A DNA stretch of 24,000 bases, taken from Candidatus Uhrbacteria bacterium RIFOXYA2_FULL_40_9 (GTDB lineage: Bacteria; Patescibacteriota; Patescibacteriia; UBA9934; GWF2-40-263). Numbering within the stretch: position 1 is the first letter of the stretch; every line of letters starts with the position of its first letter. The notes below the pieces were generated by a model. It did no database searches. It was not told the origin of the DNA and saw only the letters and a list, made by a program, of their open reading frames with translations. The stretch is taken from contig MGEY01000052.1 of assembly GCA_001791615.1 (NCBI GenBank), forward strand, positions 1 through 24,000. The letters are read 5' to 3'. Positions 1 to 24,000 of the stretch are shown here, in pieces. The position numbers and the translations under genes were made by a program.

Positions 1-718
1 CTTCAAAAAACCTCTGAATCGGACCAATATCTACCTTGTTAGCAAGATTCCATTCATACACTGTACGATCCACACCAATAGCAGGCTCTTCAGGAATCCA
101 AATCTCACGAACCACCACCTGATGAACTCCAAGTTGACCAGCTCGAAGAATAAATTGATAGACATCCTCAAACGTCATCACACTACTACGCGTCACAACC
201 AAGGAACAACGTACAAGAAGTTCCTCGTGAAGTGCGCGTGGAATAAGCTCAGCAGGGTTCCTCTTGATCTGCATAATCCGTTGATTGATTTCATCATCAA
301 AACTTGCAACAGAGAGTGTCAACATAGTCAATCCAGCTTCAGAAAGTCGACCAAGAAGATCACTTTTTGGCATGCCTGTCTGCATCAGAAAAGCATTCGT
401 GTGCATATCAACAAGCGGAATATGCTGACGGGCCACGCGAATGAGATCACACAGATATCCGGCATCCTCTTGAGTCGGATCAGCACGACCAGTCAAAATC
501 GCATGAGTTGCCCCCACACGAGCAGAAAATCCAAGACCAACCTGTAGACGTCGCATACTGCACAACTTGATAGCACCGCACACAGGATCTTGTCCTGGAG
601 TTGTGCGAGAAATACACATCTGACAACCAGCCGTACATTTTGTCCGATCACTCACCTGAATAGAAACAGACTGAGCACGAAGGTAACCACCACCATGACT
701 GATGGGTGTTGTAGTCAT
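1..718 (-). CDS. Radical SAM domain protein, N-terminal about 239 aa (3' end runs off the window start)
   Basis: Not in the supplied track because there is no stop inside the window. Manual reverse translation from ATG at 718-716 gives MTTTPISHGGGYLRAQSVSIQVSDRTKCTAGCQMCISRTTPGQDP...LTGRADPT...LTLSVASFDDEINQRIM..., open to position 1. CTAGCQMC is a CX3CX2C radical-SAM cluster motif. GGAG (rc of 725-728) lies 6 nt upstream of the ATG. Confidence 0.7.
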   Translation of the reverse strand, partial: MTTTPISHGGGYLRAQSVSIQVSDRTKCTAGCQMCISRTTPGQDPVCGAIKLCSMRRLQVGLGFSARVGATHAILTGRADPTQEDAGYLCDLIRVARQHIPLVDMHTNAFLMQTGMPKSDLLGRLSEAGLTMLTLSVASFDDEINQRIMQIKRNPAELIPRALHEELLVRCSLVVTRSSVMTFEDVYQFILRAGQLGVHQVVVREIWIPEEPAIGVDRTVYEWNLANKVDIGPIQRFFE

Positions 719-856
719 AGGTTTCTCCATGAGGGTGTTGAGTTAAAAGAACGTAGGGCAACCCCACCGTGGGTTACCGGTATTTGTCTTCCGGTGAAAC
801 GTCGATTTTCATCAACATCTCGCAGAAAGGCCCGAACGTATTCGGGCAATGTCTTC

Positions 857-1666
857 TCACATCCTTCGAGAAATATCCGTGGAATGCACAAACTTGGCTC
901 CCATCTGAATCAATTTCTGAATCATACTGGCAATGTGTCCATCCACAATCTCAATTCCCTTGGTCCCATCCACGACAATGTAAACCTCGAAACCCTGCTT
1001 GAGCAGATCAAAAGCGGTATAGGCAACACAAATGTTGAACGCCAGCCCAACCAAGAAAATCCGACGCACCTGATACCGACGCATACGGATCTGTTCAAGA
1101 AGATTCGTAGGCTCTCCCACGGCATCAAAGACTGCACTATGGCTATCTTTTCGTGGGGACCGTCCCTTGTAGATCACGATTGCAAAAGGATATCTACGCA
1201 GTGCAGGAACAAGCATGGCCTGCTCTGTTCCTTCCATAGAATGCTCAACCCAAACAACCTGATACTCGCCCGTATTTGCGCGAACAGCCATTGCGTACTG
1301 ACGCAAGTAAGGCAGATCAAAACCTGCATGAGGCATGAGCATAGCAGGAGTGAGATTACTGACAAATCCTGGAGTAAGCAGTGTCTTGTTCCCAATCACT
1401 TCTGCCTCAGGTGCATACGAAGTATCAAAAGCAATATGTCCGCATACACGCTGATAGGTTGGATCATACGGATGGCAATCAATGGCTGTCCAGGTATTTT
1501 CCGGACCAAACAAAACGATCAACTGAATCACAGGATCCACAATTTCTTCAGCCTCAGGAACAGGCAAACCTCCGCCTGGAAAAAACCCTCCAGTTACATC
1601 CACAATACCAAGCATGTCATTAAATGGATTGATGAACACAGGTCGCTGGAGCTGATAAGGAAGCAT
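857..1666 (-). CDS. pncA: Nicotinamidase / isochorismatase-family cysteine hydrolase (PncA-like)
   Basis: 269-aa ORF with ATG at 1666 and AAAGGAG 6 nt upstream. It aligns by eye to E. coli PncA landmarks: LGIVDVTGGFFPGGGLPVPE (catalytic Asp region), IDCHP and WVEHS (metal His), YKGRSPRKDSHSAVFD (Lys), GLAFNICVAYTAFDLLKQGFEVYIVVDGTKGI (catalytic Cys). Confidence 0.85.
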   Translation of the reverse strand: MLPYQLQRPVFINPFNDMLGIVDVTGGFFPGGGLPVPEAEEIVDPVIQLIVLFGPENTWTAIDCHPYDPTYQRVCGHIAFDTSYAPEAEVIGNKTLLTPGFVSNLTPAMLMPHAGFDLPYLRQYAMAVRANTGEYQVVWVEHSMEGTEQAMLVPALRRYPFAIVIYKGRSPRKDSHSAVFDAVGEPTNLLEQIRMRRYQVRRIFLVGLAFNICVAYTAFDLLKQGFEVYIVVDGTKGIEIVDGHIASMIQKLIQMGAKFVHSTDISRRM

Positions 1667-1723
1667 GGGGATCTCCTTTTTTTGCTCCTTGAAATGGAGC
1701 AGGTGTGAGAAGGAAAGGAACGA

Positions 1724-1744
1724 TCTTTCAAACGTATTGAAAGA
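1724..1744. promoter_or_regulatory. Perfect 21-bp palindrome (8-bp arms, 5-bp centre) in the pncA upstream region; candidate operator
   Basis: tctttcaa-acgta-ttgaaaga, 58-78 nt upstream of the pncA ATG. An NrtR-like regulator is encoded about 700 nt away. Confidence 0.4.
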
Positions 1745-1794
1745 AGAAATCTTCCTCGGAATTGCTTCCGAAAAAGGTCTCTGAAAGACGTGCC

Positions 1795-1823
1795 AACTTA
1801 GCTGAAAATGGCCTTTTAGTCAA
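1795..1823 (-). promoter_or_regulatory. Putative promoter for pncA
   Basis: Minus strand TTGACT (rc 1818-1823), a 17-nt spacer, then TAAGTT (rc 1795-1800). This implies a leader of about 120 nt that contains the 21-bp palindrome. Confidence 0.4.
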
Positions 1824-1828
1824 TGGTT

Positions 1829-2323
1829 CTAAGAAAAAAAGAGTCGATATTTATTCTCATGAACAAAGGGAAAGAAAAAAAGGGGAAAAATCGCACGTTT
1901 TTGCGAGTATTCCCCCTCAAATTCAAAGAACAGAAGGTAACAATTAAGAGCCAAATCCTCCCATAGCAGTCTGGCTGAAACTCTGACCTGTCTGGCTAGC
2001 ACGCACAGCTGACTGAGAAAAGACCTGATAGACTTTACGAATCTCAGCAGGTGTTTCCCTGGGGTAAGAATCCATTCATCAAACAAATGACGAAAAACAG
2101 CCTGGGCAAAAACACGTACTCCAAGTTGTGCCCCAATCTCATTTTGTGGGACAAACTCTGTTCGTGTGCCACTTCCACATCCATCTGCAACGACTACAAC
2201 GAGGAATTGGCCATCAGGAGAACAGACCACATGGCTTGCGTCTTGATTATTTCGTCCAGCTTCTCGATGCTCTCGACCAATCACACTTCCTTGAGCAAAA
2301 GCGAAAGGGAGAGGGTGAGACAC
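1829..2323 (-). CDS. PP2C_2-type (PF13672-like) phosphatase-like protein, apparently C-terminally truncated
   Basis: The track ORF is 1829-2398. I prefer GTG at 2323, preceded by AAAGGAGAG with a 5-nt spacer. Motifs: GSVIGREHREAGRNNQDA...VVVVADGCGSGTRTEFVPQNEIGAQLG. The last about 40 aa are low-complexity (FPLFFFPFVHENKYRLFFS). At about 164 aa the length falls short of my recollection of about 230-260 aa for this family. Confidence 0.5.
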   Translation of the reverse strand: MSHPLPFAFAQGSVIGREHREAGRNNQDASHVVCSPDGQFLVVVVADGCGSGTRTEFVPQNEIGAQLGVRVFAQAVFRHLFDEWILTPGKHLLRFVKSIRSFLSQLCVLARQVRVSARLLWEDLALNCYLLFFEFEGEYSQKRAIFPLFFFPFVHENKYRLFFS

Positions 2324-2409
2324 AAGAACTCTCCTTTTGTTAAATTGTAAAACGGAACTTCTTTCGAAAAAGATCTGCTTTGAGTGTATATTATACACTT
2401 ACTATCTGT

Positions 2410-2439
2410 CAAGAGAAAAAGCGGAATACCCTTCCGCTT
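2410..2439 (-). terminator. Rho-independent terminator downstream of nrtR
   Basis: Minus strand reads AAGCGGAA-gggta-TTCCGCTT followed by TTTCTCTT. An 8-bp stem with a 5-nt loop, beginning about 15 nt after the stop. Confidence 0.7.
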
Positions 2440-2453
2440 ATCCACACACTCTC

Positions 2454-3125
2454 TTAGAGGACATCAATATACTCAAGTATTCGATGTTTAAATTGATAAA
2501 GTTCTGCGGGACGATTTGCTTCCCCTTTTCGCTGTTTCCCAGATTTTTTAATCAAATTTAATGACAAAATTTTCTTTCTAAAATTACGCTTATCAAACGA
2601 TATTCCCAAAATGATTTCATAAATACGTTGCAAATCTGTCAGAGTGAAATCTTTTGGAAGCAAACTCCAAACCACATTCGTATATTCTAATTTTGCTTGA
2701 AGTCTCCCCACAGCATCTTGAATCATTTCTTTATGATCATAGGCAAGCGTTGGTAAATGTGAAAGAGACCACCAACGCACATCAGTATATTTATCCGTGG
2801 TCTTGAGGGTAACATCTTCTCCAATAACAAGAGCAAAATGAGCAACAGAAATAGTTCGTGTAAGAGGATCACGTTTTGGATGATCAAAAGTTTTAAGTTG
2901 TTCTAAATAGACATTGCTCATCGCTGTTTGCGCTTTCAAAATACGCCGAGCCGCCTGTTCTGTGGTTTCTTGTTGTTCAATAAGTCCACCTGGAACAGCC
3001 CACATTCCGGCAAAAGGCTTTTTCTTCATTTGGATGAGTAAAACCTTTAATTCCCCAGCTTGTACCGTAAAAATAACAGAATCAACAGCTATTTTAATGG
3101 TTTGCTTAATCGTTTTTGTTGCCAT
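2454..3125 (-). CDS. nrtR: NrtR-like regulator: degenerate Nudix domain plus C-terminal winged-helix domain
   Basis: Nudix box GGLIEQQETTEQAARRILKAQTAM keeps G-x5-E but has lost the RE..EE catalytic glutamates. The C-terminus FTLTDLQRIYEIILGISFDKRNFRKKILSLNLIKKSGKQRKGEANRPAELYQF resembles the NrtR DNA-binding domain. ATG at 3125 is preferred over the track GTG at 3155 because a TTGACA-17-TACTTT promoter sits at 3147-3175. Confidence 0.7.
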   Translation of the reverse strand: MATKTIKQTIKIAVDSVIFTVQAGELKVLLIQMKKKPFAGMWAVPGGLIEQQETTEQAARRILKAQTAMSNVYLEQLKTFDHPKRDPLTRTISVAHFALVIGEDVTLKTTDKYTDVRWWSLSHLPTLAYDHKEMIQDAVGRLQAKLEYTNVVWSLLPKDFTLTDLQRIYEIILGISFDKRNFRKKILSLNLIKKSGKQRKGEANRPAELYQFKHRILEYIDVL

Positions 3126-3146
3126 AGGTAAGTGTTTACATGACAC

Positions 3147-3175
3147 AAAGTACACGTCTTTTTTCTTCCTGTCAA
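3147..3175 (-). promoter_or_regulatory. Putative promoter for nrtR
   Basis: Minus strand TTGACA (rc 3170-3175), a 17-nt spacer, then TACTTT (rc 3147-3152). It starts 12 nt after the pyk stop. Confidence 0.4.
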
Positions 3176-3187
3176 GAAAAACCCCTG

Positions 3188-4591
3188 TTATTTGACTTCA
3201 ACTATTTCTAATCCAACCCCCTTCCCTAATCCAATCACAGCCAAACGCATTCCTTTACGAAGAAACTTCTGTTTTTGAAGGGATCGTATTGCTTGAGAAG
3301 TAAAATGATCTTGATCTTGTTGTTTCATCAAAAAAGGAATCACACCCCAGCGTATATTCATTTGATTCCTTTGTGTAAGTGTTGGGGCAGCAAGAAAAAG
3401 AGGAATTTCCGGATGTGTCATTAACGAAGCCTCTGACCAAGGAGCAAGAACCATGGAAGCTAAAACGCCATCAATATGCCCACCGAGAGCCAAAACTTTT
3501 ATGGCATGAGCAATGCTTGCTTGTGTGTTTTCAGGACGATCTGCTGTTAGTGGGACATCATCATAAGGAGAAGCTTCTGCTTCTTGAATAATTTTCTTCA
3601 TCATTTGCACCGCTTTCACTGGATATTTTCCTGTGGCTGATTCACCAGAAAGCATGACGGCACTGGTATGATCAAACACGGCATTTGCCACATCTGAAAC
3701 TTCTGCACGTGTAGGTCGCGGAGAAAAAATCATGGAATTCAACATTTGTGTAGCAACCACAACCGGCTTTCCTGCTCTTCGACATTTTTCAATCATTTCT
3801 TTTTGTCGGACAGGTACCTCTTCAGCAGAGATTTCAATTCCTAAATCTCCTCTGGCAACCATAATGCCATCGGCAGCTTTGAGAATTTCATCAAAATTGG
3901 TGATGGCTTCATGTTTTTCAATTTTTACGATAATTCTTGGAGGGATTTGCTTTGGCTTCAAAGCTCTTTTGATAAGAAAACGCAATTTATGAACATCTGT
4001 AGCAGACTTTACAAAAGAAAGAGCTATCCAATCAACTCCCTGTTCCACCCCAAAAAGAACATCAACACGATCTTTGGTTGTGAGAGATGAAAGGGAAAGA
4101 ACAGAATCAGGAAAATTCATTCCTTTATGCGAGGTTACTCTTCCAGAATTTTTGACTTTTGCGATAATAAGTCCTCCAGAAACCTTTCGCACCACTGTTT
4201 CAATGAGTCCATCATCAATTAAAATACGATGTCCTGGTTTCACCTCTTGTGCAAGCTTGGCATAGGTGACAGGCAAATAGCCAGCACTTCGCTGAAAAGG
4301 TTTCCCTGGAGAAAAAATGATTTCTTCTCCAGAAACCAAAGTAATTCCTTCTTCAGGTAATTCTCCTAAACGAATCTTTGGACCTTGAAGATCTCCAATA
4401 ATGGTAATGGGCTCCTCCTGCGAACGTGCTGCAACTCGAATTGACTGTAATAATTTTTTATGCCCCGCATGCGTTCCATGAGAAAAATTTAAACGTGCAA
4501 CATTCATACCTGCTTTTATCATGGCAGTAAGTGTGCTGATTTGTTCACTTGCCGGACCGATCGTGCACACAATTTTTGTCTTTTTTTCCAT
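3188..4591 (-). CDS. pyk: Pyruvate kinase
   Basis: [15 protein letters not shown]...[13 protein letters not shown]...[11 protein letters not shown]...[11 protein letters not shown]...ATQMLNSM...[10 protein letters not shown]. Start trimmed to ATG 4591. The track extension to 4651 overlaps htrA, whose TAG stop at 4593-4595 lies 1 nt from this ATG. Confidence 0.95.
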
Positions 4592-4592
4592 A

Positions 4593-5816
4593 CTATTCTT
4601 CTGATTGATAAGCTTTAAGAAGGACAAGTATTTCTTTTGTTTCTCCTTCACGAAGAATCATTAAAACAACCTCGTCTCCAGGGAAATATTGATAAATGAC
4701 TTCTCCCAAGGTCTCTCTTCCAGAAAGTGATTCTCCGTTTATGGAAAGAATGACATCCCCTTCTTGAAGCCCGGCTTCTGCTGCAGGGCTCCCCGCAATC
4801 ACAGCTTCTTCTTCCTGACTACTTTGAACAAGAGCCCCGTACTCAGATGCAAGATCCATTTCTATCGCGTATTCAGGAGTCAACATTACATACCAAACCC
4901 CTAACCACGGACGTCTGACTTCTCCATAGGTTTGAATATCGCTGACAATACGTTTTACATCATTGATAGGAATGGCAAATCCAATGGAATCTCCGTCATA
5001 ACTCAGTGCAGTGTTCACGGCAATCACTTCACTAAGCAAGTTGATTAAGGGCCCACCAGAATTCCCAGGATTAATGGCAGCATCTGTTTGCAACGCGTTG
5101 CGAATAACCGCATTACTTCCATCATCATCATAAGCAACAATAGAACGATTCGTTCCAGAAATTACTCCTTTAGTCACGGTATTTTCAAATTCAGAAAGAC
5201 TGTTTCCAATAGCGATCACCGTTTGCCCCACTTTTGCAAAATCAGAATCTCCAAAAGAGACAATGGGATATCCATCACCTTCTACATCTAGAACAGCAAT
5301 ATCATAATAAGGATCAAGAGCCACAATCCTTGCTGGCAATTCTTTTCCATCGCTTGTTACAACAAGGTAAACAGCGTCTTCATCAGAAACAACATGACGA
5401 TTGGTTACAACATACCCATCTTCTGTGACAAAAAATCCTGTCCCCCCTCCAATTTCAACTAATTCTTGTGCCTCTGTTTCTGTATAAACGGGAATTTCCT
5501 CATAAGGAGAAAAGAAATCGAAATAGGAATCATTATAAGAGTAAAGATTGCCTCGTTCTTTCTTAATTACAATGCTCACAACAGCAGGTGCAACACGTTC
5601 CACCACAGCGATCGTGGCACTTTCCTCTTCAATCATTTCAACAATTTTTGCATCTACCGCCTTATTCGAATCAGAAGTAATCTGCAAAAACTCATCAACG
5701 TGTAAAAGACCTGTGAGATAAAAGGCAAGAAAAATACCAACGAACGCCCCGATAAGAGCGGCGATGGACATACCAAAGATAAATGCAATTTGTAAAGAAG
5801 TTTTTTTCAGTGTCAT
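4593..5816 (-). CDS. htrA: Membrane-anchored HtrA/DegP-family serine protease with C-terminal PDZ domain
   Basis: N-terminal TM helix ([25 protein letters not shown]). Catalytic triad contexts TNRHVV, DIAVL and [12 protein letters not shown]-like tail ([23 protein letters not shown]). GGAGG lies 4 nt before the ATG. 4-nt ATGA overlap with the nrdR stop. Confidence 0.9.
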
Positions 5817-6319
5817 ATTCCTCCATTTTTTGATGATGATTTTTTTTGATGCTCTTTTGAGCGTGTTTGTTTTTGTGAAAGCTTGGCAAGCTCTGTTTCA
5901 AATGTTTTTGCATCCTCAAATTGCCGATACACAGAAGCGAATCGAATGTAGGCAACTGTGTCAAAACGCTGAAGATGTTTCATAACCATTTCTCCAACTT
6001 CTTCGCTTGTTAATTGTCCTCCTTTCTTTTTTTGAATATCTCTCTCAATTTTTCGTACGAGCTGAGTAAAACGTTCATCTGTATAAGGTCGCTTTTCTAA
6101 AGCTTTTTCTAAACCACGCACAAGTTTTTCTCGCACATAGTTCTCTCGTCGTCCATCACGTTTAATGATTGTGATATCTAAAAGCTCAACCTCTTCAAGA
6201 GTAGAAAAACGAAATCCACACTTATCACATTCTCGACGACGACGAACACTCGCTCCATCTGAAGACATGCGAGAATCAATGACTTTTGTGTCTTTATGAT
6301 TACAAATTGGACATCTCAT
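5813..6319 (-). CDS. nrdR: Transcriptional repressor NrdR (zinc ribbon plus ATP-cone)
   Basis: MRCPICNHKDTKVIDSR...RRRRECDKCGFRFSTLEEVEL...VYRQF. Start trimmed to ATG 6319, the canonical MRCP N-terminus. The track start at 6376 adds 19 non-conserved residues. Confidence 0.95.
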   Translation of the reverse strand: MRCPICNHKDTKVIDSRMSSDGASVRRRRECDKCGFRFSTLEEVELLDITIIKRDGRRENYVREKLVRGLEKALEKRPYTDERFTQLVRKIERDIQKKKGGQLTSEEVGEMVMKHLQRFDTVAYIRFASVYRQFEDAKTFETELAKLSQKQTRSKEHQKKSSSKNGGI

Positions 6320-6328
6320 AGTACTGCT

Positions 6329-6334
6329 ATTATA
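6329..6334 (-). promoter_or_regulatory. Consensus -10 hexamer TATAAT only 9 nt upstream of the nrdR ATG
   Basis: Minus strand reads ...aaaatgcggTATAATagcagtactATGagatgtcc. I see no convincing -35 (a T-run) and no Shine-Dalgarno. Confidence 0.35.
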
Positions 6335-6397
6335 CCGCATTTTTCCTGAAGAAAAAAAGATTTGCCCCCTCTTCACAGAATATCAGAATTATTCTGT

Positions 6398-6426
6398 TTC
6401 AAAAACACCCCAAACGCGGGGTGTTT
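6398..6426 (-). terminator. Rho-independent terminator downstream of ftsZ
   Basis: Minus strand reads AACACCCC-gcgttt-GGGGTGTT followed by TTTGAAAC. A GC-rich 8-bp stem about 15 nt after the ftsZ stop. Confidence 0.7.
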
Positions 6427-6440
6427 CTTTTTTCTTTCAG

Positions 6441-7691
6441 TTACATCATCTTTTTCCGAATAAAGGCAGGGATTTCAATTTCATCTTCTTCTTCCTTCTT
6501 TTTTGTTTGTTGTGCAGACGTCATCGGACTTGCGGTCATCACCGGAGGTTTTGATTCAACACGCTCTTGTACAACAGGTGCAAATTCTTGTTGCCTTGCT
6601 TGTGGTGTGTACCCAAAAGAGGCTTTTCTTTTTGCACGATATTCCTCTTCTTCACGAATACGGAGAAGTGTACTTGGGGGAGTCCAAGTTCCTTGTGCTT
6701 GAACTTCTACGGATCCTGGTGTTGCGGCACGACGTTCTCGACTATCAAATCCAGTGGCGACTACTGTAATACGAATATCTTCTCCCAAAGTTGGATCAAT
6801 ATTTGCTCCAAAAATTACCTTTGCATCCTCATCTGCAGAACCCGTAATGACTTTTGCTGCCTCAGCAACCTCATGCATCCCTAGATTTTCACTTCCTGTA
6901 ATAGTGAATAAAATTCCTTTTGCGCCATCGATTGAGAGTTCAAGAAGAGGACTTGCAATGGCTTGCTTTGCGGCTTCAACTGCACGATTTTCTCCTGAAG
7001 CTTTTCCAATTCCCATCAAAGCAGAACCTGAACTTGCCATAATTGCCTTAACGTCCGCATAATCTACATTGATAAGTCCTGGAACAGTAATCAATTCTGC
7101 GATCCCTTGGACACCTTGACGCAAGACATCATCAACCACACAAAAAGCATCTACCAGAGAGGTTTTTTTATCAATGATTTGAAGGACACGATCATTAGGA
7201 ATTGTGATAATGGCATCCACATGTTGAAGGAGCTTTTCAAATCCTTCATCAGCAATACGACGTCGTTGAGCTCCTTCAAAAGAAAATGGTTTTGTGACAA
7301 CAGCAACTGTTAAAGCACCCATGTCTCTTGCAAGTTTTGCAATTTCAGGAATTGCTCCTGTGCCTGTCCCCCCTCCAAGACCGCAAGTTAAAAAAATCAT
7401 GTCAGAACCCGTCAAAACTTCGCGAAGTTCATTCTGTGTTTCTTCTGCAGAACGCATGCCAATTTCTGGATTCATTCCTGCTCCCAAACCACGCGTGATT
7501 GTCTTTCCAATCGCGATCTTTTTAGGAGCTTCGTTTTGATTCAAAGCCTGAACATCAGTGTTCACAGCAATGAAATCCACCCCCTTGATATTGTTTCGAA
7601 TCATGCGATTCAAAGAAGCTCCACCTCCTCCTCCAATTCCAACGACTTTGATCTTTGCAAATGTTTCAATGTCAGGTTTTACTTGTGCCAT
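6441..7691 (-). CDS. ftsZ: Cell division GTPase FtsZ
   Basis: IKVVGIGGGGGASLNRM, GLGGGTGTGAIP (tubulin signature), a long linker, and the C-terminal peptide EIPAFIRKKMM (FtsA/ZipA-binding type). ATG 7691 is preferred because it leaves 12 residues before IKV. The track start is TTG at 7712. Confidence 0.96.
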   Translation of the reverse strand: MAQVKPDIETFAKIKVVGIGGGGGASLNRMIRNNIKGVDFIAVNTDVQALNQNEAPKKIAIGKTITRGLGAGMNPEIGMRSAEETQNELREVLTGSDMIFLTCGLGGGTGTGAIPEIAKLARDMGALTVAVVTKPFSFEGAQRRRIADEGFEKLLQHVDAIITIPNDRVLQIIDKKTSLVDAFCVVDDVLRQGVQGIAELITVPGLINVDYADVKAIMASSGSALMGIGKASGENRAVEAAKQAIASPLLELSIDGAKGILFTITGSENLGMHEVAEAAKVITGSADEDAKVIFGANIDPTLGEDIRITVVATGFDSRERRAATPGSVEVQAQGTWTPPSTLLRIREEEEYRAKRKASFGYTPQARQQEFAPVVQERVESKPPVMTASPMTSAQQTKKKEEEDEIEIPAFIRKKMM

Positions 7692-7756
7692 AAATTGTTT
7701 CAAACTGAACAAATCAATTGTTCAAAAATAGCTTTCTTAAGCTGAAATACTTCTTA

Positions 7757-7785
7757 AATTTACTGAGTCATCAAGGTACTGTCAA
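7757..7785 (-). promoter_or_regulatory. Putative sigma-70-type promoter for ftsZ
   Basis: Minus strand TTGACA (rc 7780-7785), a 17-nt spacer, then TAAATT (rc 7757-7762). It lies between the ftsA terminator and the ftsZ start. Confidence 0.5.
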
Positions 7786-7833
7786 TCATTTGGTAGACAA
7801 AAATTGTGTTCACAAAGGCAAAACTGTTCTCAA

Positions 7834-7864
7834 CAAAAACAAAAAACAGGAGATCTTCCTGTTT
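7834..7864 (-). terminator. Rho-independent terminator downstream of ftsA
   Basis: Minus strand reads AAACAGGA-agatc-TCCTGTTT followed by TTTGTTTTTG, about 28 nt after the ftsA stop. Confidence 0.75.
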
Positions 7865-7891
7865 CTTATGTTATCCACATTTAAACATCTT

Positions 7892-9148
7892 CTAAGGTCT
7901 TAGACTAGAAAAAAACTTTTTAATTGATCCTGTTAGTTTATCTGCTCGTTTTAACGTGGAAAAAATCTTCCCAAACCCATGTCCCTTTTCCCCTCGCATT
8001 TGTCTTCCCCAAAGTACAAGTCCAATAGCTGTACTCATCGCAGGATCAGAAACACGATCAATCACTGATGTCACTCCAATAGGAATTCCAGATGAAACAG
8101 GAAGTCGCAGTGTTTGTTTTGCTGCCTCGAGAATACCAGAAAGCTTTGCCCCTCCTCCAGTGAGAATCACTCCAGCAGGAAGCATTCCTGAACGATCAAT
8201 GCTTTCAAGCTCTCTATCAACATGTTCAAAAATTTCTTGAACACGTGCTTGTGTGATATCTGCAATAAATCGACGACCAATATACTCCTCTTCCATGGCT
8301 CCCAATTCTGCAAGATTAATTTGATCTTTCTTAGACACTTCTTCTGGCAAGGCTGTGGCATAACGAAGTTTGACTTGTTCTGCGACTTCAATAGACGTTC
8401 GTAAACCTATCGCAATATCTGAGGTAATATGATCACTTCCAATAGGTAAAACTGCTGAGTGTAAAATATCCCCTTCTTCAAAAACTACTAGACTCGTTGT
8501 GGAAGCTCCAATATTCACAATACACACTCCTAATTCTTTCTGACGACTAGAAACGACACTTTCTGCTGTTGCTAAAATGGAAAAAACAACATCCTCAATA
8601 TCAAGCCCGGTCCGATAGACACACTTGGTCAAATTCTTTATTTGAGAGCTTAGCCCTTGAATAATAAGGGCATCTACTTCAAGACGAATTCCATTCATTC
8701 CTACAGGATCTTTAATACCATGCTGACCATCCACAATAAAACTCTTTGGAATCACATGGAGAATTTCATAATTGGTCGGAGTAGCAACAGTCCGTGCAGC
8801 TTCAATAGCTCGCTCAACATCATCATCCTGGATTTCTCCATCATGGCGAGCAACTCCCACAACTCCACGGCTTTCTTGCGCGATTATGTGACTTCCGCTA
8901 ATTCCAACCCAAGCAGAATTGATCGGAAGACCCGTAATACGTTCGGCTTGTTCTAAAGCTTTAGAAACAGAAGAAACCGCATCTTCTAAATTCGTAATGG
9001 TGCCTTTATGAACTCCTTTTGAAGGGGATTCAACTGCTCCAATCACATGAATTTGTTCCTTTCCATCTGGAGAAGGGACCAGTTTTCCAACCGCAATACG
9101 TACTGCATGCGATCCGATGTCTAATCCTGTATAGAGTTCTTCTGACAT
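7892..9148 (-). CDS. ftsA: Cell division protein FtsA (actin-like ATPase)
   Basis: MSEELYTGLDIGSHAVRIAVG..., DIEDVVFSILATAE, VNIGASTTSLVVF, VILTGGGAKLSGI. The C-terminal amphipathic tail GSIKKFFSSL is typical of the FtsA membrane-targeting helix. Confidence 0.95.
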   Translation of the reverse strand: MSEELYTGLDIGSHAVRIAVGKLVPSPDGKEQIHVIGAVESPSKGVHKGTITNLEDAVSSVSKALEQAERITGLPINSAWVGISGSHIIAQESRGVVGVARHDGEIQDDDVERAIEAARTVATPTNYEILHVIPKSFIVDGQHGIKDPVGMNGIRLEVDALIIQGLSSQIKNLTKCVYRTGLDIEDVVFSILATAESVVSSRQKELGVCIVNIGASTTSLVVFEEGDILHSAVLPIGSDHITSDIAIGLRTSIEVAEQVKLRYATALPEEVSKKDQINLAELGAMEEEYIGRRFIADITQARVQEIFEHVDRELESIDRSGMLPAGVILTGGGAKLSGILEAAKQTLRLPVSSGIPIGVTSVIDRVSDPAMSTAIGLVLWGRQMRGEKGHGFGKIFSTLKRADKLTGSIKKFFSSLRP

Positions 9149-9206
9149 AGATCTAATAATGATTTATCACCTTTAAAGTAATTTTAGTATACCTGAGAGC
9201 GAAAGA

Positions 9207-9572
9207 CTAAAACAAGGAGAGAATATGGGGAAGAAAAATAATCACCCCAATCAATGCAGCTATAAAAGATGATACAAGAACTGCTCCAGCCATCATATCT
9301 TTCATATCTTTCACAGCTGGATGAATCCGTGGCTTAAATGTATCGATGATTCTTTCAAAAACACTGTTGATAAGTTCCAAAACAAGCACTGAACCAACAA
9401 GCAAAAACAAAATAATTCTTTCAAACACGACAAGATCAAAAACCATAGCAAGTAGGAGAACAAGACATCCAGAAAACAGTTGAATACGAAAACTTTGTTC
9501 TGTAAAAAAAACAAGTCGAATTCCTCGAAAGGCATGGGAAAAACTATGAAAAAGTTGTCTGACTTTAATCAT
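9207..9572 (-). CDS. dgkA: Diacylglycerol/undecaprenol kinase family (DgkA-like) integral membrane protein
   Basis: 121 aa with three hydrophobic helices. Motifs FRGIRLVFFTEQSFRIQL, LELINSVFERIID and VKDMKDMMAGAVLV match the prokaryotic DAGK family. ATGA overlap with the ybeY stop, the classic ybeY-dgkA order. Confidence 0.85.
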   Translation of the reverse strand: MIKVRQLFHSFSHAFRGIRLVFFTEQSFRIQLFSGCLVLLLAMVFDLVVFERIILFLLVGSVLVLELINSVFERIIDTFKPRIHPAVKDMKDMMAGAVLVSSFIAALIGVIIFLPHILSLF

Positions 9573-10042
9573 ACTGGAGAAATTATACCAAAGGTAGAAA
9601 GGAGCTTTTTTTGAAGAATAAACATTTTTTCTGCTTGTTTTATGGTTTGATGTTCGTGTCCGAAAAGATGAAGAGACCCATGAATCAGGAGAAAAATAAG
9701 TTCTTTTCTAGCAGAATGTTTTGCTTCTTTTGCTTGCTTCTTTGCTTGAGGATAACACAATAAAATTTCTCCCATCACTTTTTCCATCTCTGGAAAGGCG
9801 TCTTTATTATCCTCAAAAGAAAAAGAAAGAACATCCGTCACACGATCTACCCCACGATACGTTTTATTATACGCTTTTATCTCCTTTTCACTGATAAAAG
9901 CAACGGAAATAAACACAGGTTTTGTTACTTTTAATTGATGACTTATCTCCTCTGCAACCTGTTTTATCATTCTTTCTGGAAGATGTTGCCCTCCGGAAAG
10001 TTGTTTTTGATTAAAAATGAACGTAATCACAAAATTATTCAA
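9569..10042 (-). CDS. ybeY: rRNA maturation endoribonuclease YbeY
   Basis: Zinc motif HGSLHLFGHEH, plus TDVLSF and EILLCYP. The start is either TTG 10042 (8-nt overlap with the upstream gene) or GTG 10030 (4 nt after its TAA). Confidence 0.9.
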   Translation of the reverse strand: MNNFVITFIFNQKQLSGGQHLPERMIKQVAEEISHQLKVTKPVFISVAFISEKEIKAYNKTYRGVDRVTDVLSFSFEDNKDAFPEMEKVMGEILLCYPQAKKQAKEAKHSARKELIFLLIHGSLHLFGHEHQTIKQAEKMFILQKKLLSTFGIISPV

Positions 10043-11024
10043 AAAAAGAAAAACTATTCAACATCATCTGAAAAGTTTGCAAATAATCAACGGTTCCTTT
10101 AATGCCTGTATCATAGCGAAATCGATAAACTCTTTCCCCTATCTCTACATAGGCTTTCAACTGATCTTCTGTTATCAACATCTGATATCCCTGTTTGGTC
10201 ACAGAAGTATAAACGTTTTCAATACCTTCACGTTGAAACTCCTCAGTAACATCTTCTAAACTTCGATCTATGAGAGAGAGATAAAATTGTTCACCAGTTG
10301 TTGACTCAAGACGAATCTCATCTGTTTCTTCTAAAGACCAAGTGGTTGGATGGTAAAAAAAGAAATTCCCTGCCCAAGTAAACACCGTAACCGTTTTTGA
10401 ATCTAAAAGAGTGAGAGGAGAAAGTCCTTTTGGATGATAGCCATGAAAAACTTCATTTCCGTCAAGAAATCCATCCGCATCTGTATCTGGTAAACGACTA
10501 TCTGTTCCATAAATAAGTGTTTCTTCAAGATCTGTAAGTCCATCACTATCAGAATCTTTTCCTGGAGAAACAGGTGCGGTAAAAAGATCAGAAGGCTCTT
10601 CAATGACAGGTTCTTCAAAAACTTCTTCAATAGGTGGAATAACCTCCTCTGTTTGTTGAGGGGGACGTGCTGTGGTAACAGGCTCTTGAGAAATATCTTC
10701 TTGTTTTGGAAGACTTTTTACAAGAATAAAACCAGCAATAGCAAATCCAACAATCACAATCGCTCCAACAATGATCAATTTTTTAGAAATGAGTGTAACT
10801 CTCTTCCCTGAAGGTTTTTGTGCAGGCATCTTAGGAAGTTCTTTCTTTTTTTCGGGAGGAAGAGTTTTTTTCACAGGAGTTGAAATCACCTCTTTTTGTT
10901 TAATAGTTCCTGAAGCCCCATGTCGATACTCTGACGGCATGGTAAATATAAGCGAATCCCCAGTGGTTGCTGGCTTTTGCGTGTTTGGTGGAAGTTGAAT
11001 ACGTGGCATTTCATTCTCTGGCAT
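10035..11024 (-). CDS. Single-pass membrane protein with TSP3-like Asp-rich Ca-binding-type repeats and an unassigned about 140-aa C-terminal domain
   Basis: The track ORF (to 11147) overlaps the upstream gene by 100 nt, so it is trimmed to ATG 11024 (alternative 11009). TM helix LIIVGAIVIVGFAIAGFILV, a P/E-rich linker, DSDSDGLTDLEE and DTDADGFLDGNEV (10440-10560), then a beta-rich tail (TVFTWAGNFFFYHPTTWSLEE...). Confidence 0.8.
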   Translation of the reverse strand: MPENEMPRIQLPPNTQKPATTGDSLIFTMPSEYRHGASGTIKQKEVISTPVKKTLPPEKKKELPKMPAQKPSGKRVTLISKKLIIVGAIVIVGFAIAGFILVKSLPKQEDISQEPVTTARPPQQTEEVIPPIEEVFEEPVIEEPSDLFTAPVSPGKDSDSDGLTDLEETLIYGTDSRLPDTDADGFLDGNEVFHGYHPKGLSPLTLLDSKTVTVFTWAGNFFFYHPTTWSLEETDEIRLESTTGEQFYLSLIDRSLEDVTEEFQREGIENVYTSVTKQGYQMLITEDQLKAYVEIGERVYRFRYDTGIKGTVDYLQTFQMMLNSFSFFE

Positions 11025-11046
11025 ACAAACCGTTGAGGAAAAAGAA

Positions 11047-11703
11047 TTACAAAGTAGGGACTTCAAATAATTTACCTGATCCATTTGGATTGTAACCAGC
11101 ATCAACTTCTGCTCCATCAAGGTATCCATCTTCATCTGTATCCGCATCTAAAGGATCGGTTTCGTAAAGAGTGATTTCTTCTTTATCAAACAGTCCATCT
11201 TTGTCTGTATCACTGCTTCGGAAATCTGTTCCAAGCTCGGCCTCCTCAGCATCTGTTAATCCATCTTTATCTGTATCCAATCCTGGAATCTCTTGTGGTT
11301 CTGTTTCCACTTCTTCTTGCACTACAGGAACTTCTTGAGTGGTTGTTTCTTCAACGGATTTTGAAACATCTGGGAGTGTTGTTGATTTTGGAGTACGCGA
11401 AGAAAGAAGAAGATAAGAAAGAGAGGCGGCTGCGACAATCACCACCAAAATAGCAATGAAAAGAATAATGATTTTCAACACTAGTGTTTTTTCTTTTGTG
11501 TTCAAAGGAGCAGATGACTCAAGGGATGGATGCTTTGGTAAAGAAAGTGGTGGTGCTACTGGCTTCATCGTGGGATTCTTCACAGGAGTAGAGTGTGAAG
11601 AAGTTTCTGGTAAAGAAGCTGTGGGTGGAACAACAGAAGGACCGTCTTGCTCTGTTTGAGCAAAAATGTCTTCAGGTTCTTTAGGGGTAAGATCATCAAA
11701 CAT
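11047..11703 (-). CDS. Single-pass membrane protein with three to four TSP3-like repeats
   Basis: N-terminus MFDDLTPKEPEDIFA, a P/S-rich cytoplasmic segment and TM helix IIILFIAILVVIVAAASLSYLLL. An acidic linker is followed by DTDKDGLTDAEE, DTDKDGLFDKEE and DTDEDGYLDGAEVDAGYNPNG (11080-11290). Confidence 0.8.
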   Translation of the reverse strand: MFDDLTPKEPEDIFAQTEQDGPSVVPPTASLPETSSHSTPVKNPTMKPVAPPLSLPKHPSLESSAPLNTKEKTLVLKIIILFIAILVVIVAAASLSYLLLSSRTPKSTTLPDVSKSVEETTTQEVPVVQEEVETEPQEIPGLDTDKDGLTDAEEAELGTDFRSSDTDKDGLFDKEEITLYETDPLDADTDEDGYLDGAEVDAGYNPNGSGKLFEVPTL

Positions 11704-11752
11704 AGAAAAATGTTAGAAAATATGAAATTTTATTGATTATTGTGACCCTTTT

Positions 11753-12613
11753 TTATTTGCCTGCTACTATGAGCGGACTATACCCTGCTCTCACTTCTGC
11801 TCCATCAAGGTATCCATCCCCATCTGTATCTGGATTAAGGGGATCTGTAAAATAGGTGTTTACCTCTTCTCCGTCAGAAAGACCATCACTGTCAGAATCT
11901 GCATTGACATCACTTGTCCCAAAACGCATTTCTTGCAATTCATCAAGCCCATCTCCATCACGATCACCAATTCCAACCACATCTTCACAAGAAGCAATAA
12001 GATTTGTATCTGTAATTTGCTGACAAATATCTGGATCTTTTGCCATAATGGCCTGCTCCATTAAAAGAACTTGAGCACAATAAGAAGAATCTCCTGTGCG
12101 CTCAAAACAATTCTCTGAGGTCAAAGGTCCTGCAAGAACACGCAAACATCCTTCTTGTTTTTCTGCATCCAAAATATTCTGACAATCCTTTTCCTTTCCG
12201 CTTGCAAGCGCTTGAGAAAGGTAAAGAGCATCCGCACATATTTGTTGAGTTTGAACATCTATAATCTCTTTACAAAAATCCACATTCTCACGATCACGTG
12301 CCACACTCCAGACACATTCATCAAAAGCATCTCCTTCAAGAACTTTGCATATCTCTACGGCTCCGAGCTTTTGTGCATAAGAACCAATAGCCCGTGTTTG
12401 ACAAGTTTCTTGATTTTCAACCCCTTCACATTCCTTCAAAAGGGCTTGAACTTCCGATTGTTGAGTTGCTTCAAGTACTTGATGGGTTTTCCAGGATCGT
12501 GTGAAAAGAATGGTTCCAAGAATAAGCACAATCACAAACACAATGGCACCAACAACCCATTTCCAAGAAATTTCGTGTGAAGGCAAACTTCTTATTGGTT
12601 CAAGTGTATTCAT
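11753..12613 (-). CDS. Single-pass membrane protein with paired-cysteine repeats followed by TSP3-like repeats
   Basis: ATG 12613 forms an ATGA overlap with the TGA stop of the giant ORF (12610-12612). The track start is TTG 12622. TM helix WVVGAIVFVIVLILGTILF. About six repeats of C-x10-13-C (DFCKEIIDVQTQQIC, DCQNILDAEKQEGC, DICQQITDTNLIASC...). Then DRDGDGLDELQE, DSDSDGLSDGEE and DTDGDGYLDGAEVRAGYSP. Confidence 0.8.
   Translation of the reverse strand: MNTLEPIRSLPSHEISWKWVVGAIVFVIVLILGTILFTRSWKTHQVLEATQQSEVQALLKECEGVENQETCQTRAIGSYAQKLGAVEICKVLEGDAFDECVWSVARDRENVDFCKEIIDVQTQQICADALYLSQALASGKEKDCQNILDAEKQEGCLRVLAGPLTSENCFERTGDSSYCAQVLLMEQAIMAKDPDICQQITDTNLIASCEDVVGIGDRDGDGLDELQEMRFGTSDVNADSDSDGLSDGEEVNTYFTDPLNPDTDGDGYLDGAEVRAGYSPLIVAGK
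11793..11830 (-). repeat. 38-nt segment 36/38 identical to 11105-11142 (the 3' ends of two adjacent TSP3-repeat genes)
   Basis: acttctgctccatcaaggtatccatc[cc/tt]catctgtatc occurs in both genes and encodes DTD(G/E)DGYLDGAEV. This indicates paralogy or gene conversion between neighbours. Confidence 0.85.
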
Positions 12614-15600
12614 AAAGGACAATATTCAAATTGGAAATCTTCAAAACGCATGGTTCCTTCTCCATTAAACTCAACACGCAAAGGAATCGTGAATTCAGAA
12701 GATTCACAAATAAATGCTTCTGGGAATGGGAGAGATCTATCATTTCCTTCAGAAATAACACCGGTGGTTGTGATGGTTGTGCTTCCACTTTCCGTTGTAA
12801 GGGTCATTGTGGCTCCGACGATCGCATCTGCAATGGCTTCGTACATGGTTGTGATTCCTTCGGCGTCAGAAGCTTGATAGGCATATTGTGTCGCATGACA
12901 ATCGCTTGCATCACTCCAATCTGTTCCACATTCCTCACTGGAACAATGTGCCATATAGCCTTCAACGGAAGAGCTAGTCGCAATCACTGCGGAATAAAAT
13001 TGAATACTTGGATTTGCCCCAATAAGCTCTTCACGAATTTCTTGAATACATCCACTCTTATCCGTACCACAAGGTAATCCATCTAAATAAACCGTTGGAG
13101 CTCCATCTGAAAGAAGCACGATAATTTTTGTCGGCGCTGTTGAAGAACTAACAAATAAATCAATCGCCTCTTGAAGACCTGAAGCAGTTGGTGTGCCAGT
13201 ATCCAATCTTGTGAGATATCCCTCAATCGTGGACACTAGTGAACTTTCAGATGTGCTAAATGTTTGATCAATGGTAACAGCCGTGCCATTAAAACTTACA
13301 AGCCCAATATGAAGCGTGACCCCCAAAGCACTCGCGGCATCAAATAATTCTGCTATAGAAGCACTTGTTGCTTCAACAACAGGATAAATACGTGTTGATT
13401 CAATCTCAATAAAACCATCGGCGCCAAAAGGAATCCTCGTTCCTTCTGGGTTCACATACATACTATCAGACAAATCTGTCACAAAGACGATATCAATATC
13501 ATTTGGAACAACATCATCTGCTTCAATATCAGCGGTAAGGGAGACTCCTACAGAACAAGCAGGAAGATAGATCACTCCATTATCAGGTGATTCTCCGGAT
13601 AAATAACGATATAAATCAATATATTGCTGTTTACTTGCCCCAGAAAGTTCACTTTGAACTTGCAGAGAAACGGTTTCATAAGAGAAAGGACAGCTAGATG
13701 CACAATCACTTGCACAAACGGGTTGCACACACGTTCCCCCTGTAGCACAACTTTGTGCATCTGCTCCTGTAGCACCAATCGTACAATAATCACCGTTATC
13801 CTCGCCTCCATTGCAAACACCTACATTCAAACAGGTATATATTCCACTTGTTGTCCCAACAGCACTCGAAGCACAGGTATTACTCACCGCACGAGTATCT
13901 GCATCAAAATAACGATAAGGCAAAACGGTTCCATCACAATATTCTCCTCCATTAATGGTTCCGTCTCCACAATAAGCGCCTGAACTTGTCTTATACTCAC
14001 AAGTGACCGTGCAATACTGACACATCCCTCCGTAAGAAGCCGTGCAAAGATCACCATTCTCGCTTCCTTGATCACAAGATTCTACGCCGGTATACACATA
14101 ATCGTCTCCACAAACATTCCATTCACAGGTATTCAAACAGGCATCATTGTTGCTCGTGTTCCCGTCATCACAAATTTCATCACCTTCTAAAACCCCATTT
14201 CCGCATTGTTGATCTCCGATTACACAAGCAGACCACGTATTCCAAACACATCCAGAACTACAGGTGCGATAACGATAGGCTTGATATCCATCAATGGTTC
14301 CACAAGCAACATACGTTCCTCCACAAGTAGATCCATCCTCACAATCAGCGCTTGTAGTGCAGGTATTTCCATCAGCACAAAGTGCTCCTTCCCATTCTTC
14401 ATACTCCCCATCACAAACTTCTGTTCCATTAAGAATTTGATCTCCGCACGTTGGACCAGGAGTAGAACAATCAAAGGCACAACTTTGCGCATAGGTACTC
14501 ACATATTGCCCATTGGATCCTCTTGTAGACGTGATGTCACAATGTGTATACGCCCAACTACTTGTATCTGCTTTAACCGTGCTCCAATTGGCTGTGGTTC
14601 CACAATCACATTGTTCTCCACCAGCTAAATATCCATCACCACAATAAAAGGAAGTGGTGTAAGTACAATTATCATCGCAATACCCATAGGTTCCATTCAA
14701 TACTCCGTCATCACAAATTTCTGTTCCTTCAACCGTGCCATTTCCACAACTATAAGCTATGCACTCTGTCCCCGCTGTCTCGGCTTCCAAAGCTGTTTGA
14801 TATCCTAAACAATCATCATCACAACGAATAGTGATCAAACCACTCACAACCGTTACTCCATCATCAGCAAGAGTAGTGCAACTTGCGGTGTCTGTATCCC
14901 CAAGTTCACAAGTTTCAATAGAAGGATTCAAAATCCCATCTCCACAAAGTCCTGTGTTTCCTACGGTTGTCCCGGAACAATACATTTCTGTTGAAATAAA
15001 TCCTATTTGCAATGGAATGGTTGTATATCCACCGCTATATTCGACACTGAGCGTTGCACTATCTGTGGAATCTGTATCAATCGGATAGGCCCAAGCGCCT
15101 CCGTTATATTCAAGCTCAAGAGAAAGAATAAACTCTTCTCCACCAATACCGCGATATCCATACACATGAGATCCACTTGGACATTTAAACAATCCTTGCG
15201 TGCCATTCCAACAAGAATCAGAATCATACCCATCATCTGTACATTGATAAAACGCATTAAGAGGATCAACAGGAAGAGTTTCTTGAAGTTCATTTGAAAG
15301 TACCGCATTCCAAGAAGGCCAATTACTAATCGTCATGGAAGGAATATAGGACCCCGCACTGATAAGTGGAACATCTGGAACACAGGTCTCTGTTCCAAGA
15401 CAATCATCATCCTGCGTACAACTTGTATCTGTGGTTACAGAACAATGAGCATACGTTTCTCCATGAGTATTGATTATGTCAAGAATATCTACGGCATCAG
15501 AAAGACGCTTGGTATCGCGTTGTAACTTGGCTTTTTCTGCATCACAATAAGAAGTTCTTGCAGTTCCAAGAGGACAACTGTTATCCGTTACTCCTGTGCA

Positions 15601-18600
15601 AGACTCTCCTGTGATAGAACAGGCATAGGTCTCATTTGCTTGTGCTTCACAAATCTCTGTTCCTCCACAATCTCCATCCCATTCACATGCAATAAAATCT
15701 CCGCTTGCATTATGAATATATCCATTAGTATTTGCGCACAAATTCACATCAGAAATGACATCAGTGTTTGCATTGAACTGCCAATTTCTCAAAATTCGAT
15801 CAAAAATCTCCAATGATTCTTCACCTGCATCTTCATTGTAGGAAATCACGTACATGTTTGGATAAATACTATTTCCACTCTGATTTGTTGCAAGGACATA
15901 TTGTGTGGTTCCTTCTTCTACGGCTTGATAACCATCTAACGTGGTTTGTGAAGGAGAACCAGAAAATCCCTGATCTTCATACCACTGTAAAGGAGAAGTA
16001 TAGTCATCATTTGTAACCACACGAACACCTAAAGCGTCACTGGTTCCTTGTACTTGGAAAAGAAGTTCCTGATAAATACTAGAAGAAATAGAATGCACTT
16101 CAATTGGCATACCTGTGCTATTTCCTAAAGCAGGAAGATCATCATCTGTTCCCTCATCCCCTTCATCACGACAATAAGAGAAAGAAAAATTTGTGGAAGA
16201 ATCAAGGTAGTGATAATTATTTCCAGAAATCCATGGATTTTCACAAAGCATAGCCCAGATAGGAAGTTCTCCTTGCACAGTTTCTCTTTGTACCGTACAG
16301 GCTTCTCCAGCGCCCGTATCACAATCATCAGAAGTCTCACAACTTATTCCGCTTGTTTCACAAAGATGCTCGGTGGAAAATTCATAGGTATCTATTGTCA
16401 CAGTGGCTTGGGCAAATACCGTTGCTCCTCCATCCTCGCCCTCAGCCGTTACAAAAGCATCGTGATCATCCAAAGCAAGTTCATCAGAACCAGATTCTGA
16501 AGCAGTGGTTGTTGTGACCACGGTTTCTTCAGTAGAACCCCATGTCCACTCCCAAGCATAATCCTCTGAAGACGTGATTTCTTCTTGTACCGCTCCATCA
16601 AGATGATAAGCGGTTGCCATAAAGTAGTGAACTTCTCCTATTTCAGTAAAAAATTCTTCACTGGCACTTTCGTACTCTGCATAGTCAGTGCGTCCAAAAT
16701 CAACAACAACAACTTGATCGAGTGAACAAATTTCATTACCCACTGTAAAAGAGGTCATGATTTCAGAAGGATTTACCAACCCCACTCCAAACGTATTTAA
16801 AACTCCTTCATCAATAGCATCAGTCAGATCACTATCTCCAAGAACAACAAGTCGATACGTGGCTCCTTCTTCTAAAATACCAGAATAACGAACAGAAACT
16901 CGAACTCCACCATCTGAGACATCACTTTTTTGATACGTTACAGGCACCGCACACACCGTTGTTTCTGCAGAAACTTCTCTTCCAAAAAAACTCAAAACCT
17001 GTTCACGAATCCAGTGCCAGGCACGTGCAAAAACTCCTTCTGGAGGTTGTACATACACGGTTGTTTCCCAACCAGTTGGACAAACCGTTCCAGTATATTC
17101 AAGGTAAATTTGTGGATCTGTTCCGTTTCCAGAAGGATCAAGAGAGTCTAAATCCACATCTTGGGAAAACTCTACCCAAAGCGCGGTATTTTGACAGACA
17201 TTTGTTGCACCACTTTCTGGATAAACACTTCCCGTTTCAGGACGCAAATAACAACATCCACCCGTGCCACAGCCATAACTCTCTTCAGGAGAACCACAAT
17301 CAGCATCTGTTTGACAAGAACACTCTACAGAAAGTAGACCTTCTGCTGTCACACGTTCTGCTTCTGTTTGAATGGTTGTAACCGCATAATGTGTAATTGG
17401 ATCAACTTCTTCTGCAACTGTTTCACTCACTTGCGCAACCGCAAAAGCACCGGAACTGATGGAACTCGTTGTTTCACATTCTTCATAAGTACTTTGAAGA
17501 CCATCTCCACAATAAGAAGGAATAAGACCATCAACAGAAGCCCCTTCATTTAAACAAATCGCTGAGCACCCATCTCCTGCCTCAACATCAAATAAATCAC
17601 AATCTTCTGCGTCATTTAAATCATCGCCGTTATAATCTGTTATACCATCTCCGCAACAAGGAGTGCTTATAGCTTGACAAGTATCAGTACTCTCACAATC
17701 TCCATCGCTAATACAATTCACGCCATAACTTGTGCCATCAAAACAAGCAAACACACAAGCACTTGCTCCCTCAAAAAGACAACGAGAAGAACATCCATCT
17801 CCAGAACTTGTATTTCCATCATCACAATCTTCTCCATTTCCAATATCTCCATCTCCGCAAGTTGCTTCAATATCTGTGATAGCTACTGCTCCCTCAAAAA
17901 GACAGCGAGAAGAACATCCATCTCCAGAACTTGTATTTCCATCATCACAATCTTCTCCTCCTGTTCCCCTATAGTAATCTACCCGCCCATCTCCACACGT
18001 TGTCGTTGAACCTTCATTTTGACAAGCTAAAGAACACCCATCACCACTAACACTATTTGAATCATCACATTCTTCTCCCACGCTCACAAATCCATCTCCA
18101 CAACATCCACCCGGAACAAGAGAACAAATATCTGTCTGTTCCACACAAACATCAGTGACTTCTGCGCAAACCTCTTCAGTTTCTGTGTCACAATCTGCAT
18201 CTGTCAAACAACTCAAACCACTTGTTTCACATGCATAAGTCGTACAACTTGCGTCTGTGGTACAAACCGCTCCACCTATTTGACAAAAGAATGTGCTACA
18301 AGAAGCATCTGTGGTACAGGTTGCTCCAGAATCTTCACAAGCAAAAGGACAAGCACTTGTTCCTTCCCAAAAACAAGCATCAGAACATCCGCCTTCTCCA
18401 TCACAATCTTCTGCTTCATGATATCCATCTCCATTATAATCAGTGATTCCGTCTCCACACACAGGATCTAAAAGAGAAACCGTTGCCCCAGTATTTAAAC
18501 AACTAGCAGAACACCAAGCAGGAAGATCTGTTGAAAGACTAATTGCTCCTGACTCAAGCATTTCTGCAACCGTGGGTTGTGTTGAAAGCCAAGGCTCCCA

Positions 18601-21600
18601 AGAATACGAAGAGGATTGCAAAACTTGTCCGGAGACTGCGCAATCATCTGGAGCTCCGTAAGGAACAGCTTCATACACTTGTCTTGCTCCGATCCTATCT
18701 AATGTCGCTTGTTCTGGATCAAGTTCAATACGATCAATTCCACAACTAATATCACTATTTTTTGTGGTAAAAATCCAAGAAAAATCAGTTGGATAATAGG
18801 CATTTTCTGAAAAAGGCCCACCATAATTTGATCCTGAATCCGCAAGTGCGACCCCTGAAGTTGAGAGAAGATTTCCAGAAAGCCAGACACGATAATGCGT
18901 ATTTGCTTCAAGAGAAGGACAGGCGCTTGTGCTTATGGTGACTTTCTGTGTTGTGGCCGTTCCCACAGAAGCACACGTTACTTCTGTAAGCTCACCTGGA
19001 GCACAAAGGGCATCTTCACATTGATAAAGCTTAACATTAGATGAGTTGAACAAACTGGTATCCATGAGCGCTTCAAATTCTGCATAAATACCTGCATTTA
19101 CACAGGCAGTTGAACAATTTGGAACATAATCACCCACTTCTGGATCAGAAAAATCAATAATCAGGTCTGCATCCCCCACAGGTTGAGTACTTGCACTCGT
19201 AACCTGAGATTCAATAAGAGCTGGGATACCCGGAGATGTTTCATCCAAAGCAGTTACTATTTTTTGACAAGACCCTGTAACCGCGGAAGGCTCACTCACT
19301 TTTGCAGATGAATCACTTGATGACCAATAAAGTGTTTCTCCTGTGCAAGGACTAAGAACACATTCATCAGCATCAGAAACAAGGGAAGCGAGATACCCGA
19401 CAGATTCATTAAGTGTTCTCGCTGTATAAGGATCAGGGCTTACATACACATCACCAACTTCACAAGAGGCATCTGTTGGAGCTGTGGTAAATGACCAAGT
19501 AAAATCTTCTTCTAAATAGCCCTCACCCGCGGAAGCATCTGCTTGAATACGTCCTGCTTCATCCCCTCCAAGCAACGTTACTTGATAGGTGGTGGATGTT
19601 TCAAAATCTTCTGCATGAGATGCCGTAAAACCTCTTGTTCCTACATTAAAACTCCACACAAACGGTACTTCTTCTAATGTGTCACACACATCTGTACAGG
19701 TAAAAGTTCTTCCACTTGCGGTCACACAGGTTCCTCCGACAATTGCGGAACATTTTTCTAAAACCAGATTTGAACTCGTGAGGCTTGAGCCCTTCATATC
19801 CATATCAAACGTCGCTCCGATATCCGCATTTACGCAAACAGACTCTGCGGGACTCCATCCTTCCCAAGGAGAAGGAGAAGCAATTCCTTCTGTTGAACTA
19901 CAAGCAACTCTCACCCTTGGGGTGTTTGCAATCGTTCTTGTTGTAAATTTATACGCATAATGCGAATCAATCACAGTCTCAGGACATCCTCCGGTTGTAA
20001 AACTCGCACATGTTCCATCAGAACAACACTCTTCTTGAAGTGAACAAATGCTGGAATCTTCCACACAATTACCCACTTGAAAATTCAATGGATTAGATCG
20101 ATATCCTTCAGCTGATGTCACTGTAACAGGACCTGTTTGGGCATTATCTGGAACTTCTGTTTCAAGCACAGATCCATCATCCCAAGAAGTGTAAAGAGAA
20201 GAATCAATAGTTTGATTTAAATAATACGTCACACTTCCATCCGTTGTTTGAAAATTTTCTCCATAAATATCCACCAGGCTTCCCACAGGACCAGAATCTG
20301 GATCAAGTAAACAAATGGATGGACCTGGTTCACCAGCAATCACCTCAAAAGCAACAGATTCAGAAGTTTGTCCATCTGTGCCACGATAAATATGAATAGT
20401 GTGTGAACCTGTTTCAAGAATATCTTCTGTTGCTGTTGAATATTGCTCAGGCACTTTGATCAAAATACTTGTGTCTGTCCAATATTCGCTTCCGCAAGCT
20501 ACTGGAAAAACACTATCTCCAATGGCAGTGACTCCATCAAGGCTACTGCCAGTATTGTTTGTAAAATAGACGAGTCCATCAGCATGTCCAAACTCGGTTC
20601 CATAAATGGTGACATATTGCCCAAGAGGGCCCCAGTTTGGCGCGTCTTCACATGTTCCAGTTCCACAATCTTCATCTTCGGTACAAACCATTCCATCATG
20701 TTCTCCTTCGAAGCACGCTTGCCAACCTGTTTCTACATAGGAAATAACCGGAGGAGCATCACTAGATGTTGTAGAAACAGTAAAATCAATCTCATTTGAT
20801 CCTTGTCGAATAGATTCACATGTTCCTTCACCAGTCCCACAATCTTCATCTTCACTACAAGCTTCTAAAGTTTCACTACACCATGCTGTCACACAAGATT
20901 CACTCAGAGATTCCCCACAATCCACATCCTCTGAACAAACATCTCCTGAAGTTTCACAAAAATAATCTCCGGCAAATACTTGAACATCATAAGCTCCATC
21001 ATCAAGCAATGGAGTCACAGCAGAAATTTCTGAAGTCTCCCAATGTAAATAGGAAGTGGGTTCATAATAATCAAAATAAAGGGCTGAACTTCCTTGAAGT
21101 GCGCCAAGATTATCTCCTAAAATTGTCACATCATCATTTCCTTCCCCTGTAGAAGGGGTGATGGAACAAAGTCCTGGCCGTTCAATCGCATTGACATCAA
21201 AATCTGTAATATATGGACCATAATCATCATCCGTACGGTCGTAATCTCCTTCTGATTCATCACTGCTCACAACTGTCACTTGGATTGGTCCGTCGATTGC
21301 TCCTTCTGGAACTTGCACAATGATCTGATCTGCTTGCCAAGCAAGAGTTCCTCCACAGCTATAAGCACTTACTTCAACTTCATCTCCGCTTTCTGTTCCA
21401 AGAAAGGTAATACTTCCAGGATCTGTGCCAAACCCTTCTCCAGAAATGGTAATTAAATTACCAGGAGCTCCATTTCCTGCACGCACACGAGAAATTTTTG
21501 GAACAGTGACGCAAATCCCCTCTTCACAAGTTCCACTAGCACATTGAGAATCTTCAGTGCATGCATCCCCGCCACATGCTCCACAATAATATTCACTACT

Positions 21601-22812
21601 TATATCTCCTCCACAGTTCAGACCGGTTTCTCCCAAATCAGTATCAATTACATCATTGGCACAATTTGCTGCTCGAAGAGTAATAGTGATGCGATCAGAA
21701 GTATCACTGTTCCCTGCACAATCTGATCCAACTGCATAAATCGCATAGGTTTCATTTGTGAGATATCCTTCTGTATTCCACTCTCTTGAAGTATCTGAAT
21801 TGAAATAGTTTAACGCAGAAAGAACCCCATACACACTCAGATCTAATCCTGCGGTTTCTACTTCCTCAGAATCAACATAAAAATTAACAGAAGAAACACC
21901 CACATCGTCAACGGCTTCTGTTTGTAAAAGTTCATTCTCTCCTGTGGCATACACATTTCCTTCATCTTCTGGAGCTTCCATGGTCATGGTCGGCCCGCTG
22001 ACATCAATCGCGGCATCTGCTCCAATCGTAAAAGAATAAGAACAAGGATAGGAAGAACTACAAGAGAGACTTCTTCCACTGGTACTGCGCAAAATAGTCG
22101 GACTTACCGTAGCAATATAAGAAGTACTGGAAGAAAAACAATGTTCTGTTTCAAAACCTGTTTCTGAACAAAATGCATCTGGCGTAAATGTTACGGTATA
22201 ACCTGAGGTCGTAAATGTTCCTTCAACCTCTTCTCCTCCATCCACTTCAATGCTGATCGCGCTTTCCACGGTTGAGGAAGACACTCTTTGAGAAAAAACA
22301 AATTGTAATTGCAAATTCTTCACTGACTCTGCGCAATCTGTATTCAAAGACGCAAGATAAAAGGTTGAAGAAGTACTTGGATTTGGATCTTCTGAATAAT
22401 CCGTTGGATCTTCTGTGATAATTCTTCCTGTTGCTTCTTCAAGGGAACGAAGAACAAATTGGGTGATGGTGAACGCAGAAAGAACAATAACCAAACCGAT
22501 CAAGGCATTGATGATCATTCCTCTTGCTTTGGTCACACGTTCTTTGTCTCCTCCTGCTGTCATCCAAAGAAATCCGGCATACACCACAAACACCACAGCA
22601 ACTATTCCAAGCAAAGAAATAGCAGTTCTAATGAGACGGGCAATAATGACCGTAATATCCACACTTGTGGTAAATCCGGCAATTTCTCCAAAGGTCTCCA
22701 TTTGTGATTGCATTTCTGTTTGCGCGAATGTTGGCAAAGCAACACAGAAGCCTGTGATCAAAAGCATGCCAAAAAGGATGCTTGCTAATTTTTTAGATCG
22801 TAAACGGCACAT
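12610..22812 (-). CDS. Giant (3400 aa) pilin-anchored, cysteine-rich, multi-domain surface protein with C-terminal vWA domain
   Basis: A single uninterrupted 10.2-kb reading frame with ATG at 22812. Recognisable motifs run end to end, which argues against a chance ORF. See the domain-level entries below. Confidence 0.9.
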   Translation of the reverse strand: MCRLRSKKLASILFGMLLITGFCVALPTFAQTEMQSQMETFGEIAGFTTSVDITVIIARLIRTAISLLGIVAVVFVVYAGFLWMTAGGDKERVTKARGMIINALIGLVIVLSAFTITQFVLRSLEEATGRIITEDPTDYSEDPNPSTSSTFYLASLNTDCAESVKNLQLQFVFSQRVSSSTVESAISIEVDGGEEVEGTFTTSGYTVTFTPDAFCSETGFETEHCFSSSTSYIATVSPTILRSTSGRSLSCSSSYPCSYSFTIGADAAIDVSGPTMTMEAPEDEGNVYATGENELLQTEAVDDVGVSSVNFYVDSEEVETAGLDLSVYGVLSALNYFNSDTSREWNTEGYLTNETYAIYAVGSDCAGNSDTSDRITITLRAANCANDVIDTDLGETGLNCGGDISSEYYCGACGGDACTEDSQCASGTCEEGICVTVPKISRVRAGNGAPGNLITISGEGFGTDPGSITFLGTESGDEVEVSAYSCGGTLAWQADQIIVQVPEGAIDGPIQVTVVSSDESEGDYDRTDDDYGPYITDFDVNAIERPGLCSITPSTGEGNDDVTILGDNLGALQGSSALYFDYYEPTSYLHWETSEISAVTPLLDDGAYDVQVFAGDYFCETSGDVCSEDVDCGESLSESCVTAWCSETLEACSEDEDCGTGEGTCESIRQGSNEIDFTVSTTSSDAPPVISYVETGWQACFEGEHDGMVCTEDEDCGTGTCEDAPNWGPLGQYVTIYGTEFGHADGLVYFTNNTGSSLDGVTAIGDSVFPVACGSEYWTDTSILIKVPEQYSTATEDILETGSHTIHIYRGTDGQTSESVAFEVIAGEPGPSICLLDPDSGPVGSLVDIYGENFQTTDGSVTYYLNQTIDSSLYTSWDDGSVLETEVPDNAQTGPVTVTSAEGYRSNPLNFQVGNCVEDSSICSLQEECCSDGTCASFTTGGCPETVIDSHYAYKFTTRTIANTPRVRVACSSTEGIASPSPWEGWSPAESVCVNADIGATFDMDMKGSSLTSSNLVLEKCSAIVGGTCVTASGRTFTCTDVCDTLEEVPFVWSFNVGTRGFTASHAEDFETSTTYQVTLLGGDEAGRIQADASAGEGYLEEDFTWSFTTAPTDASCEVGDVYVSPDPYTARTLNESVGYLASLVSDADECVLSPCTGETLYWSSSDSSAKVSEPSAVTGSCQKIVTALDETSPGIPALIESQVTSASTQPVGDADLIIDFSDPEVGDYVPNCSTACVNAGIYAEFEALMDTSLFNSSNVKLYQCEDALCAPGELTEVTCASVGTATTQKVTISTSACPSLEANTHYRVWLSGNLLSTSGVALADSGSNYGGPFSENAYYPTDFSWIFTTKNSDISCGIDRIELDPEQATLDRIGARQVYEAVPYGAPDDCAVSGQVLQSSSYSWEPWLSTQPTVAEMLESGAISLSTDLPAWCSASCLNTGATVSLLDPVCGDGITDYNGDGYHEAEDCDGEGGCSDACFWEGTSACPFACEDSGATCTTDASCSTFFCQIGGAVCTTDASCTTYACETSGLSCLTDADCDTETEEVCAEVTDVCVEQTDICSLVPGGCCGDGFVSVGEECDDSNSVSGDGCSLACQNEGSTTTCGDGRVDYYRGTGGEDCDDGNTSSGDGCSSRCLFEGAVAITDIEATCGDGDIGNGEDCDDGNTSSGDGCSSRCLFEGASACVFACFDGTSYGVNCISDGDCESTDTCQAISTPCCGDGITDYNGDDLNDAEDCDLFDVEAGDGCSAICLNEGASVDGLIPSYCGDGLQSTYEECETTSSISSGAFAVAQVSETVAEEVDPITHYAVTTIQTEAERVTAEGLLSVECSCQTDADCGSPEESYGCGTGGCCYLRPETGSVYPESGATNVCQNTALWVEFSQDVDLDSLDPSGNGTDPQIYLEYTGTVCPTGWETTVYVQPPEGVFARAWHWIREQVLSFFGREVSAETTVCAVPVTYQKSDVSDGGVRVSVRYSGILEEGATYRLVVLGDSDLTDAIDEGVLNTFGVGLVNPSEIMTSFTVGNEICSLDQVVVVDFGRTDYAEYESASEEFFTEIGEVHYFMATAYHLDGAVQEEITSSEDYAWEWTWGSTEETVVTTTTASESGSDELALDDHDAFVTAEGEDGGATVFAQATVTIDTYEFSTEHLCETSGISCETSDDCDTGAGEACTVQRETVQGELPIWAMLCENPWISGNNYHYLDSSTNFSFSYCRDEGDEGTDDDLPALGNSTGMPIEVHSISSSIYQELLFQVQGTSDALGVRVVTNDDYTSPLQWYEDQGFSGSPSQTTLDGYQAVEEGTTQYVLATNQSGNSIYPNMYVISYNEDAGEESLEIFDRILRNWQFNANTDVISDVNLCANTNGYIHNASGDFIACEWDGDCGGTEICEAQANETYACSITGESCTGVTDNSCPLGTARTSYCDAEKAKLQRDTKRLSDAVDILDIINTHGETYAHCSVTTDTSCTQDDDCLGTETCVPDVPLISAGSYIPSMTISNWPSWNAVLSNELQETLPVDPLNAFYQCTDDGYDSDSCWNGTQGLFKCPSGSHVYGYRGIGGEEFILSLELEYNGGAWAYPIDTDSTDSATLSVEYSGGYTTIPLQIGFISTEMYCSGTTVGNTGLCGDGILNPSIETCELGDTDTASCTTLADDGVTVVSGLITIRCDDDCLGYQTALEAETAGTECIAYSCGNGTVEGTEICDDGVLNGTYGYCDDNCTYTTSFYCGDGYLAGGEQCDCGTTANWSTVKADTSSWAYTHCDITSTRGSNGQYVSTYAQSCAFDCSTPGPTCGDQILNGTEVCDGEYEEWEGALCADGNTCTTSADCEDGSTCGGTYVACGTIDGYQAYRYRTCSSGCVWNTWSACVIGDQQCGNGVLEGDEICDDGNTSNNDACLNTCEWNVCGDDYVYTGVESCDQGSENGDLCTASYGGMCQYCTVTCEYKTSSGAYCGDGTINGGEYCDGTVLPYRYFDADTRAVSNTCASSAVGTTSGIYTCLNVGVCNGGEDNGDYCTIGATGADAQSCATGGTCVQPVCASDCASSCPFSYETVSLQVQSELSGASKQQYIDLYRYLSGESPDNGVIYLPACSVGVSLTADIEADDVVPNDIDIVFVTDLSDSMYVNPEGTRIPFGADGFIEIESTRIYPVVEATSASIAELFDAASALGVTLHIGLVSFNGTAVTIDQTFSTSESSLVSTIEGYLTRLDTGTPTASGLQEAIDLFVSSSTAPTKIIVLLSDGAPTVYLDGLPCGTDKSGCIQEIREELIGANPSIQFYSAVIATSSSVEGYMAHCSSEECGTDWSDASDCHATQYAYQASDAEGITTMYEAIADAIVGATMTLTTESGSTTITTTGVISEGNDRSLPFPEAFICESSEFTIPLRVEFNGEGTMRFEDFQFEYCPL
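12815..13500 (-). other. Giant protein C-terminal von Willebrand factor A domain with intact MIDAS
   Basis: DIVFVTDLSDSM (DxSxS), LDTGTPTASGLQEAIDLF (MIDAS Thr) and KIIVLLSDGAPT (MIDAS Asp). This is followed by an about 65-aa beta-like tail ending FEYCPL. Confidence 0.8.
13690..14950 (-). other. Giant protein cysteine-rich repeat block II
   Basis: CGDGILNPSIETCE, CGNGTVEGTEICDDGVLNGTYGYCDDNC, CGDGYLAGGEQCDCG, CGDQILNGTEVCDG, CGNGVLEGDEICDDGNTSNNDACLNTC, CGDDYVYTGVESCDQGSENGDLC and CGDGTINGGEYCDG, followed by a Cys-dense linker down to CASDCASSCPF. Confidence 0.7.
17480..18459 (-). other. Giant protein aa about 1452-1777: cysteine-rich repeat block I (CGDG-x-CDDGN-x-GDGCS-x-C, DUF4215/Myxococcus Cys-rich-repeat-like)
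   Basis: CGDGITDYNGDGYHEAEDCDGEGGCSDAC, CCGDGFVSVGEECDDSNSVSGDGCSLAC, CGDGRVDYYRGTGGEDCDDGNTSSGDGCSSRC, CGDGDIGNGEDCDDGNTSSGDGCSSRC, CCGDGITDYNGDDLNDAEDCDLFDVEAGDGCSAIC, CGDGLQSTYEECE, plus C-x-TDA-x-C mini-repeats. Confidence 0.7.
17764..17958 (-). repeat. Two 72-nt direct repeat copies (17764-17835 and 17887-17958), 71/72 identical, period 123 nt, inside the giant ORF
   Basis: Both copies read tgctccctcaaaaagaca[a/g]cgagaagaacatccatctccagaacttgtatttccatcatcacaatcttctcc. They encode the identical peptide EDCDDGNTSSGDGCSSRCLFEGA twice. Other repeat units of the same family are diverged at the DNA level. Confidence 0.9.
20071..21501 (-). other. Giant protein aa about 438-914: four IPT/TIG-like beta-sandwich modules separated by short Cys-rich inserts
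   Basis: PKISRVRAGNGAPGNLITISGEGFG...IIVQVPEGAIDGPIQVTV; PGLCSITPSTGEGNDDVTILGDNLG...; GQYVTIYGTEFG...ILIKVPE...; PSICLLDPDSGPVGSLVDIYGENF...ETEVPDNAQTGPVTVT. Confidence 0.7.
22438..22812 (-). other. Giant protein aa 1-125: signal peptide plus two-helix TrbC/VirB2-type (T4SS_pilin, PF18895-like) membrane hairpin
   Basis: The signal peptide MCRLRSKKLASILFGMLLITGFCVALPTFA|Q is followed by ARLIRTAISLLGIVAVVFVVYAGFLWMTAGGDKERVTKARGMIINALIGLVIVLSAFTITQFVL. The pattern is hydrophobic helix, GG-D/N-x-E-x3-K-A, hydrophobic helix, as I recall it for CPR and Gram-positive conjugative-type pilins. Confidence 0.65.
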
Positions 22813-22843
22813 GCATTTAGTCTTAAAATTTCAAAAGAAAAAT

Positions 22844-24000
22844 TTATGGAACAGGTAAAACAAACCCAGAAGTAGACGTTTCTGTTTCTCCATCAGTCAC
22901 ACAAGGGGTTGACTGACGTTCTCCATCACAACAATACACTTCTCCAGATGCAATTCGACCATCATCTTCTAAAGAAGTACATCCAATGATAGTGCTAGAT
23001 GAAGCAGAAGGCCCATAAGCAGGATACATACAAATCTGCCAGCTACTTTTCACTCCATTTTCAATAACAGGATAGTAATCCCACCCTCCATCTGTTTGAC
23101 TCACAAAAGTTGGGTGATTCATCGTGATAAGAGAATAAGTTTTATCTGTACTTACTTCATTTCGAAGAGAAAACCACATTTCATACAATGGATCAGGCCA
23201 CAGAGAAAGAGCTTCGCTATTTAAGGTGGAAGATTTCATGGTGGTATTAAAAGAAATCGTCACAGGTTGTTGCTGAATGACATCCCCTTCACTAATTCCT
23301 GGATCTATTAAGGTGATTTCTGGAACCGTATCGTTCACATTGTCTGTAGTATCAAATTCCCAAGAATAATCATCATTCGTTATTGTGGTTATTTCACCTA
23401 CTAGAGAAACTCCATCTGTATCTGATCCTGCGGCTTGTCCATCTCCATCTCCATCTAAAGAATTTCCACATACATCTATAAGTCCGTCATACTCTGTTCC
23501 TCGAGGAACTGCTTGTGGTGCATCATCCCCCACAGAAGCGGCATGAGCTTCTACCACAATGGTTTCAAGAGGTGGAAGACAATAAATGGTGTCACCACAA
23601 GGATCTTCCCCACAAGCATCAAAGGTGGTGAAGCCAACAGTTCGATACCCATTACTAATTTCATAGGTCCCTTCAACCAGAGAAGGAACGGAATCAGAAA
23701 TTTCAATATTGGAAAAATAATCCCCTAGCTCTATAGAATAAACACCAGTTGCGGCAACAGGATCCATGGCTTCATTAAAAGTCATTTCAATGGTGATGTT
23801 GCGATCGTATGGAGTGGTTGATTCAACCGGAATCACAGAAACGACTTGTGGAGGTGTGAGATCAACTTCTGTTGAAACTTCAAACGTCCATTCGTAGCCA
23901 TCAGAATAGCGTCCGGAAAAAGCAAGCGTTCCATCTGCCTTTTCAATGGTTGTTTTAAGAACAATGGTATAGTTTGTATCTTCAAGGGGACTTCCTAACA
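22844..24000 (-). CDS. Large Ig-like (SbsA/Big_5-type) surface protein, C-terminal part (5' end beyond the window)
   Basis: The track starts it at GTG 23836, but I translated the frame upstream and it stays open to 24000 (...YEWTFEVSTEVDLTPPQVVSVIPVES...). DLTPPQVVSVIPVESTTPYDRNITIEMTFNEAMDPV and VPEITLIDPGISEGDVIQQQPVTISFNTTMKSSTL are Big_5-type module starts. Cys-rich C-terminus. The stop lies 31 nt before the giant ORF start. Confidence 0.8.
   Translation of the reverse strand, partial: LGSPLEDTNYTIVLKTTIEKADGTLAFSGRYSDGYEWTFEVSTEVDLTPPQVVSVIPVESTTPYDRNITIEMTFNEAMDPVAATGVYSIELGDYFSNIEISDSVPSLVEGTYEISNGYRTVGFTTFDACGEDPCGDTIYCLPPLETIVVEAHAASVGDDAPQAVPRGTEYDGLIDVCGNSLDGDGDGQAAGSDTDGVSLVGEITTITNDDYSWEFDTTDNVNDTVPEITLIDPGISEGDVIQQQPVTISFNTTMKSSTLNSEALSLWPDPLYEMWFSLRNEVSTDKTYSLITMNHPTFVSQTDGGWDYYPVIENGVKSSWQICMYPAYGPSASSSTIIGCTSLEDDGRIASGEVYCCDGERQSTPCVTDGETETSTSGFVLPVP

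Follow-up and report, generated by a model that had tools for sequence, protein, structure and literature searches.

A five-gene block on a contig of Candidatus Uhrbacteria, ultra-small bacteria of groundwater, may encode a surface fibril held by a membrane hairpin, with a tip that can be exchanged and accessory proteins close to the membrane, conserved lineage-wide in Candidatus Uhrbacteria and relatives (Patescibacteria); we give this explanation about an even chance of being right. The analysed stretch of DNA, referred to here as the window, is 24,000 nucleotides long, and ORF calling revealed in it five co-directional minus-strand ORFs: G1, a pilin-like protein with Ig-like domains, G2, a giant ectoprotein of 3400 aa, and G3, G4 and G5, three small membrane proteins which we call S1, S2 and S3. 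In the proposed explanation, this surface module would be inherited vertically and would probably make a metal-dependent fibre for attachment, a function suggested by its sequence features.

Architecture of the giant protein and its smaller sister

G2 (12610..22812, minus strand) is a non-repetitive domain mosaic, and no tandem DNA repeats were found by TRF between positions 10000 and 24000. The protein contains 187 Cys residues and is very acidic (Asp+Glu 16%, Lys+Arg 2.7%), and an LPxTG sorting signal is absent from it as well as from the other four proteins. Such a composition suits a protein that is extracellular, held by disulfides and able to bind cations. G2 also lacks a class III (prepilin) signal. 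Its N-terminus (22453..22812, minus strand) consists of a signal peptide (aa 1-30, cleaved at AFA/QT around residue 30) and a VirB2/TrbC-like two-helix hairpin (aa 53-120). Hydrophobicity places helices at about 9-27, 64-82 and 93-111, the last two being joined by the charged loop GGDKERVTKARG. The T4SS_pilin profile PF18895 scored 36.7-38.7 bits against a cut-off of 26.6, while the NCBIfam pilin profile NF045849 stayed below its cut-off (23 vs 40 bits). The membrane hairpin that the initial annotation had assigned to the giant, along with one transmembrane (TM) helix for each small protein, is thus borne out by hydrophobicity and by the T4SS_pilin match. A PF18895-type hairpin is also the N-terminal module of proteins of 3000-4800 aa, which form about 32 clusters, and of stand-alone pilins of 105-190 aa.

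G1 (22844..>24000, minus strand) runs off the window, with only its C-terminal 384 codons inside, and in this part Big_5 scored 41.2 bits in the HMM search. The full protein, read from the source contig, has 630-657 aa; its signal peptide leads into a hairpin of VirB2-like pilin type, and three Ig-like domains of the Big_5 family come after it (PF18895 29.6 bits against the cut-off of 26.6; Big_5 60.4 bits). The initial annotation had called it simply an Ig-like protein, which is correct as to Big_5, but the gene is partial in the window and the complete product also carries the pilin hairpin. Over the signal peptide and hairpin G1 and G2 are 40% identical, and on this sequence evidence the two hairpins are paralogous. 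Both proteins exceed the size of small polymerising pilins, about 100-190 aa.

Following the hairpin, G2 has a proximal Ig-like stalk (19483..22326, minus strand) made of Pfam domains with short Cys-rich inserts: Big_5 (aa 163-262), Big_7 (274-358), three to four copies of IPT/TIG (about 428-823) and another Big_5 (989-1110). Next comes the first Cys-rich acidic repeat block, of the pattern CGDG...CDDGN (17443..18495, minus strand; aa about 1440-1790), in which TIGR02232 reached 107.8 bits over 4 stretches against a cut-off of 20.8, and DUF4215 reached 39.9 bits; for the whole protein, DUF4215 (PF13948) scored 32.2 bits against 27. The central region (15013..17115, minus strand; aa about 1900-2600) is conserved among orthologues, with coverage of 0.96-0.98 and identity of 23-45% in 58 loci. 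PHROGs and PDB sequence searches yielded no match for it. In Pfam, a marginal and incomplete Big_5 similarity at its N-terminal border (aa about 1858-1893) was all that appeared, with 24.2 bits over the segment as a whole and no individual stretch above threshold. The second Cys-rich block (13693..14955, minus strand; aa about 2620-3040), with DUF4215 at aa 2851-2896, is the best-conserved part of G2, showing 42-48% identity where aligned. Such repeats had been described as EGF-like; however, no EGF family profile matched the Cys-rich repeats of G2 at E<=0.01, and they belong to DUF4215/TIGR02232 (myxo_disulf_rpt) instead.

The distal part of G2 (12613..13494, minus strand), recognised by HMM and by its MIDAS motif, comprises a VWA domain (aa 3107-3241) and a C-terminal beta-rich tail. 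The VWA match is marginal: PF00092 gave 25.6 bits for the whole protein and 29.6 for the segment against a cut-off of 23.8, and PF13519 gave 27.6 against 27 for the segment. Allowing for this, HMM searches agree with the PF18895, PF13948, TIG, Big_5 and VWA domains initially assigned to the block. The MIDAS, also part of that assignment, has all residues of DxSxS...T...D intact (D3113, S3115, S3117, T3207 and D3236); it reads DSSTD in 28 of 45 aligned orthologues, most of the remaining ones having S/T variants. This domain may thus be a divalent-cation-dependent ligand-binding tip. The VWA module is missing from 19 of 58 loci according to BLAST, a variation confirmed by Pfam, and deep clades have other C-terminal modules in its place. 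The orthologues themselves (3041-4834 aa, about 32 clusters at 50% identity) are colinear with G2 across residues 1000-3000 in 58 loci. A conserved stalk with a variable tip is the pattern expected of a ligand-recognition fibre, and we infer surface exposure, metal binding and an attachment function for G2 from these motifs and domains.

Small single-helix proteins S1-S3

G3, G4 and G5 each have one strong hydrophobic helix. TSP3_bac (PF18884) was matched by S1 (11753..12613, minus strand; 286 aa) with 35.2 bits and by S2 (11047..11703, minus strand; 218 aa) with 47.5 bits, against a cut-off of 25. S3 (10035..11024, minus strand; 329 aa) has two DxDxDG motifs (157 and 180) and reached 15 bits (E 0.023), below that cut-off, and a precomputed PF18884 match is present in many S3 homologues. 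The earlier assignment of TSP3 repeats to all three proteins therefore stands for S1 and S2 but falls below the cut-off for S3, and the matching family is PF18884 and not PF02412, as had been proposed. The terminal TSP3 motif DTDxDG(Y/F)LDGxEVxxGYxP is common to all three.

S1 starts with a short N-terminus of few conserved residues (PWK), followed by the TM helix (aa 20-38), a helical-repeat ectodomain (about 60-213) stapled by disulfides, with 10 invariant Cys, and three TSP3 repeats with DxDxDG motifs at 217, 239 and 262. Its AF2 model (pLDDT 88) has an all-helical fold with no significant match among PDB folds, and full-length homologues occur in Uhrbacteria only. In S2, whose conservation was assessed on 73 orthologues, the N-terminal half bears a conserved cytoplasmic motif, MFDxxxxxxPEDxF, a Pro-rich segment and the TM helix (aa about 74-100); an acidic linker, TSP3 repeats at 143, 165 and 188, and a GYNPNGxGKL tail come after it. 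The database name of G4, "Gram positive anchor", is not borne out, as the protein has no LPxTG. S3 is arranged as a cytoplasmic motif FxMPxxYRxG (aa 27-36; M29, P30, Y33, R34 and G36 invariant in 24 sequences), a TM helix (81-104), a Pro/Glu linker, TSP3-type repeats and a C-terminal domain (205-329), and its family has 403 members, nearly all from Uhrbacteria. The C-terminal domain was modelled by AF2 with pLDDT >90, and Foldseek aligned it with PsbP (9gnw_P, E 6.7e-5), Tsi3, CyanoP and Apa at target TM-scores of 0.4-0.56; as modelled, it is PsbP/Mog1-like at fold level only, without a sequence-family match. In S2 and S3 the TSP3 repeats, which are of the Ca-binding type, lie just 40-55 residues past the membrane. 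According to the explanation we prefer, S1-S3 would be paralogous single-pass proteins with the N-terminus inside.

Predicted transcription unit and conservation of the locus

The ORF calls confirmed the initially reported run of five co-directional genes with gaps of 31, -4, 49 and 22 nt (G1|G2, G2|G3, G3|G4 and G4|G5, respectively), the G5 start at 11024 being backed by homologue N-termini. The -4 gap is an ATGA overlap, in which the G2 stop lies on the S1 start; across loci, the ORFs of the giant and of the first small protein are tightly spaced, the median stop-to-stop distance being -13.5 nt. A terminator scan of all four gaps found no terminator-like site, as had been claimed. The 4 minus-strand terminator-like sites in 9000-24000 are all within the G2 coding sequence, and the region total is 7 observed vs 10.8 expected. 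On the other hand, the block end at 10035 drawn in the initial annotation is arbitrary, as tight spacing without terminators extends beyond G5 through three minus-strand housekeeping genes identified by Pfam matches, namely ybeY (9569..10042), dgkA (9207..9572) and ftsA (7892..9148), the whole added stretch being 7892..10042. The ybeY start is either 4 nt past the G5 stop or overlaps G5 by 8 nt. The first strong intrinsic-terminator-like hairpin 3' of the block (7839..7869, minus strand; a 13-pair stem plus a T-run) is located 23 nt past the ftsA stop. We thus predict the 3' end of the transcription unit there, so that the unit would read G1-G2-S1-S2-S3-ybeY-dgkA-ftsA. The ftsZ gene forms a separate unit, and the promoter-like site before it (7757..7785, minus strand; TTGACA-17-TAAATT, 10/12 consensus matches) is a consensus match only.

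Related loci were retrieved with the S3 profile, and those described here are the best 80 of 388. All 64 species-level loci with upstream DNA in this set have a giant ORF directly before small TM/TSP3 proteins, three in 58 loci and two in 6; the conserved gene order, on which the initial annotation had staked its proposal, thus holds. In the same best 80 of 388, ybeY-dgkA-ftsA comes after the small proteins (78/78 syntenic, no insertion >300 bp), no insertions were found from G2 to ftsA, and ftsA|ftsZ is interrupted in 14/73 loci. Terminator-like sites occur at only 0-5% of the G2-to-ftsA junctions of related loci, and after ftsA in 34/73. Two further species have a pilin+Big_5 protein resembling G1 immediately before the giant, and locus L095 keeps the G1-G2 adjacency although upstream synteny is lost. 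The giant gene is present in one copy, colinear and core-like, and it diverges about as fast as ybeY (41% vs 45% identity where FtsA has 78%); this would be less usual for a host-specific adhesin undergoing rapid diversification.

Proposed fibril, competing readings and known systems

In the mechanism we favor, G1 and G2 would enter the membrane via the cleavable signal peptide and the two-helix hairpin, and everything after the hairpin would project outside the cell. From the membrane outward, G2 would display the Ig-like stalk, two disulfide-rich acidic repeat blocks with the conserved centre, and the exchangeable distal module (here VWA). S1-S3 would share this membrane and have the N-terminus in the cytoplasm, where S2 and S3 bear their conserved motifs. 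Close to the membrane or in the wall zone they would assist or anchor the fibril, S1 contributing the disulfide-stapled helical repeat and S3 the PsbP/Mog1-like binding domain. The outcome would be an extended fibril, stiffened by disulfides and Ca2+, whose tip attaches the cell to a partner cell or surface. Cryo-TEM of groundwater ultra-small cells revealed surface appendages contacting hosts (PMC7906910). Host-cell attachment is suggested here by the domain types, and contact between the giant and the small proteins is presumed. The earlier idea of one multi-component apparatus is partly supported, by the domains and the conserved order, but the predicted unit also holds ybeY, dgkA and ftsA. 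Linkage may thus reflect compact-genome operon architecture rather than shared function, and synteny and co-transcription do not single out the five surface genes.

One may therefore ask whether G1-G5 are just co-located, functionally independent envelope proteins, neighbours through one long polycistronic unit of a compact syntenic genome, which seems to us rather unlikely. On this view the cluster would have been inserted between rpsU-yqeY and ybeY-dgkA, with S1-S3 serving as generic Ca-binding spacers in the wall zone and G1 and G2 as unrelated surface proteins. The cluster does sit between these gene pairs in the source genome and in L096 (rpsU, yqeY, ybeY and dgkA are neighbours in Bacillus subtilis), ybeY, dgkA and ftsA are equally conserved and equally devoid of terminators, and the TSP3 module is generic, found most often in diderm OmpA-family peptidoglycan-associated proteins. 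Moreover, the close relatives L020, L024, L026 and L061 lack VWA or have it in unrecognisable form, yet all keep the same three small proteins, and this speaks against a specific VWA-TSP3 partnership. Nevertheless, a G5-family protein was never seen without a giant among the 64 loci (best 80 of 388; FtsA identity 48-85%); the initial annotation had named an occurrence of the small proteins independent of giants as counting against its proposal. The number and type of small proteins vary by clade while their place directly after the giant is constant, within the window the G2 stop and S1 start overlap, and full-length members of the S1 and S3 families occur solely in the giant-bearing lineage.

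Less plausible still, and in our view improbable, is that G1 and G2 are VirB2-type pilins with grafted ectodomains, extracted from the membrane and shown on a conjugative-type pilus, or at its tip, by a T4SS encoded elsewhere in the genome, where they would supply a missing adhesin. PF18895 is above cut-off in both proteins, which share the signal peptide and two-helix hairpin of patescibacterial VirB2-like pilins, and as tandem paralogues they make a two-gene array of the kind counted in this group, in which 1,948 assemblies have VirB2-like pilins, 441 arrays hold 2-11 genes and no PrgB-type adhesin was detected (PMC12102498). In Southlakia, the T4SS and its pilin array are essential (PMC12857230). 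However, the window, the source contigs of 32-38 kb and the examined locus flanks contain no virB4, virB6 or other T4SS gene, and thus G1/G2 have no adjacent virB4. In F-type pili the pilin exposes both of its termini to the exterior, so that there could be steric room for a C-terminal graft; still, the described pilins are small while the ectodomains of G1 and G2 comprise about 500 and 3270 residues, and a 3270-residue extension per subunit is incompatible with a regular pilus lattice, which leaves at most a minor-subunit role. The hairpin may also be a mere membrane anchor. We consider it very unlikely that S1-S3 couple through their cytoplasmic motifs to FtsA/divisome and that the giant, serving as a structural protein of the envelope or as a link between cells, is synthesised in concert with division. 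The predicted unit ends with ftsA, the motifs of S2 and S3 are conserved, the giant is core, single-copy and colinear, and attached ultra-small cells were imaged in chains (PMC7906910). Yet ybeY and dgkA, unrelated to division, separate the small proteins from ftsA, ftsZ is in a separate unit, HMM searches gave no similarity to a known divisome protein, and the S2/S3 motifs have no known partner. There is a similarly slim chance that these elements combine, the giant being displayed as a pilin by an essential T4SS, with the TSP3 trio as a Ca2+-dependent base and ftsA co-transcription coupling the fibre to division; if so, this integrin-like exchangeable-tip protein would be the adhesin otherwise lacking in monoderm Patescibacteria T4SSs.

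The anchored fibril that we prefer would be, on our best reading, a variant of known adhesin kinds, and the closest described analogue of its domain set is Myxococcus xanthus CglD. This protein unites Ca-binding repeats of TSP3/COMP-like type, a Cys-rich EGF-like stalk and VWA/MIDAS, acts with the VWA adhesin CglB, and functions in a Ca2+-dependent manner, its authors proposing an interaction between the Ca-binding repeats and the VWA partner (bioRxiv 10.1101/2023.10.19.562135). The previous statement that no described system has this composition was thus overstated. The CglD/CglB gliding focal-adhesion complex has the same extracellular module set as the proteins of this block, and TIGR02232, the family matched by the Cys-rich repeats of G2, is myxobacterial. 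However, CglD holds all modules in one 1130-aa outer-membrane lipoprotein of a diderm, whereas in the present monoderm they are distributed over a 3400-aa protein with a hairpin anchor and several separate single-pass proteins; no Glt/Agl motor genes lie near G1-G5. The CglD/MtsD profiles NF033765 and NF047639 scored 15.8-25.8 bits vs 400 and 23.5 vs 800, on repeat segments only, so far below threshold that G2 is not a CglD member.

OmpA-family TSP3 proteins of Bacteroidota, Ignavibacteria and others match the S1 repeats with 45-67% identity over the repeat region, and in both cases the repeats are near the membrane or wall. Those proteins, however, are built of a beta-barrel and an OmpA peptidoglycan-binding domain, whereas S1-S3 each cross the membrane with a single helix, lack an OmpA domain and carry additional domains specific to their lineage. 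A VWA module is also present in the pilus adhesins RrgA (sortase-pilus tip), Streptococcus sanguinis PilB (a modular type IV pilin) and PilY1. In these as in G2, the distal ligand-binding VWA/MIDAS module is fused to one that serves as filament or anchor, but G2 has neither LPxTG nor a class III signal, and its anchor comes from another pilin superfamily. Finally, the giant adhesins SiiE, Bap, LapA and the 7651-aa protein of Mobiluncus are, like G2, very large, acidic and Ca-associated, with Ig-like domains; they have long near-identical repeat arrays and are secreted by T1SS or sortase-anchored, whereas G2 is a clade-conserved colinear mosaic without tandem repeats, held by an N-terminal anchor.

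Gene order and predicted transcription unit

Five co-directional surface-protein genes lie on the minus strand of this groundwater contig of Candidatus Uhrbacteria (Patescibacteria/CPR). They are G1 (22844..>24000, partial in the window), G2 (12610..22812), encoding a giant protein of 3400 aa, and G3 (11753..12613), G4 (11047..11703) and G5 (10035..11024), encoding the small proteins S1, S2 and S3, respectively. Downstream of G5, on the same strand, follow ybeY, dgkA, ftsA, ftsZ, nrdR, htrA, pyk, nrtR and a PP2C gene, so that the minus strand carries all the real genes, from 24000 down to about 1829. A plus-strand ORF at 590-1708 (372 aa, no family match) is probably spurious, because it overlaps a minus-strand isochorismatase gene (857-1666) annotated on the source contig. 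An Rfam search of the window returned no RNA family. Proteins identical to the window's are found on LBZG01000007.1, LBYS01000015.1 and MGFC01000040.1 and in Rifle JGI assemblies, and the NCBI names for all five surface proteins are hypothetical or automatic labels.

The gaps of 31, −4, 49 and 22 nt that the initial annotation had claimed between the five genes are exact, the G5 start behind the 22-nt gap being backed by the aligned N-termini of 23 homologues, and our scan found no terminator-like site in any of the four, as had also been claimed. Position 10035, on the other hand, which had been given as the lower limit of the block, is not a boundary, and the run extends through ybeY, dgkA and ftsA. 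The ybeY gene starts 4 nt past the G5 stop or else overlaps G5 by 8 nt, dgkA and ybeY overlap by 4 nt, and 58 nt separate dgkA from ftsA. The first convincing minus-strand terminator-like hairpin (7869..7839, a 13-pair stem plus a T-run) is found 23 nt past the ftsA stop, with a promoter-like site (10/12) between it and ftsZ.

An absence of terminators would be uninformative in an organism that has no intrinsic ones. This explanation is ruled out by the enrichment of terminator-like sites in the housekeeping half of the window (22 against 7.8 expected in 1-10100) and by their position just behind the ends of ftsA, nrtR and the PP2C gene. The surface-gene half (9000-24000) is not enriched, with 7 sites against 10.8 expected, and every minus-strand site there falls within the G2 coding sequence. 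As the organism does use terminators of this type, their absence over about 16 kb, from G1 to ftsA, is informative. The conserved unit is thus predicted to be a transcription unit comprising G1-G2-S1-S2-S3-ybeY-dgkA-ftsA. We include G1 because two more species have a G1-like protein directly 5' of the giant, and at one of these loci (L095) the region upstream is unrelated. The 5' end of the predicted unit is uncertain, as yqeY and G1 have no terminator between them on the source contig and rpsU has a promoter-like site ahead of it.

On the source contig (L013, 6873-7964, upstream of G1) and at a related locus (L096, 8845-9856), rpsU-yqeY stand directly 5' and ybeY-dgkA directly 3' of the surface genes, an arrangement which we take to resemble the Bacillus rpsU-yqeY...phoH-yqfF-ybeY-dgkA-era cluster, with the surface genes as if replacing phoH/pgpH. 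Between hisS and rpsU, the source contig encodes an 848-aa protein without a Pfam match (L013, 4110-6656). At L095 (1-9670), rpsU-yqeY are replaced by an island adjoining G1, which encodes RhuM, an N6/N4 methyltransferase, a ResIII/SWI2-SNF2-family (DEAD-like) helicase, a zeta toxin and MazG-like proteins.

Architecture of the surface proteins

Full-length G1, which extends past the window, is a protein of 630-657 aa with a signal peptide, a VirB2/TrbC-like two-helix membrane hairpin (Pfam T4SS_pilin, PF18895) and three Big_5 domains. Given this hairpin of its own and its 40% identity to G2 across the first 131 residues, the locus opens with two paralogous hairpin-anchored proteins.

HMM searches bore out most of the domains initially proposed for the giant, which matches T4SS_pilin, Big_5, Big_7, TIG, DUF4215 (PF13948), TIGR02232 (107.8 bits) and VWA, whose MIDAS motif (DxSxS...T...D, residues 3113-3236) is intact; the EGF-like repeats that had also been proposed found no EGF family match. 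A signal peptide (residues 1-30) and the two-helix hairpin (53-120) are followed outward by Big_5 and Big_7, three to four TIG domains and a further Big_5, then by a Cys-rich acidic repeat block (about 1440-1790), some 700 residues that matched neither a family nor the PDB, another Cys-rich block (about 2620-3040), the VWA domain (3107-3241) and a beta-rich tail. The protein contains 187 Cys and is rich in Asp+Glu (16%) relative to Lys+Arg (2.7%). A PDB sequence search with the whole giant gave weak TIG-like matches only, and its central and C-terminal parts had no match in PHROGs. A word-indexed homologue search with residues 1-435 retrieved only fragments and G1-like paralogues, no full-length giants. 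Two familiar kinds of surface structure were ruled out: a sortase pilus or sortase anchoring, which the database name of G4 ("Gram positive anchor") would imply, by the absence of LPxTG, a motif missing from G2 as well, and a repetitive Bap/SiiE-type adhesin by the lack of repeats, TRF having found no tandem DNA repeats in the surface-gene block.

Each of the three small proteins has one TM helix. The TSP3 repeats claimed for all of them were recovered in S1 and S2 (35.2 and 47.5 bits) by the bacterial family TSP3_bac (PF18884), not by the eukaryotic PF02412 that had been named, while S3 reached only 15 bits against a cut-off of 25, though it has two DxDxDG motifs. As the TSP3 region ends in a common motif, DTDxDG(Y/F)LDGxEVxxGYxP, in all three, they are paralogous in this module. 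The S1 ectodomain is a helical repeat stapled by 10 invariant Cys; its AF2 model (pLDDT 88) has no significant match among PDB folds, the best being designed helical repeats (E >0.2). Full-length S1 homologues are confined to Uhrbacteria, and the repeat part matches diderm OmpA-family proteins. The C-terminal domain of S3 (model pLDDT >90) resembles PsbP, Tsi3, CyanoP and Apa, and its modelled fold is thus reminiscent of the PsbP/Mog1 binding type. Only about 43-53 residues separate the membrane from the first TSP3 repeat of S2 and S3, so we infer that these repeats lie near the wall zone and are not distal. The cytoplasmic N-terminus of S2 (MFDxxxxxxPEDxF, window 11662-11703) is conserved, and S3 has an invariant cytoplasmic motif (FxMPxxYRxG, residues 27-36, window 10917-10946); these motifs, which have no known binding partner, might dock a cytoplasmic protein.

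Conservation among relatives

The G5 family has 403 members, nearly all of them in Uhrbacteria. Five independent annotated neighbourhoods, with G5 identities of 36-49%, have one common gene order, giant-TSP3 protein-TSP3 protein-G5 homologue-ybeY-dgkA-ftsA-ftsZ-nrdR-htrA-pyk, with giants of 3306-3592 aa that carry an N-terminal T4SS_pilin domain; beyond pyk the synteny breaks down. A profile scan with one genome per species gave 388 relatives, and the best 80 of these 388 loci were analysed by assigning stop-to-stop ORFs through a BLASTP comparison with the proteins of the window. In all 64 loci with upstream DNA, a G2 homologue (24-41% identity) lies directly 5' of the small proteins, which number three in 58 loci and two in six, so that among these loci, whose sampling was conditioned on the S3 family, the small proteins were not found apart from giants. 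The linkage takes in the housekeeping genes equally. In 78 of 78 loci with downstream DNA, ybeY directly follows G5, and in 76 of them dgkA and then ftsA come next; the other two gave no dgkA ORF and have ftsA directly after ybeY. No insertion of more than 300 bp was seen at any junction from G2 to ftsA, while ftsA|ftsZ is interrupted to this extent in 14 of 73 loci, by heterogeneous genes including a PIN toxin, and ftsZ|nrdR in 4 of 58.

Terminator-like sites, scanned as a hairpin plus T-run within 130 nt after the stop codon, occur at 1/64 giant|small-protein junctions, 2/130 junctions between small proteins, 4/78 small-protein|ybeY, 3/76 ybeY|dgkA and 0/76 dgkA|ftsA junctions, and then at 34/73 ftsA|ftsZ and 17/58 ftsZ|nrdR junctions. 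The ftsA|ftsZ spacer (window 7713-7891), at the predicted boundary between terminator and promoter, is a hot spot for insertions in relatives; inserts reach 3.3 kb (e.g. L026 13319-14703, L047 12978-15530 and L074 13470-16751) and, apart from the PIN-domain gene of L026, hold family-less ORFs. Further downstream, in loci L015-L094, htrA lies between nrdR and pyk in about half and is missing from the others (NrdR|HtrA adjacent in 28, NrdR|Pyk in 26). Many ENA MAG records with this Patescibacteria locus are titled "uncultured Gammaproteobacteria bacterium" (L024, L025, L028 and others), which looks like a placeholder or a mislabel.

Giant orthologues are colinear over residues 1000-3000 (coverage 0.84-0.99), with conservation highest at 2200-3000. 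The VWA region is alignable in only 39 of 58 loci; in four close relatives (78% identity in FtsA), which retain the same three small proteins, the domain is either absent or not recognisable, and deep clades have CarboxypepD_reg-like or unknown modules in its place. Of 45 loci with VWA, 28 have DSSTD as MIDAS residues, and most of the others have S/T variants. A stalk that is conserved and a distal module that can be exchanged are what would be expected of a ligand-recognition fibre. A specific partnership between VWA and TSP3 modules is unsupported, since the small proteins are retained in loci without VWA.

A candidate surface fibril and the hairpin anchor

The initial annotation had proposed a multi-component, divalent-cation-dependent attachment or fibre apparatus, to be given up if gene order were not conserved, if the small proteins occurred apart from giants or if domain searches failed. 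The order proved conserved, the proteins linked and most domains recognisable, which makes such an apparatus a candidate. The locus is real, strongly conserved and uncharacterised, and we give an even chance to its being a conserved surface fibril or adhesin module. G1 and G2 would be held in the membrane by the hairpin, G2 would be stiffened by disulfides and probably Ca2+ and would present an exchangeable binding tip, MIDAS-type in this genome, and S1-S3 would serve as membrane-proximal accessory or anchoring proteins. The analysis establishes how the proteins are built, how they and their gene order are conserved and which transcription unit is predicted, whereas surface exposure, metal binding, attachment and any contact between the proteins are inferred.

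It is possible, if on the doubtful side, that the proteins are functionally independent and that a long operon, in a compact genome of conserved gene order, is what keeps them side by side; in favour of this, the housekeeping genes are linked just as tightly, and against it, a giant stands next to the small proteins in every locus with upstream DNA. We consider it unlikely that these are modular T4SS pilins, with display by a T4SS whose genes lie elsewhere. Patescibacteria T4SSs are peculiar in having VirB2-like pilins (PF18895) and pilin arrays, and no PrgB-type adhesin was found for them (PMC12102498); in Southlakia these pilins and arrays are essential (PMC12857230). As encoded at this locus, the genes do not belong to a T4SS gene cluster. 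A role linked to division or the envelope, suggested by the conserved cytoplasmic motifs and predicted co-transcription with ftsA, seems very unlikely; the predicted unit ends ahead of ftsZ.

A surface fibril or adhesin of this kind would be a variant of known adhesin and pilin kinds, built of known domain types, and not a categorically new system. Its closest described analogue in module set is Myxococcus xanthus CglD, which combines TSP3/COMP-like Ca-binding repeats, an EGF-like Cys-rich stalk and a VWA/MIDAS domain, whose function is Ca-dependent and whose interaction with the VWA adhesin CglB has been proposed. The profile scores, however, are far under membership level, and there are differences in anchoring, in the split over several proteins and in envelope type. 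The locus may be a second bacterial instance, after CglD/CglB, of an integrin/COMP-like module set, and might bear on the use of matrix-type modules outside eukaryotes. For host or surface contact by Patescibacteria beyond the cultivated Saccharibacteria, the locus offers a concrete, putatively lineage-wide candidate, adjoining ybeY-ftsA in every related genome sampled.

What sets the locus apart is a giant mosaic protein anchored by a pilin hairpin, together with its invariant TSP3 companions and the transcription unit predicted to be common with ftsA. The literature searched (PF18895/T4SS_pilin, Uhrbacteria pilins, giant CPR surface proteins) describes neither this locus nor giant C-terminal extensions. 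Nor does it contain the architecture seen here, in which a T4SS-type pilin hairpin anchors the N-terminus of a mosaic ectoprotein of 3,400 residues that has an exchangeable tip and small TSP3 companions. A phmmer search of the full library with G2 residues 1-140 matched 33,882 representative proteins at E<=1e-3 and 6,920 at E<=1e-10, and among the best 150 matches are about 32 clusters of proteins, 3041-4834 aa long, that carry the hairpin at the N-terminus. As the anchor is so widespread, heading 3,000-4,800-residue proteins in dozens of clusters and other proteins in the tens of thousands, an understanding of this one case may account for a large class of CPR surface proteins now called "hypothetical". 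The same 150 matches also include stand-alone pilins of 105-190 aa and proteins with 2-17 tandem hairpins; such "polypilins", with several VirB2-like hairpins per polypeptide and of which we found no descriptions, are exemplified by P0290 (1775 aa, 17 matched stretches), P0289 and P0293.

Follow-up and report, generated by a model that had tools for sequence, protein, structure and literature searches.

Three single-pass TSP3 proteins encoded between a giant surface-protein gene and the ybeY-dgkA-ftsA-ftsZ block of Candidatus Uhrbacteria, probable partners of the giant protein

The type 3 repeats of thrombospondin and COMP (PF02412) are found in eukaryotic proteins that bind integrins, and bacterial TSP3 repeats (PF18884) occur as linkers in OmpA-family proteins of Bacteroidota and Ignavibacteria, among others. 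Some bitopic proteins attach to an actin-like ATPase by a short peptide at the N-terminus, as in FtsN-FtsA and PilN-PilM, and the Sel1-like Hcp proteins of Helicobacter are disulfide-bridged helical repeat proteins. In Myxococcus xanthus, the COMP-like TSP3 domain of CglD was proposed to engage the MIDAS of a VWA domain, and its function is Ca-dependent (bioRxiv 10.1101/2023.10.19.562135).

TSP3 cassettes were found in the window (the whole stretch of 24,000 nucleotides that was analysed, from Candidatus Uhrbacteria of the CPR), where three single-pass proteins, A, B and C, are encoded on the minus strand from 12613 to 10035, next to a giant gene. No description of a giant-A-B-C cluster was found in the literature searched, and the three are probably so far undescribed partners of the giant surface protein. 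The features of the three genes are as follows.

11753..12613, minus strand: gene A, 286 aa (ORF, Pfam, hydropathy, family alignment, AF2)
12503..12559, minus strand: TM helix of A, aa 19-37 (hydropathy 2.9)
11975..12430, minus strand: Cys-rich helical repeat of A, aa 62-213 (family alignment and AF2 helices)
11774..11965, minus strand: TSP3 cassette of A, aa 217-280 (PF18884, 35.2 bits)
11047..11703, minus strand: gene B, 218 aa (ORF, Pfam, hydropathy, family alignment)
11650..11703, minus strand: N-terminal peptide of B, MFDDLTPKEPEDIFAQTE (family alignment)
11416..11484, minus strand: TM helix of B, about aa 74-96 (hydropathy 3.3)
11086..11277, minus strand: TSP3 cassette of B, aa 143-206 (PF18884, 47.5 bits, 3 stretches)
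10035..11024, minus strand: gene C, 329 aa (ORF, family alignment, AF2, Foldseek)
10914..10955, minus strand: cytoplasmic peptide of C, LIFTMPSEYRHGAS, aa 24-37 (family alignment)
10713..10778, minus strand: TM helix of C, about aa 83-104 (hydropathy 3.0; AF2 helix aa 81-104)
10431..10556, minus strand: two TSP3 repeats of C, aa 157-198 (family alignment; PF18884, 15 bits)
10038..10412, minus strand: C-terminal alpha/beta domain of C, aa 205-329, PsbP/Mog1-like fold (AF2 pLDDT ~90, Foldseek)

Each protein was found to contain a single strongly hydrophobic 19-residue segment (A, aa 19-37; B, aa 74-92; C, aa 84-102), and the median number of TM-like segments was one among the 71-81 orthologues of each, in agreement with the single-pass architecture proposed in the earlier note. 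The Lys/Arg residues flanking the TM helix of C averaged 4.5 on the N side compared to 1.35 on the C side in 81 orthologues, which indicates an N-in topology; the values for orthologues of B and A were 2.55 and 1.59, and 2.54 and 2.30 (neutral), respectively. The Lys/Arg bias of C and B and the conserved Cys pairs in the ectodomain of A suggest that the ectodomains lie outside, and the three are probably ancient bitopic membrane proteins with the N-terminus in and the C-terminus out.

Protein A (AF2 mean pLDDT 88) consists of a short N-terminus, the TM helix, a helical stalk, a putatively Cys-stapled alpha-helical repeat, three TSP3 repeats and a GYSP tail. The predicted helix is unbroken over aa 17-61; the acidic or Pro-rich linker attributed to all three proteins was found in B (acidic) and C (acidic/Pro) but not in A, where the TM helix continues straight into the stalk. 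The paired-Cys repeats previously noticed in A correspond to six C-x(8-11)-C pairs in aa 62-213, repeating every ~27 aa, and ten Cys were invariant across the A family. For this helical repeat, the best PDB fold match was not significant (E 0.2), and no Pfam or NCBIfam family was found. The A-family profile matched the Ca-binding Bap B domain (7c7u/7c7r) by sequence with an E value of 1.5e-6, and 45 aa superposed on the Bap B domain structures at an rmsd of 0.8, the whole-model Foldseek E of 0.43 not being significant.

Protein B consists of an N-terminal peptide, a Pro-rich cytoplasmic region, the TM helix, an acidic linker, three TSP3 repeats and a GYNPNGSGKL tail. Its N-terminal peptide has the family consensus MF(D/E)x(V/L)xKxP(E/D)D(I/M)F(A/E)xT(D/E), in which M1 and F2 were invariant and P10, D12 and F14 were conserved in at least 90% of 30 species. 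Protein C consists of an N-terminal peptide, a Pro/Lys-rich cytoplasmic region, the TM helix, an acidic/Pro linker, two TSP3 repeats and the PsbP-like domain. Its start was set at 11024 by the invariant M1 of the family alignment, and both a longer ORF from 11147 and the public gene calls of 349-355 aa were rejected as over-extended. The cytoplasmic peptide of C has the consensus F-x-M-P-E-x-Y-R-H-G, with M29, P30, R34 and G36 invariant and F27 and Y33 conserved in at least 90% of 30 sequences. The B motif was confined to B among all ORFs of the 80 loci, and the C motif to C among the ORFs of the loci; the two conserved cytoplasmic peptides were absent from the earlier note. The extra C-terminal domain of C, previously taken as beta-rich, exists (aa 205-329) but is alpha/beta rather than purely beta in the AF2 model; it has no Pfam family, and its Foldseek matches in PDB were PsbP (9gnw_P, E 1e-4), 2vu4, Tsi3 (3wa5_B) and Apa (5zx9). 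The C family gave 403 matches in a word-indexed search and 995 clusters at E<=1e-30 among representatives at 50% identity, a count that includes multi-TSP3 giant proteins; full-length members are uniformly 310-370 aa.

The D-x-D-x-D-G-type repeats were found as strict D-x-D-x-D-G-x-x-D-x-x-E motifs, 2 in A (plus the degenerate DRDGDGLDELQE), 3 in B and 2 in C. Their assignment to TSP3 stands with the bacterial model PF18884 (TSP3_bac, cut-off 25 bits), which A and B matched above threshold, but not with the model named at first, PF02412, which was unmatched at E<=1. C scored 15 bits (E 0.023), below the cut-off; 19 of 30 C-family members matched PF18884 at E<=0.01, and most columns of the C repeats were invariant across the family. 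The terminal module DTDxDG(Y/F)LDGxEVxxGYxP is real, but it is present in all three proteins and not in two of them as first described, the version in C being DTDADGFLDGNEVFHGYHP.

A, B and C had been regarded as a paralogous triplet. That one ancestral gene was duplicated twice here and then gained different extra parts would fit the common layout (N-terminus, TM helix, linker, TSP3), the 36/38 identical nucleotides of B (11105-11142) and A (11793-11830), which were counted again with the same result, and a BLASTP alignment of B with C over 173 aa at 38% identity. However, profile homology by hhalign was limited to the TSP3 cassette, over 75 columns between A and B (E 1.9e-35) and 52 columns between B and C (E 8.5e-29); homology thus covers a cassette of 52-75 residues, a paralogous triplet is not supported for the whole proteins, and outside the cassette the three show no relationship in N-terminus, TM segment, linker or additional domain. 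Orthologues of A, of B and of C were each found in ~70-80 species, with identities of 35-45%. Across all 57 nt of the module, A and B of the window agreed at 46 positions, third highest among 45 genomes, and mean nucleotide identity of the module was barely higher within a genome than between genomes (0.69 and 0.66, respectively; synonymous codons, 0.50 and 0.42). Judged from these alignments, the 36/38 run lies at the upper end of what strong conservation of the amino acids produces and is not evidence of recent duplication, and A, B and C are three distinct, old orthologous families kept across a whole CPR class. Recent tandem paralogy of the whole proteins was refuted by the confinement of homology to the cassette and by the separate orthologue families, and we give it almost no probability. 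An ancient common origin of the TSP3 cassette alone is possible.

Upstream of A lie the giant gene and a second gene of related domain content.

12610..22812, minus strand: giant gene, 3400 aa (ORF and Pfam)
22453..22656, minus strand: T4SS_pilin (PF18895) of the giant, aa 53-120 (Pfam 36.7 bits, cut-off 26.6)
13090..13494, minus strand: VWA of the giant, aa 3107-3241 (Pfam VWA 25.6 bits)
22844..24000, minus strand: second T4SS_pilin and Big_5 gene, 3' part, cut by the window end (Pfam)

The domain order of the giant (Pfam) is an N-terminal signal-like segment, a VirB2-like T4SS_pilin membrane hairpin, Big_5, Big_7, TIG, Cys-rich DUF4215 repeats and a VWA close to the C-terminus. The T4SS_pilin domain is presumed to be its membrane anchor, and a giant with its own anchor has no obvious need for anchoring partners. 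In the VWA, aa 3113-3117 (nt 13462-13476) form a MIDAS-type motif, DLSDS, with TGTPT and LLSDG after it. Of 64 giant orthologues, 55 have a D-x-[ST]-x-[ST] motif; the other nine showed nothing MIDAS-like within their last 700 aa. The giants of three species bear TSP3 repeats at their own C-termini, a hint of fusion. The second T4SS_pilin gene, which the earlier note did not include, lies 31 nt upstream of the giant, and its full product has 630-657 aa (L089, 7996-9969).

The ATGA overlap of the giant and A was confirmed at 12610..12613 on the minus strand, where the A start codon (ATG, 12613-12611) lies over the giant stop codon (TGA, 12612-12610). Among 69 species the A start was mostly 1-6 nt past the giant stop, and it was within -8 to +12 nt in ~50 of them, which fits co-transcription and possible translational coupling of the giant and A. 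The features downstream of C are the following.

9569..10042, minus strand: ybeY, directly after C (Pfam YbeY 5.7e-36)
9207..9572, minus strand: dgkA, diacylglycerol kinase (Pfam 8.2e-29)
7892..9148, minus strand: ftsA (Pfam FtsA and SHS2_FTSA)
7839..7869, minus strand: terminator-like hairpin, 13-pair stem and T run, just after ftsA (consensus scan)
6441..7712, minus strand: ftsZ, C-terminal peptide EIEIPAFIRKKMM (Pfam; C-termini compared in 62 species)

In 80 species-level loci, at least 97% of the adjacencies that could be tested preserved the order giant-A-B-C-ybeY-dgkA-ftsA-ftsZ, and the three genes were found in fixed order between the giant and the cell-division genes in about 65-75 species of the ultra-small Uhrbacteria. 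Linkage to the giant gene, rather than scatter of the three genes, was found at giant-A (64/66), A-B (68/69) and B-C (72/73). The ybeY-dgkA-ftsA-ftsZ linkage, missing from the earlier note, was equally tight: C-ybeY was kept in 74/75 loci, ybeY-dgkA in 72/73, dgkA-ftsA in 68/69 and ftsA-ftsZ in 63/63. Since these genes are retained equally, near 100%, synteny alone is no reason to prefer the giant as partner of B and C. Adjacency decayed farther downstream (ftsZ-nrdR, 45/56; nrdR-htrA, 34/46; pyk-nudix, 0/45). In the window the ybeY ORF start overlaps the C stop, the public gene call starting 4 nt past it, and a 4-nt overlap of C stop and ybeY start was found in many species. From the giant start to the ftsA end, no terminator-like hairpin was found on the coding strand except weak 5-pair stems inside the giant. 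The hairpin at 7839..7869 has the longest stem on the minus strand downstream of the giant start, the total number of such sites not being above shuffle expectation, and it is possibly the end of the transcription unit.

Alternatively, B, C and perhaps A may be envelope proteins that dock to FtsA or FtsZ via their conserved N-terminal cytoplasmic peptides, as FtsN does to FtsA and PilN to PilM, the FtsZ C-terminal peptide being a further parallel. The TSP3 and PsbP-like ectodomains would then work at the division site, on wall or surface, the giant gene being a co-regulated neighbour or its product being positioned through B, C and perhaps A. Beyond the tight adjacencies down to ftsZ, the overlap of C with ybeY and the first strong hairpin only after ftsA, this is favoured by the near-invariant peptides of B and C; between peptide and TM helix lies a disordered, Pro-rich linker, a layout typical of docking motifs. 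There is also a loose likeness between MPExYRHG of C and P-x-x-(Y/I)-R, the core of FtsZ C-terminal peptides (EIPAFIRKKMM in Uhrbacteria); it is a weak one, since C does not conserve the hydrophobic residue at +2. Against such docking, no division role is known for the housekeeping pair ybeY-dgkA, the surface module seems to have been inserted into an ancestral Firmicute-like block, rpsU-yqeY ... ybeY-dgkA, and A-like genes elsewhere accompany surface-protein genes and not ftsA. We consider a division or cytoskeletal link unlikely. In three other CPR lineages, these A-like genes follow genes for large surface proteins with FG-GAP, NHL or He_PIG domains at a distance of 4-64 nt, and no B, C or ybeY was found near them.

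Similarly improbable, in our estimate, is a general role in the monoderm CPR envelope, in which A, B and C would bind Ca2+ and span the wall or act as spacers with no specific partner, comparable to the TSP3 linkers of the OmpA family and positioned by strong local conservation of gene order in Uhrbacteria. TSP3_bac cassettes are common in unrelated envelope proteins, with hundreds of OmpA-family matches in the cassette only, and the whole stretch from the giant to pyk is fairly syntenic. Giant-A-B-C retention was nevertheless 97-99% compared to 74-80%, then 0%, for flanking housekeeping genes; the 1-6 nt giant/A junction is conserved, and in other lineages, where the neighbours differ, A-like genes again adjoin genes for large surface proteins. 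The T4SS_pilin domains of the giant and its upstream neighbour could suggest that A, B and C are VirB8- or VirB10-like subunits of a type IV secretion system, and their layout (bitopic, N-in, with Pro-rich regions) is reminiscent of VirB10. This seems very improbable: no Pfam or NCBIfam T4SS family (VirB8, VirB10 and others) was matched save a TM-only match to CagC (E 0.13), the C domain is PsbP-like and not NTF2-like, and no virB4 or other T4SS gene was found in 30 kb around the cluster.

The reading preferred here, to which we give about an even chance, is a conserved surface module whose TSP3 anchors A, B and C partner the pilin-anchored giant VWA protein. In its favour are the retained giant-A-B-C order with its tight giant/A junction, the distinct conserved families that share the cassette, the TSP3 matches, the VWA of the giant, the A-like genes beside other surface-protein genes, the giants that end in TSP3 repeats and the CglD precedent. 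Read from sequence and predicted structure, the five-gene cell-surface module of Uhrbacteria would comprise A, B and C, the 630-657 aa Big_5 protein and the 3400 aa giant, the last two both held by VirB2-like pilin hairpins. The giant would be exported and then retained in the membrane through its hairpin, and A would be translated from the giant's mRNA, starting over the giant stop. A, B and C would each display outside the cell the same short, putatively calcium-binding TSP3 cassette, in which EVxxGYNPxGxGxL closes a series of two or three DxDxDGxxDxxE loops. The helical repeat and TSP3 loops of A may bind the C-terminal region of the giant, B and C would contribute extra cassettes, and C would add its PsbP-like domain as a protein-binding domain. 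The acidic Ca-loaded loops could bridge to the MIDAS-bearing VWA domain of the giant or to the wall, which would resemble COMP/thrombospondin repeats on integrin I-domains and the CglD-CglB interaction proposed in Myxococcus. The Ca-dependent scaffold for the giant that was suggested in the earlier note is, like Ca2+ binding by the cassette, putative. Against the module stand the strict DxSxS in just 33/64 giants and the nine giants lacking a MIDAS-like motif, the score of the window's C below the Pfam threshold and the neutral positive-inside bias of A; a purely extracellular role also leaves the cytoplasmic peptides of B and C unexplained.

Compared with bacterial TSP3 proteins, A, B and C have the same 22-23 residue DxDxDGxxDxxE repeat, and cassette identity to hundreds of OmpA-family proteins was 50-65%. 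In contrast to that family, they have neither a beta-barrel nor an OmpA_C peptidoglycan-binding domain, and the Uhrbacteria cassette belongs to a monoderm CPR bacterium, where single-pass N-in anchors bear it. Its repeats always number 2-3, its GYNPxGxGxL tail is conserved, and the extra domains are particular to each family. The predicted Asp-rich Ca2+ loop chemistry is that of thrombospondin/COMP type 3 repeats, and integrin-like parts are nearby (VWA in the giant, FG-GAP propellers beside A-like genes), but the cassette lacks the disulfide-forming Cys of eukaryotic T3, and the proteins have no L-lectin C-terminal domain. Residues 205-329 of C superpose on PsbP and Tsi3 (Foldseek E 1e-4 to 1e-3, TM-score 0.45-0.56 on target) without sequence similarity (9-16% identity), and C is a membrane-anchored CPR surface protein rather than part of photosystem II or a T6SS immunity protein. 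The A ectodomain is predicted, as in Hcp proteins, to be stacked helix pairs with a conserved Cys pair each, but its period is ~27 aa and not 36, and it has no Sel1/TPR Pfam match. B and C share with FtsN and PilN the order of conserved N-terminal peptide, disordered linker, TM helix and ectodomain, with ftsA in the block, although their peptides are unrelated to RDY (FtsN) or INLLP (PilN). Finally, the Myxococcus xanthus adhesins CglD/CglB and MtsD (NF033765, NF047639) likewise combine TSP3/COMP-like repeats and a VWA-MIDAS in one surface apparatus, and the giant also bears the Myxococcus-type Cys-rich DUF4215 repeats; scores to these models were 22-26 bits compared to cut-offs of 400-800, the repeats alone matching. 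CglD, from a diderm, is a single lipoprotein of the outer membrane that carries both ~12 repeats and a VWA of its own, whereas in Uhrbacteria the repeats and the VWA are found on separate proteins anchored in the cytoplasmic membrane.

Every gene of the region is encoded on the minus strand. The giant gene, which encodes the 3400-aa pilin-anchored VWA surface protein, was found directly upstream of the three genes for single-pass proteins A, B and C, and a further gene, with T4SS_pilin and Big_5 domains, precedes the giant gene at a distance of 31 nt.

22844-24000, minus strand: T4SS_pilin + Big_5 gene, 630-657 aa in full, truncated where the window ends (in the related locus L089, 7996-9969)
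22812-12610, minus strand: giant ORF, 3400 aa, stop TGA at 12612-12610
12613-11753, minus strand: gene A, 286 aa, ATG at 12613-12611
11703-11047, minus strand: gene B, 218 aa, 49 nt after A
11024-10035, minus strand: gene C, 329 aa, 22 nt after B
7839-7869, minus strand: terminator-like hairpin of 13 pairs with a T run, just 3' of ftsA
7757-7785, minus strand: promoter-like site before ftsZ, 10/12 match in a consensus scan

The 330-aa ORF seen upstream of the giant gene is a fragment of the 630-657 aa gene; before that gene come yqeY and rpsU. Because this second T4SS_pilin + Big_5 gene adjoins the giant gene after rpsU-yqeY, the surface module is probably a five-gene insertion separating rpsU-yqeY from ybeY-dgkA. 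Downstream of C, the order by Pfam was ybeY, dgkA, ftsA, ftsZ, nrdR, htrA and pyk. The ATGA overlap on which the earlier note had based a translational coupling of A to the giant gene was confirmed, the giant's stop codon sharing bases with the start codon of A, and the start of A was found -8 to +12 nt from the giant stop in about 50/69 species. Overlap of the C stop with the ybeY start was also common across loci. The start of C was placed at 11024 because Met1 is invariant in the C-family alignment, and the mechanical 370-aa ORF from 11147 and the public gene calls of 349 and 355 aa are over-extended; the longer calls (10035-11147, minus strand) run over the 3' end of B by approximately 35-100 nt. 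Between the giant start and the ftsA end, the only stems found were three weak ones of 5 pairs and one of 10 pairs that lacks a proper T run, all within the giant gene. There is thus no strong hairpin in this interval, and the stretch from the giant gene to ftsA could be a single transcription unit. The numbers of sites in the promoter and terminator scans were not above shuffle expectation, and operon boundaries were therefore drawn from spacing.

When the C-family alignment was scanned over one genome per species, 80 loci were obtained, nearly all titled Uhrbacteria or Patescibacteria. Six-frame ORFs of these loci were searched with the window proteins, and retained pairs were counted among the testable ones.

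Retention of gene adjacency (retained/testable)
giant-A: 64/66
A-B: 68/69
B-C: 72/73
C-ybeY: 74/75
ybeY-dgkA: 72/73
dgkA-ftsA: 68/69
ftsA-ftsZ: 63/63
ftsZ-nrdR: 45/56
nrdR-htrA: 34/46
htrA-pyk: 35/35
pyk-nudix: 0/45

These counts show that gene order is kept more rigidly from the giant gene to ftsZ than on either side of this block, even where the proteins share 35-45% identity, and the linkage of A, B and C to the giant gene proposed in the earlier note is kept across species. Class-wide conservation of the module is solid. Rifle groundwater contigs of Candidatus Uhrbacteria also carry the exact window proteins (LBZG01000007 of GCA_000994735.1 is one example). In a representative-library search, the C profile matched 995 clusters at E ≤ 1e-30, which mix uniform full-length members (310-370 aa) with multi-TSP3 giants. 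Many MAGs from binchicken co-assemblies (loci L010, L013, L016, L019, L029 and others) are titled 'uncultured Gammaproteobacteria bacterium'; they carry the complete Uhrbacteria-type cluster, and the taxon in their titles is almost certainly incorrect.

Three A-like proteins from CPR lineages other than Uhrbacteria showed the same layout of Cys repeat and TSP3 (loci L091 3116-6002, L095 6544-13560 and L087 1-2567). The gene for P0173 follows an NHL/Vgb_lyase gene, truncated where the contig ends, at a distance of 5 nt; that for P0167 lies 4 nt after the gene of a 669-aa FG-GAP protein, itself behind a 916-aa He_PIG protein; and that for P0242 lies 64 nt after the gene of a 1130-aa He_PIG/NHL protein, with a 906-aa He_PIG protein next. 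B, C and ybeY were not found near any of the three. The position of these A-like genes beside genes of large surface proteins ties at least family A to such proteins, independently of the Uhrbacteria backbone. In L091, the A-like gene is followed by three unannotated ORFs (132, 273 and 479 aa) without Pfam matches. A word-indexed search with the profile of the A Cys domain (aa 55-214) returned three proteins only and missed known Uhrbacteria orthologues, which looks like a limit of candidate retrieval and not a real absence.

The repeat shared by A, B and C belongs to an already known Pfam family, PF18884 (TSP3_bac). A and B scored 35.2 and 47.5 bits, respectively, above the gathering cut-off of 25 bits; window C scored 15 bits (E 0.023), below the threshold, and 19/30 members of its family were matched at E ≤ 0.01 (best 1e-7). 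As in this family, DxDxDGxxDxxE loops occur in tandem with a period of approximately 23 residues, at positions 239 and 262 (and a degenerate 217) in A, 143, 165 and 188 in B, and 157 and 180 in C, and the loop columns are invariant in all three family alignments. PF02412, the model suggested in the earlier note, was absent from A, B and C at E ≤ 1. Sequence comparison matched the A-family profile to the Ca-binding Bap B domain (7c7u/7c7r; E 1.5e-6), and the TSP3 part of the A model superposed on it over 45 aa at an rmsd of 0.8, with a whole-model Foldseek E of only 0.43. The loops may bind calcium; matches to lanmodulin were weak. Among other Pfam models searched in A, B and C, Dockerin gave no match, EF-hand_1, _6 and _7 reached 10.9-14.6 bits against cut-offs of 25-30, and the OmpA-family domains (N-terminal beta-barrel PF13505 and C-terminal OmpA PF00691) were absent; OmpA-family TSP3 proteins resemble the query over only 15-30% of its length. 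The NCBIfam equivalogs of CglD/MtsD scored 12.7-25.8 bits, in the repeat region only, against cut-offs of 400/800.

BLASTP among A, B and C gave significant matches, and profile-profile comparison aligned A with B over 75 columns (three repeats and tail, E 1.9e-35) and B with C over 52 columns (two repeats and tail, E 8.5e-29). At this level of alignment, homology is confined to the TSP3 cassette and everything else is family-specific. The earlier note had described a paralogous triplet; paralogy, recent or otherwise, is refuted for the whole proteins, which form separate orthologous families sharing the cassette only. The identity of 36/38 nucleotides that it had reported between A and B was reproduced, and the 57-nt module is 81% identical between the window genes, third among 45 genomes. 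Gene conversion or recent duplication as its cause was rejected, as identity within genomes exceeds that between genomes only slightly (0.69 versus 0.66 for nucleotides and 0.50 versus 0.42 for synonymous codons), a small excess that shared codon usage can explain.

A, B and C each contain one strongly hydrophobic segment, and the median is likewise one across 71-81 orthologues. The A family has ten invariant Cys arranged as C-x(8-11)-C pairs. In the AF2 model of A (mean pLDDT 88), the TM helix is continuous with a stalk, beyond which stacked short-plus-long helix pairs precede the TSP3 loops. The helical repeat had no significant Foldseek match in the PDB, the best being designed helical repeats (E 0.2 or worse); as A had no Pfam match to Sel1 or TPR models and no fold match to Hcp proteins, a Sel1-like or TPR identity was rejected. 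The Lys/Arg bias flanking the TM segment of A is neutral; its conserved Cys pairs suggest that the ectodomain lies outside the cytoplasm.

For B and C, the Lys/Arg bias favours an N-in orientation (2.55 versus 1.59 and 4.5 versus 1.35, respectively). B begins with a nearly invariant peptide, MF(D/E)x(V/L)xKxP(E/D)D(I/M)F(A/E)xT(D/E); then come a Pro-rich stretch, the TM helix and, behind an acidic linker, three repeats. In C, an invariant cytoplasmic peptide, F-x-M-P-E-x-Y-R-H-G, precedes a stretch rich in Pro and Lys, the TM helix, two repeats that hardly vary and a C-terminal domain. Across all ORFs in the 80 loci, each motif is confined to its own family. The C-terminal domain (aa 205-329), modelled with a pLDDT of about 90, is an antiparallel sheet flanked by helices, as in the PsbP fold, and matched PsbP (9gnw_P, E 9.8e-5; 2vu4, 1.7e-4) and Tsi3 (3wa5_B, 1.3e-3) at TM-scores of 0.45-0.56 on the target; fold matches to PsbP, Tsi3 and Apa ranged from E 1e-4 to 1e-2. 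No Pfam family, PsbP PF01789 included, matched this region, whether in window C or in the 30 family members searched, and PsbP family membership by sequence was rejected. The name RodZ, under which JGI lists one C homologue, was also rejected, as no HTH or RodZ model matched C or the 30 members.

By Pfam, the giant has an N-terminal VirB2-like T4SS_pilin domain, Ig-like domains and Cys-rich DUF4215 repeats. VirB2-like pilin domains are widespread in CPR (bioRxiv 10.1101/2025.01.22.634366). Near the C-terminus lies a VWA domain with a MIDAS-type DLSDS...TGTPT...LLSDG. The motif D-x-[ST]-x-[ST] was present in 55/64 giant orthologues, in strict form in 33, and the remaining nine (L012, L018, L029, L032, L061, L064, L077, L083 and L084) had no such motif in the last 700 residues. 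In three species (L063, L065 and L082; C-terminal 90-340 aa), the giant extends beyond the usual ...YCP end and TSP3 repeats are fused to its C-terminus. These repeats are Cys-containing and eukaryote-like (DSDGDGxxDxxDNC), and their fusion may be taken as a weak hint of association.

We infer that the five proteins assemble into one surface structure, a general model to which we give about even chances. The giant and the Big_5 protein combine pilin-hairpin anchors with large Ig/VWA ectodomains; A, B and C are, by our reading, N-in anchors that share one acidic Ca-loop cassette, and the junction between the giant gene and A is conserved. In such a structure, the helical repeat of A and the TSP3 cassettes would bind the C-terminal part of the giant, and B and C would contribute more cassettes and, in C, a PsbP-like binding domain. 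A specific version, in which the cassettes engage the MIDAS of the giant's VWA domain, is unlikely. That the genes encode unrelated envelope proteins kept together by general synteny is rather improbable too; both the retention gradient and the contexts of the A-like genes speak against it. A role as T4SS subunits found no support, as VirB8/VirB10 models of Pfam or NCBIfam did not match A, B or C and no virB4 was found within the 30 kb locus. A phage or anti-phage defence origin was rejected, with no PHROGs or PADLOC family matched at E ≤ 0.01.

B and C both have conserved cytoplasmic peptides for which an extracellular role does not account and which might instead dock onto the division proteins FtsA or FtsZ, a reading that we consider doubtful. 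The succession of peptide, disordered linker and TM helix is the layout of docking motifs such as FtsN-FtsA and PilN-PilM, and the rigid block includes ftsA and ftsZ. However, MPExYRHG of C resembles only loosely the FtsZ C-terminal peptide EIPAFIRKKMM, which lies within (E/D)(I/L)EIPAFIRKKMM, almost invariant in 62 Uhrbacteria species (window 6441-6480, minus strand); mimicry is a weak lead only, given that C does not conserve the key hydrophobic position. The FtsZ linker preceding this peptide is hypervariable and Pro/Gln-rich in Uhrbacteria. The division link and the general surface model can both be true. Together they would give an integrin-like transmembrane linkage in a bacterium of ultra-small size, which we regard as a long shot: outside, Ca-loaded cassettes of A, B and C would grip the VWA/MIDAS end of the giant adhesin, and inside, the peptides MFD..K.PEDIF of B and F.MPE.YRHG of C would dock the actin homologue FtsA, or FtsZ. 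Host or surface attachment would then be coupled mechanically or spatially to the division cytoskeleton.

CPR bacteria are thought to live host-attached and, to our knowledge, hardly any of the machinery on their surface is understood. The analysis defines a five-gene surface module, with two pilin-anchored proteins (one giant) and three Ca-repeat anchors in an order fixed class-wide, as well as three protein families without Pfam coverage beyond the repeat and two short cytoplasmic motifs. In the literature searched (Uhrbacteria/CPR with thrombospondin, PF18884, PF18895, FtsZ and adhesin), no description was found of the cluster, the three families, the Cys-stapled repeat of A, the PsbP-like domain of C, the two N-terminal motifs or the fixed module beside ybeY-dgkA-ftsA-ftsZ. 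Source annotations read 'hypothetical protein', with the stray names 'S-layer domain protein' and 'RodZ' (one entry). If the peptides of B and C bind FtsA or FtsZ, attachment would be tied to division; if neither this nor the TSP3-VWA contact holds, three 'hypothetical proteins' are still annotated across hundreds of genomes.

In eukaryotes, the T3 repeats of COMP and thrombospondin engage integrin MIDAS sites, and the FG-GAP propellers beside A-like genes fit this integrin-like theme. In Myxococcus, the COMP-like domain of CglD has been proposed to engage CglB, a VWA adhesin, in a function that depends on Ca (bioRxiv 10.1101/2023.10.19.562135), a studied precedent for the combination of TSP3 and VWA in the module. 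If the TSP3 cassette does engage the VWA domain of the giant, this would be the second bacterial case of the thrombospondin-integrin type, after CglD/CglB, and the first in a monoderm, host-dependent lineage.

Follow-up and report, generated by a model that had tools for sequence, protein, structure and literature searches.

The DNA stretch analysed here (the window, 24,000 nucleotides) carries a gene for a protein of 3,400 residues, the first 125 of which are encoded at 22438-22812 (Table 1). The identical protein was called on 15 independently assembled contigs (NCBI, ENA, JGI), so the giant ORF is not an assembly artefact. The host is an ultrasmall groundwater CPR bacterium belonging to Ca. 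Uhrbacteria. Judged from sequence, the giant is a surface protein with a conjugative-type pilin hairpin at its N-terminus and a tip-adhesin-like head at its far end.

Table 1. Features of the giant gene and its neighbours (window coordinates).
Feature	Position	Strand	Description
Giant gene	12610..22812	minus	3,400 aa + stop; KKR57332.1 'hypothetical protein', Ca. Uhrbacteria bacterium GW2011_GWF2_40_263
Signal peptide, aa 1-30	22723..22812	minus	n-region MCRLRSKK (4 K/R), h-region aa 11-26, c-region P-T-F-A then Q31
Mature N-terminal tail, aa 31-52	22657..22722	minus	acidic; short helix 36-44; invariant A45-G46-F47; predicted extracellular
PF18895 T4SS_pilin match, aa 53-120	22453..22656	minus	helix 53-85, basic loop GGDKERVTKARG (aa 87-98), second helix from aa 90
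Linker, aa 123-150	22363..22446	minus	variable, acidic, S/T/P-rich; 24% mean orthologue identity, lowest of any region
Stalk, aa 151-3039	13696..22362	minus	Big_5 (x3), Big_7, TIG (x4), Cys-rich acidic repeats, conserved unassigned region
Distal head, aa 3040-3400	12613..13695	minus	β-sandwich aa 3046-3097 + 3334-3399, VWA inserted aa ~3106-3332
MIDAS motif D3113-L-S3115-D-S3117	13462..13476	minus	partner residues T3207, D3236
Upstream partner (KKR57333.1), 3' part, aa 273-657	22844..24000	minus	cut by window edge
TSP3-repeat single-pass membrane protein, 289 aa	11753..12622	minus	start overlaps giant's stop by 13 nt
Second TSP3-repeat single-pass membrane protein, 218 aa	11047..11703	minus	41 loci
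Conserved single-pass membrane protein, ~350 aa	10035..11147	minus	no family match, weak TSP3-like motif; 43 loci

The first-pass annotation had described a cleavable-looking signal peptide (ALPTFA|Q), followed by a helix, a quoted stretch of sequence and a second helix. This layout was recovered: the first string is present at residues 25-31 and AGGDKERVTKARG at residues 86-98, and an AlphaFold2 model of residues 1-140 (pLDDT 77.6) placed helices at 6-33, 36-44, 53-85 and 90-132. Across 18 giant orthologues A30 was invariant and P27 nearly invariant, and in a set of 28 giants the leader has Ala at -1, V, A, T or L at -3, and Gln at +1 in 21 sequences. The leader, of Sec type, is probably cut after A30. 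The AG(F/L/V) motif of the mature tail is common to giants and stand-alone pilins.

Residues 1-125 matched PF18895 (T4SS_pilin) with E=2.9e-11 and 43.7 bits over profile positions 5-71 of 71 (94%), against a curated cut-off (gathering score) of 26.6 bits. On this significant profile match the N-terminal module is assigned to the CPR-type family PF18895. The TrbC/VirB2-like label proposed earlier stands through this family, but not through PF04956 (TrbC/VirB2) itself, which scored 14.7 bits, under its cut-off of 27.9; the NCBIfam Mbov_0395 pilin-like family likewise gave 30 bits, under a cut-off of 40. The 120 best profile matches to PF18895 are all 74-315 aa long, indicating that the stand-alone form is the family norm, whereas the module of the giant is fused to 3,275 further residues, in line with the earlier remark that it is no stand-alone pilin of ~100 aa. 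Its identity to stand-alone pilins, 39% on average and 68% at most, comes close to the 46% seen among giants. Family-specific residues are kept in the giants (A45-G46-F47, invariant in the extracellular tail, R59/R62, G69, G80 and G88), and their hairpin loops average 4.0 K/R versus 1.5 D/E.

A 19-residue hydrophobicity scan detected hydrophobic segments only at residues 7-31, 51-88 and 93-124, and none in the other 3,275 residues. The numbers of K/R versus D/E (4/0 in the n-region, 0/4 before helix 1, 4/2 in the loop and 1/8 after helix 2) follow the positive-inside rule, so an N-out/C-out arrangement is predicted after leader cleavage. The bulk of the protein had been placed outside the cell by the first reading, and every topology indicator agrees in predicting this, namely hydrophobicity, charge, domain content and the matches of the head.

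The 3,275 residues beyond residue 125 include 185 Cys, and their net charge is -455. By its profile matches this ectodomain is built from modules of extracellular type, i.e. Ig-like Big_5, Big_7 and TIG domains together with Cys-rich acidic repeats. The latter form two blocks (~aa 1450-1800 and 2620-2950; myxo_disulf_rpt x8, DUF4215 x4), and the conserved region without family assignment lies between them (~aa 1830-2620). The protein ends in ...EYCPL, and 26 of 28 giants share an xYCP end.

The head was modelled by AlphaFold2 with a pLDDT of 87 and a pTM of 0.85, and its top Foldseek matches were PitA, Mfa5, SpaC and PilB (E 2e-13 to 1e-9). A C-terminal profile searched against PDB sequences retrieved the vWA domain of S. 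sanguinis PilB (6.7e-15) and SpaC (1.6e-12), and also Mfa5, GBS104 and RrgA. The VWA Pfam score was 25.6, with a cut-off of 23.8. The five MIDAS residues are invariant or nearly so in an 11-sequence alignment (A3), and DxSxS or DxTxS occurs in 20 of 28 giants. The model of the last 360 residues is thus a confident one: a VWA domain, its MIDAS complete, lies inside a β-sandwich, and pilus-tip adhesins are the best matches.

Colinear orthologues of the giant were found in 53 or more genomes at species level, most of them Ca. Uhrbacteria; aligned orthologues were 39-49% identical over the full length. The gene always keeps the same housekeeping surroundings, and in ~45 species it lies in one conserved block (EngA-LytR-SPaseI-HisRS-…-YqeY-partner-giant-TSP3-TSP3-unk-YbeY-FtsA-FtsZ-NrdR-HtrA-PK). 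The upstream partner, ~650 aa in full, has a signal peptide, a PF18895 module (aa 88-152; 29.6 bits, cut-off 26.6) that lies just beyond the window, two Big_5 domains and a Cys-containing C-terminal domain. Partner and giant are paired in 41 of 53 loci, and two, possibly three, pilin-domain genes stand in a row. The 289-aa TSP3 gene is kept downstream in 38 loci; the ~350-aa gene is called at 10068..11135 in the source record.

The first-pass annotation had seen no T4SS machinery in the window, and no substantial ORF of the window matched a T4SS machinery family; nor did any T4SS gene lie within 10 kb of the giant across ~45 syntenic loci. A genome survey, which had been suggested, showed that the source genome does encode VirB4 and TrsD at other sites, along with an array of four VirB2 genes. 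The locus is a vertically inherited operon embedded among housekeeping genes, and not a T4SS cluster. Giants occur alike in Uhrbacteria MAGs scored VirB4-positive and VirB4-negative, the latter all being draft MAGs, and the giant of one VirB4-negative MAG falls in the same 90% cluster as that of the VirB4-positive window genome. The distance from T4SS genes is weak evidence, because the stand-alone pilin arrays of Uhrbacteria and Doudnabacteria are likewise not beside virB4.

The closest relatives of the module, the CPR VirB2-like pilins of PF18895, share with the giant the domain family, the phylum and the layout of leader, helix, basic loop and helix, but they have 100-300 aa and end a few residues past helix 2, where the giant runs on for 3,275 residues. 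Stand-alone CPR pilins form an essential six-gene array in Southlakia epibionticum, and arrays of 2-11 genes have been surveyed (PMC12102498). In that survey a pilin gene was near virB4 in ~58% (1,135/1,948) of VirB4-containing assemblies with such pilins, whereas the giant was never near virB4 in the loci examined. The survey sought small proteins, and neither the giant nor its partner is in its list (PMC12102498). Classical TraA, VirB2, TrbC and TrhA (PF04956) resemble the giant in their cleaved leader, the basic loop between the helices and termini on the same side. They differ in that the giant scores below the PF04956 cut-off, has no detectable kinship to solved pilins, comes from a monoderm host and is ~50 times larger.

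The combination of a pilin with an adhesin is already known for type IV pili, but for VirB2-like pilins no description of it was found in the literature searched. Streptococcus sanguinis PilB (PDB 7b7p; PMC8179133), which heads the PDB sequence matches of the head domain and is among its top structural matches, likewise joins an N-terminal pilin module through a linker to an adhesive vWA/MIDAS module. PilB, however, has a class III signal peptide cut by prepilin peptidase and a single α1 helix, whereas the giant combines a predicted SPase I leader with a two-helix hairpin of VirB2-like type; PilB has 426 aa and one grafted domain, whereas ~3,000 residues of stalk separate pilin and head in the giant. 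The same head architecture is found in SpaC (L. rhamnosus), PitA (S. oralis), RrgA and GBS104 of sortase pili and in Mfa5 of type V pili. Unlike these tip adhesins, which are attached by covalent pilus linkage, the giant lacks an LPXTG, a sortase pilin motif and a lipoprotein/type V signal, and is predicted to be anchored by its N-terminal membrane hairpin. Bacterial fibrillar adhesins and giant surface proteins resemble it in organisation (anchor, repeated stalk and adhesive tip), Ig-like stalk, acidity, Ca2+-type repeats and distal adhesive domain, but with an N-terminal anchor and a C-terminal head it has the opposite polarity to most Gram-positive examples. The literature searched yielded no report in which a VirB2-like hairpin anchors fibrillar adhesins or giant surface proteins.

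We consider it somewhat probable that the protein serves this CPR bacterium as a giant fibrillar adhesin, and that a genuine pilin module of the VirB2-like type (PF18895) holds it at the cell surface. Signal peptidase I would cut after A30, helix 1 would cross the membrane from outside to inside with the basic loop staying cytoplasmic, and helix 2 would re-exit, acting on the ectodomain as a start-transfer signal. Disulfides and Ca2+ would stabilise the acidic stalk, which, at the order of 100 nm if extended, would hold the VWA head far from the cell; there the metal site of the head may bind a host-cell or substrate ligand. Most likely the pilin module remains membrane-embedded as an anchor, probably in lateral association with that of the partner and perhaps with further pilins.

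The first-pass annotation had left open whether the module is an anchor or a minor or tip subunit of a pilus; both interpretations draw support, with the anchor most likely, because the long stalk already gives reach and the locus is embedded among housekeeping genes. A plain anchor, on the other hand, would not need the family-specific residues that are kept, and by conservation the module ranks in the top three of the giant's 80-residue windows (mean pairwise identity in 18 giants 55%, versus 41% for the ectodomain). It is rather unlikely that the giant is instead a modular VirB2-type pilin. In that case the CPR T4SS (VirB4/TrsD) would pull its module out of the membrane and assemble it into a pilus, where it would be a rare or tip subunit. 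The module is strongly conserved and has not diverged from its family, VirB4, TrsD and four VirB2-like pilins are encoded in the same genome, and the row of pilin-domain genes resembles a minor-pilin operon. Structures of conjugative pili show the α2-α3 loop turned towards the lumen, with both termini side by side at the other end and near enough for cyclisation, so that a C-terminal fusion would point outward (PMC11722321). The best matches of the head are tip adhesins drawn from three classes of pilus, one of them the modular type IV pilin PilB, and no PrgB-like adhesin was found in the CPR T4SS survey (PMC12102498). A pilus displaying the giant would fill the adhesin role that CPR T4SSs appear to lack (no VirB5/PrgB). 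However, an ectodomain of 3,275 aa far exceeds known modular-pilin modules, the most extreme cited example having 860 residues in total (PMC8179133), and with such a stalk a carrier filament would be redundant. T4SS linkage was seen in none of ~45 loci, and the existence of a CPR T4SS pilus has yet to be demonstrated (PMC12857230). The giants in MAGs with no VirB4 detected argue weakly in the same direction.

Improbable, in our view, is an envelope scaffold: a surface coat or S-layer-like structure bridged by Ca2+, to which giant, partner and the three TSP3 membrane proteins would all contribute, with pilin hairpins as its anchors and a tie to envelope growth and division. Throughout the lineage the gene keeps its place between lytR/SPase I and ybeY-ftsA-ftsZ, but this proximity to ftsAZ may merely mirror the conserved gene order of small genomes. 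The Big_5 Ig-like domains, the strongly negative charge and the co-conserved TSP3 Ca2+-binding repeat proteins would suit a coat. One orthologue (P0132) lacks the VWA insert altogether, and Magasanikbacteria-type relatives have FG-GAP/Laminin_G modules, with VWA not among the Pfam matches listed for P0122; nevertheless, the MIDAS is kept in most orthologues, the head is adhesin-like, and one copy of a protein of 3,400 aa would be unlikely to form a lattice.

Even less probable is that the hairpin serves only in secretion or processing, the ectodomain being cleaved after helix 2 and released or passed to another anchor. TrhA and RP4 TrbC do lose C-terminal residues in maturation (PMC11722321), and the variable linker after helix 2 is probably flexible, but this least conserved region has no conserved cleavage motif, and a cleavable signal peptide alone would suffice for secretion, which would leave the conserved two-helix module without explanation.

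Finally, a structural comparison of the hairpin with VirB2/TraA models had been proposed, and neither Foldseek nor a profile search against the PDB returned a solved pilin related to the N-terminal module. Although this result and the sub-threshold TrbC model would fit a chance match of hydrophobic helices, the idea that the module is an unrelated, generic two-helix membrane anchor is opposed by the many family members that also match PF04956 TrbC, and is effectively ruled out by the PF18895 score and coverage, by 33,775 family members retrieved with phmmer at E<1e-3, and by motifs beyond the hydrophobic cores (AGF, YAGFLWMTAGG and the KA(K/R) loop) that stand-alone pilins carry as well.

The giant, a predicted 3,400-aa protein, begins with MCRLRSKKLASILFGMLLITGFCVALPTFA, the putative leader, which is followed by QTEMQ… and then by ITVIIARLIRTAISLLGIVAVVFVVYAGFLWMTAGG-DKERVTKARG-MIINALIGLVIVLSAFTITQFVL. 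The strings quoted in the first-pass annotation for a cleavable-looking signal peptide and a helix, loop and helix were found as given, and hydropathy, charge and AlphaFold2 helices agreed with them. Residues 1-125, given at first pass as 22438-22812, alone matched the Pfam family PF18895 (T4SS_pilin) with 43.7 bits (E=2.9e-11) over profile positions 5-71 of 71 (94%), above the curated gathering threshold of 26.6 bits. The match of the N-terminus to PF04956 (TrbC/VirB2) reached 14.7 bits (E=0.036), below the 27.9 cut-off, and the NCBIfam Mbov_0395 pilin-like family also remained below its threshold on the giant; the pilin assignment made at first pass thus held for PF18895 but not for PF04956. 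A phmmer search with the first 136 residues collected 33,775 relatives at E<1e-3 among 1.84 billion representative proteins, which together with the PF18895 match places the similarity well above chance. A mere resemblance of hydrophobic helices to pilins was rejected on the PF18895 score, the phmmer relatives and the motifs shared with stand-alone pilins. Within the conjugative-pilin superfamily the module belongs, judged by sequence, to the branch of CPR type and lies outside TrbC/VirB2 proper. The structural comparison proposed at first pass gave no link to solved VirB2 or TraA structures: a Foldseek comparison of the hairpin model with the PDB gave no match at E<1, only non-significant helical bundles, and a profile of the module retrieved no solved pilin (VirB2/TraA) among PDB sequences. 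Two-helix hairpins carry little fold information.

A 19-residue hydropathy scan over the full length detected hydrophobic segments only at aa 7-31, 51-88 and 93-124. The other 3,275 residues contained no such segment, were rich in Cys (185, or 5.6%) and poor in Lys (0.6%), and had a net charge of -455; with their modules of extracellular type, nothing placed the bulk of the protein in the cytoplasm. Basic and acidic residues (K/R to D/E) numbered 4/0 in the n-region of the leader, 0/4 ahead of helix 1, 4/2 in the loop between the helices and 1/8 beyond helix 2. This positive-inside pattern predicts cleavage of the leader, putatively between A30 and Q31, followed by an out-in-out hairpin with the ectodomain outside the cell. 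At the end of the leader A30 was invariant and P27 nearly invariant in 18 aligned orthologues, and in 28 giants the predicted cleavage site read (V/A/T/L)-x-A, with Gln as the next residue in 21 of them; the loop of these 28 held on average 4.0 K/R versus 1.5 D/E. AlphaFold2 placed helices at residues 6-33 (leader), 36-44, 53-85 and 90-132 of the fragment 1-140 (pLDDT 77.6), a modelled order that is the α1/α2/loop/α3 layout of conjugative pilins.

The layout of PF18895 proteins (leader, two hydrophobic helices and a short basic loop) was present in the giant and conserved in 18-28 orthologues. Stand-alone members of about 100-300 aa end soon after helix 2, whereas in the giant 3,275 residues follow it. 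The best 120 of 767 profile matches in a collection of 5.8 billion proteins were all 74-315 aa long, with PF18895 alone or together with PF04956, indicating that pilins of this family normally stand alone and that the fusion is lineage-specific. The earlier description of the module as fused was thereby upheld.

Independent assemblies at NCBI, ENA and JGI contained 15 contigs on which the identical 3,400-aa protein was called, which speaks for a real gene. It corresponds to KKR57332.1, labelled 'hypothetical protein', of Candidatus Uhrbacteria bacterium GW2011_GWF2_40_263 (GCA_000994725.1, class ABY1). Of the 150 top-ranking proteins related to the N-terminal module, 28 were 3,000-4,400 aa long; these carried the module at residues ~1-130 with 44-55% identity to that of the window, and 18 of these 28 were colinear with the window protein over the full length (39-49% identity). 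In more distant relatives the versions were 1,400-2,800 aa long. A scan with one genome per species gave 53 loci, mostly labelled Ca. Uhrbacteria, of which about 40 matched residues 1-3,399; the closed CPR chromosomes OZ246408.1 and OY970181.1 were among the carriers. Many MAG records with the typical Uhrbacteria locus were titled 'uncultured Gammaproteobacteria bacterium' (loci L009, L012, L015, L017, L030, L035, L037, L038, L040 and others), which is evidently mislabelling.

Gene order around the giant was near-invariant, namely engA (-), lytR (-), signal peptidase I, hisS, …, rpsU, yqeY, a gene for ~600-700 aa and the giant, continued by two TSP3-repeat genes, an unassigned gene for ~350 aa, ybeY, dgkA, ftsA, ftsZ, nrdR, htrA and pyk. 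T4SS families were absent from the Pfam lists of four distinct annotated loci (L001, L005-L007). As already remarked at first pass, no T4SS machinery family was matched by the ORFs of the window; virB4, trsD, virB3 and virB6 were missing there and within 10 kb at about 45 syntenic loci (by Pfam lists for four, otherwise by synteny). The absence of T4SS families and the conserved order indicate that the giant belongs to the vertically inherited core genome and not to a conjugative or T4SS island. The giant and its neighbours form a previously undescribed surface operon of three to six genes, conserved across a CPR lineage.

Coordinates of the giant, its neighbours and the other features discussed in the text
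Feature	Coordinates	Strand	Remarks
Giant	window 12610-22812	-	3,400 aa
Partner gene	window 22844-24000, continuing past the edge; full gene at L001:7996-9969	-	directly upstream of the giant; pilin-fused
yqeY with C-terminal extension	L001:7227-7964		upstream of the partner, outside the window
Three single-pass membrane proteins with TSP3_bac (thrombospondin-type-3) Ca2+-binding repeats	window 10035-12622	-	downstream of the giant; repeats clear in two, weak motif in the third (~350 aa)
Conserved stalk stretch of the giant, aa ~1830-2620	window ~14950-17300	-	without Pfam match
Isochorismatase-family gene	window 857-1666	-	PF00857, 47 bits
Two ORFs	window 122-547 and 590-1708	+	antisense to the isochorismatase-family gene; no family
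Type IV pilus cluster	L006:357-6557		between hisS and yqeY; also at L044
Seventeen-domain pilin ORF (P0031)	L061:8001-13328	+	1,775 aa
Double pilin	L060:9530-10195		one example of many
Uhrbacteria pilin array	L062:2879-10366		at least 11 genes
Doudnabacteria pilin array	L060:9113-11423		5 genes

Immediately upstream of the giant, the partner gene encodes a second pilin-fused surface protein, of 630-657 aa. A signal peptide precedes its PF18895 module, which scored 29.6 bits (above the cut-off); two Big_5 domains follow, and the C-terminal domain contains Cys. The pilin module of the partner falls just beyond the window end at 24000 and so could not be seen at first pass. Partner and giant were paired in 41 of the 53 loci. 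The TSP3-type trio was kept alongside the giant in about 40 species, and its first gene overlaps the giant stop codon by 13 nt, suggesting translational coupling. Next upstream, the housekeeping gene yqeY has a conserved C-terminal extension, in which a hydrophobic segment ending in …RAQA, next to A, is followed by helix-SSGRNDDQMAATRK-helix up to the stop codon. It scored 19 bits on PF18895, which is sub-threshold, and in about 20 genomes a pilin HMM of our own gave it 24-35 bits, with 25% identity to the module of the giant; this extension, which resembles a complete pre-pilin, may be a third, divergent pilin module. The product would join a cytoplasmic domain to a pilin-like hairpin.

In two genomes (L006 and L044) a type IV pilus cluster was located directly upstream of the pilin-fusion genes; it comprised an N_methyl pilin, PilB/T2SSE, PilC/T2SSF, an A24 prepilin peptidase and four unassigned genes. 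At the start of the window, the two plus-strand ORFs listed in the table are probably spurious as genes.

The ectodomain of the giant contains modules of extracellular type, i.e. Big_5 (three copies), Big_7, TIG (four copies), Cys-rich DUF4215 and myxo_disulf repeats (8-12 copies) and VWA. The giant follows the plan of fibrillar adhesins, in which a surface anchor and a stalk of repeated Ig-like or other domains carry an adhesive domain. One strongly conserved part of the stalk had no Pfam match and showed the motifs F-S-F-Y-Y-C-R-D-x-G, DALGVRV and S-x-W-P-S-W; the YCRDxG motif was specific by itself, pulling 53 loci from 185,579 genomes.

When the last ~360 residues of 11 orthologues were made into a profile and compared with all PDB sequences, the best match was Streptococcus sanguinis PilB (6.7e-15). 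SpaC, Mfa5, GBS104 and RrgA came next, all of them adhesins from the tips of sortase or type V pili. The AlphaFold2 model of this head (pLDDT 87, pTM 0.85) showed a β-sandwich with strands at fragment residues 7-58 and 295-360, into which a VWA α/β domain is inserted at 67-293. Foldseek ranked PitA, Mfa5, SpaC and PilB at the top of the PDB matches to the model (E 2e-13 to 1e-9), then integrin β headpieces. PF00092 (VWA) matched the giant with 25.6 bits versus a cut-off of 23.8, and the complete MIDAS (D3113-x-S3115-x-S3117, T3207 and D3236) was conserved in the alignment, with DxSxS or DxTxS found in 20 of the 28 giants. Fold prediction and sequence together identify the distal end as an adhesin head, for which metal-dependent ligand binding is predicted.

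The orthologue P0132 keeps the terminal β-sandwich and lacks the VWA insert, and P0122, a Magasanikbacteria-type relative of 4,428 aa, has FG-GAP, LVIVD and Laminin_G_3 modules, VWA not being among its listed Pfam matches. The effector end is therefore exchangeable while the pilin end is constant. Across the orthologues P0132, P0122, P0117 and P0121 and the locus L007, the effector end differed by lineage, and the pilin module and first Big_5 domain were unchanged.

Small PF18895 or VirB2-like pilins of Patescibacteria have been described as arrays of 2-11 genes (PMC12102498), and such an array is essential in Southlakia epibionticum. That survey allowed explicitly for the small size of VirB2, and its table includes neither the giant nor the partner. 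For type IV pilins, some of them from CPR bacteria, 'modular pilins' are an established concept (PMC8179133). The giant resembles them in joining a pilin module through a linker to a non-pilus module, here the stalk and VWA head. Type IV pilins, however, form a different pilin superfamily with another leader and another assembly machine; a class III signal peptide is defining for modular ones (Raynaud et al. 2021), whereas N_methyl (PF07963) did not match the giant, whose leader is of the SPase I type (A-x-A before Q). The sortase tip pilins SpaC, RrgA and GBS104 end in LPXTG and a hydrophobic tail. Both are missing from the giant, which terminates in ...FQFEYCPL, an xYCP end shared by 26 of the 28 giants. 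A VirB2-type pilin module with a large ectodomain was not found described in the openly searchable literature (subscription journals lying outside it), while domain-architecture tables of databases contain such proteins implicitly. In the giant three known kinds of protein come together: the VirB2-like CPR pilin, the modular pilin and the fibrillar adhesin.

The first-pass annotation had offered either an anchor or a minor or tip subunit of a pilus-like polymer, and this hedged reading is supported. With some preference, we regard the giant as an adhesin anchored in the membrane, whose pilin module probably makes contact with that of the partner. Its stalk of ~3,000 residues would alone give the reach that a pilus gives to small modular pilins (cf. 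PMC8179133), T4SS genes are not linked to the giant locus (about 45 syntenic loci), and among the Uhrbacteria MAGs with giants, some are scored VirB4-negative and others VirB4-positive. The lack of linkage is a weak argument for an anchor, since the ordinary pilin arrays of Uhrbacteria (L062) and Doudnabacteria (L060) are likewise without VirB4 within 10 kb. The VirB4-negative genomes also argue weakly, because the giant-carrying genomes compared with the VirB4 table of PMC12102498 (four Yes, five No) are all draft MAGs, and one of the 'No' drafts has its giant in the same 90% protein cluster as the VirB4-positive window genome.

Incorporation of the giant into a pilus as a modular pilin is rather unlikely in our estimation, and several features point to more than an anchor. 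The pilin module is among the three most conserved 80-residue windows, with a mean pairwise identity of 55% versus 41% in the ectodomain and 24% in the linker. It shares non-core residues with stand-alone pilins, i.e. AG(F/L) in the extracellular tail, R59/R62 and YAGFLWMTAGG…KA(K/R), and its identity to these pilins (mean 39%, maximum 68%) comes near the 46% found among giants. Solved structures of conjugative pili have the α2-α3 loop turned towards the lumen and the two termini next to each other at the opposite end (PMC11722321), so that a C-terminal fusion would face outward. The window genome also encodes VirB4, TrsD, four VirB2-like pilins (KKR56689-92) and T4CP-like proteins (Table S3, PMC12102498); the genome-wide survey thus located T4SS components in the same genome but away from the giant locus.

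More doubtful still is a specific scheme in which giants and partners would be the first modular VirB2-type pilins. In Uhrbacteria and related CPR bacteria, the T4SS or another platform would polymerise small PF18895 pilins and add the ~650-aa and ~3,400-aa proteins as priming or tip subunits, and the filament would carry the VWA adhesin for episymbiotic host attachment, replacing the VirB5/PrgB that CPR T4SSs lack. The likelihood left beside the anchored adhesin and the pilus subunit is shared by a released ectodomain and an envelope scaffold.

CPR/Patescibacteria are regarded as bacteria that live attached to other cells, and in the sole genetically tractable member a T4SS and VirB2-like pilins are reportedly essential. 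The locus hard-wires a PF18895 pilin module to a giant adhesin with a head like those of pilus tips, in an operon inherited vertically in at least 53 species, and is a concrete candidate for the organelle by which Uhrbacteria would attach to a host. It also offers a natural experiment on the role of PF18895 as membrane anchor, oligomeric platform or filament subunit, and carries the 'modular pilin' principle over from type IV pilins to an unrelated fold, that of conjugative pilins; its significance would be considerably greater if the module enters a filament. Surveys restricted to small proteins overlook part of the PF18895 family.

Other unusual pilin genes were also encountered. P0031, the protein at L061, is a single ORF with 17 tandem TrbC/T4SS_pilin domains, and since this ORF adjoins a gene for ribosomal protein L39e, its contig is probably archaeal. 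'Double pilins' of 220-260 aa with two domains were numerous. The Uhrbacteria and Doudnabacteria arrays were each immediately preceded by a gene for an SBP_bac_1 solute-binding protein, and the former was broken by a Y1 transposase and a toxin-antitoxin pair.
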